Shown piece by piece: positions 1 through 49,612 of a stretch of 49,612 nucleotides of DNA. The notes beneath the pieces were generated by a model that was not told where the DNA came from, searched no databases, and saw nothing but the letters and a program-made list of their open reading frames with translations. This DNA comes from Planctomycetaceae bacterium. Its GTDB lineage: Bacteria > Planctomycetota > Planctomycetia > Pirellulales > Thermoguttaceae. Positions within the stretch are counted from its first letter, which is position 1, and the number at the start of each line of letters is the position of its first letter. Both the position numbers and the translations under genes were made by a program. The stretch lies in the NCBI GenBank assembly GCA_031268995.1, contig JAIRWK010000064.1, positions 1 through 49,612 on the forward strand. Direction: 5' to 3'.

Positions 1-1644
1 ACGAAGTTGGAATATTGGCGGGGCAAAGATTATGCGGCAAAGGTTCGCGGACTTTACGGGGGTGCGCCGAAAGATTGGAAAGAAGCACCAAAGGAAATTT
101 TGAGTCTATTATTGCCGGAAGATCATTTGACTTGTTTAGCGGAAGACGAGCAAGGCGCGATTTGGATCGGAACTTGGCAAAACGGAATGGTTATTGCTGA
201 TCAAAAATCCGGCAAAAAATCTTACGGCAACCCCAAAACAATGGGTTATCCCGACAATTTTGTAACAAAAATTCTATGTCTTAACAACGGCGATTATTTG
301 ATCGGTTTCTACGGCGGCGGAATTGTCAAATCAATAAATCCATTCAAATTAGTTGACCGAAAACCGCTAAAAACAAAATTCAATAAAGACAAAATATTTT
401 CCGTTGCACAAAATAATTTCCCCAATTTGCCCGCAAAAATAAAACCGCCAACAGCAGAGGAATTGCGTACAATGTATTATAAACTCAAAGAATCATATCG
501 TCGATTGAAACATCAGAAGGAGTTGGCTCTAAATGACGATTGGCGGACGCGGGGGGACTATTTGGATCGTTATGGAAAACATTCGGCTGTTTTATGCGCA
601 CAATCTGGTGCTGGTTTAGATTTAGCCAGCGGGCATTATAAACATGAGTTAAGAGTGAGAGGCTGGATTGGAAGGAATAATCGACATAACGATCAAATTA
701 GGCGTTGGGTACACTGGGTAGAATCTGAAGATCAAAGAGTATTACAATGTTTTATGCTTGGTGGTAGAAAACAGTCTGAATGGGATGATCACAAAGAAGC
801 ATATCCGATTGCGTTTGATGGACCGCATTTATATGGAACTTTACGCGTACCTCCCGGGAAATATTATGTTTCACTATATTTTTTCAATAAGGACGGACAC
901 AATGATCACAATAGATTTAGGGACTATTTAGTAACTATTAAAACTTGTAAATTATCAAAAGAATTATTTGACAAATTAGGAAGTCCTAAAGTCGATGCCG
1001 AACAAGACTATTTGAATACATTACCACATGCAGCTACGCGGATTGTTGGTTTTTGGGGAGGTGCGTATAAACGTTTTTATATTGAAGTACAAAAGGACGA
1101 ATATGTTGTGATCAAAGTAGATGCAAATTATTCATTCAACACGATATTAAGCGGTATTTTTTTTGATCAAGTTGGTTATTCTGAACTGAAACAATATACA
1201 GCAGAATCAATTCAACCGCCTCGAAGAGAATTAACAAATTGGGCTGAAGTTATAGAAAATCCAGATGAAAGGTTTTGGTGGGGATGCCATCTTATGGATA
1301 TTTTGTTACATGCAGAAAGTGTCAATACAACATGGTATAGTCAGTCGGCAAGAAAGTATCTTCTGGAAATTATACGGGAATTTGTAATAAATAAAAACGG
1401 ATGTCCGATTGCTCCAGACTATATTGATGTGCATGATAAAGAATTTATTCGATCTGACATGGCAAAGATACTTGATGCTGTTCAATTGTTCAAATGGAGC
1501 GAGTTGACATATTACCGTAACGATAATTATGCGACTTTTGGTTGGTTGTTTAGGACACAACTCGGACGTATGAAATTGTCCGAGTTCAAGTGGGATGGTT
1601 TCAACAATTTTTTTCAAAATAAAAAAGGAGAACAATCGTGGTAA
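1..1644 (+). CDS. hypothetical protein, 5' end outside the window; N-terminal part resembles beta-propeller sensor blades
   Basis: Frame 1 is open from base 1 (first ATG at 7). 545-aa ORF. 'GAIWIGTWQNGMV' and 'GDYLIGFYGGGIV' resemble Reg_prop-type blades. The stop overlaps the next start (GTGGTAA, 1638-1644). No family recognised for the remaining ~400 aa. Confidence 0.6.
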   Translation, partial: TKLEYWRGKDYAAKVRGLYGGAPKDWKEAPKEILSLLLPEDHLTCLAEDEQGAIWIGTWQNGMVIADQKSGKKSYGNPKTMGYPDNFVTKILCLNNGDYLIGFYGGGIVKSINPFKLVDRKPLKTKFNKDKIFSVAQNNFPNLPAKIKPPTAEELRTMYYKLKESYRRLKHQKELALNDDWRTRGDYLDRYGKHSAVLCAQSGAGLDLASGHYKHELRVRGWIGRNNRHNDQIRRWVHWVESEDQRVLQCFMLGGRKQSEWDDHKEAYPIAFDGPHLYGTLRVPPGKYYVSLYFFNKDGHNDHNRFRDYLVTIKTCKLSKELFDKLGSPKVDAEQDYLNTLPHAATRIVGFWGGAYKRFYIEVQKDEYVVIKVDANYSFNTILSGIFFDQVGYSELKQYTAESIQPPRRELTNWAEVIENPDERFWWGCHLMDILLHAESVNTTWYSQSARKYLLEIIREFVINKNGCPIAPDYIDVHDKEFIRSDMAKILDAVQLFKWSELTYYRNDNYATFGWLFRTQLGRMKLSEFKWDGFNNFFQNKKGEQSW

Positions 1645-2240
1645 AATTTAGTAAATACTTAGTTGTTTGTGCAATGGTTACTTTTCTACTTTTGCAGATG
1701 AACAGTACGATCAATGCTGATGTGAATCATCGCGAAGGTTTTTCAGATGGATACAGACTCACTGTTAGTAAAAGCCGTCCATCAGTTGATCCGCCTATTG
1801 CAGTTCTTAAAGAAAATATATCTTTCGCTTTCGATGTTAGCCTAGATACTCCCATGAGTCGTATCGAAATATTGCCAAGTAACGTGAGTGCAAAATATAT
1901 CATTACAGTAACGGAAGGTACAAAAATTAAAAAAATATTGGACGCTACATATACAAAACAAAATCAAACCACATATTACAAGCAATTCGGCGGTGGAGAA
2001 AGTCCCGTTATTGATTTGGCATCGGTTGTTGAAGCATACTTTGGTGCTGTGGGGTCATATACCGTTACATGTACGGTTGAAGTTTACTACAAGTTAAATG
2101 GTGTTACTAAGATGTTGAAAGCCTCTGAAAGTGGCAGCATTGAAGTAGTTGATGCTGGTTTTACTGCTTACGTACAAATGCCAATTCTAGAATATTACAC
2201 CAGATTACGCGAAACACTACCCGCTTCTTCGCCGTGGTAA
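1638..2240 (+). CDS. secreted hypothetical protein; possibly the N-terminal half of a frameshifted gene continuing to 2910
   Basis: GTG start overlaps the upstream stop. Signal-peptide-like N-terminus MVKFSKYLVVCAMVTFLLLQMNSTINA. Frame 1 opens at 2191, inside the 3' end of this ORF, and runs to 2910. Confidence 0.55.
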   Translation: MVKFSKYLVVCAMVTFLLLQMNSTINADVNHREGFSDGYRLTVSKSRPSVDPPIAVLKENISFAFDVSLDTPMSRIEILPSNVSAKYIITVTEGTKIKKILDATYTKQNQTTYYKQFGGGESPVIDLASVVEAYFGAVGSYTVTCTVEVYYKLNGVTKMLKASESGSIEVVDAGFTAYVQMPILEYYTRLRETLPASSPW

Positions 2241-2334
2241 CACCGGTCATGCTTTTTGGAGTATCACATTCAACCCCAAAGACAAATCGGGTGGTATTGT
2301 ATATGGTTATTTTGGATTACAGTCTGATGGCAGT

Positions 2335-2910
2335 ATGTCTGACACAAATGACAGGATTAGAGTTACGGTCGATAATCCAGAATGGTTTCAAAGAATATGT
2401 GCCAATGCTACAGGAGATGTAGCATTATATTTGCGTACCACATTGATACATCAATTTGCTACAGCAGCAAATAATACTTTAGGTTTTCGTCCTGCTAGTA
2501 ATGATCCAGTTTCGATAGAAGGAATTTTTGCAAGTTCTGACGGACGAGAAATATTATCTGTGCCGGGAATCGTCGTACCCAACGATATGTACAGCAAAGA
2601 TGTTGAATATAGTTATACTTTCAAAAATTTCAGTAATATACCCAGCGTACTAGCCACAATACTGCGTTTAAACAATAATAAGAACAAACTCTATCATCCC
2701 AAGAATTATAATTGTACCAGTGCCACAATTGAAATTGCCCAAACAGCTGGCATTGCCAATGTCAAAGATGGAGTCGGAAAATTTTATTTTAACACTACGA
2801 GTAGTAGGTTTCCTGTAGTAGTAAAAGTTAAAGCTACGAATCCGCTCACTTTTGCAGAACAATTACTTCAAATGGGAGGTAAAAGAAATCTCACACAACC
2901 CGCGCCTTAG
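2335..2910 (+). CDS. hypothetical protein with a His...Cys arrangement (possible permuted papain-like/LRAT-type fold); the frame is open from 2191
   Basis: First ATG is at 2335, but the same frame upstream reads NITPDYAKHYPLLRRGNTGHAFWSITFNPKDKSGGIVYGYFGLQSDGS with no ATG/GTG/TTG. 'GHAFW' lies upstream and 'NYNCTSATIEIA' downstream. The fold assignment is inference only. Confidence 0.45.
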   Translation: MSDTNDRIRVTVDNPEWFQRICANATGDVALYLRTTLIHQFATAANNTLGFRPASNDPVSIEGIFASSDGREILSVPGIVVPNDMYSKDVEYSYTFKNFSNIPSVLATILRLNNNKNKLYHPKNYNCTSATIEIAQTAGIANVKDGVGKFYFNTTSSRFPVVVKVKATNPLTFAEQLLQMGGKRNLTQPAP

Positions 2911-2959
2911 TACGTTGTATGATTTCTACAATTTTTAATTTTGTTCTTCATTTTTGTGA

Positions 2960-3062
2960 TATACTCAAGTTACTTTAAAATTCATGGAGCTGGACACGCA
3001 AGCATAACAACGTGAAGCGGTTGTTCAAGGGCGAAGCCTATCGCCCTACCGGCTACGGAATA
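2960..3062 (+). mobile_element. family-A ~104-bp MITE-like element, full copy ('+' means it reads TATACTGAAGC...TTTTAAAATTCCTGAAGCTG...CAACAACGTGAAGCGGTTGTTCAAGGGCGAAGCC...GGCTACGGTATA)
   Basis: Direct alignment to the other copies. Termini tatactcaag / ctacggaata. Confidence 0.85.
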
Positions 3063-3088
3063 ACAAACCATTATTAAATAATAAAAAA

Positions 3089-4279
3089 ATGAAAAAAATA
3101 AAATATGTAAACGTTGTGATGTTGTTTTTGATTTCAGTGTTTACTTTGAATTTAATTGAGTGTCTTGCTGAAGAAACGGTAAAGTTAAATACGGATCACA
3201 AGATAGTTATACCTGATGAACCAAAACATAAAAATATTGATGCTATTGTAAAACGTGTTAATTTTTGTGTTGATTATTTAGCCGCACAAGATATAAACGG
3301 ATTGAGATTTTATCCCCTTTTTGAAAAAGAGAATAAATCAAAACTAATTATTAGCGGAAACCTACAATATGCCAACAAAAAATTGGAAGCGATGTACGTG
3401 TTTATTTTGCCGGTTGACACAGAATCGGAAGATGTTGTGTGTAGTGGATTGGTTCACATCTTTTTGTCCGATGGTGTTGTTGGTTCGTACACCGAATTCG
3501 GTCCCAAAGATGATAGTCTTTTTGTGCATTCGGGAGTTGGCTTTTATGAAAATGGAAGATTTGCTGATATGTATTGTTCTGACGATGATTTTGAGAACAA
3601 TAAATACTTGCTCTGGGATGAAAAGGGAACACTAAAAAGTAAGGTGTCTGATGTGAAAATTGGCGCGACATTCTCAAATGAATCATTGGCAAGATTTGAT
3701 AAAAATAAAAAAACAAATTATTTACCCCAAATAAAGCTGCCAAGTAACATCGAGAAATATAAAGAGAAATATAAAGATGTTAAGGGAATACTACAAGGTA
3801 TAGACATTATATTGACGAAACAGCATGAGAATACATATAAATTTATCTACAATATTTGCTATCCAAATTTTTTCAAAAAAACCAAATCGGAATACGACAA
3901 AGTTAATTTCGAGATATTACTTGGTTTAGACGGCATTGAAGAATTTTTTGTTGAGCAGGATACTCATCATAAAGGTTTATACAATTCCTACCATATAAAA
4001 ATTTCAAAGAATCAGATATCACGTTTAATTGTAGGTAATATGAAAGGACCCAGTAATCCATTCAGTAAATTGACACCAGCGCGGATAGACGGTTCAGGAG
4101 TGGAGGTTATGTTTCATTCGACAGGTTATCCGGCAACCTATAAAACAATAGTCAAGAATCGTCTTTTTGGTCGTCAAATAGAGTGGAACGATAAAGGTGA
4201 AGTTGTGTCGGATATTGAACTAGATATTCCAAAAGAATGGAAAGACGCGCCGAAAAAAATTGAATCGGAATCAAAATAA
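3089..4279 (+). CDS. secreted MORN-variant (YwqK-like) repeat protein
   Basis: Signal peptide MKKIKYVNVVMLFLISVFTLNLIECLA. Repeated G-x-Y...NG...W-x-x-x-G motifs (e.g. GYPATYKTIVKNRLFGRQIEWNDKGEVV). C-terminal 'PKEWKDAPKKI' echoes 'PKDWKEAPKEI' at the start of ORF 1-1644. Confidence 0.6.
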   Translation: MKKIKYVNVVMLFLISVFTLNLIECLAEETVKLNTDHKIVIPDEPKHKNIDAIVKRVNFCVDYLAAQDINGLRFYPLFEKENKSKLIISGNLQYANKKLEAMYVFILPVDTESEDVVCSGLVHIFLSDGVVGSYTEFGPKDDSLFVHSGVGFYENGRFADMYCSDDDFENNKYLLWDEKGTLKSKVSDVKIGATFSNESLARFDKNKKTNYLPQIKLPSNIEKYKEKYKDVKGILQGIDIILTKQHENTYKFIYNICYPNFFKKTKSEYDKVNFEILLGLDGIEEFFVEQDTHHKGLYNSYHIKISKNQISRLIVGNMKGPSNPFSKLTPARIDGSGVEVMFHSTGYPATYKTIVKNRLFGRQIEWNDKGEVVSDIELDIPKEWKDAPKKIESESK

Positions 4280-4290
4280 GGAAATTTCTG

Positions 4291-4393
4291 TATGCCCAAG
4301 CTATTTTAAAATTCCCGAAGCTGTACACGCAAGCGTAGCATTGCGAAGCGATTGTTCAAGTGTGAAGCCTATCGTTCTATTGGCTACGGTATA
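4291..4393 (+). mobile_element. family-A element, full but diverged copy
   Basis: tatgcccaagctattttaaaattcccgaagctg...ggctacggtata. Confidence 0.8.
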
Positions 4394-4658
4394 AATCACT
4401 TTTGGTTGTGCCAGTTTCGGCATAGCAGGTGATATTTTTTCTTTAATAATTGCCAATAAACAAGATATATGTGAAAGGTTCCCGCGTTGAGGTATTTCAC
4501 GATCAAATCGATAAACTTTTGTTATTTTTCGTATTTTTTCTAATACAAATAATCGTTATAACCGATATACGTGTGCCGCATTCCGTTTTCAGGAATTTTG
4601 GCGGGTTGCGGTGTGTGTGTGTTTCCTAGCCGGTATAATTCAACAGTTAATTTTTATT

Positions 4659-5456
4659 ATGTCATACGGTTTATACATTTCGTCAGAGGGTGCGATGTCT
4701 CAAGATTACAGGCTTGCGACTATTTCGAATAATATTGCCAACATAGAGACACCCGGATTTAAGCGTGAACTTGCGATGCAGATGGCGCGTCATACGGAGT
4801 CGGTTGCTATTGGCGAAGTTGAATTTGGGACGGGGTTGATAACTGACATTGGCGGCGGTGTTCATACTATTGGCACACACACGGAATTTTCGCAAGGTAC
4901 AATCAAACCAACCGAAACCAAATCTGACCTCGCAATACAAGGCGAAGGTTGGTTTAGAGTGAGGGACATGTCCAACGACGAAATTTTCTTGACTCGCGCG
5001 GGTACATTTCAAGTTGATCGCAACGGGGCATTTGTTTCGGAGTGGGGGCGGAGCAGATTTCAATTGCTTGATGTTGACGGTGAACCTGTTGCCCTAGCTG
5101 ATCCGAACTCGAAAAATTGGACGATTACTGACGATAACGTATTGCAAGACGTGGGAGTAGGACGGTTACAGCAAATCTCAATGGTTAAACCGGCAGATTT
5201 GAAGCAATTGGTCAAAACTGGCGAAAATGTTTACCGAATTGACGCTCCCGAAGACCAGCAACTCTACGCCGAAATCGAACCAAACGAACGCCAAAGAATA
5301 AGAGAAGGTCATCTCGAAATGTCAAACACAAATCCCTCAACAGAAATGATCGAAATGATCGTCGCCTCGCGCGCCGTCGAAACAAACGTAAAAATGATCC
5401 AAGCACAAGACGAAGCAACCGGAAACCTAATTTCACGAGTACTACGAATCGCCTAA
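4659..5456 (+). CDS. flgF: flagellar basal-body rod protein FlgF
   Basis: N-terminus MSYGLYISSEGAMSQDYRLATISNNIANIETPGFKR and C-terminus GHLEMSNTNPSTEMIEMIVASRAVETNVKMIQ are the conserved rod-protein termini. ATG at 4659 is preferred over the GTG at 4611. Confidence 0.85.
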   Translation: MSYGLYISSEGAMSQDYRLATISNNIANIETPGFKRELAMQMARHTESVAIGEVEFGTGLITDIGGGVHTIGTHTEFSQGTIKPTETKSDLAIQGEGWFRVRDMSNDEIFLTRAGTFQVDRNGAFVSEWGRSRFQLLDVDGEPVALADPNSKNWTITDDNVLQDVGVGRLQQISMVKPADLKQLVKTGENVYRIDAPEDQQLYAEIEPNERQRIREGHLEMSNTNPSTEMIEMIVASRAVETNVKMIQAQDEATGNLISRVLRIA

Positions 5457-5468
5457 CCATACTAAAGC

Positions 5469-5520
5469 TATACCGGAGCCGGTATGGGCGAAGCCTATTA
5501 CTTATATTGGCTTCGGTATA
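5469..5520. mobile_element. family-A mini-copy (52 bp; both termini, interior deleted)
   Basis: tataccggagccggtatgggcgaagcc...ggcttcggtata, between flgF and flgG. Confidence 0.7.
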
Positions 5521-5547
5521 ATTTCACTTTAATTTTTTTGATCAAAA

Positions 5548-6354
5548 ATGCCATTTCAGACTATTTACTCATCTGGTACCGGAATGCTCGGTATGGAGAA
5601 GAAATTGAACACGATAGCTCATAATTTGTCGAATGTTGAGACGACGGCGTACAAGAAGCAACGTGTTAATTTTGAGGATTTGTATTATGACAATTTGCGT
5701 TATCCGGGTTCGCAAGATGTGAGTAGTGAGTTTGCGGCGACTGGTATTGCGATTGGTGTTGGTACACGTGTTACAAGTGTTCAGACAAATTTTTCTGAAG
5801 GTTCGCTTTCCGAGACTGGTCGTGATCTTGATATTGCAATTGCGGGCGAAGGATTTTTGCGGGTGAGAGACCCTTTGTCGGATGCAAATTTTTACACACG
5901 TGCGGGAAATTTAAGTGTCAATGCTAACGGGTTACTTGTTGTTGGCAGTGCGCACACGGGACGACCTCTTGATCCTGAAATTGCGATTCCGGCGGGTGTA
6001 CAGAAAGTGCAAATTTCCGATGACGGTGCCGTTTACGTCGTGCAAGACGGCAACGTAAACGCATTGCAATTGTTAGACAGAGTGCAACTTGCAACTTTCA
6101 TTAATCCTGAAGGTTTATTGCGTGTCGGGGAAAATATGTATCGAGAAACCGAATCTTCCGGTGTTGCGGTGTTGGGTGATCCGGGGATAAATGGAATCGG
6201 CACTTTCAAAGCTGGTTATCTTGAAATGTCAAATGTTGCGCCGGTTATTGAGTTGATTGACATGATTACCTCGCAACGCGCTTACGAACTAAACAGCAAA
6301 TCAACGCAAACAGGCGACCAAATGTTGCAAACCGTCATAAGTATTAAACGGTAA
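5548..6354 (+). CDS. flgG: flagellar basal-body rod protein FlgG
   Basis: LNTIAHNLSNVETTAYKKQRVNFEDL at the N-terminus. GYLEMSNVAPVIELIDMITSQRAYELNSK at the C-terminus. 268 aa, typical FlgG size. Confidence 0.9.
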   Translation: MPFQTIYSSGTGMLGMEKKLNTIAHNLSNVETTAYKKQRVNFEDLYYDNLRYPGSQDVSSEFAATGIAIGVGTRVTSVQTNFSEGSLSETGRDLDIAIAGEGFLRVRDPLSDANFYTRAGNLSVNANGLLVVGSAHTGRPLDPEIAIPAGVQKVQISDDGAVYVVQDGNVNALQLLDRVQLATFINPEGLLRVGENMYRETESSGVAVLGDPGINGIGTFKAGYLEMSNVAPVIELIDMITSQRAYELNSKSTQTGDQMLQTVISIKR

Positions 6355-6375
6355 TTTCAAAACAGCTTGAGTATA
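6354..6375 (-). mobile_element. family-A terminal fragment (22 bp)
   Basis: atttcaaaacagcttgagtata fills the flgG-flgA spacer and abuts the flgA ATG (gagTATAATG). Confidence 0.6.
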
Positions 6376-7629
6376 ATGAAAAAACTTTTTAATCAAATCA
6401 GTATTTTTTGTGCCATTATGTTTGCGGTGAATTTTATGTTTGCTGCGGAGATTAGGTTCAATGTTGAAGCGCGTGTTAGTGGGGTGTTGGTTAGGCTTGG
6501 TGATGTTTCTGAAATTATTTCCGATTCGAATGCGGAATCAACACGATTAAAATATGTTGTACTTTTTCCTGCGCCGCAAAAGGACGAGCCGCGAATTATA
6601 AATGTAACAGAAATTCGTGATTTACTTATGCGTCTTGGAGTGAATGTGCTTGAGCATAATTTTACGGGGGCAAAAAAAATTACAATTTCAAATACCGATA
6701 CCAATTTGTATTCTGCAAATTCGAATATTGTTTTTGCAAACTACCAAGATAACAAAATAATACAAGCAGATTTGACCGCGCCAAATATTACCAACACTAA
6801 CACCAACACGCCAAAAAACACGCCCTCCCCTAACCGTGCGGCAAAAAAGCAAGCCGGTTTATCATTGCAAAATATTTCGCCGGAACTTATAAAACATGTG
6901 GAGTCGCTTGTTGCCGAATCGATACGTATTCACCTTCGCCAACGTTTCGCCGCAATCGTACCTAACCAACAACCGGCATGGAATGTTTCATTGACACTCT
7001 CGCGTGAGCAGACGTTGGCATTGACAACGAACGGGCAAATTGATGCGATTGACGGCGGTATTGAGCCGTTTGTCGGGAAGCAGAAATTTCAGATCAAATT
7101 GCAACGGGTTGATTCGAATACAAATCAAAATGTAGTTGTTGTGGTTGATGCGAATTTGATTCCGGTTACGTGTTGTGTGGTGGTGATTCGCAATTTGCCC
7201 AAAGGATACGTTATCAACGAATCCGATGTCAAAATCGGCGAATGCGAAGGCACAAATTACAACGGCAACCAAGATAAAAGCAGCGAATATTTCATTAACA
7301 CAAACGATGTGATCGGCAAAGAAACTACTGGTAATTTGCGAGCAGGAAGTGTGATTACCGCCGACAAAATTAAACGCCCAACATGGATACACAAAGGCGA
7401 CGTAGTTACAATTTTGGCAAAAAATAACGGTGTAATAATTCGCACGGTAGGAATCGCCAAATCAGACGGAGCCGAAGGCGATACAATTTTCGTTACAAGA
7501 ATTGACCAGAGCAACGATTCAACAAACCGAAAACGTAACAACCGCAAACAATCATCGGCAGAAGTTGTGGCAATGATAAGCCAACCCAAAGTTGTAGAAA
7601 TAAACGCAACCCCGATTTCAATAAAATAA
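6376..7629 (+). CDS. flgA: flagellar P-ring assembly chaperone FlgA (long form)
   Basis: Signal/TM N-terminus. C-terminal SAF-like module VIGKETTGNLRAGSVITADKIKRPTWIHKGDVVTILAKNNGVIIRTVGIAKSDGAEGDTIFV. Position between flgG and flgH. ATG at 6376 (the ORF track uses TTG at 6367). Confidence 0.75.
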   Translation: MKKLFNQISIFCAIMFAVNFMFAAEIRFNVEARVSGVLVRLGDVSEIISDSNAESTRLKYVVLFPAPQKDEPRIINVTEIRDLLMRLGVNVLEHNFTGAKKITISNTDTNLYSANSNIVFANYQDNKIIQADLTAPNITNTNTNTPKNTPSPNRAAKKQAGLSLQNISPELIKHVESLVAESIRIHLRQRFAAIVPNQQPAWNVSLTLSREQTLALTTNGQIDAIDGGIEPFVGKQKFQIKLQRVDSNTNQNVVVVVDANLIPVTCCVVVIRNLPKGYVINESDVKIGECEGTNYNGNQDKSSEYFINTNDVIGKETTGNLRAGSVITADKIKRPTWIHKGDVVTILAKNNGVIIRTVGIAKSDGAEGDTIFVTRIDQSNDSTNRKRNNRKQSSAEVVAMISQPKVVEINATPISIK

Positions 7630-7636
7630 AATCGGT

Positions 7637-7740
7637 TATACCGAAGCCGGTATGGGCGGTAGGCTTCGCCCTCGAACAACCGCTTCACATTGTTGCGCTT
7701 GCGTGTTCAGCTTCAGGAATTTTAAAACAGCTCGAGTATA
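7637..7740 (-). mobile_element. family-A element, full copy
   Basis: tataccgaagccggtatgggcggtaggcttcgccctcgaacaaccgcttcacattgttgcgcttgcgtgttcagcttcaggaattttaaaacagctcgagtata. Confidence 0.9.
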
Positions 7741-7796
7741 TTCAATAACCAATCCTATCACCTGTACCGACTGCGGTATAACTTTTTTATTAGAAA

Positions 7797-8483
7797 ATGA
7801 CTTATTTGTTTAGAAATTTATTTATTTTGTGTTTGTGTATGAATTTTTGTTGCGCTAATTTTGTGTTGGCGCAATCGGGTTCGCTTTCGGGTTCAACGAC
7901 ATTGCGGGCGGGTGAAGGTCGTCCGTTTACGATGGCGGAGGGTTCTGATTTGTACAGACCTGCACCGCGTCAAAAGGCGTATCAATTGCATGATATAATT
8001 TACATCAACGTTAAAAAAACATGGAACTACACGAACAACGCAACACTTACAAAAACGAAAAAAGTTGAGGCGGAAGCGAGGCTGACGTATTGGTCGAAGT
8101 TCAAGGGATTATTCAAAATGCCGACAAGTGCGGCGGGGGAAGCGTTACCGGAGATTGGCGGCGAGCTTGATCACAAAACACAAAATAAAGGAAATTTGAC
8201 GCATGCGGAAGCGATTGAGTTTGTGATAGCGTGTGAGATAGTTGACATTTTGGACAATGGCAATTTATACATTGACGGAACAACAAAAACTCAAATCGGT
8301 GAAGAAGGCAAGGTGATGTATGTTGGCGGATTTGTGCGACCTGATGATATTTCGGCAGACCATAGTATTTCGGCGGACAAGGTCTTGCACTTCAAGTTCA
8401 CAGACGTACCAAGCGGACAAATCTACGACACACAAAGAAGACCATGGGGAACAAAAATCATCGAACAACTAAAACCAATGTAA
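7797..8483 (+). CDS. flgH: flagellar L-ring protein FlgH
   Basis: Signal peptide, then LYRPAPRQKAYQLHDIIYINV ... GNLYIDGTTKTQIGEEGKVMYVGGFVRPDDISADHSISADKV, the typical FlgH core. Confidence 0.85.
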   Translation: MTYLFRNLFILCLCMNFCCANFVLAQSGSLSGSTTLRAGEGRPFTMAEGSDLYRPAPRQKAYQLHDIIYINVKKTWNYTNNATLTKTKKVEAEARLTYWSKFKGLFKMPTSAAGEALPEIGGELDHKTQNKGNLTHAEAIEFVIACEIVDILDNGNLYIDGTTKTQIGEEGKVMYVGGFVRPDDISADHSISADKVLHFKFTDVPSGQIYDTQRRPWGTKIIEQLKPM

Positions 8484-8494
8484 TCACAAAACAA

Positions 8495-8552
8495 AAAAAC
8501 ACCTCCCCCCTTCCCTTGTCCCTTTCGTCCTTTTTGTCCTTTTTGTCCCTAA
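8495..8552. repeat. phased GTCC(C)-T-tract block (family F, GTCC subtype)
   Basis: ccttgtccctttcgtcctttttgtcctttttgtccct: GTCC words at ~9-10-nt spacing. Similar blocks at 13355-13440, 23945-24005, 27356-27400 and 31320-31345. Confidence 0.7.
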
Positions 8553-8554
8553 AC

Positions 8555-8657
8555 TATGCTGAAGCTACTTTAAAATTCCTGAAGCTGAACACGCAAGCGC
8601 AACAACGTGAAGCGGTTGTTCAAGGGCGAAGCCTATCGCCCTACCAGCTTCGGTATG
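8555..8657 (+). mobile_element. family-A element, full copy
   Basis: tatgctgaagctactttaaaattcctgaagctgaacacgcaagcgcaacaacgtgaagcgg...cagcttcggtat. Confidence 0.9.
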
Positions 8658-8682
8658 ACAACAAGTCCTACAATTACACAAA

Positions 8683-10380
<1,698 letters not shown>

Positions 10381-10544
10381 TCAATATGCATACCATAAAC
10401 CGGTATAAAACAAAAAATAAACTCGTAAATTAGTGCAGTTTTCAGAACTTCCCTCAAGTGAGTTGTTACAAATATTGTAAACATTCACAATAATATTAAC
10501 AGTGAACGGCTACACGCCAATAAATCATTTGTTGGACAACTAAT

Positions 10545-10649
10545 TATACCGAAGCCGGTATGGGCGGTAGGCTTCGCCCTTGAACAACCGCTTCACGTTG
10601 TTGCGCTTCCGTAATCAGCTTTACTGAATTTTAAAATAGCTTGGGCATA
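10545..10649 (-). mobile_element. family-A element, full copy
   Basis: tataccgaagccggtatgggcggtaggcttcgcccttgaacaaccgcttcacgttgttgcgcttccgtaatcagc...gcttgggcata. Confidence 0.9.
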
Positions 10650-10671
10650 AAACCAAATTTTATAATATCGA

Positions 10672-11571
10672 ATGACAAAAATATTGTCTGAACCAATACC
10701 TGTTTTTTTTGCAGCTAATGTCGGCTATTATCAGCATCTGTGTGTGGCAATAGTTTCATTACTTGAAAACAACCGCAGTAGAAACTTTGCTATCTATGTT
10801 CTTACTGATGATGAAAATTCTCTTGAAAATGAGAAAATAAGACAGTTAAAAAAATTATATGATAATTTTGAAATAACTTTTACAGAAATCGACAGGACAA
10901 AACTTGAGACGTTTTACGTGCCAATAAAAAGCCATTTAACTGTGCAAACATACTACCGCTGCTTCATTCCCCTACTATTTCCAACACTAACGAAAGCGAT
11001 TTATCTTGATAGTGATTTGCTGATCGAAGGTGATATTGGAAAATTATGGGAAACTGACATTGAAGGCGAAGGCTATTATCTAGCGGGTGTAGAGGATTTA
11101 GGTGCAAAAAATATTGATCACAAAAAGAAGTTGGGGATTTTAGAAAACAGTGTTTATATAAACTGCGGTGTATTGCTTATCAATTTGGCGGCATGGAGAA
11201 AAGATGATATTGTCGAAAAAATTATCGAAAATTCATGTAAACTTGGGTCGAGAGCAGAGCTCGTTGACCAAGATGTTATCAATTTTACTTTGGAAGGAGG
11301 TATCAAGAAACTAGACTGTCATTTTAATTGGTCGACGTATGATAGTATAAACGCGCCTCGAAAATTGCTATCACATAACCCAGTTATAATTTCGCATTTT
11401 ACGACATGGCGAAAGCCATGGTATCCTTTAAATAGATGCCATCATGAATCCGCTCCCAAATATTTTTATTATTTGCGTAAGACTCCATATCGAAATTTTA
11501 TTTATCGCTATTGGATGATACGGTCGTTCAAATTTGTTTTCCGTTTTTGGAATCACTTCTTCAGAAAATAG
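10672..11571 (+). CDS. glycosyltransferase family 8 (LPS/glycan alpha-glycosyltransferase-like)
   Basis: AIYLDSDLLIEGDIGKLW (DxD), YINCGVLLINLAAWR and DQDVIN motifs typical of GT8 (RfaJ/GspA-like). Confidence 0.8.
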   Translation: MTKILSEPIPVFFAANVGYYQHLCVAIVSLLENNRSRNFAIYVLTDDENSLENEKIRQLKKLYDNFEITFTEIDRTKLETFYVPIKSHLTVQTYYRCFIPLLFPTLTKAIYLDSDLLIEGDIGKLWETDIEGEGYYLAGVEDLGAKNIDHKKKLGILENSVYINCGVLLINLAAWRKDDIVEKIIENSCKLGSRAELVDQDVINFTLEGGIKKLDCHFNWSTYDSINAPRKLLSHNPVIISHFTTWRKPWYPLNRCHHESAPKYFYYLRKTPYRNFIYRYWMIRSFKFVFRFWNHFFRK

Positions 11572-11778
11572 TGGTATTTTGCTCTATTGTTCTTGAAGGA
11601 ACTAATGAATCACAAGAGATATAATTTCCTAATGTGCCATCGCATTGTCTATAGTGTGGATATTGCCGTTATTCTCGTTAGGTTGTACCTGACGGGATGG
11701 ATAATGTTTGCAGTTGCTCAAATGACCGTGCATGATTACTAAAAATAAATCTATTAACTAAATTTTAAACATATTAAA

Positions 11779-12981
11779 ATGTCAATTGCTAAAAAACTAT
11801 ACAACCTGTATAAACAAACCAAAAATCATCCAGTATTATTTTATCTCAGAAAAAGAATTTTGAATAAAATTACAAGATTTTTTACATTCCCGTTTCGACT
11901 ATTGTTCATGAAAGGCGTTAACAGCTTATTGCTTAGTAGGAGTTTTAGAAAAGAGTTGTCGAAATATTTATCACAAAAAAAGCAAGAAGGTAAAAAAACA
12001 TTCTTAGAGATACATCATGATTGGATACATTTATTATGGAATAATTTCTTTCAATCACAGAGTTGTTTTCAGTTGCAGAAAAAACTTGATGATCTTATAA
12101 GAAATCTTGATGAGTTGAGTAAAGAAATTGCTACGCGAGTTCTTTACACCCATATCATAATGTTGCATACAGAAGGAATTTTTTCATTGACTAATTTTCA
12201 ATTTTCTGATTCAGCTAATACACCAGACTTTTTTCCTCTGGACAAAGAAGAACGAAAAAAAACAAATGCAATGAAAAAAACGTTCAGAAACAAATATATT
12301 TTTACGGATGCCACAAATAAACAAAATGTTTCAACAGAATTAGATTCCTTTTTCTTAAACCAATATGATCTTAATTATTTTACGCCCGATGTTCAAAAAA
12401 TAATCGATAACAAAGATGTAATCGACGGTGGCGGATTGATTGGTGACACTGCAATGATTTTTGCGGAGTTACCAGTAAAAAAAGTTTATGTTTTTGAACC
12501 CAATCCAGATACCTTTCGAATATTGGAAAAAAATATTTCGCTAAATTCGCAGGTGCTGGGAGAGAATATACAGAAAATTACACCCGTATCATTGGCACTT
12601 GGAAAATCATGTGGTTCTACAACGCTATATTCAAACGGCAGTTGTGATGGAGGAACATCCGTACATAGCCGTAAAAGTGCCAAAGAATATGATGTGTCGG
12701 TAACGTCAATTGATGACTACGTACAAAAAAATTCTCTAAACGTTGGTTTGATAAAGTTGGATGTTGAAGGCGAAGAAAGCAATGTTATTGAGGGAGCAAT
12801 CGAAACAATAAAAACACAAAAACCACTTTTAATCATTTCGATTTACCACACGCCAAAAGACTTTTTTGAAATAAAACTTAGATTAGAAAGCCTAAATATT
12901 GGTTACAAATTTATGATCAGACAAACGACATCAGAATGCCCTACATACTATGAAATCTGCTTGTTAGGCTATCCTGAATAA
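11779..12981 (+). CDS. FkbM-family methyltransferase with N-terminal extension
   Basis: VIDGGGLIGDTAMIFA...VYVFEPNPDTFRILEKNI...IKLDVEGEESNVIEGA matches the FkbM SAM-methyltransferase pattern. Confidence 0.75.
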   Translation: MSIAKKLYNLYKQTKNHPVLFYLRKRILNKITRFFTFPFRLLFMKGVNSLLLSRSFRKELSKYLSQKKQEGKKTFLEIHHDWIHLLWNNFFQSQSCFQLQKKLDDLIRNLDELSKEIATRVLYTHIIMLHTEGIFSLTNFQFSDSANTPDFFPLDKEERKKTNAMKKTFRNKYIFTDATNKQNVSTELDSFFLNQYDLNYFTPDVQKIIDNKDVIDGGGLIGDTAMIFAELPVKKVYVFEPNPDTFRILEKNISLNSQVLGENIQKITPVSLALGKSCGSTTLYSNGSCDGGTSVHSRKSAKEYDVSVTSIDDYVQKNSLNVGLIKLDVEGEESNVIEGAIETIKTQKPLLIISIYHTPKDFFEIKLRLESLNIGYKFMIRQTTSECPTYYEICLLGYPE

Positions 12982-13242
12982 TGCCAAAGCTGTTGCATGA
13001 AATGTAACAGTTCACGAAAAAATTTTGGGGGGGCATGAGGGACACTAAGGTAGTGTATTCAAAATGCGAATTTTGAGCGTCCTAGCTTTCGGTACGACGG
13101 AATCGAGGATTTCAAAACGGCCCTGGCACGCCGTAGCAAATATGCGCCTTTAGTAGCAATCCGATCCGGCGGTTGCGCTTCGCTACACCGCCGGTTATGC
13201 ACATCACGCCCCATGCGGGGCTAAGAGAAATGTTTTGTACAA

Positions 13243-13345
13243 TATACTGAAGCTGTTTTAAAATTCCTGAAGCTGGACACGCAAGCGTAACAACGTGAAG
13301 CGGTTGTTCAAGGGCGAAGCCTATCGCCTTACCGGCTACGGTATA
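13243..13345 (+). mobile_element. family-A element, full copy
   Basis: tatactgaagctgttttaaaattcctgaagctggacacgcaagcgtaacaacgtgaagcgg...ccggctacggtata. Confidence 0.9.
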
Positions 13346-13440
13346 AATATCAGAGACACTAGGGACACAAGAGACGCAAAGGACATTGAGGACAAAATAA
13401 ATTGGGGCTGTGTTTTGTCCTTTTTGTCCTTTTTGTCCCT

Positions 13441-13754
13441 CATATCTCTGCTGTTCTTCTGTGTGTTTTTTGTTTTTCTTTTATATTTTTTTTGACGCTT
13501 TTTTTAGGCAGGTTTGGCAATCTTGGAATTCTTTGGACTTTACGATGGCGGCTCCTGATTTTAAGCGGTTTACTACATCATGCCAAAATTCACTTAAAAA
13601 TGTTGCGTGGAATTTTTTTGATCTGGCTGAAATAAATTCGTCTTGAATGTGTTTGAATAATTTTGCCAAACTTAATTTTATCGCCTCCGATACCGAATAC
13701 ACAACCGCCTCGCCACAAATAACCAATACACCCACCCCTAACACAACACCAAAC
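13441..13754 (-). repeat. direct repeat DR-b: displaced copy of the GTPase gene 3' end plus ~35 nt downstream
   Basis: Aligns base for base with 14421-14729 (offset ~975-980, a few substitutions, one small indel). Confidence 0.9.
13481..13744 (-). pseudogene. orphan 3' fragment of the GTPase gene (duplicate of its last ~83 codons)
   Basis: 87-aa ORF ...GVLVICGEAVVYSVSEAIKLSLAKLFKHIQDEFISARSKKFHATFLSEFWHDVVNRLKSGAAIVKSKEFQDCQTCLKKASKKI differs at 3 positions from the C-terminus of ORF 14456-16414. Confidence 0.8.
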
Positions 13755-13779
13755 TAATATTTTCACGATTTGTAAGTTT

Positions 13780-13986
13780 TTAGAAGTTCTCTTTATATTC
13801 CTTCATTGCTAAGTTACTCAGTTCTTTTACAGACAGATCGTCGAATAAATTCTTTTGCCATTCCGTATAATCGAATGGCTCTCGAATAATCAGACTTATA
13901 AAGCGTTCTGCTTCTACTCTGCCTAAATTATTTATCAATACCTTCATCCCTTCATTCCGTAAAGCCATTTCCGCATACATAATCAT
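13780..13986 (-). CDS. small protein translationally coupled to the PIN gene (putative antitoxin/partner)
   Basis: 68 aa. Its ATG overlaps the PIN stop (ATGA at 13983-13986). No family recognised. Confidence 0.55.
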   Translation of the reverse strand: MIMYAEMALRNEGMKVLINNLGRVEAERFISLIIREPFDYTEWQKNLFDDLSVKELSNLAMKEYKENF

Positions 13987-14423
13987 TCCTCCAATTCATT
14001 CATAAAAGTTAAAGGGTTTATTATTTTTATATCATTTAATTTTAAATTGAATAATTGTTTGTCCGTTGTTATGAAATAATCAGAATTTGTGTAAACACTA
14101 CATGCAATATGCAACGCATCTTTTGTTCTTATATTTTTAATTTTGAGATTTTCCGCATATTCAATAATTCGAGCATTTTCAACACAACAAATTTTTGCAA
14201 CACTTTTCCAATCATATACTACATTACGCCTATCATCAAATTTATTTTGATTATTTTCATATTCCAAAATATAAGACCAAACTAATTCATACTCATCATT
14301 TAATATACCCTGTTGTATAAATAATTTTGCTTCCGTTTCAAGTCTTATTTTTAACTGATTTTGATCATCAAACGGTCGATTAAATGTACAAATATCTAAA
14401 TAAAGTCTCAATTTTTTCTTCAT
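13983..14423 (-). CDS. PIN-domain protein (VapC-like ribonuclease toxin candidate)
   Basis: Start taken at MKKKLRLYLDICTFNRPFDD (ATG complement at 14421-14423). Acidic residues at the N-terminus (LDIC), 'DALHIA' and 'TTD' motifs fit a PIN fold. The longer ORF-track start (14561) reads through the GTPase 3' end. Confidence 0.65.
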   Translation of the reverse strand: MKKKLRLYLDICTFNRPFDDQNQLKIRLETEAKLFIQQGILNDEYELVWSYILEYENNQNKFDDRRNVVYDWKSVAKICCVENARIIEYAENLKIKNIRTKDALHIACSVYTNSDYFITTDKQLFNLKLNDIKIINPLTFMNELEE

Positions 14424-14729
14424 ATCAGTATATTTTTGTGTTTTTTGTTTTTCTCTTATATTTTTTTTGACGCTTTTTTTAGGCAGGTTTGGCAATCTTG
14501 GAATTCTTTGGACTTTGCGATGGCGGATCCTGATTTTAAGCGGTTTACTACATCGTGCCAAAATTCACTTAAAAATGTTGCGTGAAATTTTTTTGATCTG
14601 GCTGAAATAAAATCGTCTTGAATGTGTTTGAATAATTTTGCCAAACTTAATTTTATCGCCTCCGATACCGAATACACAACCGCCTCGCCACAAATAACCA
14701 ATACACCCGCCGCCAACACGACACCAAAC
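14421..14729 (-). repeat. direct repeat DR-a (functional 3' end of the GTPase gene plus spacer)
   Basis: Partner of 13441-13754. Confidence 0.9.
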
Positions 14730-16414
14730 CATTGCCCCGTAATTTTTGAACCAATAATAAGACCGCCAACAATAAATAAAACCGTAAACACCGGTCGCAC
14801 CAACGTTACCACCAAATCCAACAACTTAATCAATCCCACCCAAACCAAATTTTTCGCCGCCCATGTTGTTAAATTTTGCCTCAACGCATTGTCAAAATTG
14901 ACCTCCACCGGATCCAACTCACTAAGCACAACCTTTGCCCGCGCCAAAATCTCAACACGCCTACCGCCACTAACTAAACTCAACATCTCACGCCTCAACA
15001 CCAAATTGTCCGTCTCCGCAAGACGCTCAATATAACCAAAAATCGTCTCAATAAAACCAACAACAACACCCTCCTCACTCTCCCTCAAATATCGTAACAA
15101 ATTATCTTGACCATAACCCGTATTGCCGACACGTGAAAATAATTTTTGCACAATAACTCCCCACAACTTGCTAAACGGATAAACTAACTTGCCGCCAAGT
15201 ACACGATAAACATCATTTATTCTACGCAACCAAACCGCACGCTTTGCCTCATTCCACCACGCCCACATCCCGCCGGCAAGCACCGAAATGGGCATCGCCG
15301 GTAACTCCATCTCCAACTTGTCATCAATACCCTCAATCGCCGCCAACGCCGCCCCAAATTGATTCGACGCAACCTCCACCCGCCGCAAAAAAGACGGTAA
15401 ACCATTCGACTCGTCAATAATCACTCGAATAGCACCAATAAGCGTTTGAGATTTGATCCGGTCAAAATGTAACTCCGTAAATATCCGACGCAAATCCACC
15501 ATCGCCAATACAGATTGCGGGAGTTGCTCTTGAACGAATGTTTCGTGTTGTTGCGATTGCTTGTTCAGATTCAAAGTAGATTTAGTATCATTGATCTCTT
15601 CAGTACCCTTCCCGTCTTGCGGCAATTGATAAAACGGCAACCGTAATTCCGCTGCCTTGCCCCCGTCAAACGGCGCAGCAAGCACAGCAATCGGAACACA
15701 ACCAGTTTCATCACAAAATTGCTTCAACCAAATCGTAATATGCTCAACATCACGCTCAATATCAACCATATTAAAAATCACAATAACAGGTTTTGCCGCC
15801 TCCGCAGCTTCGCGGAAAAAACGGCGAACCGCCGCATCGTTGTATTTTTGACTTGTAAGCACGGCAATTATCACATCCGCCGCATTGCGCACTCCACGCG
15901 CCCGCACCCAATTCAACTCGTTGTCCGAATCAATATCCGGCGTGTCAAAAATCAAAAGCCGCTCCTCAAGACGATTGTCAACCTTCCAAAAAAGTTGATG
16001 TTCACGGCAAGATTCAAGAGGTTGCTCCGACCGCGACCACTCAACAAGATTAAAATGACAAAAATTACGCCGCAAAATATCCAAAGAATTCGGAATCGAA
16101 CCCGACACAACACAAACAGGATGCTTCGTACCCGATGCCCGATGGTCAACTCCACTGCAATAATTGCCGACAAGATGATTAAATATTACAGACTTGCCCG
16201 TATTGGTACCGCCCATCACAGAAATAATTAAATAAGCACGATCACCAACTTGCGGTAATAACTTGCACGAAAGCAAATCATACCAATCCTCACCCTCCGC
16301 CAACGAAACACCACACGCACCAACTACCCGAATAAGTTGACCAACCACACGATCAATCTCAATCGCTAATTCCGAAAGCTCCCCAAATAAACCCACTCTA
16401 TCAATCAAATCCAT
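14456..16414 (-). CDS. membrane-anchored P-loop GTPase (dynamin/Era-like G domain, C-terminal TM hairpin)
   Basis: G1 GGTNTGKS, G3 DTPD, G4-like NMVD. C-terminal hydrophobic helices (LVWVGLIKLLDLVVTLV, FTVLFIVGGLIIG, VVLAAGVLVICGEAVV). Contains a repeat-derived linker (see 15495-15589). Confidence 0.7.
   Translation of the reverse strand: MDLIDRVGLFGELSELAIEIDRVVGQLIRVVGACGVSLAEGEDWYDLLSCKLLPQVGDRAYLIISVMGGTNTGKSVIFNHLVGNYCSGVDHRASGTKHPVCVVSGSIPNSLDILRRNFCHFNLVEWSRSEQPLESCREHQLFWKVDNRLEERLLIFDTPDIDSDNELNWVRARGVRNAADVIIAVLTSQKYNDAAVRRFFREAAEAAKPVIVIFNMVDIERDVEHITIWLKQFCDETGCVPIAVLAAPFDGGKAAELRLPFYQLPQDGKGTEEINDTKSTLNLNKQSQQHETFVQEQLPQSVLAMVDLRRIFTELHFDRIKSQTLIGAIRVIIDESNGLPSFLRRVEVASNQFGAALAAIEGIDDKLEMELPAMPISVLAGGMWAWWNEAKRAVWLRRINDVYRVLGGKLVYPFSKLWGVIVQKLFSRVGNTGYGQDNLLRYLRESEEGVVVGFIETIFGYIERLAETDNLVLRREMLSLVSGGRRVEILARAKVVLSELDPVEVNFDNALRQNLTTWAAKNLVWVGLIKLLDLVVTLVRPVFTVLFIVGGLIIGSKITGQWFGVVLAAGVLVICGEAVVYSVSEAIKLSLAKLFKHIQDDFISARSKKFHATFLSEFWHDVVNRLKSGSAIAKSKEFQDCQTCLKKASKKI
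15495..15589 (-). mobile_element. diverged family-A element embedded in frame in the GTPase CDS
   Basis: Core cttgaacgaatgtttcgtgttgttgcgattgcttgttcagattcaaa matches the family-A consensus at 36 of 47 hand-aligned positions. Translated as LNLNKQSQQHETFVQEQ, parallel to LKLNTQAQQREAVVQGR read from intergenic copies. Confidence 0.65.
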
Positions 16415-16440
16415 ATCCGTACTAAATTATTTTCTGTATA

Positions 16441-16706
16441 TTAACCACAGAGAACACAGAGTTCTCAGTGGGAAGTTTTAAACACGAAAGTTTATTAAAA
16501 GGAAATTTACAAAAATACTATTTGCCAAAAAAAATTATTTCAAATTCGGTCGATTTTCAGTCAACATAAATCAACCGAATTCGAATAAAATTAATTTTTA
16601 GAAACTCCCAAAAGTTTTTAAAAATCCCCTTCCCCTTTCGTGTTTTTTTCGTATTTTTCGTGTCTTTCGTGTTTAAAAACTCCCCCCCTGTGAACTCTGT
16701 GGTTAA
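16441..16706. repeat. family-G composite repeat bounded by inverted AACCACAGAG termini
   Basis: ttaaccacagagaacacagag at the left and ctgtgaactctgtggttaa at the right. The interior carries the 'aaatactatttgccaaaaaa...ttcaaattcggtcgatttt' module and a phased ttcgtg T-tract block. Confidence 0.7.
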
Positions 16707-16717
16707 TAAACGCGGTA

Positions 16718-17383
16718 TTAAAAGAAATTAGCGCGGGCTTGTTCTTTGGTTTCTTTTGACACGGTGAAAGGAATACGAGTTGTGTAACCTGCACGCGCTG
16801 CAACTATCATTTTTGTAGGCCACGCAAAAATATCCTGATTCCAACGCATAACCGCGTCATTATAAACTTCGCGTGCTGCTGTGATTTCGCGTTGCAAGTA
16901 GCTGTTTTGTTGCATTGCATCCGCGATTGCCGCGTGTGCTTGCAAATCAGGATAACGCTCAACAGATATTTTCAAACCACTCGCAATCGCCTCCAATTGC
17001 CCCGCAACCTCTGATCGATTACTATCATTTACACTTGTCCCGCTTCGCAACGCCGCTACACTCTTCATCACATCCTTGTCCAACTCCACCGCCTTCGCAA
17101 CAAGTCCCGCAACATTTTGCAATATCACTACCCGCTGCTCAAGATAATTGTCAATCTGCGAAGCATCGTGTTGAATCTTCTGTTGCAACTGACGCAAATA
17201 ATTCTGCGCACCAATTTTCATAAACAAAAAAATCACTCCGGGTACAATAAAAAGAACCCAGAGAATAACCTCAAATAACACAGAACCAAATCCCACTTGA
17301 ACTGGTAACTGCTTCTCAATCACATTAATGTCTCTCCCCACAACATTGACAACGGGTTTCATTTCGTCTAATTCATTCGGCAT
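16718..17383 (-). CDS. lemA: LemA family protein
   Basis: N-terminal TM, then ERYPDLQAHAAIADAMQQNSYLQREITAAREVYNDAVMRWNQDIFAWPTKMIV, the characteristic LemA core. Confidence 0.8.
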   Translation of the reverse strand: MPNELDEMKPVVNVVGRDINVIEKQLPVQVGFGSVLFEVILWVLFIVPGVIFLFMKIGAQNYLRQLQQKIQHDASQIDNYLEQRVVILQNVAGLVAKAVELDKDVMKSVAALRSGTSVNDSNRSEVAGQLEAIASGLKISVERYPDLQAHAAIADAMQQNSYLQREITAAREVYNDAVMRWNQDIFAWPTKMIVAARAGYTTRIPFTVSKETKEQARANFF

Positions 17384-17431
17384 TTTTTTAATTTTTAGGT
17401 TAAGGGGTTAAATTTTATACTGGTTTCGGTA

Positions 17432-19288
17432 TTACACTTCTTGTTCTGAGATTTCGGCGAATGATTCTTTTTGCAATGGGATATATTCTATCCAATTGAC
17501 CGGAACCTGATAGATACCTGATTTATGACTGACTGTAACATAGTCAATCCGCTCTACAGCCTTGTATCCGTAAGCCGTAACGGTAACATTGTCAATGCCG
17601 CCGTTTTTCCCGTGAAGTTTCGTTTTTAAAATAGTTTTTGTTGCGAATTCAGGATGCGTGAAAAGGGACGCGGGCATCTTATTGACCGCGCATTCATGAG
17701 CAAAACAGCTAAAACGCGATTCATAAACATCCTTGTAAATAAATTCATGCGGTTTGTGTTGCTGGTACAACGGGATAGCCAGCAAAGGAGCAAAGGCAAA
17801 ATAAACCGCTCGGAAATATTCATTATTGTAATCATTAAAATTATTTCTAATAGTGTCAATATCATAATGCGTGTAGTTTTTCGGATTACCGGTAATATCT
17901 CTTGCTTGTAAATGTTCGGGTTTATGTTTTGTTTTTTCGGCTTGCAGATGTTCGGGGACAATTATGTTTATCATTTTGTCTTTTTGGAACACAAAATCAT
18001 CGCCCCACGAATATGTTGTGTCTTTGAGAAGTTTCAACATTTCGCGTTGTGCAATCGGCGTAAACAATAACCGAAACTCAACCTCGTTATCTCTATCCGA
18101 CGCACCAAATAAAGCATCAAAATCGTTGCCCATTGATGTAAAATTTTCACCTCTTGAGATTGCAGACCGCATTTGAGCGTTTTGTTTTTTGATTTCTTTG
18201 CCAACCCTTTTTTGCAACTGTTTCTCCGATAATTCCTCCGCATCCGTCGCCATACGCAAAAACGATAAATTCGGTGCCGACTCATTGCCGTAAACCAAAT
18301 AACAATCCTCGTAATATTGAGGACAAGGTTTTGTAACGTTTGCGGACAAGGTTTCCGAGCAAGTTCTTGTTTGCGATCTGCCTTTCGAATCTCTGTAACT
18401 TTCCGTCCAATGAATTGTCAAATAACCCGTGTAACTTTTCACACCAAGCAAATGATTCAACATCTTAAAAAAACAAAACGGATTACCGTTGATCTCGCCG
18501 CTCTGAATAAACAAAGTTGAAATATCTTTGTTGCTGTTGTCTTGCAAGCCGTATTTTCTGTTCAAATAATCGAAGCGTTTGATGTCAAAATAATCGTCGA
18601 GTTGTATCAGCGGGTAAGTTTCTTCCATCAACCGGCTTGACATTCGTTGTTCAAAAAGACTATTCAACGGAATCATTTGTTGCCAAGCCTGCTCTATAAT
18701 CGGTTGCAACCGCTTATCCAAATTGGCGATATTTGCCTTCAACTCTTTAATTTTCGGGGCAATCTTTTTGACTATCACAAAAATCGACCAACCCGCAAAA
18801 GAAACCGCCAAAATAAACACCAATAAAGATATTTTGTTCAAAACTCCAAAATCCAAATCGTTTTGCGCAATAAATTCATTTGCCCAACCACTCAAAACCA
18901 TTATCGACCCGATAAAACCAAGCACGCACACCACAACTAAAAATATCAATAAAATTTGCCGAAAATACGCTTTACGCAAAGATTTATTTTCAACGTCGAG
19001 TTCGGATTGCAATTTGTGGATAACGCTAACCGTTTTTCGGTTTTCTTCCTCATTTATTCCGCTTTCCGCGACCAATTTCTCAAAAAATCCGCTAACATTT
19101 TTTTGGTGTAATTCCTTGTAGATTTTTTCGTATTCGTCGAGCGGTTGAAATTCGGAGTTATGATTTTCTCGTTTTTTTGACGTATTTTTTGATAGTAACT
19201 CCGAATCGGCAACAAGTTCCTCGATTATTTGCCCGCCGACAATTCTCTGCTCTTCACCATCAACATCGTAATCAATTCCGTTTGTCAT
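17432..19288 (-). CDS. hypothetical two-TM membrane protein upstream of lemA
   Basis: Start moved to MTNGIDYD (19288), because the first 27 codons of the tracked ORF are read from a family-A repeat. Coiled-coil-like N-terminus, two TM helices, ~420-aa C-terminal domain of unknown family. Confidence 0.6.
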   Translation of the reverse strand: MTNGIDYDVDGEEQRIVGGQIIEELVADSELLSKNTSKKRENHNSEFQPLDEYEKIYKELHQKNVSGFFEKLVAESGINEEENRKTVSVIHKLQSELDVENKSLRKAYFRQILLIFLVVVCVLGFIGSIMVLSGWANEFIAQNDLDFGVLNKISLLVFILAVSFAGWSIFVIVKKIAPKIKELKANIANLDKRLQPIIEQAWQQMIPLNSLFEQRMSSRLMEETYPLIQLDDYFDIKRFDYLNRKYGLQDNSNKDISTLFIQSGEINGNPFCFFKMLNHLLGVKSYTGYLTIHWTESYRDSKGRSQTRTCSETLSANVTKPCPQYYEDCYLVYGNESAPNLSFLRMATDAEELSEKQLQKRVGKEIKKQNAQMRSAISRGENFTSMGNDFDALFGASDRDNEVEFRLLFTPIAQREMLKLLKDTTYSWGDDFVFQKDKMINIIVPEHLQAEKTKHKPEHLQARDITGNPKNYTHYDIDTIRNNFNDYNNEYFRAVYFAFAPLLAIPLYQQHKPHEFIYKDVYESRFSCFAHECAVNKMPASLFTHPEFATKTILKTKLHGKNGGIDNVTVTAYGYKAVERIDYVTVSHKSGIYQVPVNWIEYIPLQKESFAEISEQEV

Positions 19289-19317
19289 TATATCTATTAA
19301 AGGAAGTTTTATCTTTT

Positions 19318-19421
19318 TATACCGAAGCCGGTATGGGCGGTAGGCTTCGCCCATGAACAACCGCTTCACGTTGTTGCGTTTGCTTGTTCAGCCTCAGGAA
19401 TTTCAAAACAGCCTGAGCGTA
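19318..19421 (-). mobile_element. family-A element, full copy
   Basis: tataccgaagccggtatgggcggtaggcttcgcccatgaacaaccgcttcacg...gcctgagcgta. Confidence 0.9.
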
Positions 19422-19424
19422 ATG

Positions 19425-19760
19425 GACAAAAGGGGATTTTTAACACGAAAGGTACAAAACAAAAGCGGGAATGGGACTTCCGTTCCTGAGAACGGAGCTT
19501 TCATTCCCGAAAATGGAGCTTTCATTCCTGAGAATGGAGCTTTCATTCCCGAGAACGGAGCTTTCATTCCCGAAAATGGAGCTTTCATTCCCGATGATTT
19601 TTCCTCCAGACTCTAAAATTTTCTCCACGCACCAAAAATTCCCCTTTTCGTATTTTTAGTCCTTTTTGTGCCTTTGGTGTTCAAAATCCCTCTTTTCGTA
19701 TCTTTCGTCTTTTTCGTACCTTTAGTGTAAAAAATTTCCCCCTTCGTGATTAAACGAAAT
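19425..19760 (+). repeat. family-H dispersed repeat (carries the expanded 21-bp array and T-tract blocks)
   Basis: Reverse-complement relationship to 47395-47617 (shared cgaaaggtacaaaacaaaagc, ggagctttcattccc, cagactctaaa). Confidence 0.65.
19473..19598. repeat. 21-bp tandem repeat, 6 units (GGAGCTTTCATTCCCGAAAAT)
   Basis: Units start at 19473 (degenerate), 19494, 19515, 19536, 19557 and 19578. Open in several frames on both strands, which indicates a non-coding repeat. Confidence 0.9.
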
Positions 19761-20026
19761 TTTGCCCTATTTTTTATCTCAGCGGCGTAATCGTTATTGT
19801 TTAAATGAGCATTAAATTTTATCCAATTTATCTGTATTTTCAGTAAAAACGAAATTTTCAAAAAAATCATTATATTTTCCGTTTTAGCGGGCTTTATTAT
19901 TCAATTGCTACAATAATCCGAGACGATACAATCGGTACAACCATTTCCCCATGTCATACTGGGTGCGGGTAAATTTTGTTTTTGGGGTGTGGTTGTGAGT
20001 TTTTTGTGGAATTTTGTTCTGCAAAT

Positions 20027-20129
20027 TATGCTCGAGTTGTTTTGAAATTCCTGAAGCTGAACACGCAAGCGTAAAATCGCGAGGCTGTTGTTTGAGGGTA
20101 AAGCCTACTGCCTGTATTGGCTTCGTTAT
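20027..20129 (+). mobile_element. family-A element, diverged full copy
   Basis: tatgctcgagttgttttgaaattcctgaagctgaacacgcaagcgtaaaatcgcgaggctgttgtttgaggg... Confidence 0.8.
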
Positions 20130-20168
20130 TTCGGTGTATTGGGTGTGTTTTTGGATCGTGAAGCGTAG

Positions 20169-20274
20169 TATAACAAAGCTACATTAAAATTCCTGAAGCT
20201 GAACACGTGAAACGCAACATCGCGAAGCGTTTGTTCAAGAGGCGAGGCTTAATGCCCAAACCGGCTTCGGTATA
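20169..20274 (+). mobile_element. family-A element, diverged full copy
   Basis: tataacaaagctacattaaaattcctgaagctgaacacgtgaaacgcaacatcgcgaagcgtttgttcaag...ccggcttcggtata. Confidence 0.8.
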
Positions 20275-20319
20275 GTACCGGCTTCCGGCAAAGATTTATT
20301 CACTTACGTTGAGGAAACC

Positions 20320-21819
20320 ATGTTTTCATTGAAACGCCTGTTATTGCTGTTTGCGCTCTTTTCGTTTCAGATTTTGTTTTGCGGCTTATTAGCGGCGCAA
20401 GAGTCTTTTCGTCCGTTCAGACCGTACCAACCGGAAGAGTTCGGCGGAGCGCGTCATGGCGATGAGGGTTTTACTTTCGATATAACTGGGATTGCGTGGA
20501 CGGTGAAGGGATTTAGTTGTCCGATAGGGGCGAGGGACGCTACGGGCAAAAGCATGGTTCGAACGGTTTATAACGGCAACAGCCAATACACACAATCAAA
20601 TACACTAAACGCCTCAAGCATGGGAAGCGGGCATCTCCAATTCGGTACCAGTTACGAATTGGGTTTCAATCGTGATCATTCTGGTTTTTTGTTTCGTGGT
20701 TACAGTATATCTGGGCTTGGCGGTTCGTTTGAGTCCGGTGATGTTGGCATGTTGACTTCGTCGGATGTGATTTACTCCGGTAAAAATAGCGGCGTTTTCG
20801 GGTCGATGGTTATTGATGACTCAAAAGCATCGACTTTGATCAACGTCGAATCCGCAACAGGACTGTCATACGCTTCTAACCGCATTTGGTCAACTGTTGA
20901 TGGCGGAGTGGTTGCGGCGAATAGGGTTGAGTATCTCACGCCTCTTACGGGTTGGATCCCAAGTGTTGCGCAGGGTACCAGCAGTAGCGATTCTGATTCT
21001 GATTCAAGTACTACTGCAGATCTTGCGATTTGGGCACCGTTGCCGATAAATTTTCCATACGTCAGATATTCCAGCTCTATCGATATTTTGAGTTTGGAAT
21101 TAATGTACACTTATAGACCTTATCCGCTTAAATGGGGTACGTTGAATCTTTACGGCGGGTTGCGGTATTTTGATGTCAAGGATTCGTTTGGTTTTACTGG
21201 AATTAGCTACGGCAATCCGACAGAAATAATTTCTACAGGCAGCACCGGTACTTCCTCCGACGATTCAAGTAGCAGCGACACTAGCGATGATGAAAGCAAC
21301 GATGACATTGACATAACGAACCTGACAACAACGATCAAAGCCAGAGTTGTAAACCAAATAACAGGTCCTCAAATCGGGGCTAAAATTGAGCGGCGTGCGG
21401 GACGTTGGACGTATGGAGCGGAAGGACGTTTATTGGCAGGTTTTAACAAGCAGACGAGTACGGTAAGCGGTAAATTTGCCTCGCAATTTATTGATGCGGG
21501 AGTTGATGTTGAGGGCGAAGGGCAAGTTGCGCCGTACAAAATGATCGCATTTACAAACAGACCGCAAGCGTTTTATCATCGTTCAAAAAGGGATGTTTTC
21601 TCGCCGGCTTTTGAGTTAAGATTGAATTTGAGATGGCAATGGACGGATTACGTCGGGTTCAATGTTGGTTTTAACTCAACCGTTATCGATAACATCGGTC
21701 GCGGTGCTGATGTCATTGACTATCGTTTCAATCCCGATGGTTCGTTGTTCAATATCCGTAAAAGCAACACCACTCTAACCACCTACGGCGTAAATTTCGG
21801 CGTGCAAGTTCGGAGATAA
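20320..21819 (+). CDS. putative outer-membrane beta-barrel protein with Ser/Asp-rich loops
   Basis: Signal peptide MFSLKRLLLLFALFSFQILFCGLLAAQ. Alternating hydrophobic beta-strand pattern toward the C-terminus (YGVNFGVQVRR). Low-complexity inserts SSSDSDSDSS and SSDDSSSSDTSDDESNDD. Family not firmly recognised (BBP7-like guess). Confidence 0.55.
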   Translation: MFSLKRLLLLFALFSFQILFCGLLAAQESFRPFRPYQPEEFGGARHGDEGFTFDITGIAWTVKGFSCPIGARDATGKSMVRTVYNGNSQYTQSNTLNASSMGSGHLQFGTSYELGFNRDHSGFLFRGYSISGLGGSFESGDVGMLTSSDVIYSGKNSGVFGSMVIDDSKASTLINVESATGLSYASNRIWSTVDGGVVAANRVEYLTPLTGWIPSVAQGTSSSDSDSDSSTTADLAIWAPLPINFPYVRYSSSIDILSLELMYTYRPYPLKWGTLNLYGGLRYFDVKDSFGFTGISYGNPTEIISTGSTGTSSDDSSSSDTSDDESNDDIDITNLTTTIKARVVNQITGPQIGAKIERRAGRWTYGAEGRLLAGFNKQTSTVSGKFASQFIDAGVDVEGEGQVAPYKMIAFTNRPQAFYHRSKRDVFSPAFELRLNLRWQWTDYVGFNVGFNSTVIDNIGRGADVIDYRFNPDGSLFNIRKSNTTLTTYGVNFGVQVRR

Positions 21820-21916
21820 TTTGAAGAGCAAAATGTCGAATTGATTCGAATTATTCTTAACTCATGCTGTGTATTCGGAAACTTCCAAAAACTGGTTTTT
21901 TTACGGAAGTTTTTTT

Positions 21917-22018
21917 TATGCCATAGCCGGTAAGGCGATAGGCTTCGCCCTTGAACAACCGCTTCACGTTGTTACGCTTGCGTATCCAGCTTCGGGAATT
22001 TTAAACAGCTTGAGTGTA
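21917..22018 (-). mobile_element. family-A element, full copy
   Basis: tatgccatagccggtaaggcgataggcttcgcccttgaacaaccgcttcacgttgttacgc...gcttgagtgta. Confidence 0.9.
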
Positions 22019-22105
22019 CGGCAATGGCGACAAAATCGCACAAAGGTTTTTAAATATCCTTCTTCGCCTTTTTCGCCTTCGCGGTGTTTATCTTTCGCGA
22101 ATGCG

Positions 22106-22222
22106 TATACCGAAGCTGGTATACCGTAGCCGGTAAGGCGATAGGCTTCGCCCTTGAACAACCGCTTCACGTTGTTACGCTTGCGTGTCCAGCTTCTGGA
22201 ATTTTAAAACAGCTTGAGTATA
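22106..22222 (-). mobile_element. family-A element, full copy with a duplicated left terminus
   Basis: tataccgaagctggtata + ccgtagccggtaaggcgataggcttcgcccttgaac...cagcttgagtata. Confidence 0.9.
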
Positions 22223-22378
22223 TATTTTTATTTTTGACACAATGAATATAATTCTGTTGAAAAATCCCAAAAAACATCCTAGATCTACAATGACGCGATT
22301 TGAGCAACCGTGAATGGTTGTTTTCAGATTGCCCTTCCCTTTAGCCCTAAAATCCTAAGCCTTAACCCTATTCAAAAA

Positions 22379-23845
22379 ATGCCAAATACGAATGATATTA
22401 ATTTACCGGACATGTCTCAATTGAGCGCGTGCGGAGTTGATTTTATTGACGAACTGTATTTTGAGTCGTTGCTAAAACAAAAACCTGATGCCGGTAAAAT
22501 CAATGAAATAATTGCCAAATCTAAAAACAAAGAGCCGTTGAAAATTGATGAGACTGCGATGCTTCTTTCGGCGGACGATCCTGAAACAATTGAGCGGATA
22601 TTTGAAACTGCCCGTCAATTAAAGCGTGATGTTTACGGCAATCGTATTGTTCTTTTTGCTCCGTTTTATGTTGGCAATTATTGTATGAATGACTGTGCGT
22701 ATTGCGGATTTAGGCGTAGCAATCGTGAGTCGATTCGCAAAACTCTCACGGTTGACGAGTTGCATGAGCAGGTAACTAACCTTTTGCGAATGGGACATAA
22801 ACGTACAATTATGGTGTTTGGCGAACATATAAATTACGGACCTGTTTTTATTGCGAACTGTGTCAAGGAAGTTTATTCTGTGCGTTTTGGGTTGGATTCG
22901 ATTAGGCGAGTCAACATCAATGCCGCGCCGCTTTCGCATGAGGGTTATCGTTTAGTTAAGGCGGCGGGGATTGGCACGTATCAAGTATTTCAAGAAACCT
23001 ATCATCGACCAACTTATGCGCGTATGCATCCGGCGGGTACGCGGAAATCAAATTTTGCGTGGCGGCTTGATTCGCCGGCGCGTGCGATTGAGTCGGGTTG
23101 TGATGATGTTGGTTTAGGTGCGCTTTTTGGTTTAGCGAATTGGAAATTTGAAGTGTTGAGCCTTGTTGCGCATTCTAATCATTTGATGAAAAGTTATGGG
23201 GTCGGTCCTCACACGATAAGTTTTCCGCGAATCAGACCGGCGAGTGGTGTTACGTTGCGAGAGGTAATTGAAAACAATGTCGCTGATGCCGATTTTTTAC
23301 GGTTGATAGCGATATTGCGGTTATCTGTACCTTACACGGGTTTAATTGTTACGGCGCGTGAACCGGCGGAGATACGTAAAATTGCGCTTGGGTTTGGTGT
23401 ATCGCAAGTTGACGCGGGGAGTCATATTGAAATCGGCGGCTATGAAAATATTGACAAAGATGAAATCAAAGACGTACAAGTTCAAGCTCTTGAAAGAGAG
23501 CAATTTGAGCTTGGTGATGTTCGTCCGTTGGACGAGGTGGTTTTGCAATTATTGAATGACGGTTATGTACCGAGTTTTTGTACGGCATGTTATAGGCTTG
23601 GTCGGACGGGCAAGGTTTTCATGGAGTATGCGATACCCGGTTTCATCCAAAATATGTGTACTCCAAATGCTCTTACAACATTAAAAGAGTATCTAGTTGA
23701 TCATGCTTCACCGGCAACCCGCGCCGCTGGTGAAAAGGTCTTAAAAGAAGAATTGGACAAATTCCAAGACACACCAAAAAAATCAGAACTCCTAAAAAGA
23801 ATAGAACGCATAAATAACTCAAACGACCGAGACCTATACTGGTAA
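22379..23845 (+). CDS. hydG: [FeFe]-hydrogenase maturase HydG-type radical SAM enzyme
   Basis: CMNDCAYCGF radical-SAM CX3CX2C motif, plus the C-terminal SFCTACYRLGRTGKVFMEYAIPGFIQNMCTPNA motif (CX2CX22C) that separates HydG from ThiH. ATG at 22379 preferred. Confidence 0.8.
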   Translation: MPNTNDINLPDMSQLSACGVDFIDELYFESLLKQKPDAGKINEIIAKSKNKEPLKIDETAMLLSADDPETIERIFETARQLKRDVYGNRIVLFAPFYVGNYCMNDCAYCGFRRSNRESIRKTLTVDELHEQVTNLLRMGHKRTIMVFGEHINYGPVFIANCVKEVYSVRFGLDSIRRVNINAAPLSHEGYRLVKAAGIGTYQVFQETYHRPTYARMHPAGTRKSNFAWRLDSPARAIESGCDDVGLGALFGLANWKFEVLSLVAHSNHLMKSYGVGPHTISFPRIRPASGVTLREVIENNVADADFLRLIAILRLSVPYTGLIVTAREPAEIRKIALGFGVSQVDAGSHIEIGGYENIDKDEIKDVQVQALEREQFELGDVRPLDEVVLQLLNDGYVPSFCTACYRLGRTGKVFMEYAIPGFIQNMCTPNALTTLKEYLVDHASPATRAAGEKVLKEELDKFQDTPKKSELLKRIERINNSNDRDLYW

Positions 23846-23860
23846 ACACAAAAAAACTAA

Positions 23861-23914
23861 TATACCGAAGCTGCGATGAGTATAATGCCTCAAAGTTATA
23901 CCGGCTTTGGTGTA
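23861..23914. mobile_element. family-A/C terminal fragments
   Basis: tataccgaagctgcgatgagtata...gttataccggctttggtgta. Confidence 0.55.
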
Positions 23915-24049
23915 CTACGTCCTTTGCATTCACCCAATCGGAATAAGATTTCACATGTCCCTACTGTCCTTTATGCCTTTCACGTCCTTTGTGTCCCTTT
24001 TGAATAATTACCCTAAATAGTATAAAAAATAGATAGAAAAATTTTAATT

Positions 24050-25108
24050 ATGTTTGTAGATGAGGTAGAGGTTGAGGTTGAGGCTGGCAAGGGCGGTGAT
24101 GGTTGTGTTAGTTTTCGCCGTGAGAAGTATGTACCGCGCGGCGGACCTGATGGTGGTGATGGCGGTCGCGGCGGCAGTGTGATATTTCGCAGTTCGGGCA
24201 ATGTGTACAGTCTGATTCATTTGGTGCGTCGGCAAGTGTGGCGGGCAAAAAACGGCGAACAAGGTTACGGATCGCAACGTCATGGCAAAGGTGCTGAGGA
24301 TTTAGTTGTGGAGGTTCCGGTTGGCACGATGTTATTTGATCGTCGGCATGGTTTTTTGTTGAAGGATTTATCTGGCGAGGGGTCTGAAGTTATTGTTTGT
24401 CGCGGCGGCAAGGGCGGCAGAGGCAACACACGATTTAAAACCGCAACTAATCGCGCTCCGCGTGAAGCCGAATTGGGTGAAATGGGTGAGTCCAGACAAT
24501 TGCGGTTGGAGTTAAAGATTATTGCGGATGTCGGGTTGGTGGGCAAACCTAATGCGGGCAAGAGTACGTTATTGTCTCGACTTTCTGGTGCGAAACCTGA
24601 AATTGCGCCGTATCCGTTTACGACAAAGCACCCGCATTTGGGGCTAGTTCAACTTGATTTGGATCGTTCATTTGTGATGGCGGACATACCGGGTTTGATT
24701 GAGGGGGCGAGTTTGGGGGTTGGTTTGGGTCATGATTTTTTGCGTCATATTCAGCGTGCTGGAATTTTAGTGCATCTTGTTGAGCCGTTTCCTGATGATG
24801 GTTCGGATGCGTGGGAAAATTATGTTACGATAAGGCGCGAGTTGGTGGAATTTGATGAATTGTTGGGAGATCGTGTTGAGGTAGTTGTTGTTACCAAAGC
24901 GGACATTCCTGATGCCGAATTGGTCAGGGCGAGGTTTGCCGAAGAGTTGGGGCGTGAGGTGTTGCTTATTTCAGCTGCAACAGGTCTAGGAATAAAACAG
25001 TTGACAGAACATATCTATGGAAAAATCGCAAGCAATCCACCCGCAACAAACACGAAACAAGAACACTACACCCCGCCCGATTCGAACGGGCAACCACCGG
25101 TTCCGTAG
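24050..25108 (+). CDS. obg: GTPase Obg/CgtA
   Basis: [42 protein letters not shown] Obg fold. G domain [17 protein letters not shown]. Confidence 0.95.
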
Positions 25109-25140
25109 ACCGGTACTCTATCCAATTGAGCTAGGGGTGC
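25067..25140 (-). tRNA. tRNA-Arg (anticodon ACG)
   Basis: Reverse complement is GCACCCCTAGCTCAATTGGATAGAGTACCGGTCTACGGAACCGGTGGTTGCCCGTTCGAATCGGGCGGGGTGTA. 7-bp acceptor stem (G1:U72), D arm GCTC/GAGT, anticodon stem CCGGT/ACCGG with loop CUACGGA, T arm GCCCG-TTCGAAT-CGGGC. No encoded CCA. Confidence 0.9.
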
Positions 25141-25345
25141 AAAAAAGAAATCACCGTTGCCAACGTTGACATTTCACACGACAACATTGACGTTAAACAG
25201 CCAATATGACGTTAAACAGCCAATTATCGAACACGCAAACTCGCACCAGTTTAACCTGTCTCCGCCATCTTTCAAGGGGGGCGGGTTGGCGTTGCACCTT
25301 AAACTGTTGCAATAGTACCTTGTCCATTTAAAGTCAGTACGCAGA

Positions 25346-25440
25346 TATACTGAAGCTACTTTAAAATTCCTGAAGCTGAACCCGCAAGCGCAACAACGTG
25401 AAGCGGTTGTTCAAGGGCGAAGCCTACCGGCTACGGTATA
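25346..25440 (+). mobile_element. family-A element, copy with a small internal deletion
   Basis: tatactgaagctactttaaaattcctgaagctgaacccgcaagcgcaacaacgtgaagcggttgttcaagggcgaagcctaccggctacggtata. Confidence 0.9.
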
Positions 25441-25574
25441 ACACCAGATTCTTTAAGGACGATCACGGATCAGATCCCGCTCTCTGATCTTGCGAATATC
25501 TCCTCAAAATCTGAGTCATCTGCGTGCTGATTTTTAAAATGGTTTTTGGAATTTCTCCTGAGCTATACGGTTAC

Positions 25575-26999
25575 TCATAATTCACTCAGTAATTTTGCGG
25601 CATCGCGGCGTTTGGCGAAAGGTGCTGTGCTGTTTAGTGCAAGATTAAGTAGGCGTTTTGCTTCGTCTTTGTTTCCTGCTTGCCTTTCTAAATTGGCGAT
25701 GTAGTAAGCTGTTGCCGAACTAACTCCTGAAGCGGTGGAACGTTGCAAGGCTTGTTTGGATGCGTCAAATTGATTTGCTTTGAATAGAACCCAACCGAAC
25801 GTACTCCAAAATTCTGTGTTTTGTTGATTTTTGCTTACGTTGTCGCGGGCGTAATCGATGGCGCGTTGTAATTTTTTGGGATCATTTTGCTCGCATAACG
25901 CCAACGCCAACCCGTTTACTGCTTGCGTGTCAGACGGCGAAATAACTATCAACTCCTGAAACAACTTTTCCGCCGCCGGATAATCATTCAAATAAAGCGC
26001 GATTGTCGCGCGAATTCTCGTCGCCGCTTCAAAATCAGGAAAATCACCCGCAAGTTTGTCCGCAAGTTTTTTCGCTTCTTCGGGCGTGTTGTCATTCAAC
26101 CGTGATTGAATCGACAGCAACAACACCTCTCTTGAATTCGGATGTTTCGCAAGCGCGTCCGTCAAATATTTTTTTGCGCTGTCGTGATCGCCGCGCGCCA
26201 AATATAAACGCGACAACATCGCCTCCGCTGGGAGTCCTTGTTCGGCGTTATTGGGTTGCGAGTCGGTTGGTTTAATTTTGATGTTGTCGGCACGGGCAAA
26301 TAGACTCGCTGCTTCGGCATCTTTTTTCTGCTGGAACAACGCAATACCCTTTTGCCTGAGCAACGCCGGTAATTCACCGTCATGCGCAATTCGCTTGTCC
26401 GCCAATTGATAATACAACTCCCACTTGCCGCGAACCTCCGCCAACAAAGATTGAAGACGTAACAACAAAGATGTCAGATTTTTTTTGCGTATCTTATTAG
26501 CCGAGTACTTGGTCAATTTCAATTCGCCTTCCCGCAAAAGCAAATCCGCAACAGTGAACTCTCGTTGTTGCAATGCAATTTCGCCGAGCAAAATATACGC
26601 TTCCGGATCGTCCGGCGTTTCGTTTGTTGTCATATCCAAAACGGGCTTTATGATATTTCCGTTTCGGGTTCGGACAAAAATTTGCGACAAAATAATTCCG
26701 GGCGGTTGTAATGAAGGATGTTGTTTGCAAAGGCTAGTAAGAATTTCTTTTGCACCGTTGATATCCGATTTGCCGATAGCCTTTACCGCCTCATCAACCG
26801 CCTTATCAAAATCAGCTTGAATTTCCGGCGAAATTGGGGTTTTACCGGTAGCGAGTTGCGAGTCTGGTTCTCCGTTTTTACCGGACGAATTTCGGTCGCA
26901 AGAAGTAAAAACCAACGACATCAGAACAACACAAATCACACACCCAACATTGACAAATCCAGACGGACATAAAGAAACCAATTTGAAAAATAGTTGCAT
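25575..26999 (-). CDS. TPR-repeat lipoprotein
   Basis: Lipobox-like LVFTSC after a hydrophobic N-terminus. Multiple TPR-like helical repeats (AYILLGEIALQQREFTVA..., AMLSRLYLARGDHDSAKKYL...). Confidence 0.7.
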   Translation of the reverse strand: MQLFFKLVSLCPSGFVNVGCVICVVLMSLVFTSCDRNSSGKNGEPDSQLATGKTPISPEIQADFDKAVDEAVKAIGKSDINGAKEILTSLCKQHPSLQPPGIILSQIFVRTRNGNIIKPVLDMTTNETPDDPEAYILLGEIALQQREFTVADLLLREGELKLTKYSANKIRKKNLTSLLLRLQSLLAEVRGKWELYYQLADKRIAHDGELPALLRQKGIALFQQKKDAEAASLFARADNIKIKPTDSQPNNAEQGLPAEAMLSRLYLARGDHDSAKKYLTDALAKHPNSREVLLLSIQSRLNDNTPEEAKKLADKLAGDFPDFEAATRIRATIALYLNDYPAAEKLFQELIVISPSDTQAVNGLALALCEQNDPKKLQRAIDYARDNVSKNQQNTEFWSTFGWVLFKANQFDASKQALQRSTASGVSSATAYYIANLERQAGNKDEAKRLLNLALNSTAPFAKRRDAAKLLSEL

Positions 27000-27082
27000 T
27001 TTTTGAAAACAAAAAAAAATACCTTCTCACCTGATCGCAGATGAAAAAAACAATGGACAAAAAGGAAAACGAAAAGGAAAAA

Positions 27083-27202
27083 ATATACCGGCTACGGAGT
27101 ATACCGAAGCCGGTATGGGCGGTAGGCTTCGCCCATGAACAACCGCTTCGCGATGCTACGCTTGCGTGTCCAGCTTCGGGAATTTCAAAACAGCTTGGGT
27201 AT
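27083..27202 (-). mobile_element. family-A element, full copy with a duplicated left terminus
   Basis: tataccggctacggagtata + ccgaagccggtatgggcggtaggcttcgcccatgaac...cagcttgggtata. Confidence 0.9.
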
Positions 27203-27314
27203 ATCTCTTGCATCCCAGATCGATCCAAACGATTCGGCGGTTGCACAACGCGCCGCAATTGGGTAAGATAATACCACAAACATAATTTTCGACAAGTATC
27301 CCATGCAAACATCT

Positions 27315-27355
27315 TATTACCGTAGCTTCAGGAATTTTAAAACAGCTTCAGTATA
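27315..27355 (-). mobile_element. family-A mini-copy (interior deleted)
   Basis: tattaccgtagcttcaggaattttaaaacagcttcagtata. Confidence 0.7.
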
Positions 27356-27604
27356 ACCGTTTACTTTGTCCCTTATGTCCTTTGTGTCCTTCATATCCTT
27401 CAAAAATATCACAAAAAAAAATAAAAACTATTTGCGCAATCAAGAGTGCAATACGCTTGAGAAAAATCGGGTATATTGTAACTCTTGGCGATTACAATAA
27501 AATATTGCCCTTTGATGAAACGCCCATTGTTGTATGGGGCGTTTATGCAGCGACTGGTATTGGCGAAGCGTACCAAACCAAATTTAACCAAAATTTAAAC
27601 TAAA

Positions 27605-29494
27605 ATGCGAACATTTTTTTTGACATTATTACTTGTTTTTGCGGCATTGATTTCGGGTTGTTCTGAAAGGGGAACGGGATCATCGTCGGATCCCGACAAC
27701 AACTCAAACCCGCAAAACCCAAACGCGGCACGAACAAACACTTCTCCGGCAAATCCGCTAGGTACACAATTAAACCCACCAGTTTCATTGCCGACTAAGG
27801 AGATGTTGTCGGCAATCGGCGATAAACAAAATGATCTTGATACACGTTGGTTTTTTACGGATTCTTATTACGTATTGACTGGGCAACCGAAGAAATTTTT
27901 TGAAACTGAAATAGGTAAAGGAACGGAAGACGTTTTATCCAACGTATTTAACACGGTATTTCAATTGCAATTTCCGATTGACTACAGCAAAGTTGAACGA
28001 TTTACGCTTGCGGTTGCGCCGCAGGGTGAAATCACTTTTGTAGAAGCTGCCGCAGACGGTACAAAAAATAACCGCCGTTCGCTTGCCCTGCGGCGAGTAA
28101 ATATATTTAACCTCAGCGAACCCACCGCCGACGCAATGATACAAACAATCTGGAAATCGCAATCAAATACTCCAATCGATTCCATCAAACGGCAAATCGG
28201 CAATGTTGAATACTATAATTTGCTACCGCCAAACGTCCCAACCGACCAAATTTGTGCCGGAATACATTTGCCCGATAAACACACAATTATCATCTTTATC
28301 ATGCTTACCGAAGACGCGAATAAATTGTTCGCAGGAAAACCAAACGCTACCAGCGCAGCTGTTGAGCGTATTAAGCGAATGGATATTTCATCGAGCTTAT
28401 TGTCGTTGTCTGCGTCGTGGGAAGGCGTGATGGCAGACCCGATGCGAATAGCTGAAATACCTTTTATCGGCTCGGTGTTGAGTGGTTTGGGCAACGAAAA
28501 CGCGATTCAGTTTTTGAAGAATTTCCGTGCAATAAATATGTCAATTAACACATCAGCACAGGTCGGTACGCCAATGTTGTCTGTGAGATACGACGCGGTG
28601 GATAATGACGGTGCGGCGAGTTTGCACGAATTATTTCTTGGGCTACTCGTTACCGCCAAAACCGTATTTGCAACCGCCAAAGAAGACACAACTTCATCGC
28701 TGTTGTCTAAAGAAACAACAACGAATTTGCTCAATTCAATTGAACTCAAAAAAGCAGACGATACCGGAGTTGATTTGCGTATCAACAAATTTGAGGGATT
28801 CGATACAACTTTAAAAAGCGGTTTTGCGGAAACAGCCGACAGATTCCGTCAAGAGAAATTGGCAATGCAGAAAATTGAACAACTAAGAAATTTGACGGAC
28901 ACTTCGATTCAATACGACCGGTTAAATAAAAAATTTCCGCAACCTATTCGCGATGCCGATGGAAAACAACTTTTGAGTTGGCGGGTTGCTGTTTTACCGC
29001 TTATCGGGCAACAGGAACTTTACAATAAATTTAACCTAAAAGAAGCATGGAACAGCCCCGCAAATTTGCAACTTGTAGAACAAATTCCCGCCCCATTCGC
29101 ACCAATTGATGGCAATATCGCAAAAGGTAAAACACAAATTCAACGCTTCGCCTCTGCGGGAACTCCGCTTGCGGATGAGAACCTAACCATCACAAGCATT
29201 AAACAACCGCGTACTACTTTGTTGTTGACGCAAACTTCGGCGGAAAGTGCAATCGAATGGACAAAACCGGACGAGTTGGTTTACGATGAAAATAATGTGG
29301 AGAAAATTTTTGGCAAATCGATTGTTGGAATAACATTCGCGGGTCTGCCGATTTTGCAAGACCTCTTGCCCAAAGATAACCAACAAAGTAAAGAACAACG
29401 TGCACAGTTGTCCGCCTTCATAAAGGGCGAAGAACTGCCAGCACCAAACTCAAACCACGATCGCGATCACGATCATAACCAATTGACGAAATGA
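27605..29494 (+). CDS. lipoprotein with a C-terminal DUF1559-like motif
   Basis: Lipobox ALISGC. LSWRVAVLPLIGQQELYNKFNLKEAWNSPANLQLVEQIPAPF resembles the conserved DUF1559 core common in Planctomycetota. No prepilin N-terminus. Confidence 0.6.
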   Translation: MRTFFLTLLLVFAALISGCSERGTGSSSDPDNNSNPQNPNAARTNTSPANPLGTQLNPPVSLPTKEMLSAIGDKQNDLDTRWFFTDSYYVLTGQPKKFFETEIGKGTEDVLSNVFNTVFQLQFPIDYSKVERFTLAVAPQGEITFVEAAADGTKNNRRSLALRRVNIFNLSEPTADAMIQTIWKSQSNTPIDSIKRQIGNVEYYNLLPPNVPTDQICAGIHLPDKHTIIIFIMLTEDANKLFAGKPNATSAAVERIKRMDISSSLLSLSASWEGVMADPMRIAEIPFIGSVLSGLGNENAIQFLKNFRAINMSINTSAQVGTPMLSVRYDAVDNDGAASLHELFLGLLVTAKTVFATAKEDTTSSLLSKETTTNLLNSIELKKADDTGVDLRINKFEGFDTTLKSGFAETADRFRQEKLAMQKIEQLRNLTDTSIQYDRLNKKFPQPIRDADGKQLLSWRVAVLPLIGQQELYNKFNLKEAWNSPANLQLVEQIPAPFAPIDGNIAKGKTQIQRFASAGTPLADENLTITSIKQPRTTLLLTQTSAESAIEWTKPDELVYDENNVEKIFGKSIVGITFAGLPILQDLLPKDNQQSKEQRAQLSAFIKGEELPAPNSNHDRDHDHNQLTK

Positions 29495-30258
29495 ATAAAA
29501 CAATTACTGTATTTAGATTACCCTGTGATGCTGAAAAAAGGGCGGATGAAATTGTCGGGGCGTGTGCGGTCGCGATTGATGTTTTGCGATCTACGACGAC
29601 GTTGACGTATGCTTGCAAGGCTGGCGTGAGTAAGATTGTGCCGGTGTTGTGTGCGGAGGATGCGTTGAAGTTTAAGGCGGGCAGCGCGGAGGATATTATT
29701 CTTGGCGGAGAGCAAGGATGTAATCGTATTCCGCAATTCGATGTCGGTAATTCGCCTTCAGATATGATTCCCGAACTTGTCAAAAATAAAACATTGGTTT
29801 TCAAAAGCACAAACGGTACGCTTGCAATGTTCGCGGCGAAAAGGGCAAAAAAATTATTGCTTGGTTGTCTTGCGAATGTTGGTGCGTTGGCTCGGGAGTT
29901 GTTGCTTGAGGATCGTGTCGTGTTGATTTGTTCGGGTACGGAGGGGCAAGTTACGTCGGAGGATATTCTTTTGGCTGGAATGATTGTGTCAAAATTGAAA
30001 TCGGAAGATGAGCTGTTTATATTAGACGAAACAGCCGAATCGTGTTTGGACTTTTGGAATCAGGAATCGAAAGAGAGAGATTTGTACGAAAGTTTGTTAA
30101 GAAGCGGCGGCGCAAAAAATCTTCTACAACTCGGCTACGACAATGACATCGAATTCGCCGCAAGATGTAACACAACAGATGCCGTACCGCAAATAGAATT
30201 CGACAAAATTGATTACTCAATTCTCGGAGAATCTGTTGCCAATTACGACATACACTGA
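29491..30258 (+). CDS. comB: 2-phosphosulfolactate phosphatase (ComB family)
   Basis: AVAIDVLRSTTT and DVGNSP motifs. ~255 aa. ATGA overlap with the upstream gene. Confidence 0.75.
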   Translation: MNKTITVFRLPCDAEKRADEIVGACAVAIDVLRSTTTLTYACKAGVSKIVPVLCAEDALKFKAGSAEDIILGGEQGCNRIPQFDVGNSPSDMIPELVKNKTLVFKSTNGTLAMFAAKRAKKLLLGCLANVGALARELLLEDRVVLICSGTEGQVTSEDILLAGMIVSKLKSEDELFILDETAESCLDFWNQESKERDLYESLLRSGGAKNLLQLGYDNDIEFAARCNTTDAVPQIEFDKIDYSILGESVANYDIH

Positions 30259-30285
30259 ATGCTTAGACATCGCCTGAAATAAAAT

Positions 30286-30388
30286 TATACCGTAGCCGGT
30301 AAGGCGATAGGCTTCGTCCTTGAGTAACCGCTTCACGTTGTTGCGCTACCGTAATCAGCTTCGTGAATTTTAAAACAGCTTGAGTATA
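30286..30388 (-). mobile_element. family-A element, full copy
   Basis: tataccgtagccggtaaggcgataggcttcgtccttgagtaaccgcttcacgttgttgcgc...cagcttgagtata. Confidence 0.9.
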
Positions 30389-30389
30389 T

Positions 30390-30443
30390 ATCCTGCTATC
30401 CTGTCAAAAAAATAAAAACTGAATTTCATAGTGCTACGGTATA
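30390..30443 (-). mobile_element. family-C element, truncated copy
   Basis: atcctgctatcctgtcaaaaaaataaaaactgaatttcatagtgctacggtata. Confidence 0.7.
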
Positions 30444-30473
30444 AAAAATTACAAAAAAATCGTCGAGTTGAAA

Positions 30474-31310
30474 ATGAGTAAATACCGTGTTGGTGTTTGT
30501 GTGAATTTGTTGTGTTGGGTGAGATTTGGGTTGTTTTTTGTGGCGATAAATTTTGGGTTGGCGGTGCAATCTGAATTTTTGTTACAAAAAATTGCCTTTT
30601 CTGCTGAAGGCACAGCGGGCAAAGAAAGGCAAGCGGTTCGTGTTCTCAAGTTGGACAACAAGGCGATTACGGATACTGAGCTTGGTGAGATTGTTTCTAA
30701 CAATCCTGAGTTAGTTGAGTTGACGCTTGGCGGTACGAAGGTTACAGATGTGGGGCTTGAGCATCTTGTGCGTTTGAAAAAGTTGCGTACGGTGAGGTTG
30801 AGCAAGACGGCGATTACTGATGTTGCCGGCGAAAAGTTGGCTAAGATTCCAACGCTTCAAAATATTGATGTCTCGCAAACGAATTTTGGTGATGTTGGTT
30901 TGGGAGCGTTGAGGTCTTTGGCAAAACTCAAAAGTTTGAATTTTTATTTGACCAATATTAGCGATACCGGCGCGGCGAAAATTAAGGATTTTAGCTCCGC
31001 AAAAACAATAACGCGGCTCAATGTTGATTTGTGTAAAATTAGCGATGCGGGGGTGCGAAATTTTTTGGTGCTTGAAAATCTTGAGTGGATACATCTTGGC
31101 GGCACGGCGGTTACGGATGTGGTTTTGGATGATGTGGTGAAGTTTAAAAAATTGAAGGAAGTAATAGTAACAAAAACCTCTGTTACCAAATCCGCCGCAG
31201 ACAAGTTGCGTAAAAATATGCCGGATTGCAAAGTACAAGATAACTTCAGCAACAACATCACCGACGAACAAATAAAACAAGCAAAAGAATTACGCCAAAA
31301 GAAAAAATAA
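30474..31310 (+). CDS. leucine-rich repeat protein with signal/TM anchor
   Basis: Repeated ~24-aa LRR units ending in TD(V/A)GL / SDTGA (LTLGGTKVTDVGLEHLVRLKKLRTVRLSKTAITD...). ATG at 30474. Confidence 0.75.
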   Translation: MSKYRVGVCVNLLCWVRFGLFFVAINFGLAVQSEFLLQKIAFSAEGTAGKERQAVRVLKLDNKAITDTELGEIVSNNPELVELTLGGTKVTDVGLEHLVRLKKLRTVRLSKTAITDVAGEKLAKIPTLQNIDVSQTNFGDVGLGALRSLAKLKSLNFYLTNISDTGAAKIKDFSSAKTITRLNVDLCKISDAGVRNFLVLENLEWIHLGGTAVTDVVLDDVVKFKKLKEVIVTKTSVTKSAADKLRKNMPDCKVQDNFSNNITDEQIKQAKELRQKKK

Positions 31311-31349
31311 CCGGTAAGGCATTGTCCCTCATATCCTTTTTACCCCTTA

Positions 31350-31463
31350 TATACTCATCGCACTATGAAATTCAGTTTTTATTTTTTTGGCAGGATTTTA
31401 TTATATCCTGACGATCCTGTTATCCTGTCTTAAAAAAATTAATTTCATAGTAGCTACGGTATA
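31350..31463 (+). mobile_element. family-C ~115-125-bp palindromic element
   Basis: tatactcatcgcactatgaaattcagttttt...caggat...atcctg...aaaaaattaatttcatagtagctacggtata. The termini resemble the family-A TIR. Confidence 0.75.
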
Positions 31464-31487
31464 AAAACATCGCCCAATTTCAAATTG

Positions 31488-31590
31488 TATACCGCAGCCG
31501 GTAAGGCAATAGGCTTCGCCCATGAACAACCGCTTCACGTTGTTACGCTTGCGTGTCCAGCTTCGGGAATTTTAAAACAGCTTCAGTATA
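31488..31590 (-). mobile_element. family-A element, full copy, abutting the dinG-fragment ATG
   Basis: tataccgcagccggtaaggcaataggcttcgcccatgaacaaccgcttcacg...cagcttcagtata|atg. Confidence 0.9.
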
Positions 31591-32289
31591 ATGTCTGATT
31601 CGTTTACATTTTTTAAGACGCAAATAGGGATGTCTGTAATTGACACGTTGCAGCTTGGGAGTCCGTTTAATTATTTTGAGCAAGTTACGCTTGTGATTGT
31701 GCGTGATGCGCCGTTACCTGATTCGCGTGAGGATATTTTGCGTTCTTATTATGTTGCGGCGATTCGGAAATATCTTGCGGAGACGGGCGGCGGTGCGTTT
31801 GTGCTTTTTACTTCGTATAGTTTGCTCAAACGCACGGCATCTGATTTGACATCGTGGCTTGTTGAACGTGAAATGCCGATATTGGTTCAAGGCGATGGTG
31901 TTCCGCGAAACGAAATGATTCGCCAATTCAAAAATTCAAACCGTGCTGTTTTATTTGGAACGGATAGTTTTTGGCAAGGTGTGGATGTACCTGGTGATTC
32001 GCTCAGAAATGTAATCATTACGAGGCTTCCTTTTCTAGTGCCAAATCAACCTGTTGTTGAAGCTAAAATTGAATCTATAAAAAATCGGGGCGGCAATCCC
32101 TTCAACGAATACCAATTGCCAACCGCAATCCTAAAATTTAAACAAGGCTTTGGCAGATTAGTTAGGACAAAATCGGATCGCGGACTGGTAGTTGTACTTG
32201 ACCCTAGAATACATGCAAAATCTTACGGCAAAAATTTCATAAAAGCCCTGCCGCAATGCAAAACCAGATTCGATCAAACAACAGACTAA
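31591..32289 (+). pseudogene. dinG: DinG/Rad3-family helicase, C-terminal (helicase_C_2) fragment only
   Basis: LGSPFNYFEQV...VLFTSYSLL...VLFGTDSFWQGVDVPGDSLRNVIITRLPF...KQGFGRLVRTKSDRGLVVVLDPRI covers only motor domain 2. The frame opens at 31576 inside a family-A repeat, and the ATG abuts the repeat end. Confidence 0.6.
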
Positions 32290-32324
32290 ACACACACTAG
32301 TAACCACAAAAGGGGAGTTTTTAG

Positions 32325-32680
32325 AACCACAGAGGACACAGAGATCACAGAGGGGGATTTAAAAGAGAGGAAGGATTTTTAAATGATGGGTGATATCTTG
32401 TAACCGTTCACAGAACAGATTTTTAAACGCGAAACACACGAAAGATCACGAAAGTTTGCGAAAAATAGTTTCGTGTTCTTTCGCGGAAATTTCGTGTATT
32501 TCGCGTTAAAAAACAATTTCTATACCGTAGCCGGTATAAATCTAATTCACACCGCCATAATTTCTCAACTCTCTACAAAAAAATTCTCTCTGTGTCCTCT
32601 GTGGTTTTAAAAAATTCCCCCTTTCGCGTAACATTCGCGTCTTTCGCGTTAAAAATCTCCCCCTGCGTTCTCTGTGGTTA
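32325..32680. repeat. family-G/F composite repeat block
   Basis: aaccacagaggacacagagatcacagag at the left. ctctgtgtcctctgtggtt and ctgcgttctctgtggtta at the right. An internal palindrome of cgcgaaa/cacgaaa words is centred near 32465. An embedded family-A terminus tataccgtagccggtata lies at 32521-32538. Confidence 0.65.
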
Positions 32681-32918
32681 AAAAAATATCTGAATTATCT
32701 TGAAAAAATTATCCAAAAAATTGTAGGAATTAAGCGAAACGTACCGATTATGAGGGATGACAGTTGGGTTGCGTAACAAGCTGAAATGTGTCCCAATATA
32801 ATTACTGATACGTTGCCAAAATTATACCGTAGTTGGTATGGGCGAAACCTGCTGTCTGCAATGGCTAATGGTATTTTGGTTTGTTGTATTTTACAATTTT
32901 GACAAGAAAGGGTTTTCC

Positions 32919-33104
32919 ATGAAAGTGAACACAAGATTCCGACAAAATGCAAATGTTGATCTCGCAAAAAACCGGTCAACAAAAAAGTCTATTTTGAAAA
33001 AAATCATTCAAAAATTGACATCAAAAAAATTGCGGCAAATACTAGGAACCGTTGCAATTACATCCTTGATTCTTGTTAAAATGGGGGGGGGGGGGGGGGC
33101 GTAG
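32919..33104 (+). CDS. detached signal-peptide segment of the downstream autotransporter (out of frame at the poly-G)
   Basis: MKVNTRFRQNANVDLAKNRSTKKSILKKIIQKLTSKKLRQILGTVAITSLILVKMGGGGGA*: a basic n-region plus hydrophobic h-region, ending inside or just after the G tract. Confidence 0.6.
   Translation: MKVNTRFRQNANVDLAKNRSTKKSILKKIIQKLTSKKLRQILGTVAITSLILVKMGGGGGA
33083..33099 (+). repeat. poly(G)17 homopolymer tract
   Basis: Counted directly: 33083-33090 (8 G) plus 33091-33099 (9 G). Confidence 0.95.
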
Positions 33105-33193
33105 GGAATAATGGCACGCTCTACGCCGATGGTAATGATATTACTCTGTCCGAAATTACTGATACCTTTGACGTACCCCAAGAAGGTCCTGCT

Positions 33194-36100
33194 GTGGGTG
33201 TGTTCATTGATTCTAACAATACTAAATATTATCTCAGTGGTGATACGTATGGTGATGATAGTGGTACAGACTATGCTTCCAGCAATATTGGGTTAAGTAG
33301 CGGCGGTATTACTCTTACTTCTGCTGAAAAAGCGCAGCTTGGTGCGATTTTCTCGAATGACAAAAGTTTGAACTTCGACTTTGGTACAAGCTCCATTTCT
33401 GTTATAAATTCATCTGAAACTGGGGCATTGACGGCGGGATTTGGTTATGTAAATACTGATGCTTTTGGCGGTACTCTTAACGCAACCGGCGCAAGTGGTG
33501 AAGAGACTCCTGAGTATTCCGTTACGGCTTCTGGCGGTTCTGCGTTTGGTTTTGTGTTTGCCAAAGGGACTAGCGTTCTAAGCAGCGGTGTTGCGAATTT
33601 ATCAAATGCAACAATTGATCTTGTCGGAAGTGGAGCAACGATTACTGTTTCAAATTCAGGTGACGACAGCAATTCGTTTGGTTTTGTTGCCGGTGATTTG
33701 AAAAAATCGACAATAAAACTTGGTGAGATTACGTCCCAAATTACCGGTACTGGCGGCGATGAAACGAGTTTGATTCATGGATTTATTGCGGGTGATGTTA
33801 GCAAAAATAGTAAGATTGCACTTTTAGATGTTACCGCTAAAACAACCTGTCAAGCCACAAGTGGTAATGTTTTGGCGGTTGAGTTAAAAGAAATTAGAGG
33901 TTGTGTTGAAACAGGGAATATTGTTGCAATTGCCAACTCTGGTGATGCAACAGGATTTTCCGCATTGGCAATTTTAGGAAAAGTAAAATTGGGGGACATT
34001 AATGTAACTACAACAACAAGTGGTTCGGCACAAGGTGTTGTTATTGGTCGTCATGCCGAATTTGACGTGCCAGAATCTCCATCAGCTAATTCCGCAAAAA
34101 TTTCAGGTCATATCAATGTTGGTGATATTGTAATAAATTCTGTCGGCAACGGAACGGGATTTTTTATTCGCCACGATATTACTAATGCGAGTCAGTGGAA
34201 GAACAATCTGCCGTTGCCGATTGTTCTCTCTGGTAAAGTCGAACTCGGTAAAATTAACATAAAGTCACAAAATCATGCAATTGGTTTCCTCATAAGTAAT
34301 GGTAATTATGCCTCATCAATTAATGCACCTGAAATCACTGGTACTGGTACTGCTACTGCTAATGTTACGTTTGGGGACGACATTGCAGTAGTAAGTACCG
34401 GTACTGGAACCGGAGTGGCGATAGGAATTTCTCTCGGAGATTTTACCGGTGACCCAAAGGCGGATCTTGCCTCTGCCCGAAGTGGTAGTATTGTTTTAAA
34501 AGGCGATATTACGGCTACATCCGCGAACGATTACGCACTTGGTATTCACGCCGGACAATTGGAAAGTCTTGAAGTCAATACGAATATTTCAGCGGAAACA
34601 AGTAAAAATAATGTCAATTATTATGCTTACGGCATTTACACTCGCGGATACACAGAAGGTGCTAGTAATTCTGATGTGACTAAAGATAAAAATAGCGTAA
34701 TCAGTATCACAGGCGGTTCAATTTTTGCAACAGCAACCAGCGCAGCAACCGCCGCCAGTATCATAATGGATTCGACATGTGACGATGTTGTCAATATCGA
34801 TGCCGGAACAACAAGTACAGCGTGGACCAATAATGACGGTACAAATGATCGAGCGTTTACGTTGATCGGCGTGGAAACATTGAATGTCAAGCGAGATACC
34901 CAATTGGTAGCCGGTAGTAAACGCGGAACCGCGACCGTTGCCGACAAAGTTGCGACTACGAATGTTGATGAAGATAAAACGCTTTCAGTTTACGACACAT
35001 TCTTCAACGGCGGCTCACAGAAAAAGATAGGCAAAGGAACTATCTCTATCATAAGAGACGATAGTAGTACTGGTACAGGAACTTTATCGAAACTCGAAAT
35101 CGCCGGAGGAATTTTTGAGTTAATAGGAAGTACAAAAAATGCCAAAACTACGCTTCTCTTTGCTGAGGATAGTTCAAATGCCCAAGACATTATCAAAATT
35201 GGTGGAGGCGCAACATTGAAAATTTCAGGTGAGAATGTTGCTTTAATCAATGTAGCACAGGTAGCTGCATACTTAGATTTTACGAACGAACAAGCCATTT
35301 ATGAGACAAATCCACATCTTAACATGACGGTTGACGGCGGAACAGTTGAAGTGATCGGTGCAGAAAGTTTATATGCAGCCGGTCTCAATGTTTTCATCGG
35401 TAACAGCGGCGCAATAATTAGTGTTACAAATAAAGAGGAGGAGTCCTCAAGAGTTGTTGTTAGCGATATTGCGGCAACTACAAGTGCAACCACTCCTAAT
35501 TTGACGAAAACTGGTAACGGAAAACTGGAAATTCTGTACGGTTTTGATCTCGAAAAAGGAACAATTAATGTCAACGGAGGAACTTTCGAATTTAATAACA
35601 GCAGTGTTAATACTACACCCTTCACAACTTCTGCTAAAGTCAAAAGTATTGTTGTTGACGGAGAAGATGCTGTTCTTGATCTTAAAGCATACTCTTATGT
35701 TACAGTTCATGAAACCAATGAAGCCGCTTTGACAATTAAAGACGGGGGTACGGCAAAAGTCGATGTTTTATCAAGACTTGTTAATAGCACGTGGGATACC
35801 ACAGCAAGTCCCGTATTTAATGTTGCAATTAACGGTGGAACTCTTGAAGTTTACGATGGATCAAAATTGGCTTCAGAGACGAATTTTACTGAAGACCAAG
35901 TTGCCACTCTATTGAACCCGCATTTAGCTGGTGTTACAACAACCGTAACAAATACGGCAACAATCAATGTCGGTGAAGGTATTACTTTCGATCCAGGTGT
36001 TGTGAAAACCAAAACAAACGACAGCACAGCCAGTATAACAAAAATCGGAGACGGAACACTTCGTATTCTATACGATTTTGATTTCGCAGATGGAACAATT

Positions 36101-39100
36101 AATGTCAACGGAGGAACTTTCGAATTTAATAACAACGGAGTTAAAGCTAACCCCGCAACTTCTGCTAAAGTTAAAAGTATCGTTGTTGATGGAGAAAATA
36201 CTGTTCTTGATCTTAAAGCATACTCTTATGTTACAGTTTATGAAACCAGTGAAGCCGCTTTGACAATTAAAAATAATGGTACGGCAAAAGTCGATGTTTT
36301 ATCAAGACTTGTTAATAGCACGTGGGATACCACAGCAAGTCCCGTATTTAATGTTGCAATTAACGGTGGAACTCTTGAAGTTTACAACGGAGAATCTTCG
36401 GATGATACCAATATATTGAACCCGCATTTAGCTGGTGTTACAACAACCGTAACAGATACGGCAACAATCAATGTCGGTGAAGGTATTACTTTCGATCCAG
36501 GTGTTGTGAAAACCGAAGCAAACAACAGTACAGCCAGTATAACAAAAATCGGAGAAGGAACACTTCGTATTCAATACGGTTTTGATCTTGGCGGCGGCAA
36601 TATTGATGTTAAGAATGGAACATTGGCAATCAATCCCGATACAAAAGATCATCCTCTGACAGTTAATGCCAATGTTAAACTGAACGCTAACAATTTAATT
36701 ATCGGCGAAGCCGACGACAATAAGGCGCAATCAATTACCATCGGAAGTATCTGCGGAAGTTCCGAAAGTACAACAATTATTAACGCTGGTGATTCATTGA
36801 TCATCACAAAAGGCAGTACTTACGGCGGAAAAATAACCGGCGGCGGTAATTTAACCGTAGCCAGCGAAACATTGACGTTAAGCAATAAAGATAACAATTA
36901 TTCCGGCACAACAACACTCAACGAAAACGTTAATTTGATAATTTCAAACGGCGGTACTTACAGCGGAAAAATAACCGGTGCCGGTGATTTAACCGTAACC
37001 AGCGGAACATTGACGTTAAGCAGTACAACTAACGATTACTCCGGTACAACAACACTCGGCGGCGAGTTGTCCGTAACCATAGACAGTGCCTTGAGCGCGA
37101 ATAGTAATTACGTTGTCGGAAATAATGGTAAATTGTCAATCAATGATTCCGCACAAACAATCAAGACTCTTAACGGCACAGACGGCGAAGTTAATCTGGG
37201 AACAACCGGTAATTTGACAATTTCAAACGGCGGAAAATTCGACGGAGAATTAACCGGTGGCGGCACTTTAACCATATCAGGCGAAGAATTGACCTTGACC
37301 GGAAGTTATTCCAAAACAGCTAAATTCGCCGTCAATACCGGAACTCTTTTACTTGATCATTCAACATCTGAAGAATCTAAAAATATTACGTTTAGTAATT
37401 CATTGACCGGAAGCGGAACACTTGCAGTTAAGTTGAATGCTTTAACCGATACGTTTACTTTAGGAACAGATACCATAGATACCGGTTTTAGCGGAACCAT
37501 TGAAATGAAAAATGGAATTTTTGCAACAAGCAATTTCACACAATTGACAAACGTAGGACTCAAATTAAACAGCGATTCAAGCACTACAATTGACGAGAAT
37601 CTATCCATTTCAAAATTAACCCTCAACGGCGGACAAATCAATTTTGTCGCGGCTCCCGTAACTCCAACCGCGAAATTAACCGTTACCGATCTTGTGATTG
37701 GTAACGACGGCGGAATTATAGGTGTTGATCAAACATTAGACATTGTTACGACGAATACACCACCGTCAACACAAAATATTTTCGATTATTGGAATGATGA
37801 CGCTAATTACCAACAACAACTTATTGCTGTTGAAGGTACCATCACCAGAGACGGAATCATCACACCTGATTCGGTCGCCAGCATCGAACAATCACGAAAT
37901 CTTGTCAACGGCGGTGTCGCAAAATTTAATTACAATGTCAGTGTCGATAGCGATAGCTCTTCCGCCCAAAAAGGAATCTATCTCGGTTACGGTTTGGTTG
38001 AAATAGAGAGTCCAGCGGATAAGACCGTTACACTAGATACGACAAACGCAACCAATCCGAAATTGACCGCGAAATTAACCGGAAACGGCGGTTTCAAATT
38101 CATCGGAACCGGCAGCACGTCGCAAGTTGAAATCGGTAACAGTGACAGCAATTATTCCGGTAACACTGAAATTGATAATCTGAAAATAAAAATGCTTGAC
38201 GATAAAGCATTCGGAACAGTCGCCAATTTATCACTCACAAATAACGCCGAACTTGATATGAATTCCAAGACCGCAAGCGTTGCACAACTTAACGGAGATA
38301 ATGATACAAAAATTAATGTCGGTGATTTAACCGTTACAAACGGCGGCAATTTTGCCGGACAATTAACCGGCATCGACAGTAATTTAACCATAACTGGCGG
38401 AACATTGGCATTAAGCAATAATGCTAACGATTATTCCGGTACAACAACACTCAACGGCGGTAATTTGTCCGCAACCGTAACCAATGCCTTGAGCGCGAAT
38501 AGTGATTACGTTGTCAATGGTGGTAAATTGTCAATCAATAATTTCGCACAAACAATCAAGACTCTTAACGGCACAGGCGGCGAAGTTAATCTTGGAACTG
38601 GTAGTTTGACAATTTCAAACGGCGGAGCCTTCAGCGGAAAATTTGCCGGTAGCGGTAATTTAACCGTAGATGCCGGAACATTGAACTTGACCCAAAACTA
38701 TTTCGCAACCGGCGGCGTTACCATAAACTCCAATGGAACACTTTTGCTCAATCCATCAACCGGAAATGGTACGTTTAATAATTTATTGACCGGAAGCGGA
38801 AAACTTGCGGTTGGTTTGAGTGATACCGACAAGACATTCACTTTAGGAGCAGGTGCCGGAACTGGTTTTACCGGAACTCTTGAGATGAACAAAGGAATTT
38901 TTGCAACAAGCGGTTTCTCACAATTGATAAACGTAACCCTCAAATTAAATGATAATTCACGAATCAAAATCGACAGCAATCTGTCCGTTGCAAATTTAAC
39001 CCTCAACGGCGGACAAATCGAATTTGCCGCCAATCCATTAACTCCAACCACAAAATTAACGGTTGCGAATTTGAATATTGCAAACGGCGGAAAAATAAAG

Positions 39101-41338
39101 ATTGATAATACCGCCAATAATATAAATACGTCATTATCATCGACTCAGAATATTTTTGATTATCACAGTGATCCAGTTAATTATCAGCAACAACTCGTCG
39201 CAGTTACAAACCAAATCACCGGAAGCGGAACCATCACACTCGATCCGTCCGCCAACACCGGACAAGAACGAAATCTTGTCGGCGGCGGTGTCGCAAAATT
39301 TAATTACAATGTCAATGTCGATAGCTCTTCCGCCAACAAAGGAATCTATCTCGGTTACGGTTTGGTTGAAATAGATAATCAAGGAAATACCGTTACATTA
39401 AATACAGCAGGCGCAACCAATCCGAAATTGACCGCGAAATTAACCGGAAACGGCGGTTTCAAATTCATCGGAACCGGCATCACGTCGCTGGTTGAAATCG
39501 GTAACAGTACCAGCAATTATTCCGGCAACACTGAAATTGATAACATGAAAATAAAATTGACAGACAATAACGCCTTCGGACAAACATCAAATTTATTGCT
39601 CACAAATAACGCCAAACTCGATATGGATTCTCACGCCGTAACCGTGAAACAACTTGACGGAAGTAATACTACAACAATTACTAACGCTAACTTAACAATC
39701 ACAAACGGCGGTAACTTCGGCGGACAATTAACCGGTAACAATAATTTAACCTTGACCGGCGGCGAATTAACCTTGACCGGAAATAACTCAACCGCAACCG
39801 GAACATTTAACCAAACCGGCGGTATCATGAATTTACAAAATACTTGGGGCGGAAATTATGCTCTCGGAAATAGCGCAACATTAAATTTGTCCAACTCCTC
39901 ACAAATCGGCGGTAACATAAATCTCGCCGGTATAGTTGATATAACAAATGGAAAATTAAATGTTGTCGGAGACCTTAATATTGCTGGTGGTTCGGTTGTG
40001 AAAATGACTATCGATGAAAATAAAATTACCGCGAATAAAATAACTATAGATGATAACGCCCAAATAATATTGACCGCAATTCCTAACGGTACAATAAATA
40101 ACGTTATCGTTTCAACTACACCATTCACAGAAGAACAAATCACAAAACTTAACTCCAAATTCACATTGACCGACAAATTACTTGTGTCATTGAAACCGGT
40201 CTATAGTGCCGACTACAAAAAAATGGGCTTCGAAAGCAGCTCACAATCCACCATCGCTTACACCGCCAATAGTAACTTCAGCGGTAACCAAACCCAAATC
40301 GCCGGCTTGCTCGACGATTGCCCAGACGTACAAACGATATTGCAATCGCTCGATACTCGCGAACAGCTCGAAGGTTTGGTCAAAAGTATGCTTGCGCCGG
40401 AGCTTGCGGCAGACGCTCGCGATTTAGCTTTGAATAGCCCATACGTCCACGTCTCCAATCACCTCAATAATTTGTCCGCCACTCCCGCCAATAATACTCC
40501 CAACACACTATTTCGCGGACAATCCCCACACAACAACATCGCCACACAAAGTAACCACGAATTTTGGTTTGAAGGCTACTATCAAAGCGGCAAAACAAAC
40601 GGCGACTCAAACGCACTAGGCTACAAAACATCACGCGGCGGAATGATGGTCGGTGTTGATAAATATTTCGGCGATGGGTTGTTGACGGGGTTGGTTTTCG
40701 GTTACGGCAATCCGCGAACTTATAACTCAACTGGTAAAATTGAAGCCGACGACTACACGTTCGGCGTTTACGCAAAACTAAAAATATTCGGCATCTACGC
40801 CAACACTTTCTTGGGATACGGAAGCCAAAATTACCAGTTGCGCCAAAACCAAATTAACCCAACTCAACACACCAAATTTAACGGTGACTCAACATTCGCA
40901 AGTTTAGAATTGTTCAAACCGATCTATTTGCGCAACGATATGTTGGTTGCGCCGCTAGTTGCAATTGACTTTCAAAAATCATGGTCAGACGGTTTCAATA
41001 CAAACAATATTGTCCCGCTCACCGTCAAAAAAGGTGAAATGGATCAAACGGTCTTGCGACTCGGTGTCAACTCAAATTACAGAAATTGGCGAACACGTTT
41101 ACAATACGGCTACCAAGTTGCGGGCGATTTGTACAGCACCTCCAGAACCTCACTCACCGGCGGCGGTAATAACAGAGTCTTGTCAGGTGTAAATCTCGGT
41201 CGCCATACCTTCAACGCCGGATTCGGCGGCGATTTCCAAATCGGCAATCGCACAAAACTATTCGCCGACTACGACCTCGATCTAGGTGAACGCACCACAA
41301 ATCACACTGGACAGTTCGGGGTTGTCTGCAACTTTTAA
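33194..41338 (+). CDS. giant autotransporter (PATR-repeat passenger plus C-terminal beta-barrel); the frame is open from 33080 through the poly-G
   Basis: Many 'G-x-G-x-LT(V/I)-x-x-G-x-LTL-x-x-x-N-(D/N)YSGTTTL' autotransporter-associated beta-strand repeats. C-terminal ~275 aa (from ~40510) has the autotransporter beta-domain pattern, ending ...GQFGVVCNF. No signal peptide in the tracked ORF. Confidence 0.85.
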   Translation: MGVFIDSNNTKYYLSGDTYGDDSGTDYASSNIGLSSGGITLTSAEKAQLGAIFSNDKSLNFDFGTSSISVINSSETGALTAGFGYVNTDAFGGTLNATGASGEETPEYSVTASGGSAFGFVFAKGTSVLSSGVANLSNATIDLVGSGATITVSNSGDDSNSFGFVAGDLKKSTIKLGEITSQITGTGGDETSLIHGFIAGDVSKNSKIALLDVTAKTTCQATSGNVLAVELKEIRGCVETGNIVAIANSGDATGFSALAILGKVKLGDINVTTTTSGSAQGVVIGRHAEFDVPESPSANSAKISGHINVGDIVINSVGNGTGFFIRHDITNASQWKNNLPLPIVLSGKVELGKINIKSQNHAIGFLISNGNYASSINAPEITGTGTATANVTFGDDIAVVSTGTGTGVAIGISLGDFTGDPKADLASARSGSIVLKGDITATSANDYALGIHAGQLESLEVNTNISAETSKNNVNYYAYGIYTRGYTEGASNSDVTKDKNSVISITGGSIFATATSAATAASIIMDSTCDDVVNIDAGTTSTAWTNNDGTNDRAFTLIGVETLNVKRDTQLVAGSKRGTATVADKVATTNVDEDKTLSVYDTFFNGGSQKKIGKGTISIIRDDSSTGTGTLSKLEIAGGIFELIGSTKNAKTTLLFAEDSSNAQDIIKIGGGATLKISGENVALINVAQVAAYLDFTNEQAIYETNPHLNMTVDGGTVEVIGAESLYAAGLNVFIGNSGAIISVTNKEEESSRVVVSDIAATTSATTPNLTKTGNGKLEILYGFDLEKGTINVNGGTFEFNNSSVNTTPFTTSAKVKSIVVDGEDAVLDLKAYSYVTVHETNEAALTIKDGGTAKVDVLSRLVNSTWDTTASPVFNVAINGGTLEVYDGSKLASETNFTEDQVATLLNPHLAGVTTTVTNTATINVGEGITFDPGVVKTKTNDSTASITKIGDGTLRILYDFDFADGTINVNGGTFEFNNNGVKANPATSAKVKSIVVDGENTVLDLKAYSYVTVYETSEAALTIKNNGTAKVDVLSRLVNSTWDTTASPVFNVAINGGTLEVYNGESSDDTNILNPHLAGVTTTVTDTATINVGEGITFDPGVVKTEANNSTASITKIGEGTLRIQYGFDLGGGNIDVKNGTLAINPDTKDHPLTVNANVKLNANNLIIGEADDNKAQSITIGSICGSSESTTIINAGDSLIITKGSTYGGKITGGGNLTVASETLTLSNKDNNYSGTTTLNENVNLIISNGGTYSGKITGAGDLTVTSGTLTLSSTTNDYSGTTTLGGELSVTIDSALSANSNYVVGNNGKLSINDSAQTIKTLNGTDGEVNLGTTGNLTISNGGKFDGELTGGGTLTISGEELTLTGSYSKTAKFAVNTGTLLLDHSTSEESKNITFSNSLTGSGTLAVKLNALTDTFTLGTDTIDTGFSGTIEMKNGIFATSNFTQLTNVGLKLNSDSSTTIDENLSISKLTLNGGQINFVAAPVTPTAKLTVTDLVIGNDGGIIGVDQTLDIVTTNTPPSTQNIFDYWNDDANYQQQLIAVEGTITRDGIITPDSVASIEQSRNLVNGGVAKFNYNVSVDSDSSSAQKGIYLGYGLVEIESPADKTVTLDTTNATNPKLTAKLTGNGGFKFIGTGSTSQVEIGNSDSNYSGNTEIDNLKIKMLDDKAFGTVANLSLTNNAELDMNSKTASVAQLNGDNDTKINVGDLTVTNGGNFAGQLTGIDSNLTITGGTLALSNNANDYSGTTTLNGGNLSATVTNALSANSDYVVNGGKLSINNFAQTIKTLNGTGGEVNLGTGSLTISNGGAFSGKFAGSGNLTVDAGTLNLTQNYFATGGVTINSNGTLLLNPSTGNGTFNNLLTGSGKLAVGLSDTDKTFTLGAGAGTGFTGTLEMNKGIFATSGFSQLINVTLKLNDNSRIKIDSNLSVANLTLNGGQIEFAANPLTPTTKLTVANLNIANGGKIKIDNTANNINTSLSSTQNIFDYHSDPVNYQQQLVAVTNQITGSGTITLDPSANTGQERNLVGGGVAKFNYNVNVDSSSANKGIYLGYGLVEIDNQGNTVTLNTAGATNPKLTAKLTGNGGFKFIGTGITSLVEIGNSTSNYSGNTEIDNMKIKLTDNNAFGQTSNLLLTNNAKLDMDSHAVTVKQLDGSNTTTITNANLTITNGGNFGGQLTGNNNLTLTGGELTLTGNNSTATGTFNQTGGIMNLQNTWGGNYALGNSATLNLSNSSQIGGNINLAGIVDITNGKLNVVGDLNIAGGSVVKMTIDENKITANKITIDDNAQIILTAIPNGTINNVIVSTTPFTEEQITKLNSKFTLTDKLLVSLKPVYSADYKKMGFESSSQSTIAYTANSNFSGNQTQIAGLLDDCPDVQTILQSLDTREQLEGLVKSMLAPELAADARDLALNSPYVHVSNHLNNLSATPANNTPNTLFRGQSPHNNIATQSNHEFWFEGYYQSGKTNGDSNALGYKTSRGGMMVGVDKYFGDGLLTGLVFGYGNPRTYNSTGKIEADDYTFGVYAKLKIFGIYANTFLGYGSQNYQLRQNQINPTQHTKFNGDSTFASLELFKPIYLRNDMLVAPLVAIDFQKSWSDGFNTNNIVPLTVKKGEMDQTVLRLGVNSNYRNWRTRLQYGYQVAGDLYSTSRTSLTGGGNNRVLSGVNLGRHTFNAGFGGDFQIGNRTKLFADYDLDLGERTTNHTGQFGVVCNF
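35500..36600 (+). repeat. intragenic tandem duplication, period ~505-540 nt, ~2 copies plus a partial third
   Basis: LTKTGNGKLEILYGFDLEKGTINVNGGTFEFNN...NVAINGGTLEVYDG repeats as ITKIGDGTLRILYDFDFADGTINVNGGTFEFNN...NVAINGGTLEVYNG. The DNA is near-identical over long stretches. Confidence 0.85.
37030..39600 (+). repeat. intragenic duplication of a ~1.2-kb module (period ~1.37-1.39 kb)
   Basis: 37031 aacgattactccggtacaacaacactc... parallels 38417 aacgattattccggtacaacaacactc.... 38090-38190 parallels 39455-39560 (GGFKFIGTG...EIGNS.SNYSGNTEIDN.KIK). Confidence 0.85.
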
Positions 41339-41455
41339 GGGGGAGATTTTAACGCGAAAAGCGCGAATGTTACGCGAATGGGGACGCGAATAATACTAAA
41401 AATATTCGCGCTCATTCGCGTTTTTTTTGCGTGTTTCGCGTTGAAAAATTCCCCT
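41339..41455. terminator. family-F long imperfect palindrome between convergent genes (candidate bidirectional terminator)
   Basis: gggggagattttaacgcgaaaagcgcgaatgttacgcgaatg ... cattcgcgttttttttgcgtgtttcgcgttgaaaaattcccct. The arms are complementary around a central loop (aataatactaaaaatatt). It lies between the autotransporter stop (41338) and the DUF58 stop (41474). Confidence 0.5.
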
Positions 41456-41473
41456 CTTTTTCTGTTCGGGTAT

Positions 41474-42925
41474 TTATTGTAACGAAAAATATTGATTGAA
41501 TTCTGTGTTTGAGGTATCGACGCATTTTATTCTTTGGATGGCGGTACGGAAACGAGCGTCGTTTCTGATGGCGTTAAATCTCTGCGAATTGATGAGGTTT
41601 ATTGGTTTGGGCGAAATTAGAATTATGTCGGCACCGGGATCAATTTGCAGTAACGCTTCTAAAATTGCTCTTGGTAAATTGTCTTTGATTTCATGCCTCG
41701 CCGTCGCAAGCCGCCGCAAAACACTCTCAACAAGCGGTAAACAAATCGGTCCCGATAAACTCTCCTCGTCCGGTTTGCTTGTTGCGAAAAATAAATTGCA
41801 ACCGCCGCGCCGTGTCATGTCACAAACTAACGTTGCAGCAAAACTTAACGCAAGCTCAAAATTGCCGGACTCCACTTGATTTGACTCCAACTGCTCATCA
41901 TAAAGATCAAGCAAAACCGCACAATCATAATTTTGTTTTATCTCAAATTGACGGACGAACGGTTGCCCGTGTCTTGCGGACGCTCGCCAATGAATCCATT
42001 TTATCGTGTCGCCAGGTAACCATTGCCTTACACCTAAAAATTCGCCGGTGCCTCTGCTTGGTCTGAATCTGTATCGTTGCCGGTTTATTGCCGCTTCGGT
42101 TCGGCGTGTTTGCCACCTCGACGATAAATGACCAACCTTCGGAAACACATAAAACTCATCACCATTCAACCCATCAGATAAACACATCGAATGCCGAAAA
42201 AAACCAAACGGAAATCGCGTCGAAATTGTCATAGGACCGAATTTATATTTACCACGTTGCGGCAACTTGCCCGCATAACTTTTTTGAATTACACTGTGTT
42301 GCCCAATATACTCAAAATAAACCGCCGGTTCATATACCATTTCCGATACAGATGATAGGTTTTGTCCTTGAACAACCGATTCAAGTTGTTGCGATTCCGC
42401 GTTCAACTTCAAATCAGCTTTATTATAAAATACCATTTCAGACGGATTCTCTCCCTCAACAGATTCGTCGTGTATTGATTGGATTCTATCGCTAACAACA
42501 ACACCCCAACTTCCGGCATTTCTTCGTTTCCGCTGTTTTGTTTTTTTTGCGTTGTTGGGCAAATTTATTCCACCGCCGTTTGGCGTATTTTTGGAATTCA
42601 ATTGCCCTGATTGTCCAGACTCGGAAACGGATTCAAGATTGACATCAGATTTATTGTAACAATTATTATCACAATACTTGCTCAACCCAATATGCACGAT
42701 AAAAGGATCGCCCGCAAAAACACGTTCGGGTAATTTGCGCCTTACACTAACACCACGCAACGAATAACGCCCAACCCAACCAGACGTTGGTAATATAGCA
42801 AACAAAGCCGCCGCTAAAAGCAACATCGGATTAACTTCCCGCACAATTGAACCTATCATAAAAACAATTGTAACAAAAAGAAAAATCACTCCCTCACGGC
42901 TGAATGTCGTTTTGATCTTCATCAT
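41474..42925 (-). CDS. DUF58 (vWA-like) family protein with a long low-complexity/repeat-derived insert
   Basis: Two N-terminal TM helices. GTGEFLGVRQWLPGDTIKWIHWRASARHGQPFVRQFE is the DUF58 signature. ~130-aa insert upstream of it (see 42333-42427). Confidence 0.75.
   Translation of the reverse strand: MMKIKTTFSREGVIFLFVTIVFMIGSIVREVNPMLLLAAALFAILPTSGWVGRYSLRGVSVRRKLPERVFAGDPFIVHIGLSKYCDNNCYNKSDVNLESVSESGQSGQLNSKNTPNGGGINLPNNAKKTKQRKRRNAGSWGVVVSDRIQSIHDESVEGENPSEMVFYNKADLKLNAESQQLESVVQGQNLSSVSEMVYEPAVYFEYIGQHSVIQKSYAGKLPQRGKYKFGPMTISTRFPFGFFRHSMCLSDGLNGDEFYVFPKVGHLSSRWQTRRTEAAINRQRYRFRPSRGTGEFLGVRQWLPGDTIKWIHWRASARHGQPFVRQFEIKQNYDCAVLLDLYDEQLESNQVESGNFELALSFAATLVCDMTRRGGCNLFFATSKPDEESLSGPICLPLVESVLRRLATARHEIKDNLPRAILEALLQIDPGADIILISPKPINLINSQRFNAIRNDARFRTAIQRIKCVDTSNTEFNQYFSLQ
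42333..42427 (-). mobile_element. family-A element embedded in frame in the DUF58 CDS
   Basis: tataccatttccgatacagatgataggttttgtccttgaacaaccgattcaagttgttgcgattccgcgttcaacttcaaatcagctttattata is colinear with the consensus (3 mismatches in the 31-nt core). Translated as LKLNAESQQLESVVQGQNLSS. Bracketed by ataccatttc at 42334-42343 and 42430-42439 (96-nt period). Confidence 0.8.
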
Positions 42926-42987
42926 AAGAAATTTCCAAAAACAATAAACTATTTTTTATACCGAAGCCGGTATGAAATTCGTCTTTT

Positions 42988-43090
42988 TATACCGAAGCTA
43001 CTTTAAAATTTCTGAAGCTGAACACGCAAGCGTAACAACGTGAAGCGGTTGTTCAAGGGCGAAGCCTGTCGCCTTACCGGCTACGGTATA
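42988..43090 (+). mobile_element. family-A element, full copy (preceded by a solo terminus at 42957-42975)
   Basis: tataccgaagctactttaaaatttctgaagctgaacacgcaagcgtaacaacgtgaagcgg...ccggctacggtata. Confidence 0.9.
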
Positions 43091-43328
43091 ACTCATGTTA
43101 CGCATCGGTGATGAGTAACCGATAATCCTGTCCCGCTAGAGACAATATGTTGGTAGAAAATAATGTAAAAAATATTCCGCGCCCCGTATGGGACGCAATG
43201 TGATTACAATTTAACCGTTTGAAATGTCCTCACATTCCGTCCCTAACGGGACGCGAACAATGTTTTACCTTTTTCTATCAATCAACTGAATAATCACCAT
43301 CATTTTCGTATCGTGCGTAACATGAGTT
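43090..43328 (+). mobile_element. family-D ~240-bp element with 15-nt TIRs (AACTCATGTTACGCA) and three GTCCC-loop-GGGAC hairpins
   Basis: Begins aactcatgttacgcatcgg and ends cgtgcgtaacatgagtt. Reverse complement of 47715-47958 over its whole length, with scattered substitutions. Confidence 0.85.
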
Positions 43329-43348
43329 TCTAAAAACTCATTTTAGTC

Positions 43349-43403
43349 CTGTAACGGCAACGTCCCCGCTACCGAAATCGGAAGCGGGACGCTTCCGTTA
43401 CAG
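43349..43403 (+). repeat. family-E GC-rich long hairpin; overlaps the prmC stop codon
   Basis: ctgtaacggcaacgtccccgctaccgaaatcggaagcgggacgcttccgttacag. The arms are complementary. The TAA of prmC (43398-43400, minus strand) lies in the right arm. Confidence 0.8.
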
Positions 43404-44339
43404 TTGGTTTTTAGAAACGCCCTCGCGATTCCATTCACAACACGCGATTCGTCCGTTGTGCAAAATTTGAATGTTTTCCCAACCATCGCCTGAAAGAATT
43501 TTCTCCACATTCGCGACAATCATTGGACTAATCTCAAGCAAAAAATAGCCGCCCGATTTAATTTTTGTTTTTGCTTGCGATGCCAATTTTGCAATTACTT
43601 CCGCCCCAGTTTCTCCGGCTAATAACGCTAACTTCGGCTCGTAATCTTTTACATCTCTCGGCAAATTTTCATACTCACTAATACTAACATAAGGCGGATT
43701 GCTCGCAATAATATCGAATTTTTGATCAATATTGTCAAGCAAATCAGATTGGACAAAATCTATACTTCCACGAACCCCCGCCAACCCTGCATTCAACTCC
43801 GCAACACTAAGAGCCTCCGGCGAAATGTCAATCGCCGTTACCAATAACGATCCCAATCCACGCGGAAAATTCTTAGTAACCGCAACCGCAATCACTCCAC
43901 TGCCCGTCCCAACATCACAAAAACTAATCTTGTTTTGGGACTCTTTGTTGTCTTGTGCGTTTGAATTATCGTTACAATTATTCGCCAAAATTTTTAATTT
44001 GTCCAACGCCTCCAAAACTAATTGCTCCGTCTCCGGACGCGGAATTAAAACATTGGCATTTACTTTGAAAGTGATAGAGTAAAACTCCTTGTTGCCGACG
44101 AGATACGCCGCCGGCTCGCCCGCACCGCGACGCTTGACCAACCCACGAAATGCCGCGCGTTGCTGTTCTGTTGGTTCGGATGAGAAATTAGTGTAAAGCT
44201 CAATACGCTTTATCCCCATCGCACCCGCAAGCAAGACCTGCGCATCCAAAAGCGGACTGTCAAGCCCCTTACTCTTGAAAAACTCCGACGTCCAACCAAG
44301 CAATCGCCCAACCGTCCACTTTTCGGTCTGTTCACTCAT
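43398..44339 (-). CDS. prmC: release-factor glutamine N5-methyltransferase PrmC (HemK)
   Basis: N-terminal HemK helical domain, DVGTGSGVIA SAM motif, IIASNPPYV catalytic NPPY motif. Confidence 0.85.
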   Translation of the reverse strand: MSEQTEKWTVGRLLGWTSEFFKSKGLDSPLLDAQVLLAGAMGIKRIELYTNFSSEPTEQQRAAFRGLVKRRGAGEPAAYLVGNKEFYSITFKVNANVLIPRPETEQLVLEALDKLKILANNCNDNSNAQDNKESQNKISFCDVGTGSGVIAVAVTKNFPRGLGSLLVTAIDISPEALSVAELNAGLAGVRGSIDFVQSDLLDNIDQKFDIIASNPPYVSISEYENLPRDVKDYEPKLALLAGETGAEVIAKLASQAKTKIKSGGYFLLEISPMIVANVEKILSGDGWENIQILHNGRIACCEWNREGVSKNQL

Positions 44340-44436
44340 TCAATTATCTTTCTTGGCAAAATTATTTTTAAATTTTCGGGAATCGTTTTTTTTAAGAGAC
44401 AAAAGGGACATGAGGAACAAAATAACAATTTGCGCA

Positions 44437-44537
44437 CTGTAGCGGAAGCGTCCCGCTTCCGATTGCGGCAACGGGACACTTCCGATTGCGGCAACGGGAC
44501 GCTTCCGATTGCGGTAGCGGGGACGCTACCGTTACAG
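44437..44537. repeat. family-E hairpin, expanded version (internal ~22-nt units repeated)
   Basis: ctgtagcggaagcgtcccgcttccgattgcggcaacgggacacttccgattgcggcaacgggacgcttccgattgcggtagcggggacgctaccgttacag. Confidence 0.8.
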
Positions 44538-44540
44538 GAC

Positions 44541-44633
44541 TATACTCAGCTGTTTTAAAGCTGGACACGGAAGCGCAACAACGTGAAGCGGTTGTTCAAG
44601 GGCGAAGCCTATCACCTTACCGGCTACGGTATA
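44541..44633 (+). mobile_element. family-A element, copy with a ~11-nt internal deletion
   Basis: tatactcagctgttttaaagctggacacggaagcgcaacaacgtgaagcgg...ccggctacggtata. Confidence 0.9.
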
Positions 44634-44741
44634 AAACCCGTTCTTGATCGCGAAATGTCAACACACGCGCCTTTAATAGTGTGATAAATATCATTGGCTA
44701 CCAAAGGCGTGTTGTGCTGACATCGATTTGTTGTTGGGAAT

Positions 44742-46760
44742 TTATTGTGTGTCGCGTTTTTTGGGTAGAATTAGGCGTTCCCAATCGGATGGTTTTGATA
44801 CTTTTCCTGCTTCGTTTACTTGGAAGTGTTTGGTGATGGTATCAAGTTTTTGCGCGGTTGTGGCAATCGTTGTTACGGCATCGGCGGCTTCAGTTACAGC
44901 AACCGTGTTTTCGTCCGCTGTACCGCTCAACTGCGAAACCGCCGAATTGACATCGTTAAGACTTCGCGTTTGCTCGTCCGCTTCTTGACTGATCTTTGAA
45001 ATGATCTCGTTGACCTGACTCACTTGGTCTGCAATCGAATTGAGCGATGCCGACGTTTCACTGGCAACCTTACTGCCAATATTTACCTGATGAATCGACT
45101 CCTCAATCAGTCCCGCCGTCTCTTTCGCCGCCTTCGCACTCCTCGCCGCAAGACTCCGAACCTCCTCCGCAACTACCGCAAACCCCTTGCCATGTTGACC
45201 CGCCCGCGCCGCCTCAACCGCAGCATTAAGAGCAAGAAGATTCGTCTGAAACGCAATATCATCAATCACCCGAATAATTTTCTTAATCTCCTCCGAACTC
45301 TTCGTAATCCCATTCATCGAATCAACCATCCGGTTCATTTTTCCTTGACCTTCGGTTGTTCCTTTGTGGGCTTGGTTCGCAAGCGATTCGGCATTTCGGG
45401 CATTGTCGGCAGTTTGTTTCGTTTGCAAATTAGCTTGATTGATCGAGCCGGAGACATCTTTCAATTGCGCCGCGCTTTCCGTCGTGTTGGCAACAAGACG
45501 CTGATTTGTATGCGTTAAATTTTCGCCTTCCTCCGTAACAGCTCCCGCAACCGTTTTCAAATCCTTGATCGAATCGTAAAAACTATAACGCATCTCAATC
45601 AAAGCATTGCCCAACGTATCTTGTTCTGAATTTAGCGGCACCCACACACGGAGATCTCCTCTGGAAATCGTCAAAGCCACTTCGGTTTTTTCTTTGAGCG
45701 ACGCGGCAACTTGTTTGAACGCATTCGCCAAAATCTCCAACTCATCGCCCGTATTCACCTCCAACTCCATCTCCAAACTACCTTCCGCCAAATCCTTTGC
45801 CGCTCCCGTCATCTGCCGAATCGGTCGTACAATCCGACGAATGATAAACCAAAGCAACAAAATAAAAAACACCAGACCAACCAAAGCAATCGTAAGATTA
45901 CTCAGAATATTATTACGGATAATAATATCGTTTTCTGTTATCGGAAGTCCGGCAAAAATAATACCCAACACCTTTCCGCTTCCCGAAGTTACCGGATAAT
46001 AAAAGACTTTCATCTTATTGCCCAAAACGAGCGACTCGCCGAAATACTCTTTTTTGTCCTCAAGAGTAGATTTCTTGACAATCGGGTCTGTTAATTTTGT
46101 TCCTATTGCCGGTTTTCCGTCCGCAGTTTTCAACGTGGTCATATAACGCACGTCCTCAATAAACACGGTATTCTCAACACCGAATTCGTTTTGAACATGT
46201 TTAACCCACGCCTCCGTGTCAATTCGGAAACCGCTTGAAAGCACGCCGAGCAAGGTTCCGTCCGTGTCCCAAATTGGTGCTGCGCCGCGAATTGATAGTT
46301 TGATTGTCTCTGTACTTTCAAAAAATACACCGGCTTTTTTTTGTTCCAGAGCAAATTTGATACTGTCTGTTTGCCCAAGTACGTCTCCGAACTTCTGGCG
46401 GTTCGCCGTCCGCGCTAACACTTTGCCATCTACGCCAATCACCGTAAAAAACTCACATTTTTTCGAGGATTCGTAGCTGTCGAAAATTTTGAAAATCGCC
46501 TCTCTGTCTTTATTTTTTACTGCGGCGACCATTGATCCCATGTATGAAATGGCTTTGGTTTGTTCCAATGTCAAATCCTGAAGCATGGAAATTTCCTTTT
46601 TTATATCGCGCCCAACCGTGTCAATATTCTTCTGCGAACTGTCCTGAACAAAATCTCGAAATTTTGCCGTACTCGTCGCAAGCGTAACACCAACAAGTAA
46701 ACAGGTCATCACAATGACCGGAACGATAATTTTTGATTGGATTCCTTTGAATATTTTCAT
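44742..46760 (-). CDS. methyl-accepting chemotaxis protein (Cache-like sensor, HAMP, MA domain)
   Basis: TM - periplasmic Cache-like region - TM - HAMP ([20 protein letters not shown]) - signalling hairpin [43 protein letters not shown]. Confidence 0.9.
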
Positions 46761-46828
46761 AATGTTTTAATTCAAATGTGAAAAATTGTTTTCGGAAAGA
46801 TTATTTTTCGGAAAACAGAAAATGTTGC

Positions 46829-46931
46829 TATACCGTAGCCGGTAGGGCGATAGGCTTCGCCCTTGAACAACCGCTTCACGTTGTTGCGCTTGCGTGTTCA
46901 GCTTCAGGAATTTTAAAGTAGCTTCAGTATA
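46829..46931 (-). mobile_element. family-A element, full copy
   Basis: tataccgtagccggtagggcgataggcttcgcccttgaacaaccgcttcacg...gtagcttcagtata. Confidence 0.9.
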
Positions 46932-47224
46932 ATAACCGTACCTAACAAACGCCTACGCTGGCATCTCTTTTATAGTTTTTTTGGAATTAACGGACACGAC
47001 CCGCAACCGGCAAGAACAAAAACCAAGAGAGTTGCACTCCCATCGAAAAGTCCCAGCCAAACAATTAACGTCAGTACAACTGACCCGTAACTCTTAATGG
47101 CAATAAGATAGATTATTTTGAGAATATTGCAAGAGATTCACCAGAAATTTTTCAACAAAGACAAAATCACACGTGGAATTTACCGATTTCTACGCTGAAA
47201 TCGCGGTTTTTGCGCGGAATTTGT

Positions 47225-47328
47225 TATACCGAAGCCGGTATGGGCGATAGGCTTCGCCCCTGAACAACCGCTTCACGTTGTTGCGCTTCCGTGTTCAGCT
47301 TCAGGAATTTCAAAGTGGCTTTGGTATA
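47225..47328 (-). mobile_element. family-A element, full copy
   Basis: tataccgaagccggtatgggcgataggcttcgcccctgaacaaccgcttcacg...gtggctttggtata. Confidence 0.9.
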
Positions 47329-47394
47329 GTTTAAAATTGCTCTTGAATGATTTTCGCAAAATTATTATACTGCCCACGCTTGGTAAAGAAGGGA

Positions 47395-47617
47395 GATTTT
47401 TTTTAACACGAAAAGGGAAATTTTTTGTGTGGGAAGAGAAATTTTTTTAGAGTCTGAAGGAAATATCCTCGTGGATGGGAGTTCCAGACCCGGGAATGAA
47501 AGCTCCGTTCCGGCTTTTGTTTTGTACCTTTCGTCGTAGGGGATTTTTTTACACGAAAGGGACGAAAAGGGGCAAAAGGACGAAAGGGAATTTCAAAAAT
47601 ACTATTTGCCAAAAACA
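47395..47617 (-). repeat. family-H dispersed repeat (single 21-bp unit version) plus T/A-tract blocks
   Basis: gggaatgaaagctccgttccggcttttgttttgtacctttcg is the reverse complement of the 19450-19510 region. It contains one unit where 19473-19598 has six. Confidence 0.65.
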
Positions 47618-47619
47618 AA

Positions 47620-47674
47620 CTGTAACGGAAGCGTCCCGCTTCCGATTGCGACAGCGGAGACGTTGCCGTTACGG
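47620..47674 (-). repeat. family-E hairpin (reverse complement of 43349-43403)
   Basis: ctgtaacggaagcgtcccgcttccgattgcgacagcggagacgttgccgttacgg. Confidence 0.8.
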
Positions 47675-47714
47675 TATAAAAAATCCCCTTCCCCTTTCGT
47701 GATGAAATAGCATT

Positions 47715-47958
47715 AACTCATGTTACGCACGATACGGAAATGATGGTGATTATTCAGTCGATTGATAGAAAAAAAGTAAAACATTGTTCGCGTCCCGTTA
47801 GGGACGAAATATGAGGATATTTCAAACGGTTTAGTTTTAATCACATTGTGTCCCTACGGGACACGAAATATGTTTTTACCATATTTTCTACCAACATTTC
47901 GTCCCAATATCGGGACGAGGAAAATACGTCTGGTTATCACCGATGCGTAACATGAGTT
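47715..47958 (-). mobile_element. family-D element, second copy (inverted)
   Basis: aactcatgttacgcacgatacgg ... ccgatgcgtaacatgagtt. Internal hairpins: cgtcccgttagggacg, gtccctacgggac, gtcccaatatcgggac. Confidence 0.85.
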
Positions 47959-48068
47959 AGTAAATTTATTCAACATGAAGGGTGATTTTTTTGAAACGCG
48001 AATACGCCTACGTAGTGAAAGGTCGTGAAAAATTTAATTTTTATTTTTGTTGAACGAAGAGGTATTGT

Positions 48069-48908
48069 ATGTTTAAAATATTGAGTAACAAGGAGCTTGT
48101 TCCTAATATATACGAGATGACGGTTGTGCATCCGCGACTGGCGAAGAAGGCACAACCCGGACATTTTGTGATAGTTATGCCCGACGAATGCGGCGAGCGG
48201 ATTCCGCTGACAATCGCTGATTTTGACCGGCAAGCGGGTACTGTAACGCTTGTGATTATGGCGGTTGGCACATCGACGATGAAGTTGGTGTCATTGAAAT
48301 CGGGTTCTGAGTTGTATGCGATTATTGGTCCTCTTGGGACGGTGAGTGAGATTGAGGATTATGGTACGGTGATAATGGTTGCGGGCGGAGTTGGCACTGC
48401 GCCGGTATTTCCAATTGCGCGGAGCTTCTACACAAACAACACAAAAGTCATCTCAATCCAAGGCGTAAGAACTAAAGAACTCTTGTTCTGGACAGATAAA
48501 TTAGCCGAAGTAAGCGATATTCACATAATAACAACAGATGACGGAAGCGCGGGACGAAAAGGTCTTGTTACAGAGCCGTTGCGTGAAATTCTGGAGAGTG
48601 AGGGCGAGAATATAGGTTGCGTGTACATGATAGGACCCGCAGTGATGATGAAATTTTGCTCGCAAGTGGTAACAAATTTCGGCGTGAAATCGATTGCAAG
48701 TCTGAATAGTATAATGATTGACGGAACGGGAATGTGCGGTGGATGTCGGGTAAAAATTGGAGATGAGACAAAATTCACGTGTGTTGACGGTCCCGAATTT
48801 GATGCCTCGCAAATTGACTGGGATATTTTGTTGTCAAGACAAAAAATGTATTGCGACGAAGAAAAATGCTCATTGAATAAATACAAAAATACACTCGGAA
48901 TATCATAA
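48069..48908 (+). CDS. FAD/NAD(P)-binding, [2Fe-2S] oxidoreductase small subunit (NfnA/SudB/PyrK-like)
   Basis: MFKILSNKELVPNIYEMTV...GHFVIVM...ERIPLTIADFD (FAD barrel), GGVGTAP (NAD), C-terminal DGTGMCGGCRV...FTCVDGPEF cluster motif. Confidence 0.8.
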   Translation: MFKILSNKELVPNIYEMTVVHPRLAKKAQPGHFVIVMPDECGERIPLTIADFDRQAGTVTLVIMAVGTSTMKLVSLKSGSELYAIIGPLGTVSEIEDYGTVIMVAGGVGTAPVFPIARSFYTNNTKVISIQGVRTKELLFWTDKLAEVSDIHIITTDDGSAGRKGLVTEPLREILESEGENIGCVYMIGPAVMMKFCSQVVTNFGVKSIASLNSIMIDGTGMCGGCRVKIGDETKFTCVDGPEFDASQIDWDILLSRQKMYCDEEKCSLNKYKNTLGIS

Positions 48909-48985
48909 AGGGAATTTTTGAAAAATACTATTTATCAAAAAATTGCCAAAAAAAAATTATTTCAAATTCAGTCGATTTTGATCGA

Positions 48986-49088
48986 TACGCTCAAGCTGTT
49001 TTAAAATTCCTGAATCTGGACACGCAAGCGCAACAACGTGAAGCGGTTGTTCAGGGGCAAAGCCTATCGCCTTATCGGCTACGGTATA
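48986..49088 (+). mobile_element. family-A element, full copy
   Basis: tacgctcaagctgttttaaaattcctgaatctggacacgcaagcgcaacaacgtgaagcgg...tcggctacggtata. Confidence 0.85.
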
Positions 49089-49155
49089 TGCTCAAGCTGT
49101 TTTGAATTCCTGAAGCTGTGGTAAACCTACAACGCAGTGCGTTAGGCAAGCGTAT
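49085..49155 (+). mobile_element. family-A left half fused to unrelated sequence, overlapping the previous copy's terminus
   Basis: tatatgctcaagctgttttgaattcctgaagctg, then tggtaaacctacaacgcagtgcg... Confidence 0.6.
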
Positions 49156-49275
49156 ACTGTAGCTGCTATGAAATTCATTTTTTTTAAGACAGGATAACAG
49201 GATTACAGGATCGTCAGGATATAATAAAATCCTGTCAAAAAAATAAAAACTGAATTTCATAGTGCGATGAGTATA
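49153..49275 (-). mobile_element. family-C element, full copy (inverted relative to 31350-31463)
   Basis: tatactgtagctgctatgaaattcattttttttaagacaggataacagg...aaaaactgaatttcatagtgcgatgagtata. Confidence 0.75.
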
Positions 49276-49332
49276 GCATCGTGAAGTGGTTGCTCAGGGG
49301 CGAAGCCTACCGCCAATACTGGCTTCGGTATA
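49272..49332 (+). mobile_element. family-A right half
   Basis: tatagcatcgtgaagtggttgctcaggggcgaagcctaccgccaatactggcttcggtata. Confidence 0.7.
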
Positions 49333-49612
49333 TCCCCCCCTTGTGTTGAAAATTTGGGTTGTTACAATCTTGCGGGGTTTGGGGATTGTGTGTTTTTTTG
49401 GGACGAGATTGAAAGTGTATAACGGTGGGCAATCTGGTTCTGTTGAATACACGGAAAAATGCTTTCCATGATATGTCTGTTTTGAATAGTTTAAGTAACT
49501 ATTCAGTCGAATGATTTAATTTATTTTTTAAACCGCGAAATACGCTAAAAGAGCACGAAAGGTCGCGAATAATTTAGTTTCGCGTCTTTTCGCGTAAATT
49601 TCGTGTGTTTCG

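Follow-up and report, generated by a model that had tools for sequence, protein, structure and literature searches.

The window analysed here is a stretch of 49,612 nucleotides from a Planctomycetaceae bacterium. Its genes include flgG, flgA and flgH, a GTPase-like gene (14456–16414, minus strand) and a DUF58 gene (41474–42925, minus strand), and its spacers are populated by copies of a short element, hereafter family A, accompanied by two copies of a second one, family C. An nhmmer profile built from 15 copies, used alongside BLAST, retrieved 20 full-length family A copies of 92–105 nt, 11 on the plus strand and 9 on the minus strand. This agrees with the ~20 copies of ~104 bp in both orientations described in a previous sequence-only reading, whose consensus is 97% identical to copy 7637–7740. 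The elements and their derivatives are as follows.

2960–3062, minus: family A full-length (nhmmer positions 1–103, E = 5e-33)
4291–4393, minus: family A full-length, diverged CGCAATGCTA subfamily, an "empty site" against which the family C insertion is read (nhmmer)
5469–5520, no strand: rearranged mini-copy, left end (1–22) plus inverted left end (1–36) (nhmmer)
6349–6375, plus: right-end fragment AATTTCAAAACAGCTTGAGTATA across the flgG stop and flgA start (BLAST, nhmmer)
7637–7740, plus: family A full-length, 104-nt subtype, between flgA and flgH (nhmmer)
7739–7780, minus: inverted partial left end (1–41), adjoining copy 7637–7740 (nhmmer)
8555–8656, minus: family A full-length (nhmmer)
10545–10649, plus: family A full-length (nhmmer)
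13243–13345, minus: family A full-length (nhmmer)
15517–15587, plus: diverged copy in the GTPase-like gene (nhmmer, homolog alignment)
17416–17432, no strand: solo terminal hairpin TATACTGGTTTCGGTAT
19318–19421, plus: family A full-length (nhmmer)
20027–20129, minus: family A full-length, diverged (nhmmer)
20171–20274, minus: family A full-length, diverged (nhmmer)
21917–22018, plus: family A full-length (nhmmer)
22106–22123, no strand: solo hairpin TATACCGAAGCTGG(TATA), split at TA by copy 22120
22120–22222, plus: family A full-length inside the solo hairpin; removal of the core and one TA gives TATACCGAAGCTGGTATA (nhmmer)
23861–23884, plus: 24-nt mini-copy, both termini kept (TATACCGAAGC..GAGTATA)
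25346–25440, minus: family A, 9 nt deleted internally (nhmmer)
27084–27103, no strand: hairpin-like mini-unit adjoining copy 27100, TATA common to both
27100–27203, plus: family A full-length, GATGC-TA-CGCTTGCG subfamily, a further "empty site" against which the family C insertion is read (nhmmer)
27315–27355, plus: internally deleted mini-copy, TATTACCGTAGC joined to TTCAGG..CAGTATA (nhmmer)
30286–30388, plus: family A full-length, followed by a family C-related fragment at 30389–30443 (nhmmer)
31350–31463, plus: family C, 114 nt, terminal inverted repeats ~25 nt
31488–31590, plus: family A full-length (nhmmer)
32521–32538, no strand: solo hairpin TATACCGTAGCCGGTATA
42334–42422, plus: diverged full-length copy with a 9-nt deletion, in the DUF58 gene (nhmmer, homolog alignment)
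42957–42974, no strand: solo hairpin TATACCGAAGCCGGTATG (BLAST)
42988–43090, minus: family A full-length, terminal inverted repeat TATACCGTAGC... / ...GCTTCGGTATA with one central mismatch (nhmmer)
44542–44633, minus: family A copy, internal deletion near the right end (nhmmer)
46829–46931, plus: family A full-length (nhmmer)
47225–47328, plus: family A full-length (nhmmer)
48986–49088, minus: family A full-length, one TA in common with the neighbouring interrupted copy (nhmmer)
49087–49152, minus: right part of the family C-interrupted A copy, with an extra ~27-nt insert (nhmmer)
49153–49275, minus: family C, 123 nt, at the single TA of an A copy, TA on both sides
49271–49332, minus: left part (1–58) of the family C-interrupted A copy (nhmmer)

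Family A is 103–104 nt long, with 34 codons for its sole open frames, and cannot encode a transposase. Exact or nearly exact matches to the first 23 nt of its consensus number 8, compared with none expected from 100 shuffles. Family A copies and their derivatives account for 4.9% of the window as a whole and for 23% of the DNA between its genes, and 20 of 22 full-length copies are intergenic when the two diverged intragenic ones are counted in. It had been stated that nearly every spacer is occupied, which is overstated: a near-full copy is found in 16 of the 24 spacers of at least 90 nt, although an element-derived piece of some sort is present in about 20 of them. The mean pairwise identity of the window copies is 85%.

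The 11-nt imperfect terminal inverted repeats described earlier are real (TATACCGWAGC / GCTTSRGTATA). They pair in 74% of cells, with mismatches usually at positions 6–8, and the terminal TA is almost invariant, all 20 copies keeping it or a close variant. The three internal stem-loops can also be recognized, 90% of their cells being paired. The check for compensatory substitutions suggested with them gave almost none, since only 3 of 389 cells carry a double change, and stem 3 is broken without compensation in one subfamily. The z-scores of folding against shuffled sequence are -1.1 and -2.3 for the two strands. With compensatory change so scarce and folding not clearly better than that of shuffled sequence, a structural RNA role is unsupported and the indication of a conserved RNA structure remains weak. 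No Rfam 15 covariance model matched at gathering score in the whole window, on either strand.

These observations bear on another view of family A, as an intergenic module selected by the host (structured RNA, terminator, stabiliser or processing site, or protein-binding site), maintained by purifying selection and using mobility for dispersal only. The paired stems and the occupation of most spacers would suit such a module, as would a conservation spread evenly along the element rather than focused on its termini, and effects on transcripts are known for Correia and ERIC elements. The similarity between diverged genomes, which equals that within one genome, would suit it as well. On the other side, the element is missing from close relatives that have the same operons. 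Besides the poor RNA signal described above, no consistent promoter-like or terminator-like consensus was found in the copies, both orientations relative to transcription occur (8 versus 3, not significant), and truncated or nested copies are numerous. A host-selected module looks very unlikely on this balance.

The mode of insertion can be read from elements inserted into one another. In the interrupted A copy, family C is flanked by TA on each side (...GATGC TA [TACTC...CAGTA] TA CGCTTGC...), and the intact A copies 27100 and 4291 read GATGC TA CGCTTGC. When the core of copy 22120 is removed with one TA, a perfect solo hairpin is restored. The DUF58 insertion resolves to GTA TTT TA|T GAA, which restores VFYEP and the homolog length. 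A TA target-site duplication by family A is evident from these nested insertions and from the DUF58 site; it rests on nested and paralogous comparisons because the closest relatives that lack the element have unalignable intergenic sequences. Doubled termini (22106 and 27084) and abutting copies (49087, where one TA is common to both) were found as anticipated. Internally deleted mini-copies retain both termini, as confirmed for 27315–27355, and the other proposed example, 5469–5520, is a rearranged mini-copy. Two abutting junctions (27084/27100, and 1613–1616 in locus L007 from another genome) are without the extra TA predicted by a simple model, and several abutting units have a whole TATA in common.

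Such a common TATA is also what could be expected of a REP/REPIN-like or IS200/IS605-derived palindrome-associated element, in which a RAYT/TnpA enzyme of the HUH (Y1) type would recognise the hairpin TATACCG-NNNN-CGGTATA and insert the element 3' of a TATA or TA target, without true duplication. An element ending in TA and placed after TA is formally indistinguishable from a TA duplication. The left end of family A is a perfect 7-bp hairpin, reminiscent of the REP type and also found alone about 10 times, but folding of both strands revealed no comparable subterminal hairpin at the right end. Equally reminiscent of that type are the shortness and imperfection of the terminal inverted repeat. 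The two ends are mutual inverted repeats, complementary but for a single central mismatch in copy 42988–43090, and the 11 plus and 9 minus copies show no strand bias. Family C, in addition, combines the same TA flanks with the ~25-nt terminal inverted repeats typical of DDE elements. REP/REPIN membership was rejected: the hairpin head is TATACCG, without GTAG/CGTC, the copies are 104-nt units and not doublets, and no Y1 transposase is present in the window. We consider an HUH-type origin unlikely.

The two family C copies confirm that a second family with similar termini exists. It likewise duplicates TA, and its left end has TATACTCA and AAATTC (positions 19–24) in common with the right end of family A, as read by eye. 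Mobilisation of both families by the same enzyme, as had been proposed, is favoured by these two features, which fall short of proof; family C is probably moved by the enzyme of family A.

Two diverged family A copies, absent from the sequence-only reading, lie within coding regions. In the DUF58 gene, the element adds 31 in-frame codons that are missing from 15 of 15 aligned homologs, among which are orthologs of MAGs carrying the element. In the GTPase-like gene, in-frame reading of the copy gives INDTKSTLNLNKQSQQHETFVQEQLPQSVLAM, a segment that none of the 10 best homologs has. Both inserts are of ~31 residues, use the same element frame and can be aligned over their full length to the consensus of the element, one strand of which is an open frame. 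Right-phase coding insertions would be tolerated because a 100-nt core plus a 2-nt duplication makes 102 nt, or 34 codons. The DUF58 copy is flanked by a 10-nt direct repeat, GAAATGGTAT, left unexplained by the TA-duplication model.

Confinement to this region had been named as an observation that would contradict a dispersed family. Family A is instead spread over numerous contigs belonging to five or more other MAGs of Planctomycetaceae, of which at least one was obtained from a lower-termite gut. Over the element, 487 short ORFs have been called in MAGs with the locus tags LBJ00, LBK06, LBL62, LBH59 and LBL39 and in JGI contigs, and DNA copies were found in the comparison loci L001, L007 and L008. 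An assembly or segmental-duplication artefact limited to this contig, which has nothing in its favour beyond the window being a single metagenomic contig, is refuted by these ORFs and DNA copies; the unique flanks and own substitutions of each copy, in both orientations, and the dozens of other contigs further leave it with practically no probability. In the relatives L002–L005, no family A copy was found in 55 kb, and the relatives without it include genomes whose FlgG is 88–90% identical. The orthologous flgA–flgH spacers of L004 and L005 carry no copy where the window has 7637–7740. No match to the consensus was found in plasmids or phages. Copies compared across genomes are on average 82–89% identical, and up to 95%. 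Copies from different genomes are thus as alike as those within the window, despite host fourfold-degenerate sites that are only 32–54% identical, near saturation, which points to recent amplification or horizontal spread.

A search of 29 ORFs of the window revealed no transposase domain, in line with what had been noticed before, and neither the window nor L001–L008 yielded a cognate transposase or a full-length IS whose ends match. Taken as a whole, the explanation that we favour, and hold to be probable, is that family A is a TA-duplicating MITE mobilised in trans and recently amplified in one uncultured Planctomycetaceae lineage. This reading is supported, every tested feature fitting it: the element is small and non-coding, has terminal inverted repeats, duplicates TA, occurs as dispersed copies and is present or absent between related genomes. 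The strict TA target, duplicated on insertion, corresponds to what is found in MITEs derived from IS630/Tc1-mariner. The mobile unit would be a core of ~100 nt (TACCGWAGCC...GCTTSRGTA) bounded by 11–12-nt imperfect terminal inverted repeats, and every copy would read TA-TAC...GTA-TA because integration at TA dinucleotides duplicates them. It encodes nothing, and its movement must depend on a trans-acting transposase whose gene lies elsewhere in the genome. This is presumably a DDE enzyme of the IS630/Tc1-mariner type with specificity for TA, which probably moves family C also. Its recent amplification in this lineage would have filled most intergenic spacers, with further insertions into family A copies and into the hairpins that they had left behind. 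Decay by internal deletion would yield mini-copies and solo hairpins, and two right-phase coding insertions have become fixed, each as an added peptide segment of ~31 residues. The family may still be active, and relaxed selection in a host-restricted symbiont could account for its high density.

Among known systems, RUP, the repeat unit of pneumococcus, is an IS630-Spn1-dependent MITE of Streptococcus pneumoniae. It is 107 bp long with 9-bp terminal inverted repeats, compared with 104 bp and ~11 here. Both have 5'-TA-3' termini and insert at TA, both show a high sequence conservation taken as recent spread, and RUP inserts into other mobile elements just as A and C insert into A copies. In contrast, RUP has a named candidate partner with matching ends, IS630-Spn1, and none was found here. 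All six frames of RUP contain stops and no RUP is reported within a gene, whereas family A possesses open frames and lies in frame in two genes. The two elements are dissimilar in sequence, and their hosts belong to different phyla. The Correia/NEMIS elements of Neisseria share TATA-type termini and TA duplication with family A; they form size classes of ~107 and ~155 bp, exceed 100 copies, are mostly intergenic and occasionally intragenic, and have likewise no transposase identified by sequence. Their terminal inverted repeats are longer (~24–26 bp versus 11 nt), their sequence is unrelated, and they have an IHF site, documented promoters and RNase III processing, whereas no promoter or terminator consensus was detected here. 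The ERIC/IRU elements of enterobacteria, imperfect palindromes of ~127 bp with TA termini, are also mostly intergenic, occasionally inside genes, with open frames and a strongly lineage-dependent copy number (up to 711 in Photorhabdus); they form one long hairpin over their whole length, whereas pairing in family A involves only the 11-nt ends and short local stems.

The Rickettsia palindromic elements (RPE), of ~100–150 bp with terminal inverted repeats of ~12 bp, also belong to a host-associated bacterium and have an open frame whose in-frame insertion into unrelated protein genes adds a peptide segment. RPE are mostly intragenic with an uncertain target duplication, whereas family A is predominantly intergenic with evident TA duplication, and sequence and phylum differ. 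Family A is RPE-like in being translated in frame within otherwise conserved proteins, a likeness of behaviour and not of membership, as no sequence is shared. Its density of one full copy per 2.5 kb, compared with 108 RUP copies per S. pneumoniae genome, exceeds the reviewed figures for RUP, Correia and ERIC, as the sequence-only reading had suggested, and differs from them in degree, not in kind. Family A is a new TA-targeting MITE family, unusual for its density within an otherwise ordinary class of miniature transposons of bacteria, and belongs with already known ones such as RUP, Correia and RPE.

The repeat family proposed in the sequence-only reading is real, since the first 23 nt of its consensus occur 8 times in the window with at most 3 mismatches, and not once in 100 shuffles. 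Copies of this non-coding MITE-like element (family A) were called by BLAST with the whole consensus and by an nhmmer profile built from 15 copies. Twenty full-length copies of 92–105 nt, 11 on the plus strand and 9 on the minus strand, were obtained together with 7 additional significant fragments, at a density of one full copy per 2.5 kb. The DNA derived from family A amounts to 2425 nt, or 4.9% of the window; within the intergenic DNA its share rises to 23%. The initial description of copies in nearly every spacer was mildly overstated: among the 24 spacers with a length of 90 nt or more, 16 contain a near-full copy, and several further ones contain mini-copies or solo hairpins. The mean pairwise identity is 85% (range 64–98%), and two length subtypes are distinguished, one of 104 nt starting with TATACCGAAGCCGGTATGGGCGG and one of 103 nt starting with TATACCGTAGCCGGTA-RGGCGA. 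The window, which is a complete 49.6-kb contig of a planctomycete, encodes BBP7, DUF1559 and DUF58 proteins, a flgF-flgG-flgA-flgH cluster, MCP, Obg, PrmC and a 2714-aa autotransporter, and the closest database proteins carry the annotation “MAG: Planctomycetaceae bacterium”. Integron attC arrays and CRISPR were rejected, given the presence of both orientations, the housekeeping genes between copies and the irregular spacing.

The decisive result about the mobility of family A comes from nested insertions, which can be read from the following features.

4291-4393 and 27100-27203: intact family A copies of the same subfamily as the interrupted copy
22120-22222: family A copy inside a solo hairpin
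23861-23884: deletion derivative of 24 nt, both termini kept
27315-27355: deletion derivative of 41 nt, both termini kept
31350-31463, plus strand: copy of family C, a second element family
49153-49275, minus strand: second family C copy
49332-49087, minus strand: one family A copy with a family C element inside

The filled site of C in A reads ...CACGATGC TA [TACTCATCGC...GCTACAGTA] TA CGCTTGCC..., and the intact copies read ...GATGC TA CGCTTGCG...; comparison of these paralogous copies thus reveals one TA at the empty site and a TA on each side of the filled site. The copy inside the solo hairpin reads GCG TATACCGAAGCTGG TA [TACCG...GAGTA] TA TATTTTT, and the palindrome TATACCGAAGCTGGTATA is restored when its core and one TA are removed. 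Exactly one TA is common to both copies at the A/A junction at 49087, and the copy found in the DUF58 gene resolves to GTA TTT TA|T GAA, which restores ...SEMVFYEPAV... and a length equal to that of all homologs. The derivatives that keep both termini fit an end-recognising transposase. The orthologous flagellar spacers of two relatives (loci L004 and L005) are not alignable with the window and provide no base-level empty site, and none was readable in the arrays of a 23-nt repeat (44.5 kb versus 47.6 kb) inspected for this possibility. The A copy interrupted by C also bears, at 49100-49135, about 27 extra nt (CTAACGCACTGCGTTGTAGGTTTACCA) with the palindrome AACGCA-C-TGCGTT, replacing the consensus GTGTC; this segment may be a further tiny insertion.

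The termini of family A, TATACCGWAGC and GCTTSRGTATA, are inverted repeats, with 74% of cells paired and positions 6–8 usually mismatched; in the copy at 42988-43090 they are complementary save for one central mismatch. The left end on its own forms a 7-bp hairpin (TATACCG-NNNN-CGGTAT), which is also found solo about 10 times. The combination of a TA duplication, short terminal inverted repeats and a unit length near 100 nt suggests that family A would be moved in trans by a TA-specific DDE transposase encoded elsewhere. Pfam analysis of the 29 window ORFs bears out the earlier statement that no transposase domain is present, and no cognate transposase was found in the window or in loci L001-L008 from other genomes (Pfam on the window ORFs and on the ORFs of L001, L004 and L008). 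A partner gene would be expected between inverted ends of the type TA-TACCGWAGC or TA-TACTCATCGCACTATGAAATTC, lying within about 50 nt of it. A partial YhgA/Rpn-like Transposase_31 at the end of L008 (6984-7430) was not regarded as a mobiliser candidate. The Rpn-like genes between flgG and flgA of L004 (8799-9929; HTH_Rpn_C, precomputed Pfam) are unlikely to play this role, since the L004 genome has no copies of the element.

The junctions at 27084/27100 and at L007 1613-1616 lack the extra TA expected under the simplest duplication model. Insertion 3' of TA without duplication, through a single-strand mechanism of the IS200/IS605 or RAYT-like type, is a less likely alternative to a DDE enzyme duplicating TA, because the ends of family A are inverted repeats, its right end has no hairpin, and family C has long terminal inverted repeats (about 25 nt). 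The proposal that the same enzyme mobilises both families is supported, although not proven, by their common end sequence: in our reading, family C and the right end of family A have in common TATACTCA and AAATTC at positions 19–24.

Two diverged copies detected by nhmmer, overlooked in the sequence-only reading, lie within long minus-strand ORFs encoding the DUF58 protein and a GTPase-like protein. Both align with family A nearly end to end and are read in one and the same element frame (YTQAVLKFLKLNTQAQQREAVVQGRSLPPIPASV; frame 1 of the reverse-complemented consensus). The DUF58 protein has a segment of 31 residues, including ...NKADLKLNAESQQLESVVQGQNLSS..., which all 15 aligned homologs lack, among them the orthologs from two MAGs that carry the element (P0004 from LBH59 and P0009 from LBL39). 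The segment INDTKSTLNLNKQSQQHETFVQEQLPQSVLAM of the GTPase-like protein is likewise missing from its ten best homologs in an exhaustive search. A 100-nt core plus the 2-nt duplication makes 102 nt, or 34 codons, so that a full copy of the 104-nt type keeps the reading frame; among the intergenic copies, about half have the element frame open. The DUF58 copy (42300-42450, minus strand) has the 10-nt direct repeat GAAATGGTAT on either side (peptide SEMV...SEMV). This repeat is longer than the TA duplication; it could have arisen by chance or by later conversion, or could indicate that targets resembling the element's own end are preferred.

The three internal stems described at first are present, with 90% of cells paired, but only 3 double substitutions support them. 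Covariation over these stems and the terminal inverted repeat is limited to 3 double changes, with little variation and unconvincing shuffle and slide controls, and stem 3 is broken without compensation in one subfamily (CGCGATGCT). The predicted folding of family A is not clearly better than that of shuffled sequence (z = -1.1 on one strand and -2.3 on the other), the Rfam scan of the whole window gave 0 matches, and a promoter/terminator consensus scan revealed nothing consistent within the copies, with counts near those of shuffles. We therefore see no evidence that family A acts as a regulatory site or as a structured RNA.

A profile of the two open family A frames retrieved 487 database proteins, nearly all of them “hypothetical proteins” of 40–120 aa corresponding to ORFs called across copies, often across 2–3 adjacent ones. 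Their sources are one MAG, in which they are spread over dozens of contigs (LBJ00_00205 to LBJ00_18845), four further Planctomycetaceae MAGs (LBK06, LBL62, LBH59 and LBL39) and JGI contigs. Public MAG annotations at NCBI and JGI (P0121-P0240) thus contain hundreds of such proteins which are translated family A, a systematic artefact. The search of genome contigs matched at least one locus, and DNA copies are found as follows.

L001 (Gsp477_bin66): 2 copies
L007 (LBH59): 4 copies in 6.6 kb
L008 (LBL39): 2 copies in 7.4 kb

The name of the carrier MAG Gsp477_bin66 bears the sample prefix of a lower-termite Glyptotermes metagenome (PMC11707648). No copy is present in 55 kb of the relatives L002, L003, L004 and L005 (FlgG 88–90% identical; L002 and L004 are from GCA_031269195.1), and L004 and L005 hold the syntenic flgF-flgG-flgA-flgH cluster without copies, the spacers of this same cluster being occupied in the window. 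Viral contigs, plasmids and phages gave 0 matches. Metagenome contigs gave 0 matches in a first scan and, in a second one, only an unrelated REP-like hairpin repeat matching 27 nt. This repeat (CACATTTGCTGACGGGCTTCGCCCGTGAA) lies in unrelated JGI metagenome contigs (L009 500-560 and 1615-1650; L010 520-555, 3250-3300 and 4430-4465). Only the GGCTTCGCCC-TGAACAA core is common to it and family A, a resemblance probably due to chance or to convergence between hairpins.

The copies of other genomes are on average 82–89% identical to those of the window, with a maximum of 95%, and when the window is compared with LBH59 or LBL39, the fourfold-degenerate sites of the DUF58 gene show an identity of only 49–54%. 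Copy identity across genomes thus equals the within-window level despite the diverged fourfold sites, and the copies are therefore not relics of ancient orthologous insertions. Judging from these identities, family A appears to have been amplified after its hosts diverged, from a source either conserved or horizontally transferred. Its high density would fit the pattern of mobile-element proliferation in host-restricted bacteria.

Other repeats and features were observed in the window.

8507-8559, 13406-13458, 19634-19747, 23955-23998, 27357-27400 and 31322-31356: arrays of 3–4 units of a 9-nt periodic pyrimidine motif (TTGTCCTTT / TGTCCCTTN), found in many spacers and often adjoining A copies
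9444-9511: perfect (AG)34 within a glycosyltransferase ORF (8683-10380), encoding an Arg/Glu-rich stretch
13462-13754 and 14437-14729: 293-nt direct duplication, 97% identical
19469-19594: a 21-nt unit (GAATGGAGCTTTCATTCCCGA), each an imperfect hairpin, repeated six times in tandem in a 1-kb spacer with three A copies
31591-32289: ORF with only a C-terminal helicase domain (Helicase_C_2, DinG/Rad3-type), its ATG directly after the A copy 31488-31590
33194-41338: the autotransporter gene, with extensive internal repeats of 138–300 nt, 63–94% identical
44456-44521, 47626-47672 and 43340-43400: 23-nt GC-rich hairpin unit (CGGAAGCGTCCCGCTTCCGATTG), as a 3-unit tandem array and in two other spacers, unrelated to A and C

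The 9-nt motif also occurs upstream of flgH in L005 (about 8800-8880), which has no family A, so the motif is independent of the MITE. The (AG)34 tract may serve as a slipped-strand switch that makes a surface-sugar gene phase-variable. The 293-nt duplication, apparently a recent segmental one, connects a short ORF (13481-13744) with the region where a PIN-domain ORF overlaps the 3' end of the GTPase-like gene. The N-terminal helicase part is not present upstream of ORF 31591-32289, and this gene may have been truncated in the spacer, which holds one C and one A copy.

With 23% of the intergenic DNA occupied, assembly, annotation and gene models are all affected: copies can break contigs, account for hundreds of spurious “hypothetical proteins” in public MAGs, and contribute element-derived segments to two proteins. 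Family A provides a clean natural case of MITE bursts in host-associated bacteria and of protein segments gained through in-frame MITE insertion outside Rickettsia, as well as a possible marker of horizontal exchange among gut symbionts. A bolder reading, which we consider improbable, is that A and C are the signs of a TA-targeting transposase which is active at present and horizontally exchanged among co-resident termite-gut Planctomycetaceae, with the element routinely exapted as in-frame 34-codon peptide cassettes and possibly as RNA-level punctuation between genes. If true, it would explain the identity of about 85–95% over the whole element, not only its ends, despite saturated silent sites.

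In structure and behaviour, family A is a typical bacterial MITE, and the known workings of MITEs are unchanged by it; what is notable is its density, its two clean in-frame protein insertions and its similarity across genomes. Its sequence was not found in the literature searched, and Planctomycetes are absent from a 2024 review of prokaryotic MITEs (PMC10969869). TA duplication with short terminal inverted repeats on a small unit is the signature of RUP, and also of Correia and ERIC elements (PMC2229807; PMC10969869), the partner of RUP being thought to be IS630-Spn1 (PMC2229807). Although RUP, Correia and the Rickettsia palindromic elements have no sequence in common with family A, RUP is the closest in its size, in targeting TA and in having short terminal inverted repeats, and Correia in its TATA ends and in having no known partner. 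The Rickettsia palindromic elements, for which the same in-frame intragenic behaviour has been described (PMC10969869), are the closest in this last respect.

Follow-up and report, generated by a model that had tools for sequence, protein, structure and literature searches.

The window, which is the whole stretch of DNA analysed here, is an entire metagenome contig of 49,612 nt. Thirty-two of its ORFs were scanned with Pfam and are ordinary chromosomal genes. No integrase, transposase or prophage gene was found among them, the two genes of the insert included, and the window gave no Rfam match. The locus lies on the minus strand. A GTPase gene (14456-16414) is followed by a 32-nt spacer, a PIN-domain gene (13983-14423), a small ORF (13780-13986), a junction (13755-13779), and a second copy of the GTPase 3' end, here called DR-b; the first copy, DR-a, is the end of the GTPase gene itself. 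An earlier sequence-only reading had described direct repeats bracketing a PIN cassette, this gene order, and a unit of about 975 nt; the repeat alignment and the ORF list confirmed all three.

The GTPase gene is intact and encodes 652 aa (Pfam MMR_HSR1, 2.7e-07), a P-loop GTPase with a C-terminal membrane region. The final 274 nt of the gene lie inside DR-a. The search for homologues found 765 proteins, mostly from Planctomycetaceae MAGs, which cover 97-100% of the length, including the C-terminus. The nearest relative is 69% identical, and none is above this value.

The PIN-domain gene encodes a VapC-like putative toxin nuclease of 146 aa, as assigned by Pfam, homologues, and AF2/Foldseek analysis. 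Its Pfam PIN score of 23.1 bits is slightly below the cutoff of 23.6. The acidic residues D10, E29, D102, and D121 are invariant across 37 diverse homologues. The AF2 model has a pLDDT of 72.5, and the best Foldseek matches are VapC/PIN structures (probability 0.98-1.0, TM ~0.55). The protein is absent from NCBIfam and PADLOC. It is also absent from phage records, and its plasmid matches are rare and distant; thus no vehicle was found in either. Close homologues start at a TTG codon behind GGAGG. The window has host-like sequence in place of this GGAGG, and with it a new ATG four codons upstream.

The partner gene (13780-13986, minus strand) encodes 68 aa when read from its first ATG. This ORF is present as first described, where it was said to be ATGA-coupled to the PIN gene. 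Homologues of the partner begin with MYAEM..., and a GGAGG lies 8 nt ahead of the second ATG; therefore, translation probably starts at 13980 (66 aa), which makes the ATGA overlap uncertain. A total of 1063 homologues were found, and among the 120 listed every named one is 'hypothetical'. No match was obtained in Pfam, NCBIfam, PADLOC, or the PDB (sequence and profile). The AF2 model consists of four helices (pLDDT 71), Foldseek found no fold match, and no antitoxin fold was recognised. This small helical protein of an unnamed family is presumed to be the antitoxin, and the two genes would most likely form a toxin-antitoxin pair.

The inserted segment (13755-14436, minus strand) is bounded by both repeat copies and is 682 nt long, made up of a 13-nt leader, the PIN gene, the partner gene, and a 25-nt tail. 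Its GC content is 27.6%, compared with 42.2 +/- 4.3% for the host genes. The PIN protein is 75-88% identical to proteins of Treponema, Prevotellaceae, Campylobacteraceae, Chitinispirillales, and Lachnospiraceae, whereas the GTPase finds only relatives at or below the identity given above. On these two grounds, composition and homology, the cassette is foreign to the host. The inverted-repeat list and Pfam showed no attC-like palindrome, terminal repeats, or recombinase in the 682 nt. Gaps of 14 nt and 29 nt separate the repeat copies from the coding sequences. The 25-nt filler between the partner stop codon and DR-b (13755-13779, minus strand) is unique. It has no match in the window or in any fetched locus at up to 5 mismatches, and is absent from the closest cassettes. 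At the left junction, GAAG might be conjectured as a microhomology, since it is common to a 9-mer unit of the host and the canonical leader of the cassette. A promoter-like site, TTGGCA-17-TAAAAT, is present within DR-a (14533-14561, minus strand), as a consensus match of 10/12 positions, and points towards the PIN gene; its second copy is at 13558-13586 in DR-b. Promoter and terminator scans found such sites to be no commoner in the region than in shuffled sequence.

The two copies of the gene end

Positions 13462-13754 and 14437-14729 form a direct repeat of 293 nt, which is ungapped, 96.6% identical, and spaced at 975 nt. There is no third copy in the 49.6-kb window, where the repeat is a two-copy family. 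It comprises the terminal 274 nt of the GTPase gene and a further 19 nt. The upstream copy, DR-a (14437-14729, minus strand), is the functional GTPase 3' end with 19 nt behind its stop codon; the downstream copy, DR-b (13462-13754, minus strand), is redundant. Base-by-base comparison over 297 nt showed 12 mismatches and a longest identical run of 96 nt. The first 25 nt of the gene-proximal edge account for four of the mismatches, and this diverged edge extends in DR-a to ~14733.

DR-b contains an orphan ORF of 87 aa (13481-13744), which is annotated by both JGI and NCBI (87/84 aa) and clusters with the GTPase. At 90% identity the GTPase clusters only with calls from its own contig, this fragment included, and no conspecific genome is present in the databases. 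Exact-protein look-ups with the GTPase and the PIN protein likewise returned no second contig from the databases searched. Only 3 amino-acid differences had been counted between the two copies at first. This number holds for the core; the diverged edge adds another 2 (A->G, A->V), and at the 5' edge of DR-b an in-frame TAG stands where DR-a encodes Trp.

A common 'catatc' end point had also been claimed for the two copies. The corresponding GATATGA is found in both, but is reached only over a non-homologous patch of 10 nt in DR-a and 15 nt in DR-b. The end point is nevertheless likely to be real, as a 9-nt intergenic array of the host opens with the unit GATATGA(A/G)G. If so, the duplication would be about 315 nt, and DR-a may continue beyond its 10-nt patch to ~14415. 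The original downstream flank of the GTPase gene (13406-13461, minus strand) consists of the 15-nt patch and then the 9-nt periodic array (GATATGAGG GACAAAAAG ...). Arrays of this type also occur at five other intergenic sites in the window.

One copy of a host interspersed intergenic repeat of ~105 nt lies nearby, outside the insertion (13239-13347, plus strand). Its sequence differs from the direct repeats, and its involvement in the duplication was rejected. This repeat was not found in three GTPase relatives (L001-L003), which serve only as distant 'empty' states. In these relatives the GTPase end is single-copy and the cassette is absent, at only 53-69% protein identity and with no downstream synteny. 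DR-a and DR-b are 97% identical to each other, but each is only ~75% identical to the single-copy ends of these three. We infer the pre-insertion state at the GTPase locus from relatives at 69% identity or less, and found no strain-level empty site in the databases. By outgroup polarisation, DR-b has 4 derived changes and DR-a has 2, a distribution over both copies that would be expected for divergence in place.

The cassette family across genomes

About 30 other cassettes, from other bacterial phyla, share 77-87% DNA identity with the window cassette. This homology is limited to the two ORFs (window 14436 to ~13785). The outside flanks are unrelated, and no conserved end motif was found outside the ORFs among the related cassettes. 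GTPase sequence was not found beside any other cassette in 160 loci. Because the homology ends at the ORFs and no GTPase sequence occurs elsewhere, the repeat is host sequence and not cargo. The idea that the module carried its own copy of the gene end is therefore not supported. The PIN gene is directly followed by the partner in 79 of 80 genome loci. The order, which had been called reversed, is so with respect to VapBC, but it is the normal one in this family. The family is abundant, with thousands of copies and many independent insertions. Most of the closest named relatives come from termite-gut MAGs.

A membrane GTPase gene end had also been suggested as the target of the cassette. Family members sit behind unrelated genes (ffh, methyltransferase, C25 peptidase) or behind terminators; judging from these sequence contexts, GTPase genes are not the target. 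The family was scanned for direct repeats of at least 25 nt hugging the cassette, and 122 loci were evaluable. Tight flanking repeats were found at 23 of the 122 loci, about a fifth. They flanked 48 of 4530 shifted virtual cassettes (1%; Fisher p = 5e-20) and 12 of 227 other genes of 350-1000 nt at the same loci (5%; p = 1e-4). Two-copy repeats account for 23 of the 29 positive loci; they are 25-293 nt long and differ in sequence. At six to eight of these 23 loci, the 3' end of the upstream co-oriented gene lies inside the repeat. The copied gene ends include ffh at L099 (195 nt, 93%), a methyltransferase gene at L072, L054, and L080, a C25 peptidase gene at L070, and those at L163 and L152. 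The remaining 6 of the 29 carry multi-copy array repeats, so that the enrichment of the family mixes these with unique target duplications. Repeat-separated cassette arrays hold the family members L118, L151, L045, L010, and L159. Of these, L118 has a textbook attC as its repeat (TCCTAAC...GTTAGGA), with an imperfect hairpin of 95 nt (z = -5.5).

Five Poribacteria genomes share an orthologous insertion, in which the downstream repeat copy is eroded or deleted. This decay marks the downstream copy as a remnant, and the same status is supported for DR-b. The repeat-cassette-repeat arrangement also occurs on megabase contigs: L072 lies on a 1.08-Mb contig, and orthologous cassettes lie on contigs of 4.4 Mb and 6.5 Mb.

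Origin of the duplication

The locus is probably the product of an insertion with long target duplication, in which a foreign PIN/partner cassette was placed behind the GTPase gene by illegitimate joining. That the footprint is one of an insertion which spared the gene through its duplicated 3' end had been proposed before, and this part of the proposal is supported. The promoter-poor two-gene cassette would have entered directly behind the planctomycete GTPase gene, with duplication of ~300 nt of target, namely the last 274 nt of the gene and the first bases downstream. The incoming DNA would have had its left end attached behind the target segment, and its right end ahead of it, on a sister duplex or through a replication template switch. 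Each joint would be an illegitimate, microhomology-type joining, and not the work of a site-specific recombinase. The upstream copy would preserve the whole GTPase gene, from which the cassette could be transcribed by read-through, and the downstream copy would decay. If the repeats recombined, the cassette would be lost, and loss of an addiction module would kill the cell. Such killing of deletants would allow the unstable repeat-flanked structure to last long enough to diverge by 3%.

Some observations count against target duplication. Of three informative amino-acid differences, the functional copy has the derived state at two, which would also fit the import of an allele from another strain. 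The 10/15-nt patch inside the repeat end and the cluster of four mismatches at the 5' edge also speak against it, as do the distance to the nearest GTPase relative, the partner's lack of a recognised antitoxin fold, and the mixed nature of the family-wide enrichment. In a Campbell-type origin, which is the model of the sequence-only reading with no recombinase, a small circle or fragment already carrying the cassette beside a GTPase 3' end from a conspecific strain would have recombined with the chromosome through a RecA crossover to give repeat-cassette-repeat. The arrangement is just what a single crossover would leave. The copies are 3% apart; both carry derived changes, and two of those in the functional copy are non-synonymous, which would suit the joining of two alleles. 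Repeat-flanked units could also excise as circles, and such a cycle has been proposed for restriction-modification units (PMC2853133). However, the problem is only moved back, since the first linkage between a cross-phylum cassette and a planctomycete GTPase end still needs an illegitimate event. None of the other cassettes in the 160 loci carries GTPase sequence, and the databases searched hold no conspecific sequences. Moreover, the differences are not arranged in the two blocks expected from one crossover, though they are too few for a firm test. A Campbell-type origin is thus rather unlikely.

Illegitimate insertion and homologous re-entry might be combined in a broader reading. The PIN/partner pair would then be a minimal recombinase-free mobile element ('naked addiction cassette'). 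It would cross phyla, enter the ends of expressed genes with long target duplications, block repeat-mediated deletion by its own toxicity, exit as a circle with one target copy, and re-enter relatives by homology. In the strongest form of this reading, the PIN nuclease itself would help to make the staggered breaks. A virus-like cycle of excision and re-entry was proposed, but never shown, for restriction-modification units (PMC2853133). The reading as a whole is speculative and quite improbable.

The arrangement might also be an artefact of assembly, with two strain variants, or a free circle and an empty chromosome, threaded into one contig. The window is a whole metagenome contig, and 97% identity between copies is typical of strain variation. 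On the other side, both junctions (repeat end to cassette start; cassette end and 25-nt filler to repeat start) are unique and must exist in reads, and with identical runs of 96 nt or less, ordinary k-mers and read pairs can resolve the repeat. The diverged edge of DR-b, with its stop codon, is peculiar to that copy, and the same architecture is found in many independent assemblies, including megabase-scale contigs. An artefact is accordingly very unlikely. The chance is similarly small for two unrelated events, in which the gene end was first duplicated spontaneously in tandem and the cassette later landed, independently, right at the duplication joint. Tandem duplications of a few hundred bases are common, and the outcome would look identical. 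Nevertheless, the insertion would have to fall precisely at the new joint of an unstable duplication, and the recurrence at independent targets in about one-fifth of the family loci, far over the controls, favours one coupled event.

The least probable origin, with hardly any weight left, is an integron-type or other site-specific insertion at attC-like sites or pre-existing interspersed repeats: family members do occur in repeat-separated arrays, with attC as the L118 repeat, and the compact, almost leaderless cassette resembles integron cassettes, but the window repeat belongs to the coding region of a conserved host gene, present once in relatives, and is neither palindromic nor interspersed, the 25-nt tail behind the partner has no attC, the 32 ORFs screened against Pfam include no integrase, and the interspersed repeats of the window differ in sequence from the direct repeats. 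For the window locus, this origin is already largely refuted.

Comparison with known systems and significance

Insertion with long target duplication, the reading preferred here, was described for restriction-modification units (Nobusato et al. 2000, Gene 259:99; Furuta, Abe & Kobayashi 2010, PMC2853133). It is the nearest precedent in print, and the sequence-only reading had not named it. These show target duplications of 46-423 bp, some of which overlap gene 3' ends, and no mobility genes (PMC2853133; PMC3874152). The window cassette is likewise a small addiction-type unit with deviant GC and no integrase or transposase. Its flanking repeats are local target sequence; across the family such repeats differ in both length and sequence, and some include the 3' end of the neighbouring gene. 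The published definition asks for repeats >30 bp immediately flanking the insert, for an insert <20 kb with no mobility genes in or beside it, and for repeats that belong to the local target and not to the mobile unit (PMC2853133). The window has 293-nt repeats immediately beside a two-gene insert of 682 nt, with no mobility genes, and the repeats are host sequence. The cargo is different: restriction-modification genes in the published class (PMC2853133), and a PIN protein with a small helical protein in the window. The published cases were also defined by a same-species empty site, whereas the present case is based on family-wide recurrence across metagenomes. For restriction-modification systems, insertion has been suggested to be promoted by the DNA-cutting enzyme that the unit encodes, an idea that is not readily applied to the PIN/partner pair. 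The window locus is classed as working like the long-target-duplication class, but is not a member of the published restriction-modification set. A literature search for toxin-antitoxin cassettes with long target duplications returned only the restriction-modification papers and reviews citing them. The footprint was previously described only for restriction-modification genes, and the PIN cassette is new as its cargo.

Islands that restore the 3' ends of tRNA, tmRNA, or protein genes also leave their target intact, with its 3' end on both sides. They bring a tyrosine or serine recombinase of their own, have the replacement end within attP, and use one and the same target in all hosts. In contrast, no recombinase was found for the window cassette, its targets differ at every locus examined, and its relatives lack the target sequence. 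A site-specific island was rejected because no recombinase was found and the target genes vary between hosts. Orphan modules of cdiA/rhs genes similarly place a displaced 3'-end copy downstream of a full gene, with small genes between. In those orphans, divergent toxin tips are paired with cognate immunity genes, and the shared sequence is limited to a short conserved junction. The window copies are 97% identical and without toxin domains, and a self-contained PIN pair lies between them. The orphan-module reading was rejected as well, since the copies are near-identical and homologous to a C-terminus that is conserved throughout the GTPase family. Both analogies had been drawn in the sequence-only reading, and neither survived: the 32 ORFs include no integrase or transposase, and the copies are near-identical, not polymorphic.

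Toxin-antitoxin cassettes are known in chromosomal integrons, such as the Vibrio superintegron (PMC2654758). These too are compact, horizontally spread gene pairs between similar repeats, and the L118 array has a canonical attC. The window differs in that its repeats are a host gene end around a solitary insertion, not an array. The attC consensus (RYYYAAC ... GTTRRRY) is found at the 3' end of the cassette in L118 but not in the window, and neither an integron integrase with attI nor a neighbouring cassette array was found in the 49.6-kb contig. The cassette resembles VapBC in its PIN fold with four conserved acidic residues, its tight two-gene operon with a small partner, and its wide horizontal spread. 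Unlike in VapBC, the toxin gene precedes the partner gene, and the partner lacks any AbrB, RHH, Phd/YefM, or HTH DNA-binding domain and has no detected relative of known structure.

The entry of solitary toxin-antitoxin pairs into chromosomes without mobile-element machinery is poorly understood, and no mechanism for insertion with long target duplication has emerged since the 2000 description for restriction-modification genes. The window locus, together with about one-fifth of the family at unrelated targets, extends this mode of insertion to a PIN toxin cassette. The many independent insertions make the junction rules, the target preferences (gene ends, terminators), and the decay of the repeats open to comparison. 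For genome annotation, short orphan genes beside such cassettes, such as the 84/87-aa 'gene' of the window, can be duplicated gene ends. These results also suggest a general rule: any gene may insert in this way, and only addiction modules survive later repeat-mediated deletion.

Duplicated gene end and its host contig

A PIN gene and a small partner gene follow a GTPase gene on the minus strand, and this cassette is bracketed by direct repeats that duplicate the end of the GTPase gene. The sequence-only reading had described this arrangement; it was borne out by the repeat search, the alignment, and the ORF order, and the description is correct except for small details. The repeats at 14437-14729 (DR-a, upstream copy) and 13462-13754 (DR-b, downstream copy) are the sole long two-copy direct repeat of the region: 293 nt, ungapped, 97% identical, and spaced by 975 nt. 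No third copy occurs within the 49.6-kb window. The minus-strand order is the GTPase gene (14456-16414), a 32-nt spacer, the PIN ORF (13983-14423), the small ORF (13780-13986), a 25-nt junction (13755-13779), and DR-b. Pairwise alignment showed that the homology starts abruptly at '...GTTTGGTG' and ends at '...AAAACACA'. The copies have 12 differences over 297 nt, four of them within the first 25 nt; the longest identical run is 96 nt. The translation of DR-b matches the GTPase C-terminus. The three amino-acid differences counted earlier hold for its core but not overall, since the edge adds two more substitutions and a TAG in place of the Trp of the GTPase gene. The duplicated segment begins within the last predicted membrane helix of the GTPase.

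The window is a complete metagenome contig. The neighbourhood is of an ordinary chromosomal kind (flagellar rod and ring proteins, Obg, PrmC, a chemoreceptor, and DUF1559), with LemA and MAG1210-family protein genes upstream of the GTPase gene; a screen of 32 window ORFs yielded no integrase or transposase. The GTPase has 765 homologues. Nearly all of those with a named source belong to Planctomycetaceae MAGs, and the best is only 69% identical. Its 90% cluster has no members from outside this contig; the gene calls in it include ones of 84 aa and 87 aa at DR-b. PADLOC gave only weak matches to the GTPase (LeoA, 0.0096; a 2TM effector model, 0.015 at residues 556-652). The GTPase gene is the last of a MAG1210-family/LemA/GTPase cluster (14456-19369, minus strand). 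This cluster is lacking in two GTPase relatives (L001 and L003), which have NDK and CstA upstream of the GTPase gene instead.

The window also contains other repeats. An interspersed repeat of ~105 nt occurs in ~22 near-full copies and additional fragments, at a density of about one per intergenic region; the copies lie in either orientation and are 80-98% identical (2959-3063, 4298-4395, 7636-7742, 8555-8656, 10544-10642, 13239-13347, 19316-19412, 21915-22015, 22120-22223, 27100-27204, 30285-30389, 31488-31594, 42988-43091, 46829-46931, 47224-47314, 48990-49088, and others). It ends in a 7-nt inverted terminus (TATACCG...CGGTATA), contains several short hairpins, and does not occur in the GTPase relatives L001-L003. 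With no match in Rfam and hardly any covariation, it looks MITE/REP-like rather than like a structured RNA. The copy at 19316-19412 includes the GTG called as the start of the 645-aa MAG1210-family gene (19369; 'MKRLFMGEAYR...'), and a spurious ORF at 13295-13345 opens with the same pseudo-peptide ('MKRLFKGEAYR'); the true start is probably downstream of the called GTG. Tandem hairpin-forming units occur at 19448-19615 (21-nt period, ~8 copies, GAATGGAGCTTTCATTCCCGA), upstream of the MAG1210/LemA/GTPase operon, and at 44443-44535 and 47626-47672 (23-nt period, CGGAAGCGTCCCGCTTCCGATTG). A giant 2714-aa ORF (33194-41338) encodes a repetitive protein, with internal DNA repeats of ~0.5 kb and ~1.37 kb at 76-94% identity.

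The PIN/partner cassette

The insert between the repeat copies is 682 nt long, with a GC content of 27.6% (PIN, 24.9%) versus 42.2 +/- 4.3% in 24 host genes. It is foreign and consists of two genes and nothing more. The PIN protein has 2879 homologues, the best being 75-88% identical. The top ones come from Treponema, other Spirochaetia, Prevotellaceae, Campylobacteraceae, Chitinispirillales, and Lachnospiraceae, mostly in termite-gut MAGs. The PIN-first order had been read as the reverse of classic VapBC; it is the normal order of this family, since the small partner gene directly follows the PIN gene in 79/80 genome loci. The DNA identity of the window cassette to ~30 other cassettes (77-87%) is confined to 14436 to ~13785; none of these matches its repeats or flanks. 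No common end motif was found outside the two ORFs, and the outer sequences are unrelated between loci. Distant PIN homologues (30-39% identity) on the Planktothrix plasmids NZ_LR882945.1, NZ_LR882951.1, and AP017993.1 (H1, H2, and H8) lie next to, or overlap with, genes whose annotation is type I restriction-modification specificity subunit.

The PIN assignment is based on a near-threshold Pfam match, four acidic residues (D10, E29, D102, and D121) invariant in 37 diverse homologues, and structural neighbours. The AF2 model is moderate (pLDDT 72.5); its closest structures in Foldseek are VapC toxins and other PIN proteins (probability 0.98-1.0, TM ~0.55). The partner protein has 1063 homologues, and every named one among the 120 listed is 'hypothetical'. 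Its core motif, G..L...LG.V.AERFI.L..REPFDYT.W, is strongly conserved. Sequence and profile searches found no match in Pfam, NCBIfam, PADLOC, or PDB, and no structural neighbour was found for its four-helix model (pLDDT 71). The family is uncharacterised; its architecture suggests that the two proteins are most likely a toxin-antitoxin pair.

Recurrence across the family

The family survey covered 160 loci (80 genome and 80 metagenome contigs), searched for direct repeats of at least 25 nt within 300 nt of both cassette ends. Such repeats flank 23/122 PIN cassettes (18.9%), versus 48/4530 segments of equal size placed at other positions of these loci (1.06%; Fisher p = 5e-20) and 12/227 other genes of 350-1000 nt from these loci (5.3%; p = 1e-4). 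The latter control is conservative, because genes adjoining PIN cassettes are often cassettes themselves. These small genes near PIN cassettes (L136, L046, L064, L103, L053, and L159 among others) suggest that repeat-bracketed cassettes may reach beyond the PIN/partner family.

With the window and loci with shorter flanks counted in, 29 loci are positive. The two-copy repeats (23 loci, 25-293 nt) differ in sequence at each locus, and are made of the upstream gene's 3' end, its terminator hairpin, or both. They comprise methyltransferase gene ends (L072, L054, L080), a C25 peptidase gene end (L070), a segment including the stop codon (L152), 35 nt of gene end plus terminator (L163, 89 nt), and terminator-like hairpins (L087, L090, L096, L101, L136, L019). 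At L099, the repeat is 195 nt at 93% identity, 173 nt of which is the end of ffh, the signal recognition particle GTPase gene. This locus (3766-4878) is the second-best example of the window architecture, with a 9-nt deletion in the downstream copy. The inserted pieces have leaders and tails of 0 to ~150 nt, which fits random fragment ends and not site-specific excision. Five Poribacteria genomes share an orthologous insertion. Its downstream copy retains 96%, 93%, or 86% identity in some and is undetectable or deleted in others, which marks it as the decaying one. The earlier proposal of gene-specific targeting with a replacement end was not upheld: cassette homology stops at the ORFs, the flanks are unrelated, and the targets vary by locus.

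Multi-copy repeats (6 loci) are spaced by ~0.9-1 kb within cassette arrays. The L118 repeat includes an integron attC of canonical form (TCCTAAC...GTTAGGA, 95-nt imperfect hairpin, z = -5.5), so the PIN/partner module also moves as an integron cassette in some hosts. In L118 (1226-4196), four ~220-nt repeats at ~900-nt spacing each contain an attC, and the PIN/partner pair is one cassette. Other arrays (L151:441-2183 and L096:1-851) have a ~150-nt repeat of hairpin, terminator, and Bacteroidetes-type promoter motif (TAATTTTG), which flanks PIN cassettes of two subfamilies with 79% and 50% identity to the window PIN.

Origin of the repeats and mode of insertion

The last 85 GTPase residues align with the C-termini of the entire GTPase family, and the relatives L001-L003 have the GTPase end in single copy with no cassette. 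The repeats are, by these comparisons, host sequence. Polarised with L001-L003 as the outgroup, DR-b has four derived differences (three at the edge and A->V) and DR-a has two (E->D and A->S), with another two ambiguous. Either each copy has therefore diverged from a once identical state, or two slightly different alleles were the source. Downstream, the duplication probably ends within the first unit of a host 9-nt intergenic array, GATATGA(A/G)G, and the array behind the GTPase gene is the probable right-hand insertion junction. Close PIN homologues have a canonical TTG start preceded by GGAGG; in DR-a, this first array unit stands in for GGAGG and provides a new ATG for the PIN ORF. The host unit has GAAG in common with the canonical cassette leader, and this might be a junction microhomology. 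Arrays of this period (GGACAAAAA and variants, often opening with GGATATGA(A/G)) lie at 8507-8559, 13406-13458, 19639-19730, 23955-23998, 27357-27400, and 31322-31356, usually adjoining a 105-nt repeat copy; one is the flank that originally lay downstream of the GTPase gene.

Illegitimate insertion coupled to local target duplication is the best-supported account of the window cassette. Campbell-type integration of a circle already bearing a GTPase end fits the geometry and the two-sided divergence of the copies. It leaves unexplained how a cross-phylum cassette first gained a planctomycete gene end, and no related cassette carries one. A duplication followed by an independent insertion at the joint is unparsimonious, since other family loci repeat the pattern. 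The structure is unlikely to be an assembly artefact: each junction is unique, DR-a and DR-b can be told apart at least every 96 nt, and the architecture is also seen in independent assemblies, some of them megabase contigs. An integron or other site-specific origin is largely ruled out here, as the cassette has no attC and the 32 window ORFs screened gave no integrase.

The published match to coupled insertion and duplication is the 'insertion with long target duplication' of restriction-modification units. Their target repeats are variable (46-423 bp) and sometimes overlap a gene 3' end; the insertions have no mobility genes, and their mechanism is unknown (PMC2853133; also PMC3874152). An invasion-amplification-release cycle was proposed for them (PMC2853133). 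Two routes might generate the repeat-insert-repeat structure: the two ends of the incoming DNA could be joined to staggered points on sister duplexes, or a replication template switch could leave the chromosome and re-enter upstream of the exit point. An insertion near a gene end would survive only when that end is duplicated, not deleted, which would account for the gene 3' ends within the repeats. The cassette leader is only 13 nt, so transcription must come from the GTPase operon or from inside the duplicated segment; a promoter-like hexamer pair is present there, though such matches are no commoner than in shuffled sequence.

A 300-nt repeat around 680 nt is a good substrate for RecA-mediated deletion. 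Persistence to 3% divergence would be expected only if cassette loss is penalised, as by an addiction module, and this would account for the footprint at restriction-modification and toxin-antitoxin genes in particular. The window finding is real and more general than the sequence-only reading saw: the PIN/partner pair probably adds a new class of cargo to a mode of gene insertion that is known but unexplained.

Follow-up and report, generated by a model that had tools for sequence, protein, structure and literature searches.

The stretch of DNA analysed here, which is 49.6 kb long and is referred to in its entirety as the window, carries two genes interrupted in frame by copies of a short dispersed repeat, designated family A. 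The first of these genes (14456-16414, minus strand) encodes a membrane-anchored, dynamin-like GTPase of 652 aa (BDLP/mitofusin-type), recognized by a Pfam MMR_HSR1 match and a weak Dynamin_N match. In the structural model of this protein the G domain (residues 60-265) is followed by long helices. The top Foldseek matches of the model were BDLP (2j69/2j68), Drp1, IniA and MFN1, all with a probability of 1.0 but with low TM-scores (0.2-0.35), so that the dynamin-like assignment appears to hold at the level of fold class only. Hundreds of homologues of the GTPase are present in Planctomycetaceae MAGs. The second gene (41474-42925, minus strand) encodes a protein of 483 aa containing the Pfam domain DUF58. 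The family-A-derived segments occupy positions 15495-15589 of the GTPase gene and 42333-42427 of the DUF58 gene, both on the minus strand. It is worth mentioning that the contig also bears signs of decay or rearrangement, in the form of a duplicated GTPase 3' end and a C-terminal fragment of a helicase gene.

Nearly every intergenic spacer of the window, including those within a flagellar gene cluster, contains a family A copy. At least 20 near-full-length and 6 partial matches, in both orientations, were detected, and these account for 4.8% of its length; only 2 of about 24 copies are intragenic. The nhmmer profile used in the analysis was built exclusively from 18 intergenic copies, with the copies residing in CDSs left out. 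The best match to this profile is an intergenic copy of the 103-nt type at 46829-46931 (plus strand; E = 1.1e-35). Intergenic copies of the 104-nt type, i.e. the length class from which the CDS copies would derive to judge by the translation frame, were found on the plus strand at 7637-7740 (E = 3.3e-33), 47225-47328 (E = 9.7e-33), 27100-27203 (E = 4.8e-32) and 19318-19421 (E = 6.7e-31). Further intergenic copies in the plus orientation are located at 22120-22222 (E = 2.2e-35; preceded by a partial duplicate of the terminal repeat at 22105-22121, as revealed by a tandem repeat finder), 31488-31590 (E = 5.2e-34; adjoining the ATG of ORF 31591-32289), 21917-22017 (E = 8e-32), 30286-30388 (E = 2.8e-31) and 10545-10649 (E = 1.5e-30). 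On the minus strand, intergenic copies were identified at 13243-13345 (E = 1.3e-35), about 8555-8657 (8659) (E = 1.7e-34; within the spurious ORF 8444-8692), 42988-43090 (E = 3.3e-34; just upstream of the DUF58 gene), 48986-49088 (E = 4.4e-33), 2960-3062 (E = 7.4e-33), 25346-25440 (E = 3e-29; with an internal 9-nt deletion which, in the alignment, is different from that of the CDS copies), 4292-4393 (E = 3e-28) and 44542-44633 (E = 1.3e-27; truncated at one end), together with two diverged copies at 20028-20129 (E = 1.8e-21) and 20174-20274 (E = 5.3e-21).

The consensus of family A, obtained from the alignment of copies, is 103 nt long and has a 104-nt variant. The element belongs to the class of repeats shorter than 300 bp and has no transposase ORF; stops are present in four of the six consensus frames, and the two stop-free frames each encode only 34 aa. 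Comparison of the alignment and the consensus showed that the termini are imperfect terminal inverted repeats of the TATACCGAAGC type, TATAC[C/T]GAAGC[C/T]G ... C[A/G]GCTTC[A/G]GTATA, in which 9-11 of 13 positions match. In the alignment, every copy has TA at both ends. The repeat had been described in the initial annotation as palindromic, a description which our folding analysis qualifies: a strong palindrome is not evident, the hairpins found are small and local, and the intergenic copies (mean MFE of -28) have RNA-fold z-scores that average about -1 and range from +0.8 to -3.9. A more fitting description of family A is that of a MITE-like element which has terminal inverted repeats and forms small hairpins internally.

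An Rfam scan of the whole window at gathering thresholds gave no match to the repeat, which indicates that family A is not a described RNA family. In Pfam scans of 29 ORFs of the window no transposase family was found, and these ORFs included no autonomous partner of the element. It had also been proposed that the intergenic copies can be read in the same frame as the copies within genes. This holds for the copy at about 8555, in which the "coding" frame is open and translates as YAEATLKFLKLNTQAQQREAVVQGRSLSPYQLRYD, but not for the family as a whole: translation revealed an in-frame TAA in approximately half of the intergenic copies, and for this reason family A is not considered to be kept open as coding sequence. 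As far as can be judged from these translations there is no sign of selection on the repeat to encode a peptide, unlike the situation in Rickettsia palindromic elements (RPEs).

The segment within the GTPase adds approximately 31 residues at about positions 275-306, namely DTKSTLNLNKQSQQHETFVQEQLPQSVLAMV (NDTKSTLNLNKQSQQHETFVQEQLPQSVLAM as aligned), and the peptide at this place reads ...STLNLNKQSQQHETFVQEQLPQS.... Recounting the 47-mer at 15529-15575 against the core of the family A consensus gave 36 of 47 identical positions, exactly the figure given in the initial annotation, whose quoted peptides of the GTPase, of an intergenic copy and of the DUF58 protein also proved to be correct translations. 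The similarity does extend into both arms of the element, as had been noted: the intergenic-only profile matched positions 15499-15585 (envelope 15496-15590) with 25.4 bits and E = 3.3e-7, and the match covers the core and both arms (model positions 5-99 of 103), with the element in the "+" model orientation, read on the minus strand.

The decisive comparison was that with orthologues. Residues 275-305 of the GTPase face a gap in all 26 of the 26 aligned homologues, which are up to 72% identical, and the two closest of these, P0002 (72% identity in that alignment) and P0003 (66%), both lack the 31 residues. Their DNA is uninterrupted at the site, reading GAA GTT GCG GAT TTG CGG in P0002 (L001) and GAA GTT GTG GAT TTG CGG in P0003 (L002), while the filled site in the window reads ATC AAT GAT [ACT AAA ... 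ATG GTG GAT] TTG CGT. No homologous segment is present at this place in any of the aligned homologues, and the gap coincides with the nhmmer envelope of the element to within about one codon. The in-frame insertion of the repeat into the GTPase gene, proposed from the sequence of the window, was thereby confirmed: segment and repeat are homologous over almost the full length, the segment is an insertion relative to all homologues, and it adds 31 codons without introducing a stop or a frameshift. Given the intact frame, the insert is presumably translated. The alignment of the 26 homologues also showed that the region just upstream of the insert is variable in length in other members of the family. 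No other protein of the 90% cluster contains the insert.

The DUF58 gene provided a second case. Its insert (residues about 167-198: YNKADLKLNAESQQLESVVQGQNLSSVSEMVY; the peptide at the segment reads ...LKLNAESQQLESVVQGQNLSS...) was matched by the same intergenic-only profile at 42334-42413 with E = 3.3e-14, and its approximately 31 residues are missing from 19 homologues that are up to 77% identical. The empty sites, read in the DNA of L003 and L006, are CCG TAT GAA CCG (P0122) and TCT TAT GAG CCG (P0123), and the filled site in the window is TTT TA[T AAT AAA GCT ... GAA ATG GTA TA]T GAA CCG. The in-frame copy that had been reported in this gene is thus a genuine insertion as well. A peptide-profile search of the six-frame translation of the window revealed no in-frame copy beyond those in the GTPase and DUF58 genes.

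The junctions of the DUF58 insert are TA...TA, and their comparison with homologues that are 63-77% identical fits an insertion at TA with duplication of the TA. Both the Neisseria Correia element and the pneumococcal RUP duplicate TA. The junctions in the GTPase gene are GAT...GAT rather than TA...TA, and the homologues have GAT, without TA, at this site; it is therefore the DUF58 site, together with the TA at the ends of every copy, on which the putative TA-target step is based. A target duplication of 3 nt (TAT/GAT) was considered and rejected, since the base following the right-hand TA is mostly A, and not T, in the intergenic copies. A duplication of about 13 nt at the DUF58 site was rejected as well: the GTPase copy has the same derived ...ATGGT... 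end without a flanking repeat, and the upstream motif SEMVFY is native to the DUF58 protein, with SEIMPY found in P0122.

The two CDS copies have several features in common. They lie in the same orientation and are read in the same frame, they carry the same 9-nt deletion relative to the consensus, and at their distal end both keep to the frame of the 104-nt type. Over 95 aligned positions there are 33 differences from the consensus in the GTPase copy (approximately 65% identity) and 23 in the DUF58 copy; at 11 positions both have an identical non-consensus base, against about 2.7 expected from these difference counts if the copies were independent. A public element-derived peptide, P0244, shares with them both the 3-codon gap and an Ala-to-Ser change. 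From these shared features we infer that both copies stem from one older subfamily of 95 nt (the 104-nt type minus 9 nt). With the TA counted once, insertion of such a 95-nt element would result in a net gain of 93 nt, i.e. exactly 31 codons, which matches both genes. The 104-nt type would give a net gain of 102 nt and the 103-nt type would shift the frame. A host gene would remain readable only if the insertion used one of the two stop-free frames and had a net length of 3n.

In our opinion it is highly probable that the segment at 15495-15589 is a degenerate copy of the 103/104-nt MITE-like repeat, which transposed into the GTPase CDS after this lineage had split from its closest sequenced relatives. 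The older 95-nt subfamily would have inserted with duplication of a TA target, and the copies that survived would be those located in surface linkers which vary naturally in length, are probably disordered and could tolerate additional polar residues. The landing site in the GTPase would correspond to the point where the G domain passes into the helical neck, and that in the DUF58 protein to a loop between beta-strands. In the structural models the GTPase insert follows the final strand of the G domain and precedes the first helix of the neck, and the DUF58 insert lies in an inter-strand loop; residues 268-301 and 154-194, respectively, have no predicted secondary structure and pLDDT values below 50, which are to be expected for any segment without homologues in the alignment and are no proof of disorder. 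It had been left open initially whether the GTPase insert forms a loop or a helix, and the prediction gave a low-confidence loop with no helix. These models suggest that both inserts are likely to lie in disordered surface loops.

Once inserted, the GTPase copy would have been released from the constraints acting on a mobile element and could have drifted to 65% identity, losing its hairpins and showing no bias towards third codon positions. Indeed, the hairpins have been lost (MFE of -13.6, z = +0.2) and the differences from the consensus are spread over the three codon positions as 13/10/10. The even spread and the lost hairpins both fit a tolerated, drifting loop, and the insert peptide is most likely a near-neutral loop of this kind rather than a new functional module.

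The extra loop, located in the GTPase at the hinge that joins the G domain to the neck and in the DUF58 protein within the beta-sandwich, might instead have been co-opted, so that it is now functional and kept by selection. The persistence of both inserts to strong divergence in a stop-free state is consistent with such a role, as is their composition: the hydrophobic KFL codons have disappeared from both, and both are polar and rich in Q and S. We nevertheless regard co-option as unlikely: descent from a common source subfamily better explains the shared deletion and the shared bases, the substitutions show no excess at third positions, and no insert-bearing orthologue was found in the databases searched.

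An even less probable alternative is that, genuine though the insertion is, the host gene no longer functions, or that the insert is missing from the mature product as a result of cleavage of the mRNA at the element, as occurs when RNase III acts on Correia-containing transcripts. The signs of decay elsewhere on the contig would be in line with a pseudogene. However, the 347 codons downstream of the GTPase insert are all open, and this part of the protein is still 66% identical to P0002 (79% upstream of the insert), even though the insert itself has diverged by 35%. Relative to the outgroup P0003, the window GTPase is 59% identical and P0002 is 61% identical; since these distances match, there is no sign of relaxed constraint or of rate acceleration in the GTPase. 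Downstream of its own insert, the DUF58 protein shares 77-83% identity with homologues. Both host genes have thus stayed open and conserved beyond the insertion. As regards processing, RNase III has been reported to cleave at MITE terminal repeats (PMC10969869), but the hairpins that this enzyme needs are those that have disappeared from the GTPase copy.

It is very improbable that the resemblance is due to chance or to ancestral protein sequence, i.e. that the segment is a native linker of the GTPase which happens to look like the repeat. The modest identity of the copy to the consensus and the variable nature of the linker in the GTPase family could be taken to point this way, but the score of 25.4 bits stands against a best value of 10.8 bits, with none reaching 15 bits, in a null set of 1.41 Mb of codon-shuffled CDS from the window. 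The agreement of the gap in all 26 homologues with the boundaries of the element, the empty-site DNA and the repetition of the same phenomenon in the unrelated DUF58 gene effectively refute this explanation. The reverse direction, in which the repeat family arose from a piece of one host gene that became mobile, is scarcely credible, because at most one of two unrelated genes could have given rise to it, the segment is absent from both gene families beyond this contig, and remains of both terminal repeats are recognizable within the segment, although the CDS copies do look older (65-76% identity to the consensus, compared with approximately 90% among the intergenic copies).

We also investigated the distribution of family A beyond the window. 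Short ORFs derived from the element make up 396 protein clusters in the representative library, and the best 150 and best 120 matches of two large protein searches were all short spurious ORFs of this kind. Among the matches listed, the annotated ORFs originate from a few Planctomycetaceae MAGs (tags LBJ00, LBK06, LBL62 and LBH59) and from JGI samples. Scanning with a 22-nt core pattern identified at least one further GTDB genome contig carrying family A, JAIRYX010000296.1 (isolate Gsp477_bin66), with two copies (L005). The same pattern gave no match in the metagenome_contigs collection, and a peptide-based metagenome scan matched 457 stretches, none of which was confirmed by tblastn. In six relatives, the contigs on which the GTPase or DUF58 orthologues are located (approximately 59 kb in total) contained no family A copies. 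The small number of carrier MAGs among the matches listed, together with this absence from the six relatives, suggests that family A is confined to a narrow clade.

In-frame insertion of palindromic repeats into proteins had been presented in the initial annotation as rare outside Rickettsia, which is an overstatement. According to a 2024 review (PMC10969869), in-frame fusions generated by intragenic MITEs are "not unusual", as exemplified by ERIC, BOX, QMITE1 and the Anabaena MITEs, while RPEs represent the extreme, high-frequency case; the RPE work of Ogata et al. (2000 and 2002) is cited here as summarised in that review, and the same applies to the study of intragenic ERIC and other enterobacterial small mobile sequences by Delihas (2007; PMC2759123), which the review cites.

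Family A resembles RPEs in being short (about 100-150 bp), multi-copy and non-autonomous, in residing both between genes and, in frame, within unrelated genes of the housekeeping type, and in using one constant frame to add a peptide where the fold can accommodate it. It differs from them in having clear terminal inverted repeats and TA termini with a weak overall palindrome, in that its intergenic copies do not conserve the frame, and in the low intragenic share given above. Its carriers are Planctomycetaceae MAGs and not Rickettsia, and it is by host that it is set apart here from RPE-1 to RPE-10. The Correia and RUP elements, compared here by the general properties given in PMC10969869, are likewise about 100-200 bp long, have terminal inverted repeats starting with TA, occur in many copies in intergenic spacers, including those inside operons, and nest within or adjoin one another; in contrast to family A, they are known mainly for regulatory effects and gene disruption and not for in-frame read-through. 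ERIC, QMITE1 of Coxiella and the Anabaena MITEs share with family A an open frame and occasional in-frame fusion with host ORFs, but they belong to other phyla and other element families, and in family A two in-frame insertions within genes arose independently, with empty sites documented in numerous homologues. By analogy with these systems, family A would combine the behaviour of an RPE with the anatomy of MITEs flanked by TA, of which Correia and RUP are examples.

Insertion in frame by elements of this type is, as described above, already known, but the case in Planctomycetes is apparently unreported; a full-text literature search on MITEs in this group yielded no relevant paper. The present locus would be a doubly replicated case of a mobile repeat joining two proteins, in a phylum for which we found no such report. 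It suggests a survival rule for intragenic MITEs: the net length, once the target has been duplicated, is a multiple of three, the frame lacks stops and the landing site is a loop of variable length. This rule could be tested on complete genomes of this small clade.

A more far-reaching and rather doubtful proposal is that this lineage hosts a genome-wide, RPE-like process, in which a MITE subfamily with a net length of 3n (93 or 102 nt) and a stop-free frame adds loops of 31-34 residues to proteins. The insertions affect 2 of roughly 45 genes in the window, and if this rate applied throughout a genome several Mb in size, the affected proteins would number on the order of a hundred. If true, this would constitute a second, independent system in which selfish DNA creates protein segments, and a mechanistically more transparent one owing to the terminal repeats and the target duplication.

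In practical terms, family A accounts for hundreds of spurious ORFs annotated as "hypothetical protein" in public MAGs and inflates the apparent number of lineage-specific protein insertions.

At the insertion site in the DUF58 gene (minus strand, 41474-42925; window 42390-42445), the native sequence TCTGAAATGGTAT lies directly upstream of the insert and shares 12 of 13 positions with TCGGAAATGGTAT, the end of the insert that derives from the element. Since the two sequences are nearly identical, the peptide motif SEMV(F)Y is present twice at this site. Their likeness may mean that the element prefers targets similar to its terminal repeat, or it may stem from later conversion or from chance.

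The 3' end of the dynamin-like GTPase gene (minus strand, 14456-16414) is duplicated. A 293-nt direct repeat, with copies at 13462-13754 and 14437-14729 that are 97% identical, represents a second copy of the last approximately 90 codons of this gene and its stop codon, and the duplicated end has left a pseudo-tail ORF of 87 aa (13481-13744). The repeat copies are separated by 682 nt, and between them are two minus-strand ORFs, one with a weak PIN domain (13983-14561) and the other encoding 68 aa (13780-13986). This 682-nt segment looks like a toxin-antitoxin-like cassette that entered the end of the GTPase gene by insertion or recombination. As for the wider neighbourhood, ndk and cstA are located upstream of the GTPase gene in three relatives (contigs L002, L007 and L008), while in the window the gene adjoins a LemA gene and a 645-aa ORF of no known identity. 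In the repeat-rich lineage, this neighbourhood has been rearranged.

Copies of the family-A repeat also border other genes. Every spacer between the flagellar genes at 4611-8483 (two FlgE/F/G-type basal-body rod/hook genes, followed by flgA and flgH) holds a family-A copy or fragment, which is presumably co-transcribed with the operon. The sole domain of ORF 31591-32289 is a DinG/XPD-type helicase C-terminal domain (Helicase_C_2), and its ATG comes immediately after the last base of a family-A copy (GTATA|ATG; region 31488-32289); an element insertion may have truncated the gene here, or the gene may have restarted from it. Among public proteins, hundreds of entries of 41-143 aa that are annotated as "hypothetical proteins" in Planctomycetaceae MAGs (P0247-P0435) correspond to translated intergenic family-A copies and are annotation artefacts.

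The window also contains other repeats. A perfect (AG)34 dinucleotide tract (9444-9511) lies inside a 565-aa glycosyltransferase ORF (8683-10380), and is a candidate slipped-strand phase-variation switch, because the gain or loss of one unit would shift the reading frame. Between divergent genes, a 21-nt unit, GAATGGAGCTTTCATTCCCGA, itself a small palindrome, is tandemly repeated in 6-8 copies (19448-19615) and is followed by an array with a 48-nt period (19634-19747). A pyrimidine-rich unit of 9 nt (TTGTCCTTT and variants) forms short arrays that are found repeatedly in intergenic spacers (8507-8559, 13406-13458, 23955-23998, 27357-27400, 31322-31356 and 19639-19730), where they frequently adjoin family-A copies. 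Finally, the gene of a 2714-aa autotransporter (33194-41338) is rich in internal DNA repeats, with units of 138-300 nt that are 63-94% identical.

Follow-up and report, generated by a model that had tools for sequence, protein, structure and literature searches.

A run of 17 consecutive G residues lies within the coding region of a giant autotransporter gene in an uncultured planctomycete that probably stems from a termite gut, and we consider it likely that this tract is a hypermutable repeat that makes the gene a contingency locus, with the repeat located in the region encoding the signal peptide. The tract occupies positions 33083 to 33099 of the forward strand of the window, by which we mean the whole stretch of 49,612 nucleotides that was analyzed, and it is the candidate site of slippage. 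As assembled, it places the leader and the passenger of the autotransporter in different frames, and the number 17 could be off by one; this is a 17-nucleotide homopolymer in a short-read metagenome assembly, in which the true count may be 17 or 18. Phase variation through homopolymer slippage is textbook knowledge for mucosal pathogens. We found no report of homopolymer phase variation in Planctomycetota in the literature searched, and a poly-G slippage switch is apparently undescribed in this phylum.

The tract is a clear outlier among the homopolymers of the window, where the longest other run of G or C is 7 within 49.6 kb; about 1e-7 runs of at least 17 G are expected from the base composition, and by both run lengths and this expectation the repeat is of the long kind by which SSR-mediated phase-variable genes are recognized. 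Both frames translate it as Gly codons. The leader ORF starts at ATG 32919, translates as MKVNTRFRQNANVDLAKNRSTKKSILKKIIQKLTSKKLRQILGTVAITSLILVKMGGGGGA* and ends at TAG 33102-33104 (forward strand), which in the assembled (OFF) frame lies two codons past the G residues, and in the OFF homologous loci the leader likewise stops 0 to 5 codons past the tract. The passenger frame, which begins NGGGGGGVGNNGTLYADG..., is preceded by TAA 33077-33079, is open from 33080, and comprises 2745 codons; the mechanical ORF in this frame runs from GTG 33194 to 41338 and encodes 2714 aa, with no hydrophobic leader in the translation that follows the GTG (VGVFIDSNNTKYY...). With 17 G, translation of the leader ends at TAG 33102, whereas one extra G (18 G) yields a single computed product of 2806 aa with zero internal stops, and by frame arithmetic 15 G likewise joins the two frames. 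The initial annotation had described this architecture, including the length of the tract, the basic n-region and hydrophobic core of the leader ORF, the passenger frame that reads through the G residues as Gly, the fusion at 18 or 15 G, and the GTG start that has no export signal, and our recount and translations agree with it on each of these points.

Conserved sequence extends upstream of the leader. A near-palindromic element, GTTGCGTAAC (32768 to 32802, forward strand), aligns with GTTACGTAAC-type sequence 5' of the homologous loci and overlaps a sigma-70-like match recovered by a promoter scan (GTAACA, 18 nt, and TATAAT at 32773-32802, with 10 of 12 positions in agreement), and we regard this element as a putative promoter. 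The ribosome-binding region AAGAAAGGGTTTTCC (32904 to 32918, forward strand) is immediately 5' of ATG 32919, and the pattern AAGGnTTTTCC followed by ATG is kept in all nine homologous loci in an alignment that includes the window. The ORF extends in frame to an upstream ATG at 32838, which we rejected as the start since the conserved ribosome-binding site and ATG align at 32919; the segment 32838-32918 aligns with the 5' region that precedes the shared ATG in the homologs. From this ATG, the first part of the signal peptide (32919 to 33082, forward strand), delimited by translation and homolog alignment, consists of a long basic n-region with a net charge of +12 across 40 residues and the hydrophobic core ILGTVAITSLILV, with a Kyte-Doolittle maximum of 2.50 (13-aa window, residues 41-53). 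This leader aligns with the N termini of two in-frame homologous proteins, P0002 and P0030, as well as with five leader ORFs that stand alone at other loci. It is long (about 70 aa) yet not of the ESPR type; neither ESPR (PF13018) nor any other Pfam model matched the fused leaders of the window and of homologous locus L009 at E<=0.01.

The remainder of the signal peptide appears to be encoded from the end of the tract onward, in the passenger frame, as the c-region GVGNNGTLYA (33098 to 33127, forward strand), with a predicted signal peptidase I site at 33127/33128, after YA. At the end of this c-region, 9 of 9 loci keep [YF]A with D, A, or G as the next residue, and in every one of them the tract lies between the hydrophobic core and the [YF]A|[DAG] motif. 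Two distant relatives, P0042 (..TTLA|ADV) and P0037 (..GFA|DDV), have ordinary short signal peptides, and their mature part begins at the same motif. The basis for the signal-peptide and cleavage assignments is composition and conservation, from which we infer cleavage after YA, at the conserved YA|D motif. In the initial annotation the tract was taken to separate the signal peptide from the passenger; the split itself is right, and the refined placement puts the Gly run within the signal peptide, ahead of the YA|D motif. If cleavage occurs there, the Gly run would be absent from the mature protein. A putative Sec signal peptide joins the window polypeptide only after a change of +1 or -2 in the tract, and P0002 and P0030 carry such a fused leader.

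The proposed switch would begin with slipped-strand mispairing during replication, which would add or drop G residues. At 15 or 18 G, an oligo-Gly linker would connect the n-region and core (32919-33082) with the c-region, the passenger and beta-barrel would then be in the same frame, and the product would undergo Sec export and insertion into the outer membrane (ON). With other numbers of G residues, among them the 17 of the assembly, ribosomes that start at ATG 32919 would terminate a few codons past the tract, and the OFF passenger would be left with no start codon that carries an export signal. Because the tract is upstream of the predicted YA|D site, changes of 3 nucleotides would alter only the discarded linker, and the reading frame alone would matter. 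Slippage in vivo and its reversibility are presumed in this scheme, as are the cleavage site and the adhesin function of the product.

The passenger domain of about 2480 aa (33128 to 40561, forward strand) has a frame that is open throughout, and it is followed by the autotransporter beta-barrel translocator and stop codon (40562 to 41338, forward strand). The beta-barrel call of the initial annotation is confirmed by a match to the Autotransporter beta-domain (PF03797; E 3.7e-36) that covers the full profile (1-255 of 255) at residues 2495-2732 of the translation from 33080, reaching position 41275, and that provides the C-terminal translocator of a type Va autotransporter. A weak PATR match was recovered in the passenger with Pfam, and the sole NCBIfam match, to the ECSE_1600-family autotransporters, was far below the cut-off. 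When the first 700 residues were modeled with AlphaFold, the structure from about residue 140 onward consisted entirely of short strands, and pLDDT reached 95. A Foldseek search of the PDB gave no significant match for this passenger model, the weak ones being nearly all right-handed beta-helices, and a phmmer search of the passenger against PDB sequences recovered nothing. We take the passenger to be all-beta and probably beta-helical, and the protein as a whole would be a classical autotransporter of roughly 2800 aa, presumed to be an adhesin.

Comparison of tract length and frame among orthologues had been suggested as a check, and we ran it on nine homologous loci including the window (36 to 74% amino acid identity; termite-gut Planctomycetaceae MAGs and metagenomes), a set in which variation is seen among diverged homologs (paralogs or other species) and not among alleles of the window gene. 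The G tract is at the identical codon position in all nine, with a length of G11 in two loci, G12 in five, G14 in one, and G17 in the window. L001 and L009 read GGC-G11-A and are in frame (ON), L004 to L008 (G12) are +1 out of frame (OFF), and L002 (G14) and the window (G17) are -1 out of frame (OFF), for a tally of 2 ON and 7 OFF, in which consensus miscalls may account in part for the exact G12 of five OFF loci and for the one missing G of two others. An intact downstream ORF is retained in six of the seven OFF copies, and OFF-copy ORFs extend for 2745, 3336, 1781, and 1047 codons, to a stop or to the end of the contig. Opposite states occur between relatives, as in L001 (ON) and L007 (OFF), which share 74% amino acid identity, and L009 (ON) and L004 (OFF), at 60 to 67%. 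A conserved position combined with variable length and frame and with intact OFF copies is the signature of a contingency locus, and the comparison lends support to the slipped-strand reading first put forward in the initial annotation. Of 1274 Gly codons in the passengers, 45 (3.5%) are GGG, which makes it the least used of the four, and a row of four GGG would arise by chance with a probability of 1.6e-6 per locus; this rarity indicates that the homopolymer itself, not merely oligo-Gly, is conserved.

When 1.84 billion representative proteins were searched with HMMER, six stand-alone leader ORFs of 59 to 87 aa that end just past the Gly run were recovered, together with long passengers that lack the first 83 to 104 profile positions. 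A protein-pattern scan of metagenomes found no relatives, a genome scan recovered only the contig that was already known, and exact-sequence look-ups of the window's own proteins returned zero other records; these searches found no second copy of the exact locus. Values of dN/dS between homologs are 0.3 to 0.9, with dS mostly >1 and saturated in most pairs, and they are therefore uninformative about selection in OFF copies; the closer pair, L001 and L007, gives about 1.2 over 132 codons, which are too few sites. The passenger of L002 has a second frameshift, so at least one member of the family may be decaying.

The explanation that competes best with a slipped-strand switch, though we find it unlikely, is a consensus miscount, in which the tract in fact has 18 (or 15) G and most cells simply carry an in-frame gene; even then, the tract may still be hypermutable. 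The window and L002 are both exactly one G short of in-frame, as a miscount would have it, and the homolog contigs bear MEGAHIT-style names, which implies short reads. Tract lengths in such metagenome assemblies are soft, because the L010 contig ends in C22 and GC-rich junk at the homologous site and because the G counts of unrelated metagenome contigs vary (15/17/15 and 17/18/13) even where the flanks are identical. The five G12 loci, however, err in the opposite direction, by one surplus G, which a single systematic bias would not produce. G11 and G12 are, in general experience, short enough for a reliable short-read consensus, and an error in all five loci seems improbable. Furthermore, random lengths would be out of frame two-thirds of the time, and 7 OFF loci of 9 match the expectation for a freely slipping tract.

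Programmed recoding as the main route to expression is a considerably less probable alternative. Here the DNA would be fixed out of frame and read through RNA polymerase slippage or a -1 ribosomal shift on G GGG GGG, which would give constitutive low-level expression and not heritable ON/OFF states. A stretch of 17 identical bases would be a plausible slippery site for both RNA polymerase and tRNA-Gly, and the majority of the family have intact ORFs despite being out of frame. Programmed sites normally keep their length and offset, but here the G12 loci would need a shift of +1 and the G14 and G17 loci one of -1, while L001 and L009 already read in frame. Moreover, no stable RNA structure that could act as a stimulator was found downstream of the tract, where folding is no better than in shuffles (z = +1.0). 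With offsets of 0, +1, and -1 among the loci and a shuffle-like fold, the tract was rejected as a programmed ribosomal frameshift site, and both properties argue against recoding in general, although leakiness derived from slippage may coexist with switching at the DNA level. That the locus is instead a pseudogene, frameshifted and headed for decay, in which the tract arose by mutational accident, is scarcely credible: the assembled copy is out of frame, L002 has its additional frameshift, and poly-G autotransporter genes of Campylobacter have been read as decaying and not phase-varying (PMC7168839), but 2745 stop-free codons at 41% GC cannot persist without selection, the other OFF loci are equally stop-free for up to 3336 codons, and the tract, leader, ribosome-binding site, and upstream region are kept although synonymous sites are mostly saturated.

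Slipped-strand switching, the reading that we favor, can be set beside several known systems. The Opa genes of Neisseria carry CTCTT repeats within the sequence that encodes the signal peptide, where the repeat is in the cleaved leader and frame alone matters; they differ from the window in having a pentanucleotide repeat and small beta-barrel adhesins, as opposed to a homopolymer and a giant autotransporter. The initial annotation expected homopolymer control to be notable in this lineage, and while the phylum does appear to be new, the kind itself is known, given direct precedents in Neisseria pilC (PMC5354566) and Chlamydia PmpG (PMC6740158). In pilC of Neisseria gonorrhoeae and N. meningitidis, a homo-G tract in the signal-peptide coding region undergoes frameshifts that toggle a surface or adhesion protein (PMC5354566), and the homo-G tract of the window is likewise inside the signal-peptide coding region; PilC, however, is a pilus-associated adhesin and not an autotransporter, its host is a proteobacterial human pathogen, and its switching has been demonstrated experimentally, whereas that of the window is proposed from sequence.

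Chlamydia Pmp proteins are, like the window protein, autotransporters with homopolymer tracts within the PVC superphylum, and they form a multicopy family with poly-G or poly-C tracts of 8 to 19+ bp at conserved positions (PMC6740158; PMC3323650). In one expanded PmpG group, more than half of the genes are frameshifted near the tract with the barrel undecayed, a pattern that was interpreted by the authors as ON/OFF switching (PMC6740158; PMC3323650). The window passenger has no detectable sequence relationship to Pmp proteins; its 2752-aa translation gave no Pfam match to the Chlam_PMP repeats (GGA[ILV] / FxxN), which places it outside the chlamydial Pmp family. Most chlamydial tracts are about 1300 nt from the gene end, whereas that of the window is in the signal peptide; the PmpG tract of C. 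trachomatis is near the gene start, yet it is in frame in all genomes. The hosts differ as well, as chlamydiae are obligate intracellular pathogens and the window host appears to be a flagellated gut planctomycete. In the capC and capD autotransporters of Campylobacter, the poly-G position is conserved genus-wide, and the capD tract is within the coding sequence, but inactivation is, according to the authors, largely lineage-linked decay and not tract-driven switching (PMC7168839). OFF copies of the window family, unlike capC and capD, are otherwise intact.

If the switch is real, uncultured planctomycetes hedge their bets on very costly surface proteins of 2800 to 3800 aa, and they do so by the same solution as Neisseria pilC, with poly-G in a discarded leader, and in parallel with the Chlamydia Pmp autotransporters of their PVC relatives. 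It would also matter for annotation. Gene callers split such genes into a "hypothetical protein" of roughly 60 aa and an N-terminally truncated giant ORF without an export signal, and as a result the surface proteomes of these planctomycete MAGs are mis-annotated; six such split-off leader ORFs are present in protein databases. More tentatively, gut planctomycetes may possess a lineage-wide phasome of poly-G tracts in leader peptides that spans two unrelated exported families, the giant autotransporters and DUF1559 proteins, with G11-G17 inside the cleaved leader in each. Every cell would then display a randomly drawn part of an extensive surface repertoire, and this would be the first contingency-locus system for Planctomycetota, in a nonpathogenic symbiont, as far as we found in the literature.

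Elsewhere in the window, an ORF at 26878-27312 (reverse strand) beside an A9/T9 run was examined as a possible second gene with a frameshift. It was dismissed, as its translation is by eye unlike a real protein and the TPR lipoprotein starts downstream of the run. The DUF1559 type-IV-pilin-like proteins are a family typical of planctomycetes, and pilin-like genes of this family in metagenome contigs have G12-G17 in their prepilin leaders. Their ON:OFF ratios were left out of the evidence, as the DNA pattern used needed at least 12 to 13 G and was blind to shorter in-frame alleles. The autotransporter and DUF1559 tracts follow a similar Val-Lys-Ile/Leu codon context.

The leader ORF, which begins at ATG 32919, translates to MKVNTRFRQNANVDLAKNRSTKKSILKKIIQKLTSKKLRQILGTVAITSLILVKMGGGGGA and ends at TAG 33102-33104, shortly after a plus-strand homopolymer that by sequence count comprises 17 G (33083-33099). 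The passenger frame has a TAA at 33077-33079, is open from 33080, reads NGGGGGGVGNNGTLYADGNDITL..., and is stop-free to 41338; a full-length Pfam match to the autotransporter beta-domain (PF03797; E = 3.7e-36) lies at its C terminus. This is the layout that the initial annotation had described, including the autotransporter identity, and its claim that 18 G or 15 G would fuse the two frames into a ~2.8-kaa protein also held: one added G gives a single product computed at 2806 aa, and by arithmetic the loss of two G likewise joins leader and passenger. The tract is no chance feature, since the longest other G or C run in the 49.6-kb window is 7 and base composition predicts only ~1e-7 runs as long as G17.

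A query with the hypothetical fused N terminus first matched two relatives. In one (P0002, locus L001) a single frame runs from the leader through five Gly into the passenger, with GGC-G11-A as the DNA sequence, and the other (P0001, locus L002) is split just like the window, with an 81-aa leader ORF, G14, and the passenger in another frame. When 1.84 billion representative proteins were searched with a profile, three kinds of match came back: six stand-alone ORFs of 59 to 87 aa, the window's own among them, that match the leader alone and end just past the Gly run; long passengers without the first 83 to 104 profile positions; and one further in-frame N terminus (P0030). DNA was retrieved for nine distinct loci in total, window included, and in all nine the tract occupies the identical codon position, directly 3' of the ..S-V-(K/N)-(I/L/M/V) that closes the hydrophobic core and 8 to 10 codons upstream of a conserved [YF]-A-[D/A/G]. 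Its length ranges from G11 to G17, with two loci ON and seven OFF: L001 and L009 carry GGC-G11-A and are in frame, L004, L005, L006, L007, and L008 carry G12 and have one G too many, and L002 (G14) and the window (G17) have one G too few. In two pairs of related loci the states differ: L001 is ON and L007 OFF (74% amino acid identity), and L009 is ON and L004 OFF (60 to 67%). The OFF copies are otherwise intact at six of seven loci, with open frames of 2745, 3336, 1781, and 1047 codons to a stop or contig end; the exception is L002, with its second frameshift. Passenger identity is 36 to 53% in most pairs and synonymous sites are saturated, but the homopolymer has nonetheless been kept at every locus. 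Because the family genes use GGG less than any other Gly codon (45/1274, 3.5%) and four in a row by chance have p = 1.6e-6 per locus, the nucleotide homopolymer itself is conserved, beyond mere oligo-glycine.

The second frameshift in L002 falls at about 2480-2520, inside the passenger and away from any long homopolymer; past it, a passenger-like reading goes on in a different frame until the contig ends, and decay, strain mixture, or misassembly could account for it. At the homologous place in a distant homolog (P0029, 3782 aa; L010:1-110), C22 on the coding strand (G23 by reverse-strand count) lies directly 5' of ..RLFA-QTTHD.., with GC-rich low-complexity junk on its other side to the contig end; this could be a version of the switch built on poly-C, or the assembly may have broken down at the homopolymer.

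Because the tract is fixed in position, varies in length and offset, is followed by early stops in the wrong frames, and leaves most OFF copies intact, we consider it probable that this is a real DNA-level slipped-strand contingency switch; on this point the nine-locus comparison strongly supports the initial annotation. The weakest point is the state "OFF as assembled," as these are short-read metagenome assemblies with MEGAHIT-style contig names. The tract might have been miscounted in a gene that is actually in frame, which we judge unlikely: the window is just one G away from in-frame, the L010 contig collapses at the homologous site, and the G count differs among unrelated contigs with identical flanks, but the five G12 loci deviate in the opposite direction, which argues against systematic bias, and the OFF share of 7/9 is close to the 2/3 expected of a freely slipping tract. 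Programmed recoding as the main route to the full-length product is more doubtful still, since it would be expected to keep length and offset constant, whereas offsets of 0, +1, and -1 are observed; downstream of the tract there is no RNA structure (z = +1.0). Transcriptional slippage on 17 G, with some leaky expression, is possible. The 8.2-kb open frame makes a dead gene or plain pseudogene extremely improbable.

The n-region of the leader is long and basic, with a net charge of +12 across 40 residues, and the hydrophobic core spans 13 residues (Kyte-Doolittle 2.5). Downstream of the Gly run all loci have (V/L)G..x(Y/F)A, then D, A, or G, and in remote members of the family that have ordinary, short signal peptides the mature part begins at the same motif (ADV after ...TTLA in P0042, DDV after ...GFA in P0037). 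From the conserved (Y/F)A motif and these mature starts we infer that signal peptidase I cuts after YA, between 33127 and 33128. The Gly run would then separate the h-region from the c-region within the part that is discarded, the signal peptide, which would explain why lengths 3 apart (11 and 14; 15 and 18) can all be ON. In an AlphaFold model, confidence is low for residues 1-90, where helices span 19-33 and 36-44, and from ~residue 140 the passenger is all-beta (pLDDT up to 95). A Foldseek search of the PDB gave no significant match, and nearly all weak matches were right-handed beta-helices.

Conservation of AAGGnTTTTCC-ATG at 9/9 loci identifies ATG 32919 as the start. About 110 to 180 nt 5' of the ATG, all family loci have a conserved block (..CCGAT[AT]..GGG.. 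plus a GTTACGTAAC-like palindrome; window 32740-32802), which may be a common promoter or regulator site; a sigma-70-like match at 32773-32802 overlaps the GTTACGTAAC-like element. Between this block and the RBS, the window carries an additional insert of ~75 nt.

A DNA pattern built on the tract context matched at least 120 metagenome contigs, with no autotransporter relatives among the matches listed. At least 23 tracts on ~20 contigs lie in short leaders of genes continuing ...(G/A)FTLVELLVVIAIIG... (L022, L024, L025 [two genes], L032, L040, L049, L057, L058, L067, L069, L071, L079, L080, L092-L094, L099, L116, L117, L125, L127, and L128), three of them confirmed as N_methyl plus DUF1559 (type-IV-pilin-like), and several contigs hold two such genes. 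Here G12-G17 follows the ATG and precedes the prepilin cleavage motif (G/A)FTLVELLVV, so this tract, too, lies in a leader that is cleaved off. Roughly half of the 23 are in frame, a ratio that is uninformative because the pattern is blind to tracts shorter than 12-13. Across ~318 kb of the DUF1559 and autotransporter-family loci there are five additional tracts with 12 or more G, four upstream of pilin-like genes and the fifth being the L010 homopolymer at its contig end. This distribution suggests that these planctomycetes use leader-peptide poly-G as a general device, which raises the prior for the window tract.

A Val-Lys-Ile/Leu context (GTTAAA[A/T]T[A/G]), partly forced by the pattern, immediately precedes the G run in both unrelated families, and two extra tracts found without the pattern have similar 5' contexts (GTGGGAAAA-G17 and GTAAAAGCA-G12). 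DUF1559 leaders such as that of L067 (around 280-330) have an additional ATG in a different frame (ATGTTAAA[A/T]T) directly 5' of the tract; of the three tract-length classes, two might therefore yield a leader that can be translated (MK..VKI-G4 or MLK/N-W-G4). Unrelated metagenome contigs whose flanks are identical vary in G length (L095/L118/L119, 15/17/15; L056/L112/L126, 17/18/13; L034/L051, 13/17; L055/L063, 15/21; L066/L110, 13/17); long G tracts in general are either polymorphic or unreliably counted across assemblies.

Switch design and mechanism are already known. In Neisseria pilC a homo-G tract in the signal-peptide region drives switching (PMC5354566), and PmpG autotransporters of Chlamydia (PVC superphylum) carry poly-G or poly-C of 8 to 19+ bp at conserved positions (PMC6740158; also PMC3323650). 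In one expanded PmpG group, over half of the members have a frameshift close to the tract but show no decay, a pattern those authors read as ON/OFF switching (PMC6740158). The window protein has no Chlam_PMP match in Pfam and so is no Pmp, and its leader has no ESPR in Pfam. For Campylobacter capD, with poly-G within the coding sequence, the authors favored decay (PMC7168839). A literature search found no paper connecting Planctomycetes with SSR phase variation; what appears to be new is the phylum and the ecological setting. The protein is also very large, and the distribution of the tract is apparently family-wide and possibly lineage-wide.

The window is an entire contig of 49,612 bp, with copies in NCBI and IMG. 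It also encodes a BBP7 porin-like protein (20320-21819) and, at 27605-29494, a lipoprotein containing a DUF1559-like segment; DUF1559/SBP_bac_10 and BBP7, both represented in the window, are Pfam families typical of planctomycetes. The nearest autotransporter homologs come from MAGs labelled Planctomycetaceae bacterium and NCBI assembly GCA_031279215.1, and one homolog source is isolate Pcl387_bin71; a preprint places the Pcl387 MAG series in lower-termite guts (10.1101/2025.08.05.668610). Window gene families and these source MAGs point to a planctomycete that is probably gut-associated. It is motile, given a flagellar rod and ring cluster (FlgF/G-like, FlgA, FlgH) and a Cache-HAMP-MCP chemoreceptor (4611-8483 and 44742-46760). 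Upstream of the leader are an LRR protein gene (30468-31310) and a plus-strand 232-aa ORF (31591-32289) with a Helicase_C_2 domain alone (E = 4.8e-49), the DEAD_2 N-terminal part being absent upstream; this ORF may be what is left of a truncated DinG-like helicase. Two intergenic A9 runs (27011-27019 and 27413-27421) lie upstream of a minus-strand TPR lipoprotein gene (25575-26999), and a 144-aa ORF overlapping this A9 region has a non-coding look.

What the first reader, a model, noticed from the sequence alone, without database searches (positions are those of the whole stretch)
42333..42439. Second in-frame family-A insertion, in the DUF58 gene, with an 11-nt flanking direct repeat and an exact 96-nt (32-codon) period
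Segment 42333-42427 is colinear with the whole family-A element, including its TATACC terminus. The core has 3 mismatches in 31 nt. The segment lies inside CDS 41474-42925 without breaking the frame. (T/A)ATACCATTTC occurs at 42333-42343 and again at 42429-42439. At protein level, SEMVF...SEMVY bracket the insert, which fits a target-site duplication or a duplicated terminus. The insert sits in the variable region upstream of the conserved DUF58 signature. This is younger and clearer evidence than the GTPase case that the element colonises coding sequence.
Basis: seen in the sequence. Interest (0 to 1): 0.8.

Follow-up and report, generated by a model that had tools for sequence, protein, structure and literature searches.

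The report
Mobile repeat inserted in-frame in gene
A roughly 95-base copy of a small mobile repeat that litters this planctomycete genome has landed inside a working gene without breaking its reading frame, adding about 32 unconstrained amino acids to a flexible loop; this is known from Rickettsia and a few other bacteria and is seen here in a new bacterial group.

Summary
Window 42333-42427 is a full-length but diverged copy (80% identity to consensus; nhmmer E = 5e-15) of a ~103/104-nt interspersed repeat ("family A"). The window holds 22 full and 7 partial copies, about 5% of the sequence. The copy lies in frame inside the DUF58 gene (41474-42925, minus strand).

None of 119 DUF58 homologues has the segment, including the nearest clade (bootstrap 99/100). 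The host gene is under purifying selection (dN/dS 0.17), while the inserted peptide evolves almost neutrally (0.95). It sits in a loop that varies from 10 to 21 residues in homologues.

A second copy, in a GTPase gene (15495-15589), passes the same orthologue test: 14 of 14 lack 93 nt. It is older (69% identity).

The 10-nt flanking repeat ATACCATTTC, 96 nt apart, is real and unique to this copy. The other 21 copies have no long target-site duplication. I could not decide whether it is a true target-site duplication or a duplicated element terminus.

CDS colonisation is rare here: 2 of about 29 copies, and no other long protein among the best 150 of 356 peptide hits. Two stop-free frames is what chance gives.

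This is an analogue of Rickettsia palindromic elements in Planctomycetes: solid, but a new member of a known kind.

The parts
42333..42427 (+). Diverged short-form (95-nt) copy of the family-A interspersed repeat, embedded in the DUF58 CDS. It is read on the minus strand as YNKADLKLNAESQQLESVVQGQNLSSVSEMV.
   Evidence: nhmmer E = 5e-15, model positions 5-111. 79.8% identity to consensus. Frame. Secondary structure largely lost: z = -1.4 against -3 for the consensus.
42333..42343 (+). Left copy of the direct repeat (T)ATACCATTTC. It coincides with the first 11 nt of the element copy and matches the family terminus at TATACC and C11.
42429..42439 (+). Right copy of the direct repeat (A)ATACCATTTC, starting 2 nt beyond the element's right end. 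It encodes (S)EMVF on the minus strand.
41474..42925 (-). Host gene: a DUF58-family protein of 483 aa. It has two N-terminal helices, a beta-sandwich, and a vWA/MIDAS-like C-terminal half. The gene is intact and under purifying selection.
   Evidence: ORF. Pfam PF01882. 119 homologues. dN/dS 0.17 against P0003. AF2 model and Foldseek.
15495..15589 (+). Older companion case: a short-form family-A copy embedded in frame, in the same orientation and frame, in a GTPase-domain gene. The net insert is 93 nt (31 aa).
   Evidence: nhmmer E = 9e-7. 14 of 14 orthologues lack it. Nucleotide-level empty site. 69.1% identity to consensus.
14456..16414 (-). Host gene of the companion case (MMR_HSR1 GTPase-domain protein, 652 aa).
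44538..44635 (-). Intergenic family-A copy carrying the same 9-nt gap as the two CDS-embedded copies. It shows that a short form exists outside genes.
   Evidence: nhmmer alignment.
42986..43092 (-). Canonical intergenic family-A copy 61 nt upstream of the DUF58 start codon. A solo terminal hairpin (42955-42974) lies between it and the gene.
46826..46936 (+). Representative canonical copy, 97% identical to consensus. The other full copies are at 2954, 4287, 7635, 8551, 10543, 13237, 19315, 20023, 20166, 21914, 22117, 25343, 27098, 30284, 31485, 47222 and 48982.

Best explanation
**What it is.** Family A is a non-autonomous, MITE-like interspersed repeat.
- It is 103-104 nt long, with a 95-nt short form.
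- It has imperfect terminal inverted repeats, TATACCGAAGCCGG and TATACTCAAGCTGT, which match at 10 of 14 positions.
- It has internal hairpins and TA/TATA-bounded ends.
- It has expanded in this planctomycete lineage.

**What happened.** One short-form copy inserted into the DUF58 gene, in the DNA that codes for a naturally length-variable loop between two beta-strands.

**Why it survived.**
- Its net length is a multiple of three.
- It landed in an orientation and phase without stop codons.
- The loop tolerates extra residues.

**State since then.**
- It has been carried as a translated passenger.
- The host gene stays under purifying selection, while the 31-35 added residues drift almost neutrally.
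- The element's hairpins have eroded.
- It most likely has no function of its own.

**Shown:** homology to the family; absence from all orthologues; an intact frame; the contrast in selection.

**Inferred:** transposition in trans by an unidentified transposase; translation of the insert; its neutrality for the protein.

**The 10-nt repeat ATACCATTTC** is a real duplication tied to the insertion event, but its template is unresolved. My estimates:
1. About 40%: a duplicated element terminus. This means a 105-nt insert into an NPS|YEPA site, as preserved in the nearest relative, perhaps a remnant of a head-to-tail dimer.
2. About 35%: a genuine 10-11-bp target-site duplication of host SEMV codons by a 5'-truncated copy.
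3. About 25%: a 93-nt TA-type insertion, as in the GTPase gene, into a host site that resembled the element's end.
For: **Homology.** HMM E = 5e-15 end to end, and 3 mismatches in the 31-nt core.

**Family properties.**
- 22 full and 7 partial copies in 49.6 kb, both orientations; 20 of the 22 full copies are intergenic.
- The consensus folds better than shuffles, z of about -3.
- TIR match is 10/14.
- There is no Rfam family and no transposase in the window.

**Insertion, not ancestral sequence.**
- 17 of 17 aligned homologues lack the block, and none of the other 119 retrieved homologues matches the peptide profile.
- The tree is (window,(P0003,P0009)) with 99/100 bootstrap support.
- The nucleotide empty site AAT CCG TCT|TAT GAG CCG is present in P0003.

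**Live gene, neutral passenger.**
- Host dN/dS is 0.17; insert against consensus is 0.95.
- Insert dS is 0.30, below the ~0.44 per lineage since the split from P0003.

**Permissive site.**
- The loop is 10-21 aa in 67 homologues.
- In the AF2 model the insert is low-confidence coil between strands 148-151 and 201-207.

**Independent second case.** The GTPase copy has the same short form, orientation and frame, and 14 of 14 orthologues lack exactly 93 nt.

**Lineage expansion.** About 110 kb from relatives holds only 7 copies, and eight contigs have none.
Against: - No read-level confirmation is available. The contig and the protein are each seen only once.
- No orthologue closer than about 81% identity over gap-free columns exists, so the pre-insertion sequence is inferred, not observed.
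- No autonomous partner element was found.
- The mobility mechanism is unknown. Head-to-tail junctions share TA in one case and TATA in another, and are truncated in a third.
- Translation of the insert is inferred from the open frame only.
- The AF2 model is of modest quality (mean pLDDT 64). By construction it has no alignment depth in the insert, so the 'loop' assignment rests mainly on the flanking strands and the length variability.
- Two embedded copies are too few to show any frame bias. The chance that both share a frame, given the open-frame frequencies, is about 0.26 by my own calculation.
Confidence: 0.85

Rival explanations
1. The flanking repeat is a classical target-site duplication. 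A transposase made a staggered 10-11-bp cut in host sequence ...TCN GAA ATG GTA T..., and an 85-86-nt element, truncated at its left end, was pasted in. This is a sub-hypothesis of the main explanation about how the insertion happened.
For: - The repeat is an exact 10 nt at the two boundaries, with a period equal to the insert length.
- Sister-clade orthologues encode S-E-[IL]-M-P-Y at this spot. P0002 reads TCA GAA ATA ATG, so the repeated sequence looks host-like.
- Removing 96 nt gives the loop length of 7 of the 9 closest homologues.
- A 5'-truncated copy exists in the family, in L008.
Against: - None of the other 21 full copies has a flank repeat beyond chance (4-9 nt), and the GTPase copy has none.
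- The left repeat copy sits exactly where the element's own terminus should be, and matches the family consensus at TATACC. The host would have to mimic the element end.
- The two nearest relatives, P0003 and P0009, lack the EMV codons.
Confidence: 0.35
2. The insert has been exapted. The added peptide now contributes a function to the DUF58 protein and to the GTPase, for example an interaction surface, and is kept by selection.
For: - Two unrelated proteins keep the same element in the same frame.
- They share the residues L-x-L-N...S-Q-Q-x-E...V-Q-x-Q.
- Both stretches have stayed stop-free despite 20-30% divergence.
Against: - dN/dS of the insert against the consensus is 0.95 for the DUF58 copy and 0.69 for the GTPase copy, against 0.17 for the host gene.
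- The shared residues are simply those of the family consensus peptide.
- No orthologue has the insert.
- Apart from the window's own DUF58 protein, no long protein appears among the best 150 of 356 peptide-profile hits.
Confidence: 0.07
3. It is an assembly artefact. The metagenome assembler threaded a repeat copy into the gene, or joined two contigs at a repeat.
For: - The contig is from a metagenome, is rich in a 5%-abundant repeat, and is seen only once.
- Repeats are a known cause of misassembly.
Against: - The embedded copy is unique in sequence. It is about 80% identical to the consensus, and no near-identical copy exists in the window, so there is nothing for an assembler to confuse it with.
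- Both flanks continue the same orthologous gene in the same frame.
- A chance in-frame, stop-free artefact occurring twice (DUF58 and GTPase) is improbable.
Confidence: 0.04
4. The segment is ancestral coding sequence that all sampled orthologues lost, or the intergenic family derives from this coding segment.
For: Only that no very close relative is available to show the empty site directly.
Against: - It would need losses in every one of 119 homologues, including both nearest relatives and the sister clade.
- The intergenic copies are much closer to their own consensus (mostly 88-97%) than the embedded copy is.
- The family also occurs in relatives whose DUF58 gene has no insert: L001 and L008.
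Confidence: 0.02

Closest known systems
Rickettsia palindromic elements (RPEs; Ogata et al. 2000, as summarised in PMC10969869, PMC1779305 and PMC3184786)
   Same: - Interspersed palindromic repeats of about 100-150 bp, found both between genes and inside protein-coding genes.
- Inserted in frame, absent from orthologues, and encoding a family-specific peptide.
- Lineage-specific proliferation.
- Inserts judged compatible with the host protein's fold.
   Different: - A different phylum (Planctomycetota), with no sequence relationship claimed or tested.
- Only 2 of about 29 copies are inside genes here. By contrast, for three of the ten RPE families nearly half the copies are in ORFs (PMC10969869).
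- Family A has recognisable terminal inverted repeats and TA/TATA ends.
- This copy has a 10-nt flanking repeat.
Bacterial MITEs with ORF fusions (ERIC, BOX/SPRITE of pneumococcus, Correia elements, cyanobacterial MITEs such as Nezha; reviewed in PMC3184786 and PMC10969869)
   Same: - Small, non-autonomous and structured, with TIRs.
- Mostly intergenic and often co-transcribed.
- Occasionally fused to or inserted within chromosomal reading frames.
- Mobility shown by filled and empty sites.
   Different: - No cognate insertion sequence or transposase has been identified for family A.
- A target-site duplication is not demonstrated for the family.
- Most reported intragenic MITE insertions disrupt or extend genes, rather than sitting silently inside a conserved one.
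REP/BIME elements mobilised by RAYT transposases (GTAG/CGTC-tagged palindromes, PMC3733652)
   Same: - High-copy extragenic palindromes.
- Solo terminal hairpins of family A (for example 42955-42974) resemble single REP units in size.
   Different: - Family A is a ~104-nt composite with three hairpins and TIRs.
- GTAG occurs only in the loop of one subfamily's first hairpin (GAAG in the other).
- No RAYT gene is present in the window.

Membership tests
MITE (miniature inverted-repeat transposable element) | Short (under ~400 bp), multi-copy, interspersed, with no transposase gene | tested here: met
   103-104 nt. 22 full and 7 partial copies in 49.6 kb, in both orientations. Too short to encode a transposase.
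MITE (miniature inverted-repeat transposable element) | Terminal inverted repeats | tested here: met
   TATACCGAAGCCGG against TATACTCAAGCTGT matches at 10 of 14 positions. The repeats are imperfect.
MITE (miniature inverted-repeat transposable element) | Target-site duplication flanking the copies | tested here: inconclusive
   No flank repeat beyond chance in 21 of 22 copies. Head-to-tail junctions share TA or TATA, which is compatible with a 2-4-bp AT-rich duplication hidden in the TATA ends. Only the DUF58 copy has a 10-nt repeat.
MITE (miniature inverted-repeat transposable element) | Evidence of mobility: filled against empty orthologous sites | tested here: met
   DUF58 site and GTPase site. 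Copy number differs sharply between relatives.
MITE (miniature inverted-repeat transposable element) | A related autonomous insertion sequence with the same ends | not tested
   No transposase in the window. The rest of the genome was not retrievable. A Transposase_31 gene on L008 lies 2 kb from any copy and was not examined.
RPE-like in-frame 'selfish DNA in protein-coding genes' | Repeat copy inside a conserved CDS, in frame, and absent from orthologues | tested here: met
   Two cases.
RPE-like in-frame 'selfish DNA in protein-coding genes' | Host gene remains functional and the insert sits at a structurally permissive, surface-exposed site | tested here: inconclusive
   Host dN/dS is 0.17 and the loop length varies from 10 to 21 aa. 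In the AF2 model the insert lies between two strands, but at pLDDT below 50. No solved homologue exists.
RPE-like in-frame 'selfish DNA in protein-coding genes' | A large share of the family's copies lie within ORFs | tested here: not met
   2 of about 29 copies in the window and 0 of 7 in relatives. The only long protein among the best 150 of 356 peptide hits is the window's own DUF58 protein.
RPE-like in-frame 'selfish DNA in protein-coding genes' | Sequence homology to a described RPE family | not tested
   No RPE profiles were available. No homology is expected across phyla. The resemblance is in behaviour only.
REP/BIME (RAYT-associated) | Palindromic unit of 20-40 bp with a conserved GTAG/CGTC end tag and an associated RAYT gene | tested here: not met
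   The unit is ~104 nt with three hairpins. GTAG is not conserved, since one subfamily has GAAG. No RAYT gene in the window.
IS630/Tc1-mariner-type MITE | TA target duplication at both ends | tested here: inconclusive
   All copies start with TATAC and end with GTATA. One tandem junction shares exactly TA and another shares TATA. The GTPase net insert is 93 nt, which equals 95 minus 2. No empty site for a canonical copy was available.

The most novel reading that the evidence does not exclude
Integration of this element may be guided by similarity between the target and the element's own left terminus.
- At the DUF58 site, the repeated 10-13 nt resembles both the family terminus and the orthologous host sequence.
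- At the GTPase site, the host's conserved GTGGAT stands in for the element's GGTATA end.

That would point to a homology- or microhomology-assisted insertion route, for example from a head-to-tail junction or a single-stranded circle, rather than ordinary cut-and-paste. It would also mean the family can seed new protein loops at predictable sequence motifs across a planctomycete clade.
Probability: 0.1. Interest if true: 0.6.

Novelty: new member of a known kind. Interest (0 to 1): 0.4.

Why it matters
It is a clean, doubly replicated example outside Rickettsia of a mobile repeat adding residues to conserved proteins without killing them. For each insertion, the evidence includes:
- an empty site in the orthologues;
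- a contrast between a constrained host gene and an unconstrained insert.

Practical consequences:
- It flags a high-copy repeat (about 5% of this region) that gene callers turn into hundreds of spurious micro-ORFs in public protein databases.
- The repeat also inflates apparent protein novelty in these MAGs.

Biologically, it gives a small natural experiment on how new loop sequence enters proteins. It does not open a new mechanism or resolve an open question unless the terminus-guided integration idea proves true.

Tried and rejected
**Searches that led nowhere**
- Metagenome scan with the exact core: 0 hits.
- Metagenome scan with a degenerate core: 15 loci, all matching only the pattern itself, so chance hits.
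- Look-up of a micro-ORF hit (P0241): not on record.
- Cluster look-up for sister strains: all members come from this same contig.
- PDB sequence search with the DUF58 alignment: no hit.
- Rfam: no family.
- Habitat: one literature search was unspecific. I therefore make no claim about habitat.

**Ideas considered and rejected**
- The element is 'designed' to be translatable. Two stop-free frames occur in 29% of shuffles, and the open frames differ between copies.
- A significant frame or orientation bias. Two cases cannot show it.
- The 96-nt spacing test as proof of the insert size. Removing 93, 96 or 105 nt all give loop lengths seen in homologues.
- A long TSD as a family property.
- A pseudogene.
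Full report
**Observation**

- A self-BLAST and repeat search show a dense family of ~104-nt repeats in both orientations.
- An HMM built from ten intergenic copies finds 22 full-length and 7 partial copies in the 49.6-kb window, about 5% of the sequence.
- The HMM matches 42332-42429 end to end (model positions 5-111, E = 5e-15) with a single 9-nt gap.
- The 31-nt core differs from the family core at three positions.
- The ORF 41474-42925 (minus strand) is open for 483 codons. It reads the segment as ...NPSEMVF YNKADLKLNAESQQLESVVQGQNLSSV SEMVYEPA....
- The direct repeat is an exact 10 nt (ATACCATTTC, 11 nt with one mismatch), 96 nt apart.
- Repeats that long occur in about 0.5% of random window pairs. 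Measured against this copy's own left end, the match is 10/11 with p of about 0.001.

**The family**

- The consensus is TATACCGAAGCCGGTATGGGCGATAGGCTTCGCCCTTGAACAACCGCTTCACGTTGTTGCGCTTGCGTGTTCAGCTTCGGGAATTTTAAAACAGCTTGAGTATA.
- The ends are imperfect inverted repeats, matching at 10 of 14 positions.
- The consensus folds better than shuffles on both strands, with z of about -3.
- Lengths cluster at 103 nt (10 copies), 104 nt (6) and 95 nt (3).
- Twenty of the 22 full copies are intergenic, many within tens of bases of a stop or start codon.
- No Rfam family matches, and the window has no transposase.
- Copies also occur on contigs of related 'Planctomycetaceae bacterium' MAGs: L001, L005 and L008. 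Eight other related contigs have none. About 110 kb of related DNA holds 7 copies, against 29 in this 49.6-kb window. This points to expansion in this lineage.

**Is it an insertion?**

- The DUF58 protein has 119 retrieved homologues.
- In an alignment of the 17 best-spread homologues, the 32-residue block is unique to the window. A peptide profile of the element finds nothing in any other homologue; the best E-value is 0.56.
- A neighbour-joining tree on 392 gap-free columns gives (window,(P0003,P0009)) with 99/100 bootstrap support. The sister clade is P0002 and P0004-P0008.
- At nucleotide level the nearest relative reads CAA AAT CCG TCT|TAT GAG CCG. The window reads GAG AAT CCG TCT[...]TAT GAA CCG.
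- The refutation condition 'no orthologue lacks the segment' therefore fails decisively.

**Is the gene alive, and is the insert constrained?**

| Comparison | dN/dS | dS |
|---|---|---|
| Host gene, window against P0003 | 0.17 | 0.875 |
| Embedded DUF58 copy against family consensus, same frame | 0.95 | 0.30 |
| Embedded GTPase copy against family consensus | 0.69 | 0.64 |

- The gene is under purifying selection, and the insert is essentially unconstrained.
- Its divergence fits an insertion after the split from P0003 and P0009.
- It is younger than the GTPase insertion. Identities to consensus agree: 79.8% against 69.1%, with most intergenic copies at 88-97%.
- The hairpin structure of the element has largely gone from the embedded copy, with z of about -1.4.

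**Where in the protein?**

- Pfam places the DUF58 signature at residues 299-372.
- An AF2 model (mean pLDDT 64) gives two N-terminal helices, a beta-sandwich and an alpha/beta C-terminal half. Residues 154-194 are low-confidence coil between strands 148-151 and 201-207.
- Foldseek gives weak matches to CARDB/factor-XIII-type sandwiches and to vWA/MIDAS domains.
- There is no solved homologue by sequence.
- The loop between the WG.VV.D[RK]I strand and [YF]EPA is 10-21 residues in 67 homologues and 49 in the window. It is a naturally permissive site.

**The companion case**

- The copy at 15495-15589 lies in a GTPase-domain gene, in the same orientation and frame.
- All 14 aligned orthologues lack exactly 31 residues there.
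- At nucleotide level, orthologues read GAA GTT|GTG GAT TTG, and the window reads GAG ATC[93 nt]GTG GAT TTG.
- Both embedded copies, and the intergenic copy at 44538-44635, carry the same 9-nt gap. A short form therefore exists.
- If the terminal TA is a duplicated target, the short form adds 93 nt and the 104-nt form adds 102 nt, both multiples of three. The commoner 103-nt form would shift the frame. This is inference.

**Frame bias and 'colonisation'**

- The consensus has two stop-free frames of six, which 29% of shuffles equal or exceed.
- Among the 20 intergenic copies, the frame used by the embedded copies is open in 8, and two other frames are open in 7 and 5.
- Two embedded copies sharing a frame is therefore unremarkable.
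- A profile of the encoded peptide, searched against 1.84 billion representative proteins, found 356 hits.
- Of the best 150, all are 45-143-residue micro-ORFs except the window's own DUF58 protein. The micro-ORFs look like gene-caller artefacts over intergenic copies.
- No embedded copy was found in about 110 kb of related contigs.
- In-frame residence in real genes is the exception for this family.

**The flanking repeat**

It is unique to this copy. The other 21 copies have flank repeats of 4-9 nt, within the null. Three readings remain.

(a) A true 10-11-bp TSD of host ...TCN GAA ATG GTA T...
- For: sister-clade orthologues encode SE[IL]MPY here (TCA GAA ATA ATG in P0002).
- For: removing 96 nt gives the loop length of 7 of the 9 closest homologues.
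- Against: it requires a left-truncated element and a host site that mimics the element's terminus.
- Against: it contradicts the rest of the family.

(b) A 105-nt insert made of a full element plus a direct partial copy of its own left end.
- For: the nearest relative shows exactly the corresponding empty site, NPS|YEPA, with a gapless alignment after removal.
- For: head-to-tail pairs, truncated units and solo or partial terminal hairpins are common around these elements.
- Against: no other copy shows this precise arrangement.

(c) A 93-nt TA-type insertion, as in the GTPase gene, into host SEMVFY|EPA.
- For: that host sequence is colinear, codon for codon, with the sister clade's SEIMPY|EPA.
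- Against: the 10-nt identity with the element end is left to coincidence or later conversion.

I put these at about 35%, 40% and 25% for (a), (b) and (c). An empty allele from a close strain would decide between them.

**Comparison with what is known**

- In-frame residence of small repeats in protein genes is established for Rickettsia palindromic elements. It is reported for several other bacterial repeat families (PMC10969869, PMC3184786, PMC1779305).
- Family A behaves like a MITE. It is short, multi-copy and has TIRs, and filled and empty sites are shown. Its TSD and its partner transposase are unresolved.
- These two copies behave like RPE insertions, but the family does not share the RPE habit of frequent ORF residence.
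- My literature searches found no description of such an element in Planctomycetes.
- I rate it a new member of a known kind. It is well supported and moderately interesting.

Noticed in passing
window 42926-43397, compared with L001, L008, L009, L010 and L013: In five related contigs an Imm33-family gene sits directly upstream of DUF58. The window has no Imm33 anywhere (tblastn). The corresponding space holds a family-A copy (42986-43092) and a solo terminal hairpin (42955-42974).
   Followed up: partly
window 8507-8559, 13406-13458, 19639-19730, 23955-23998, 27357-27400, 31322-31356: A second repeat type: short arrays with a 9-nt period (TTGTCCTTT-like). Several lie next to family-A copies (family D6).
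   Followed up: no
window 19448-19615: An intergenic tandem array of a 21-nt unit (GAATGGAGCTTTCATTCCCGA-like, about 8 copies), just downstream of the family-A copy at 19315-19427 (family D13).
   Followed up: no
window 13462-13754 and 14437-14729: A 293-nt direct repeat, 97% identical, 975 nt apart. The second copy overlaps the 3' end of the GTPase-domain gene that carries the other embedded element (family D9).
   Followed up: no
window 31485-31598 and ORF 31591-32289: A 232-aa ORF with only a DinG/XPD-type Helicase_C_2 domain starts inside the right end of a family-A copy. It may be a truncated helicase gene, or a start codon supplied next to the element.
   Followed up: no
window 19315-19427 and ORF 17432-19369: The longest ORF call for this 645-aa protein of unknown family begins with a GTG inside a family-A copy. 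The true start is probably downstream, but an element-encoded N-terminal extension is possible.
   Followed up: no
window 33194-41338: A 2714-aa ORF with long internal repeats (families D7, D8, D10, D15, D17-D19). By eye its C-terminus resembles an autotransporter beta-barrel; this was not tested here. No family-A copy lies inside it.
   Followed up: no
public protein databases: At least 149 representative 'proteins' of 45-143 aa consist essentially of the family-A consensus peptide. They look like gene-calling artefacts over non-coding repeat copies.
   Followed up: partly
L008 6984-7430: A Transposase_31 (YhgA/Rpn-like) gene lies at the contig end in a relative that also carries family-A copies 2 kb away. 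No link between them was tested.
   Followed up: no
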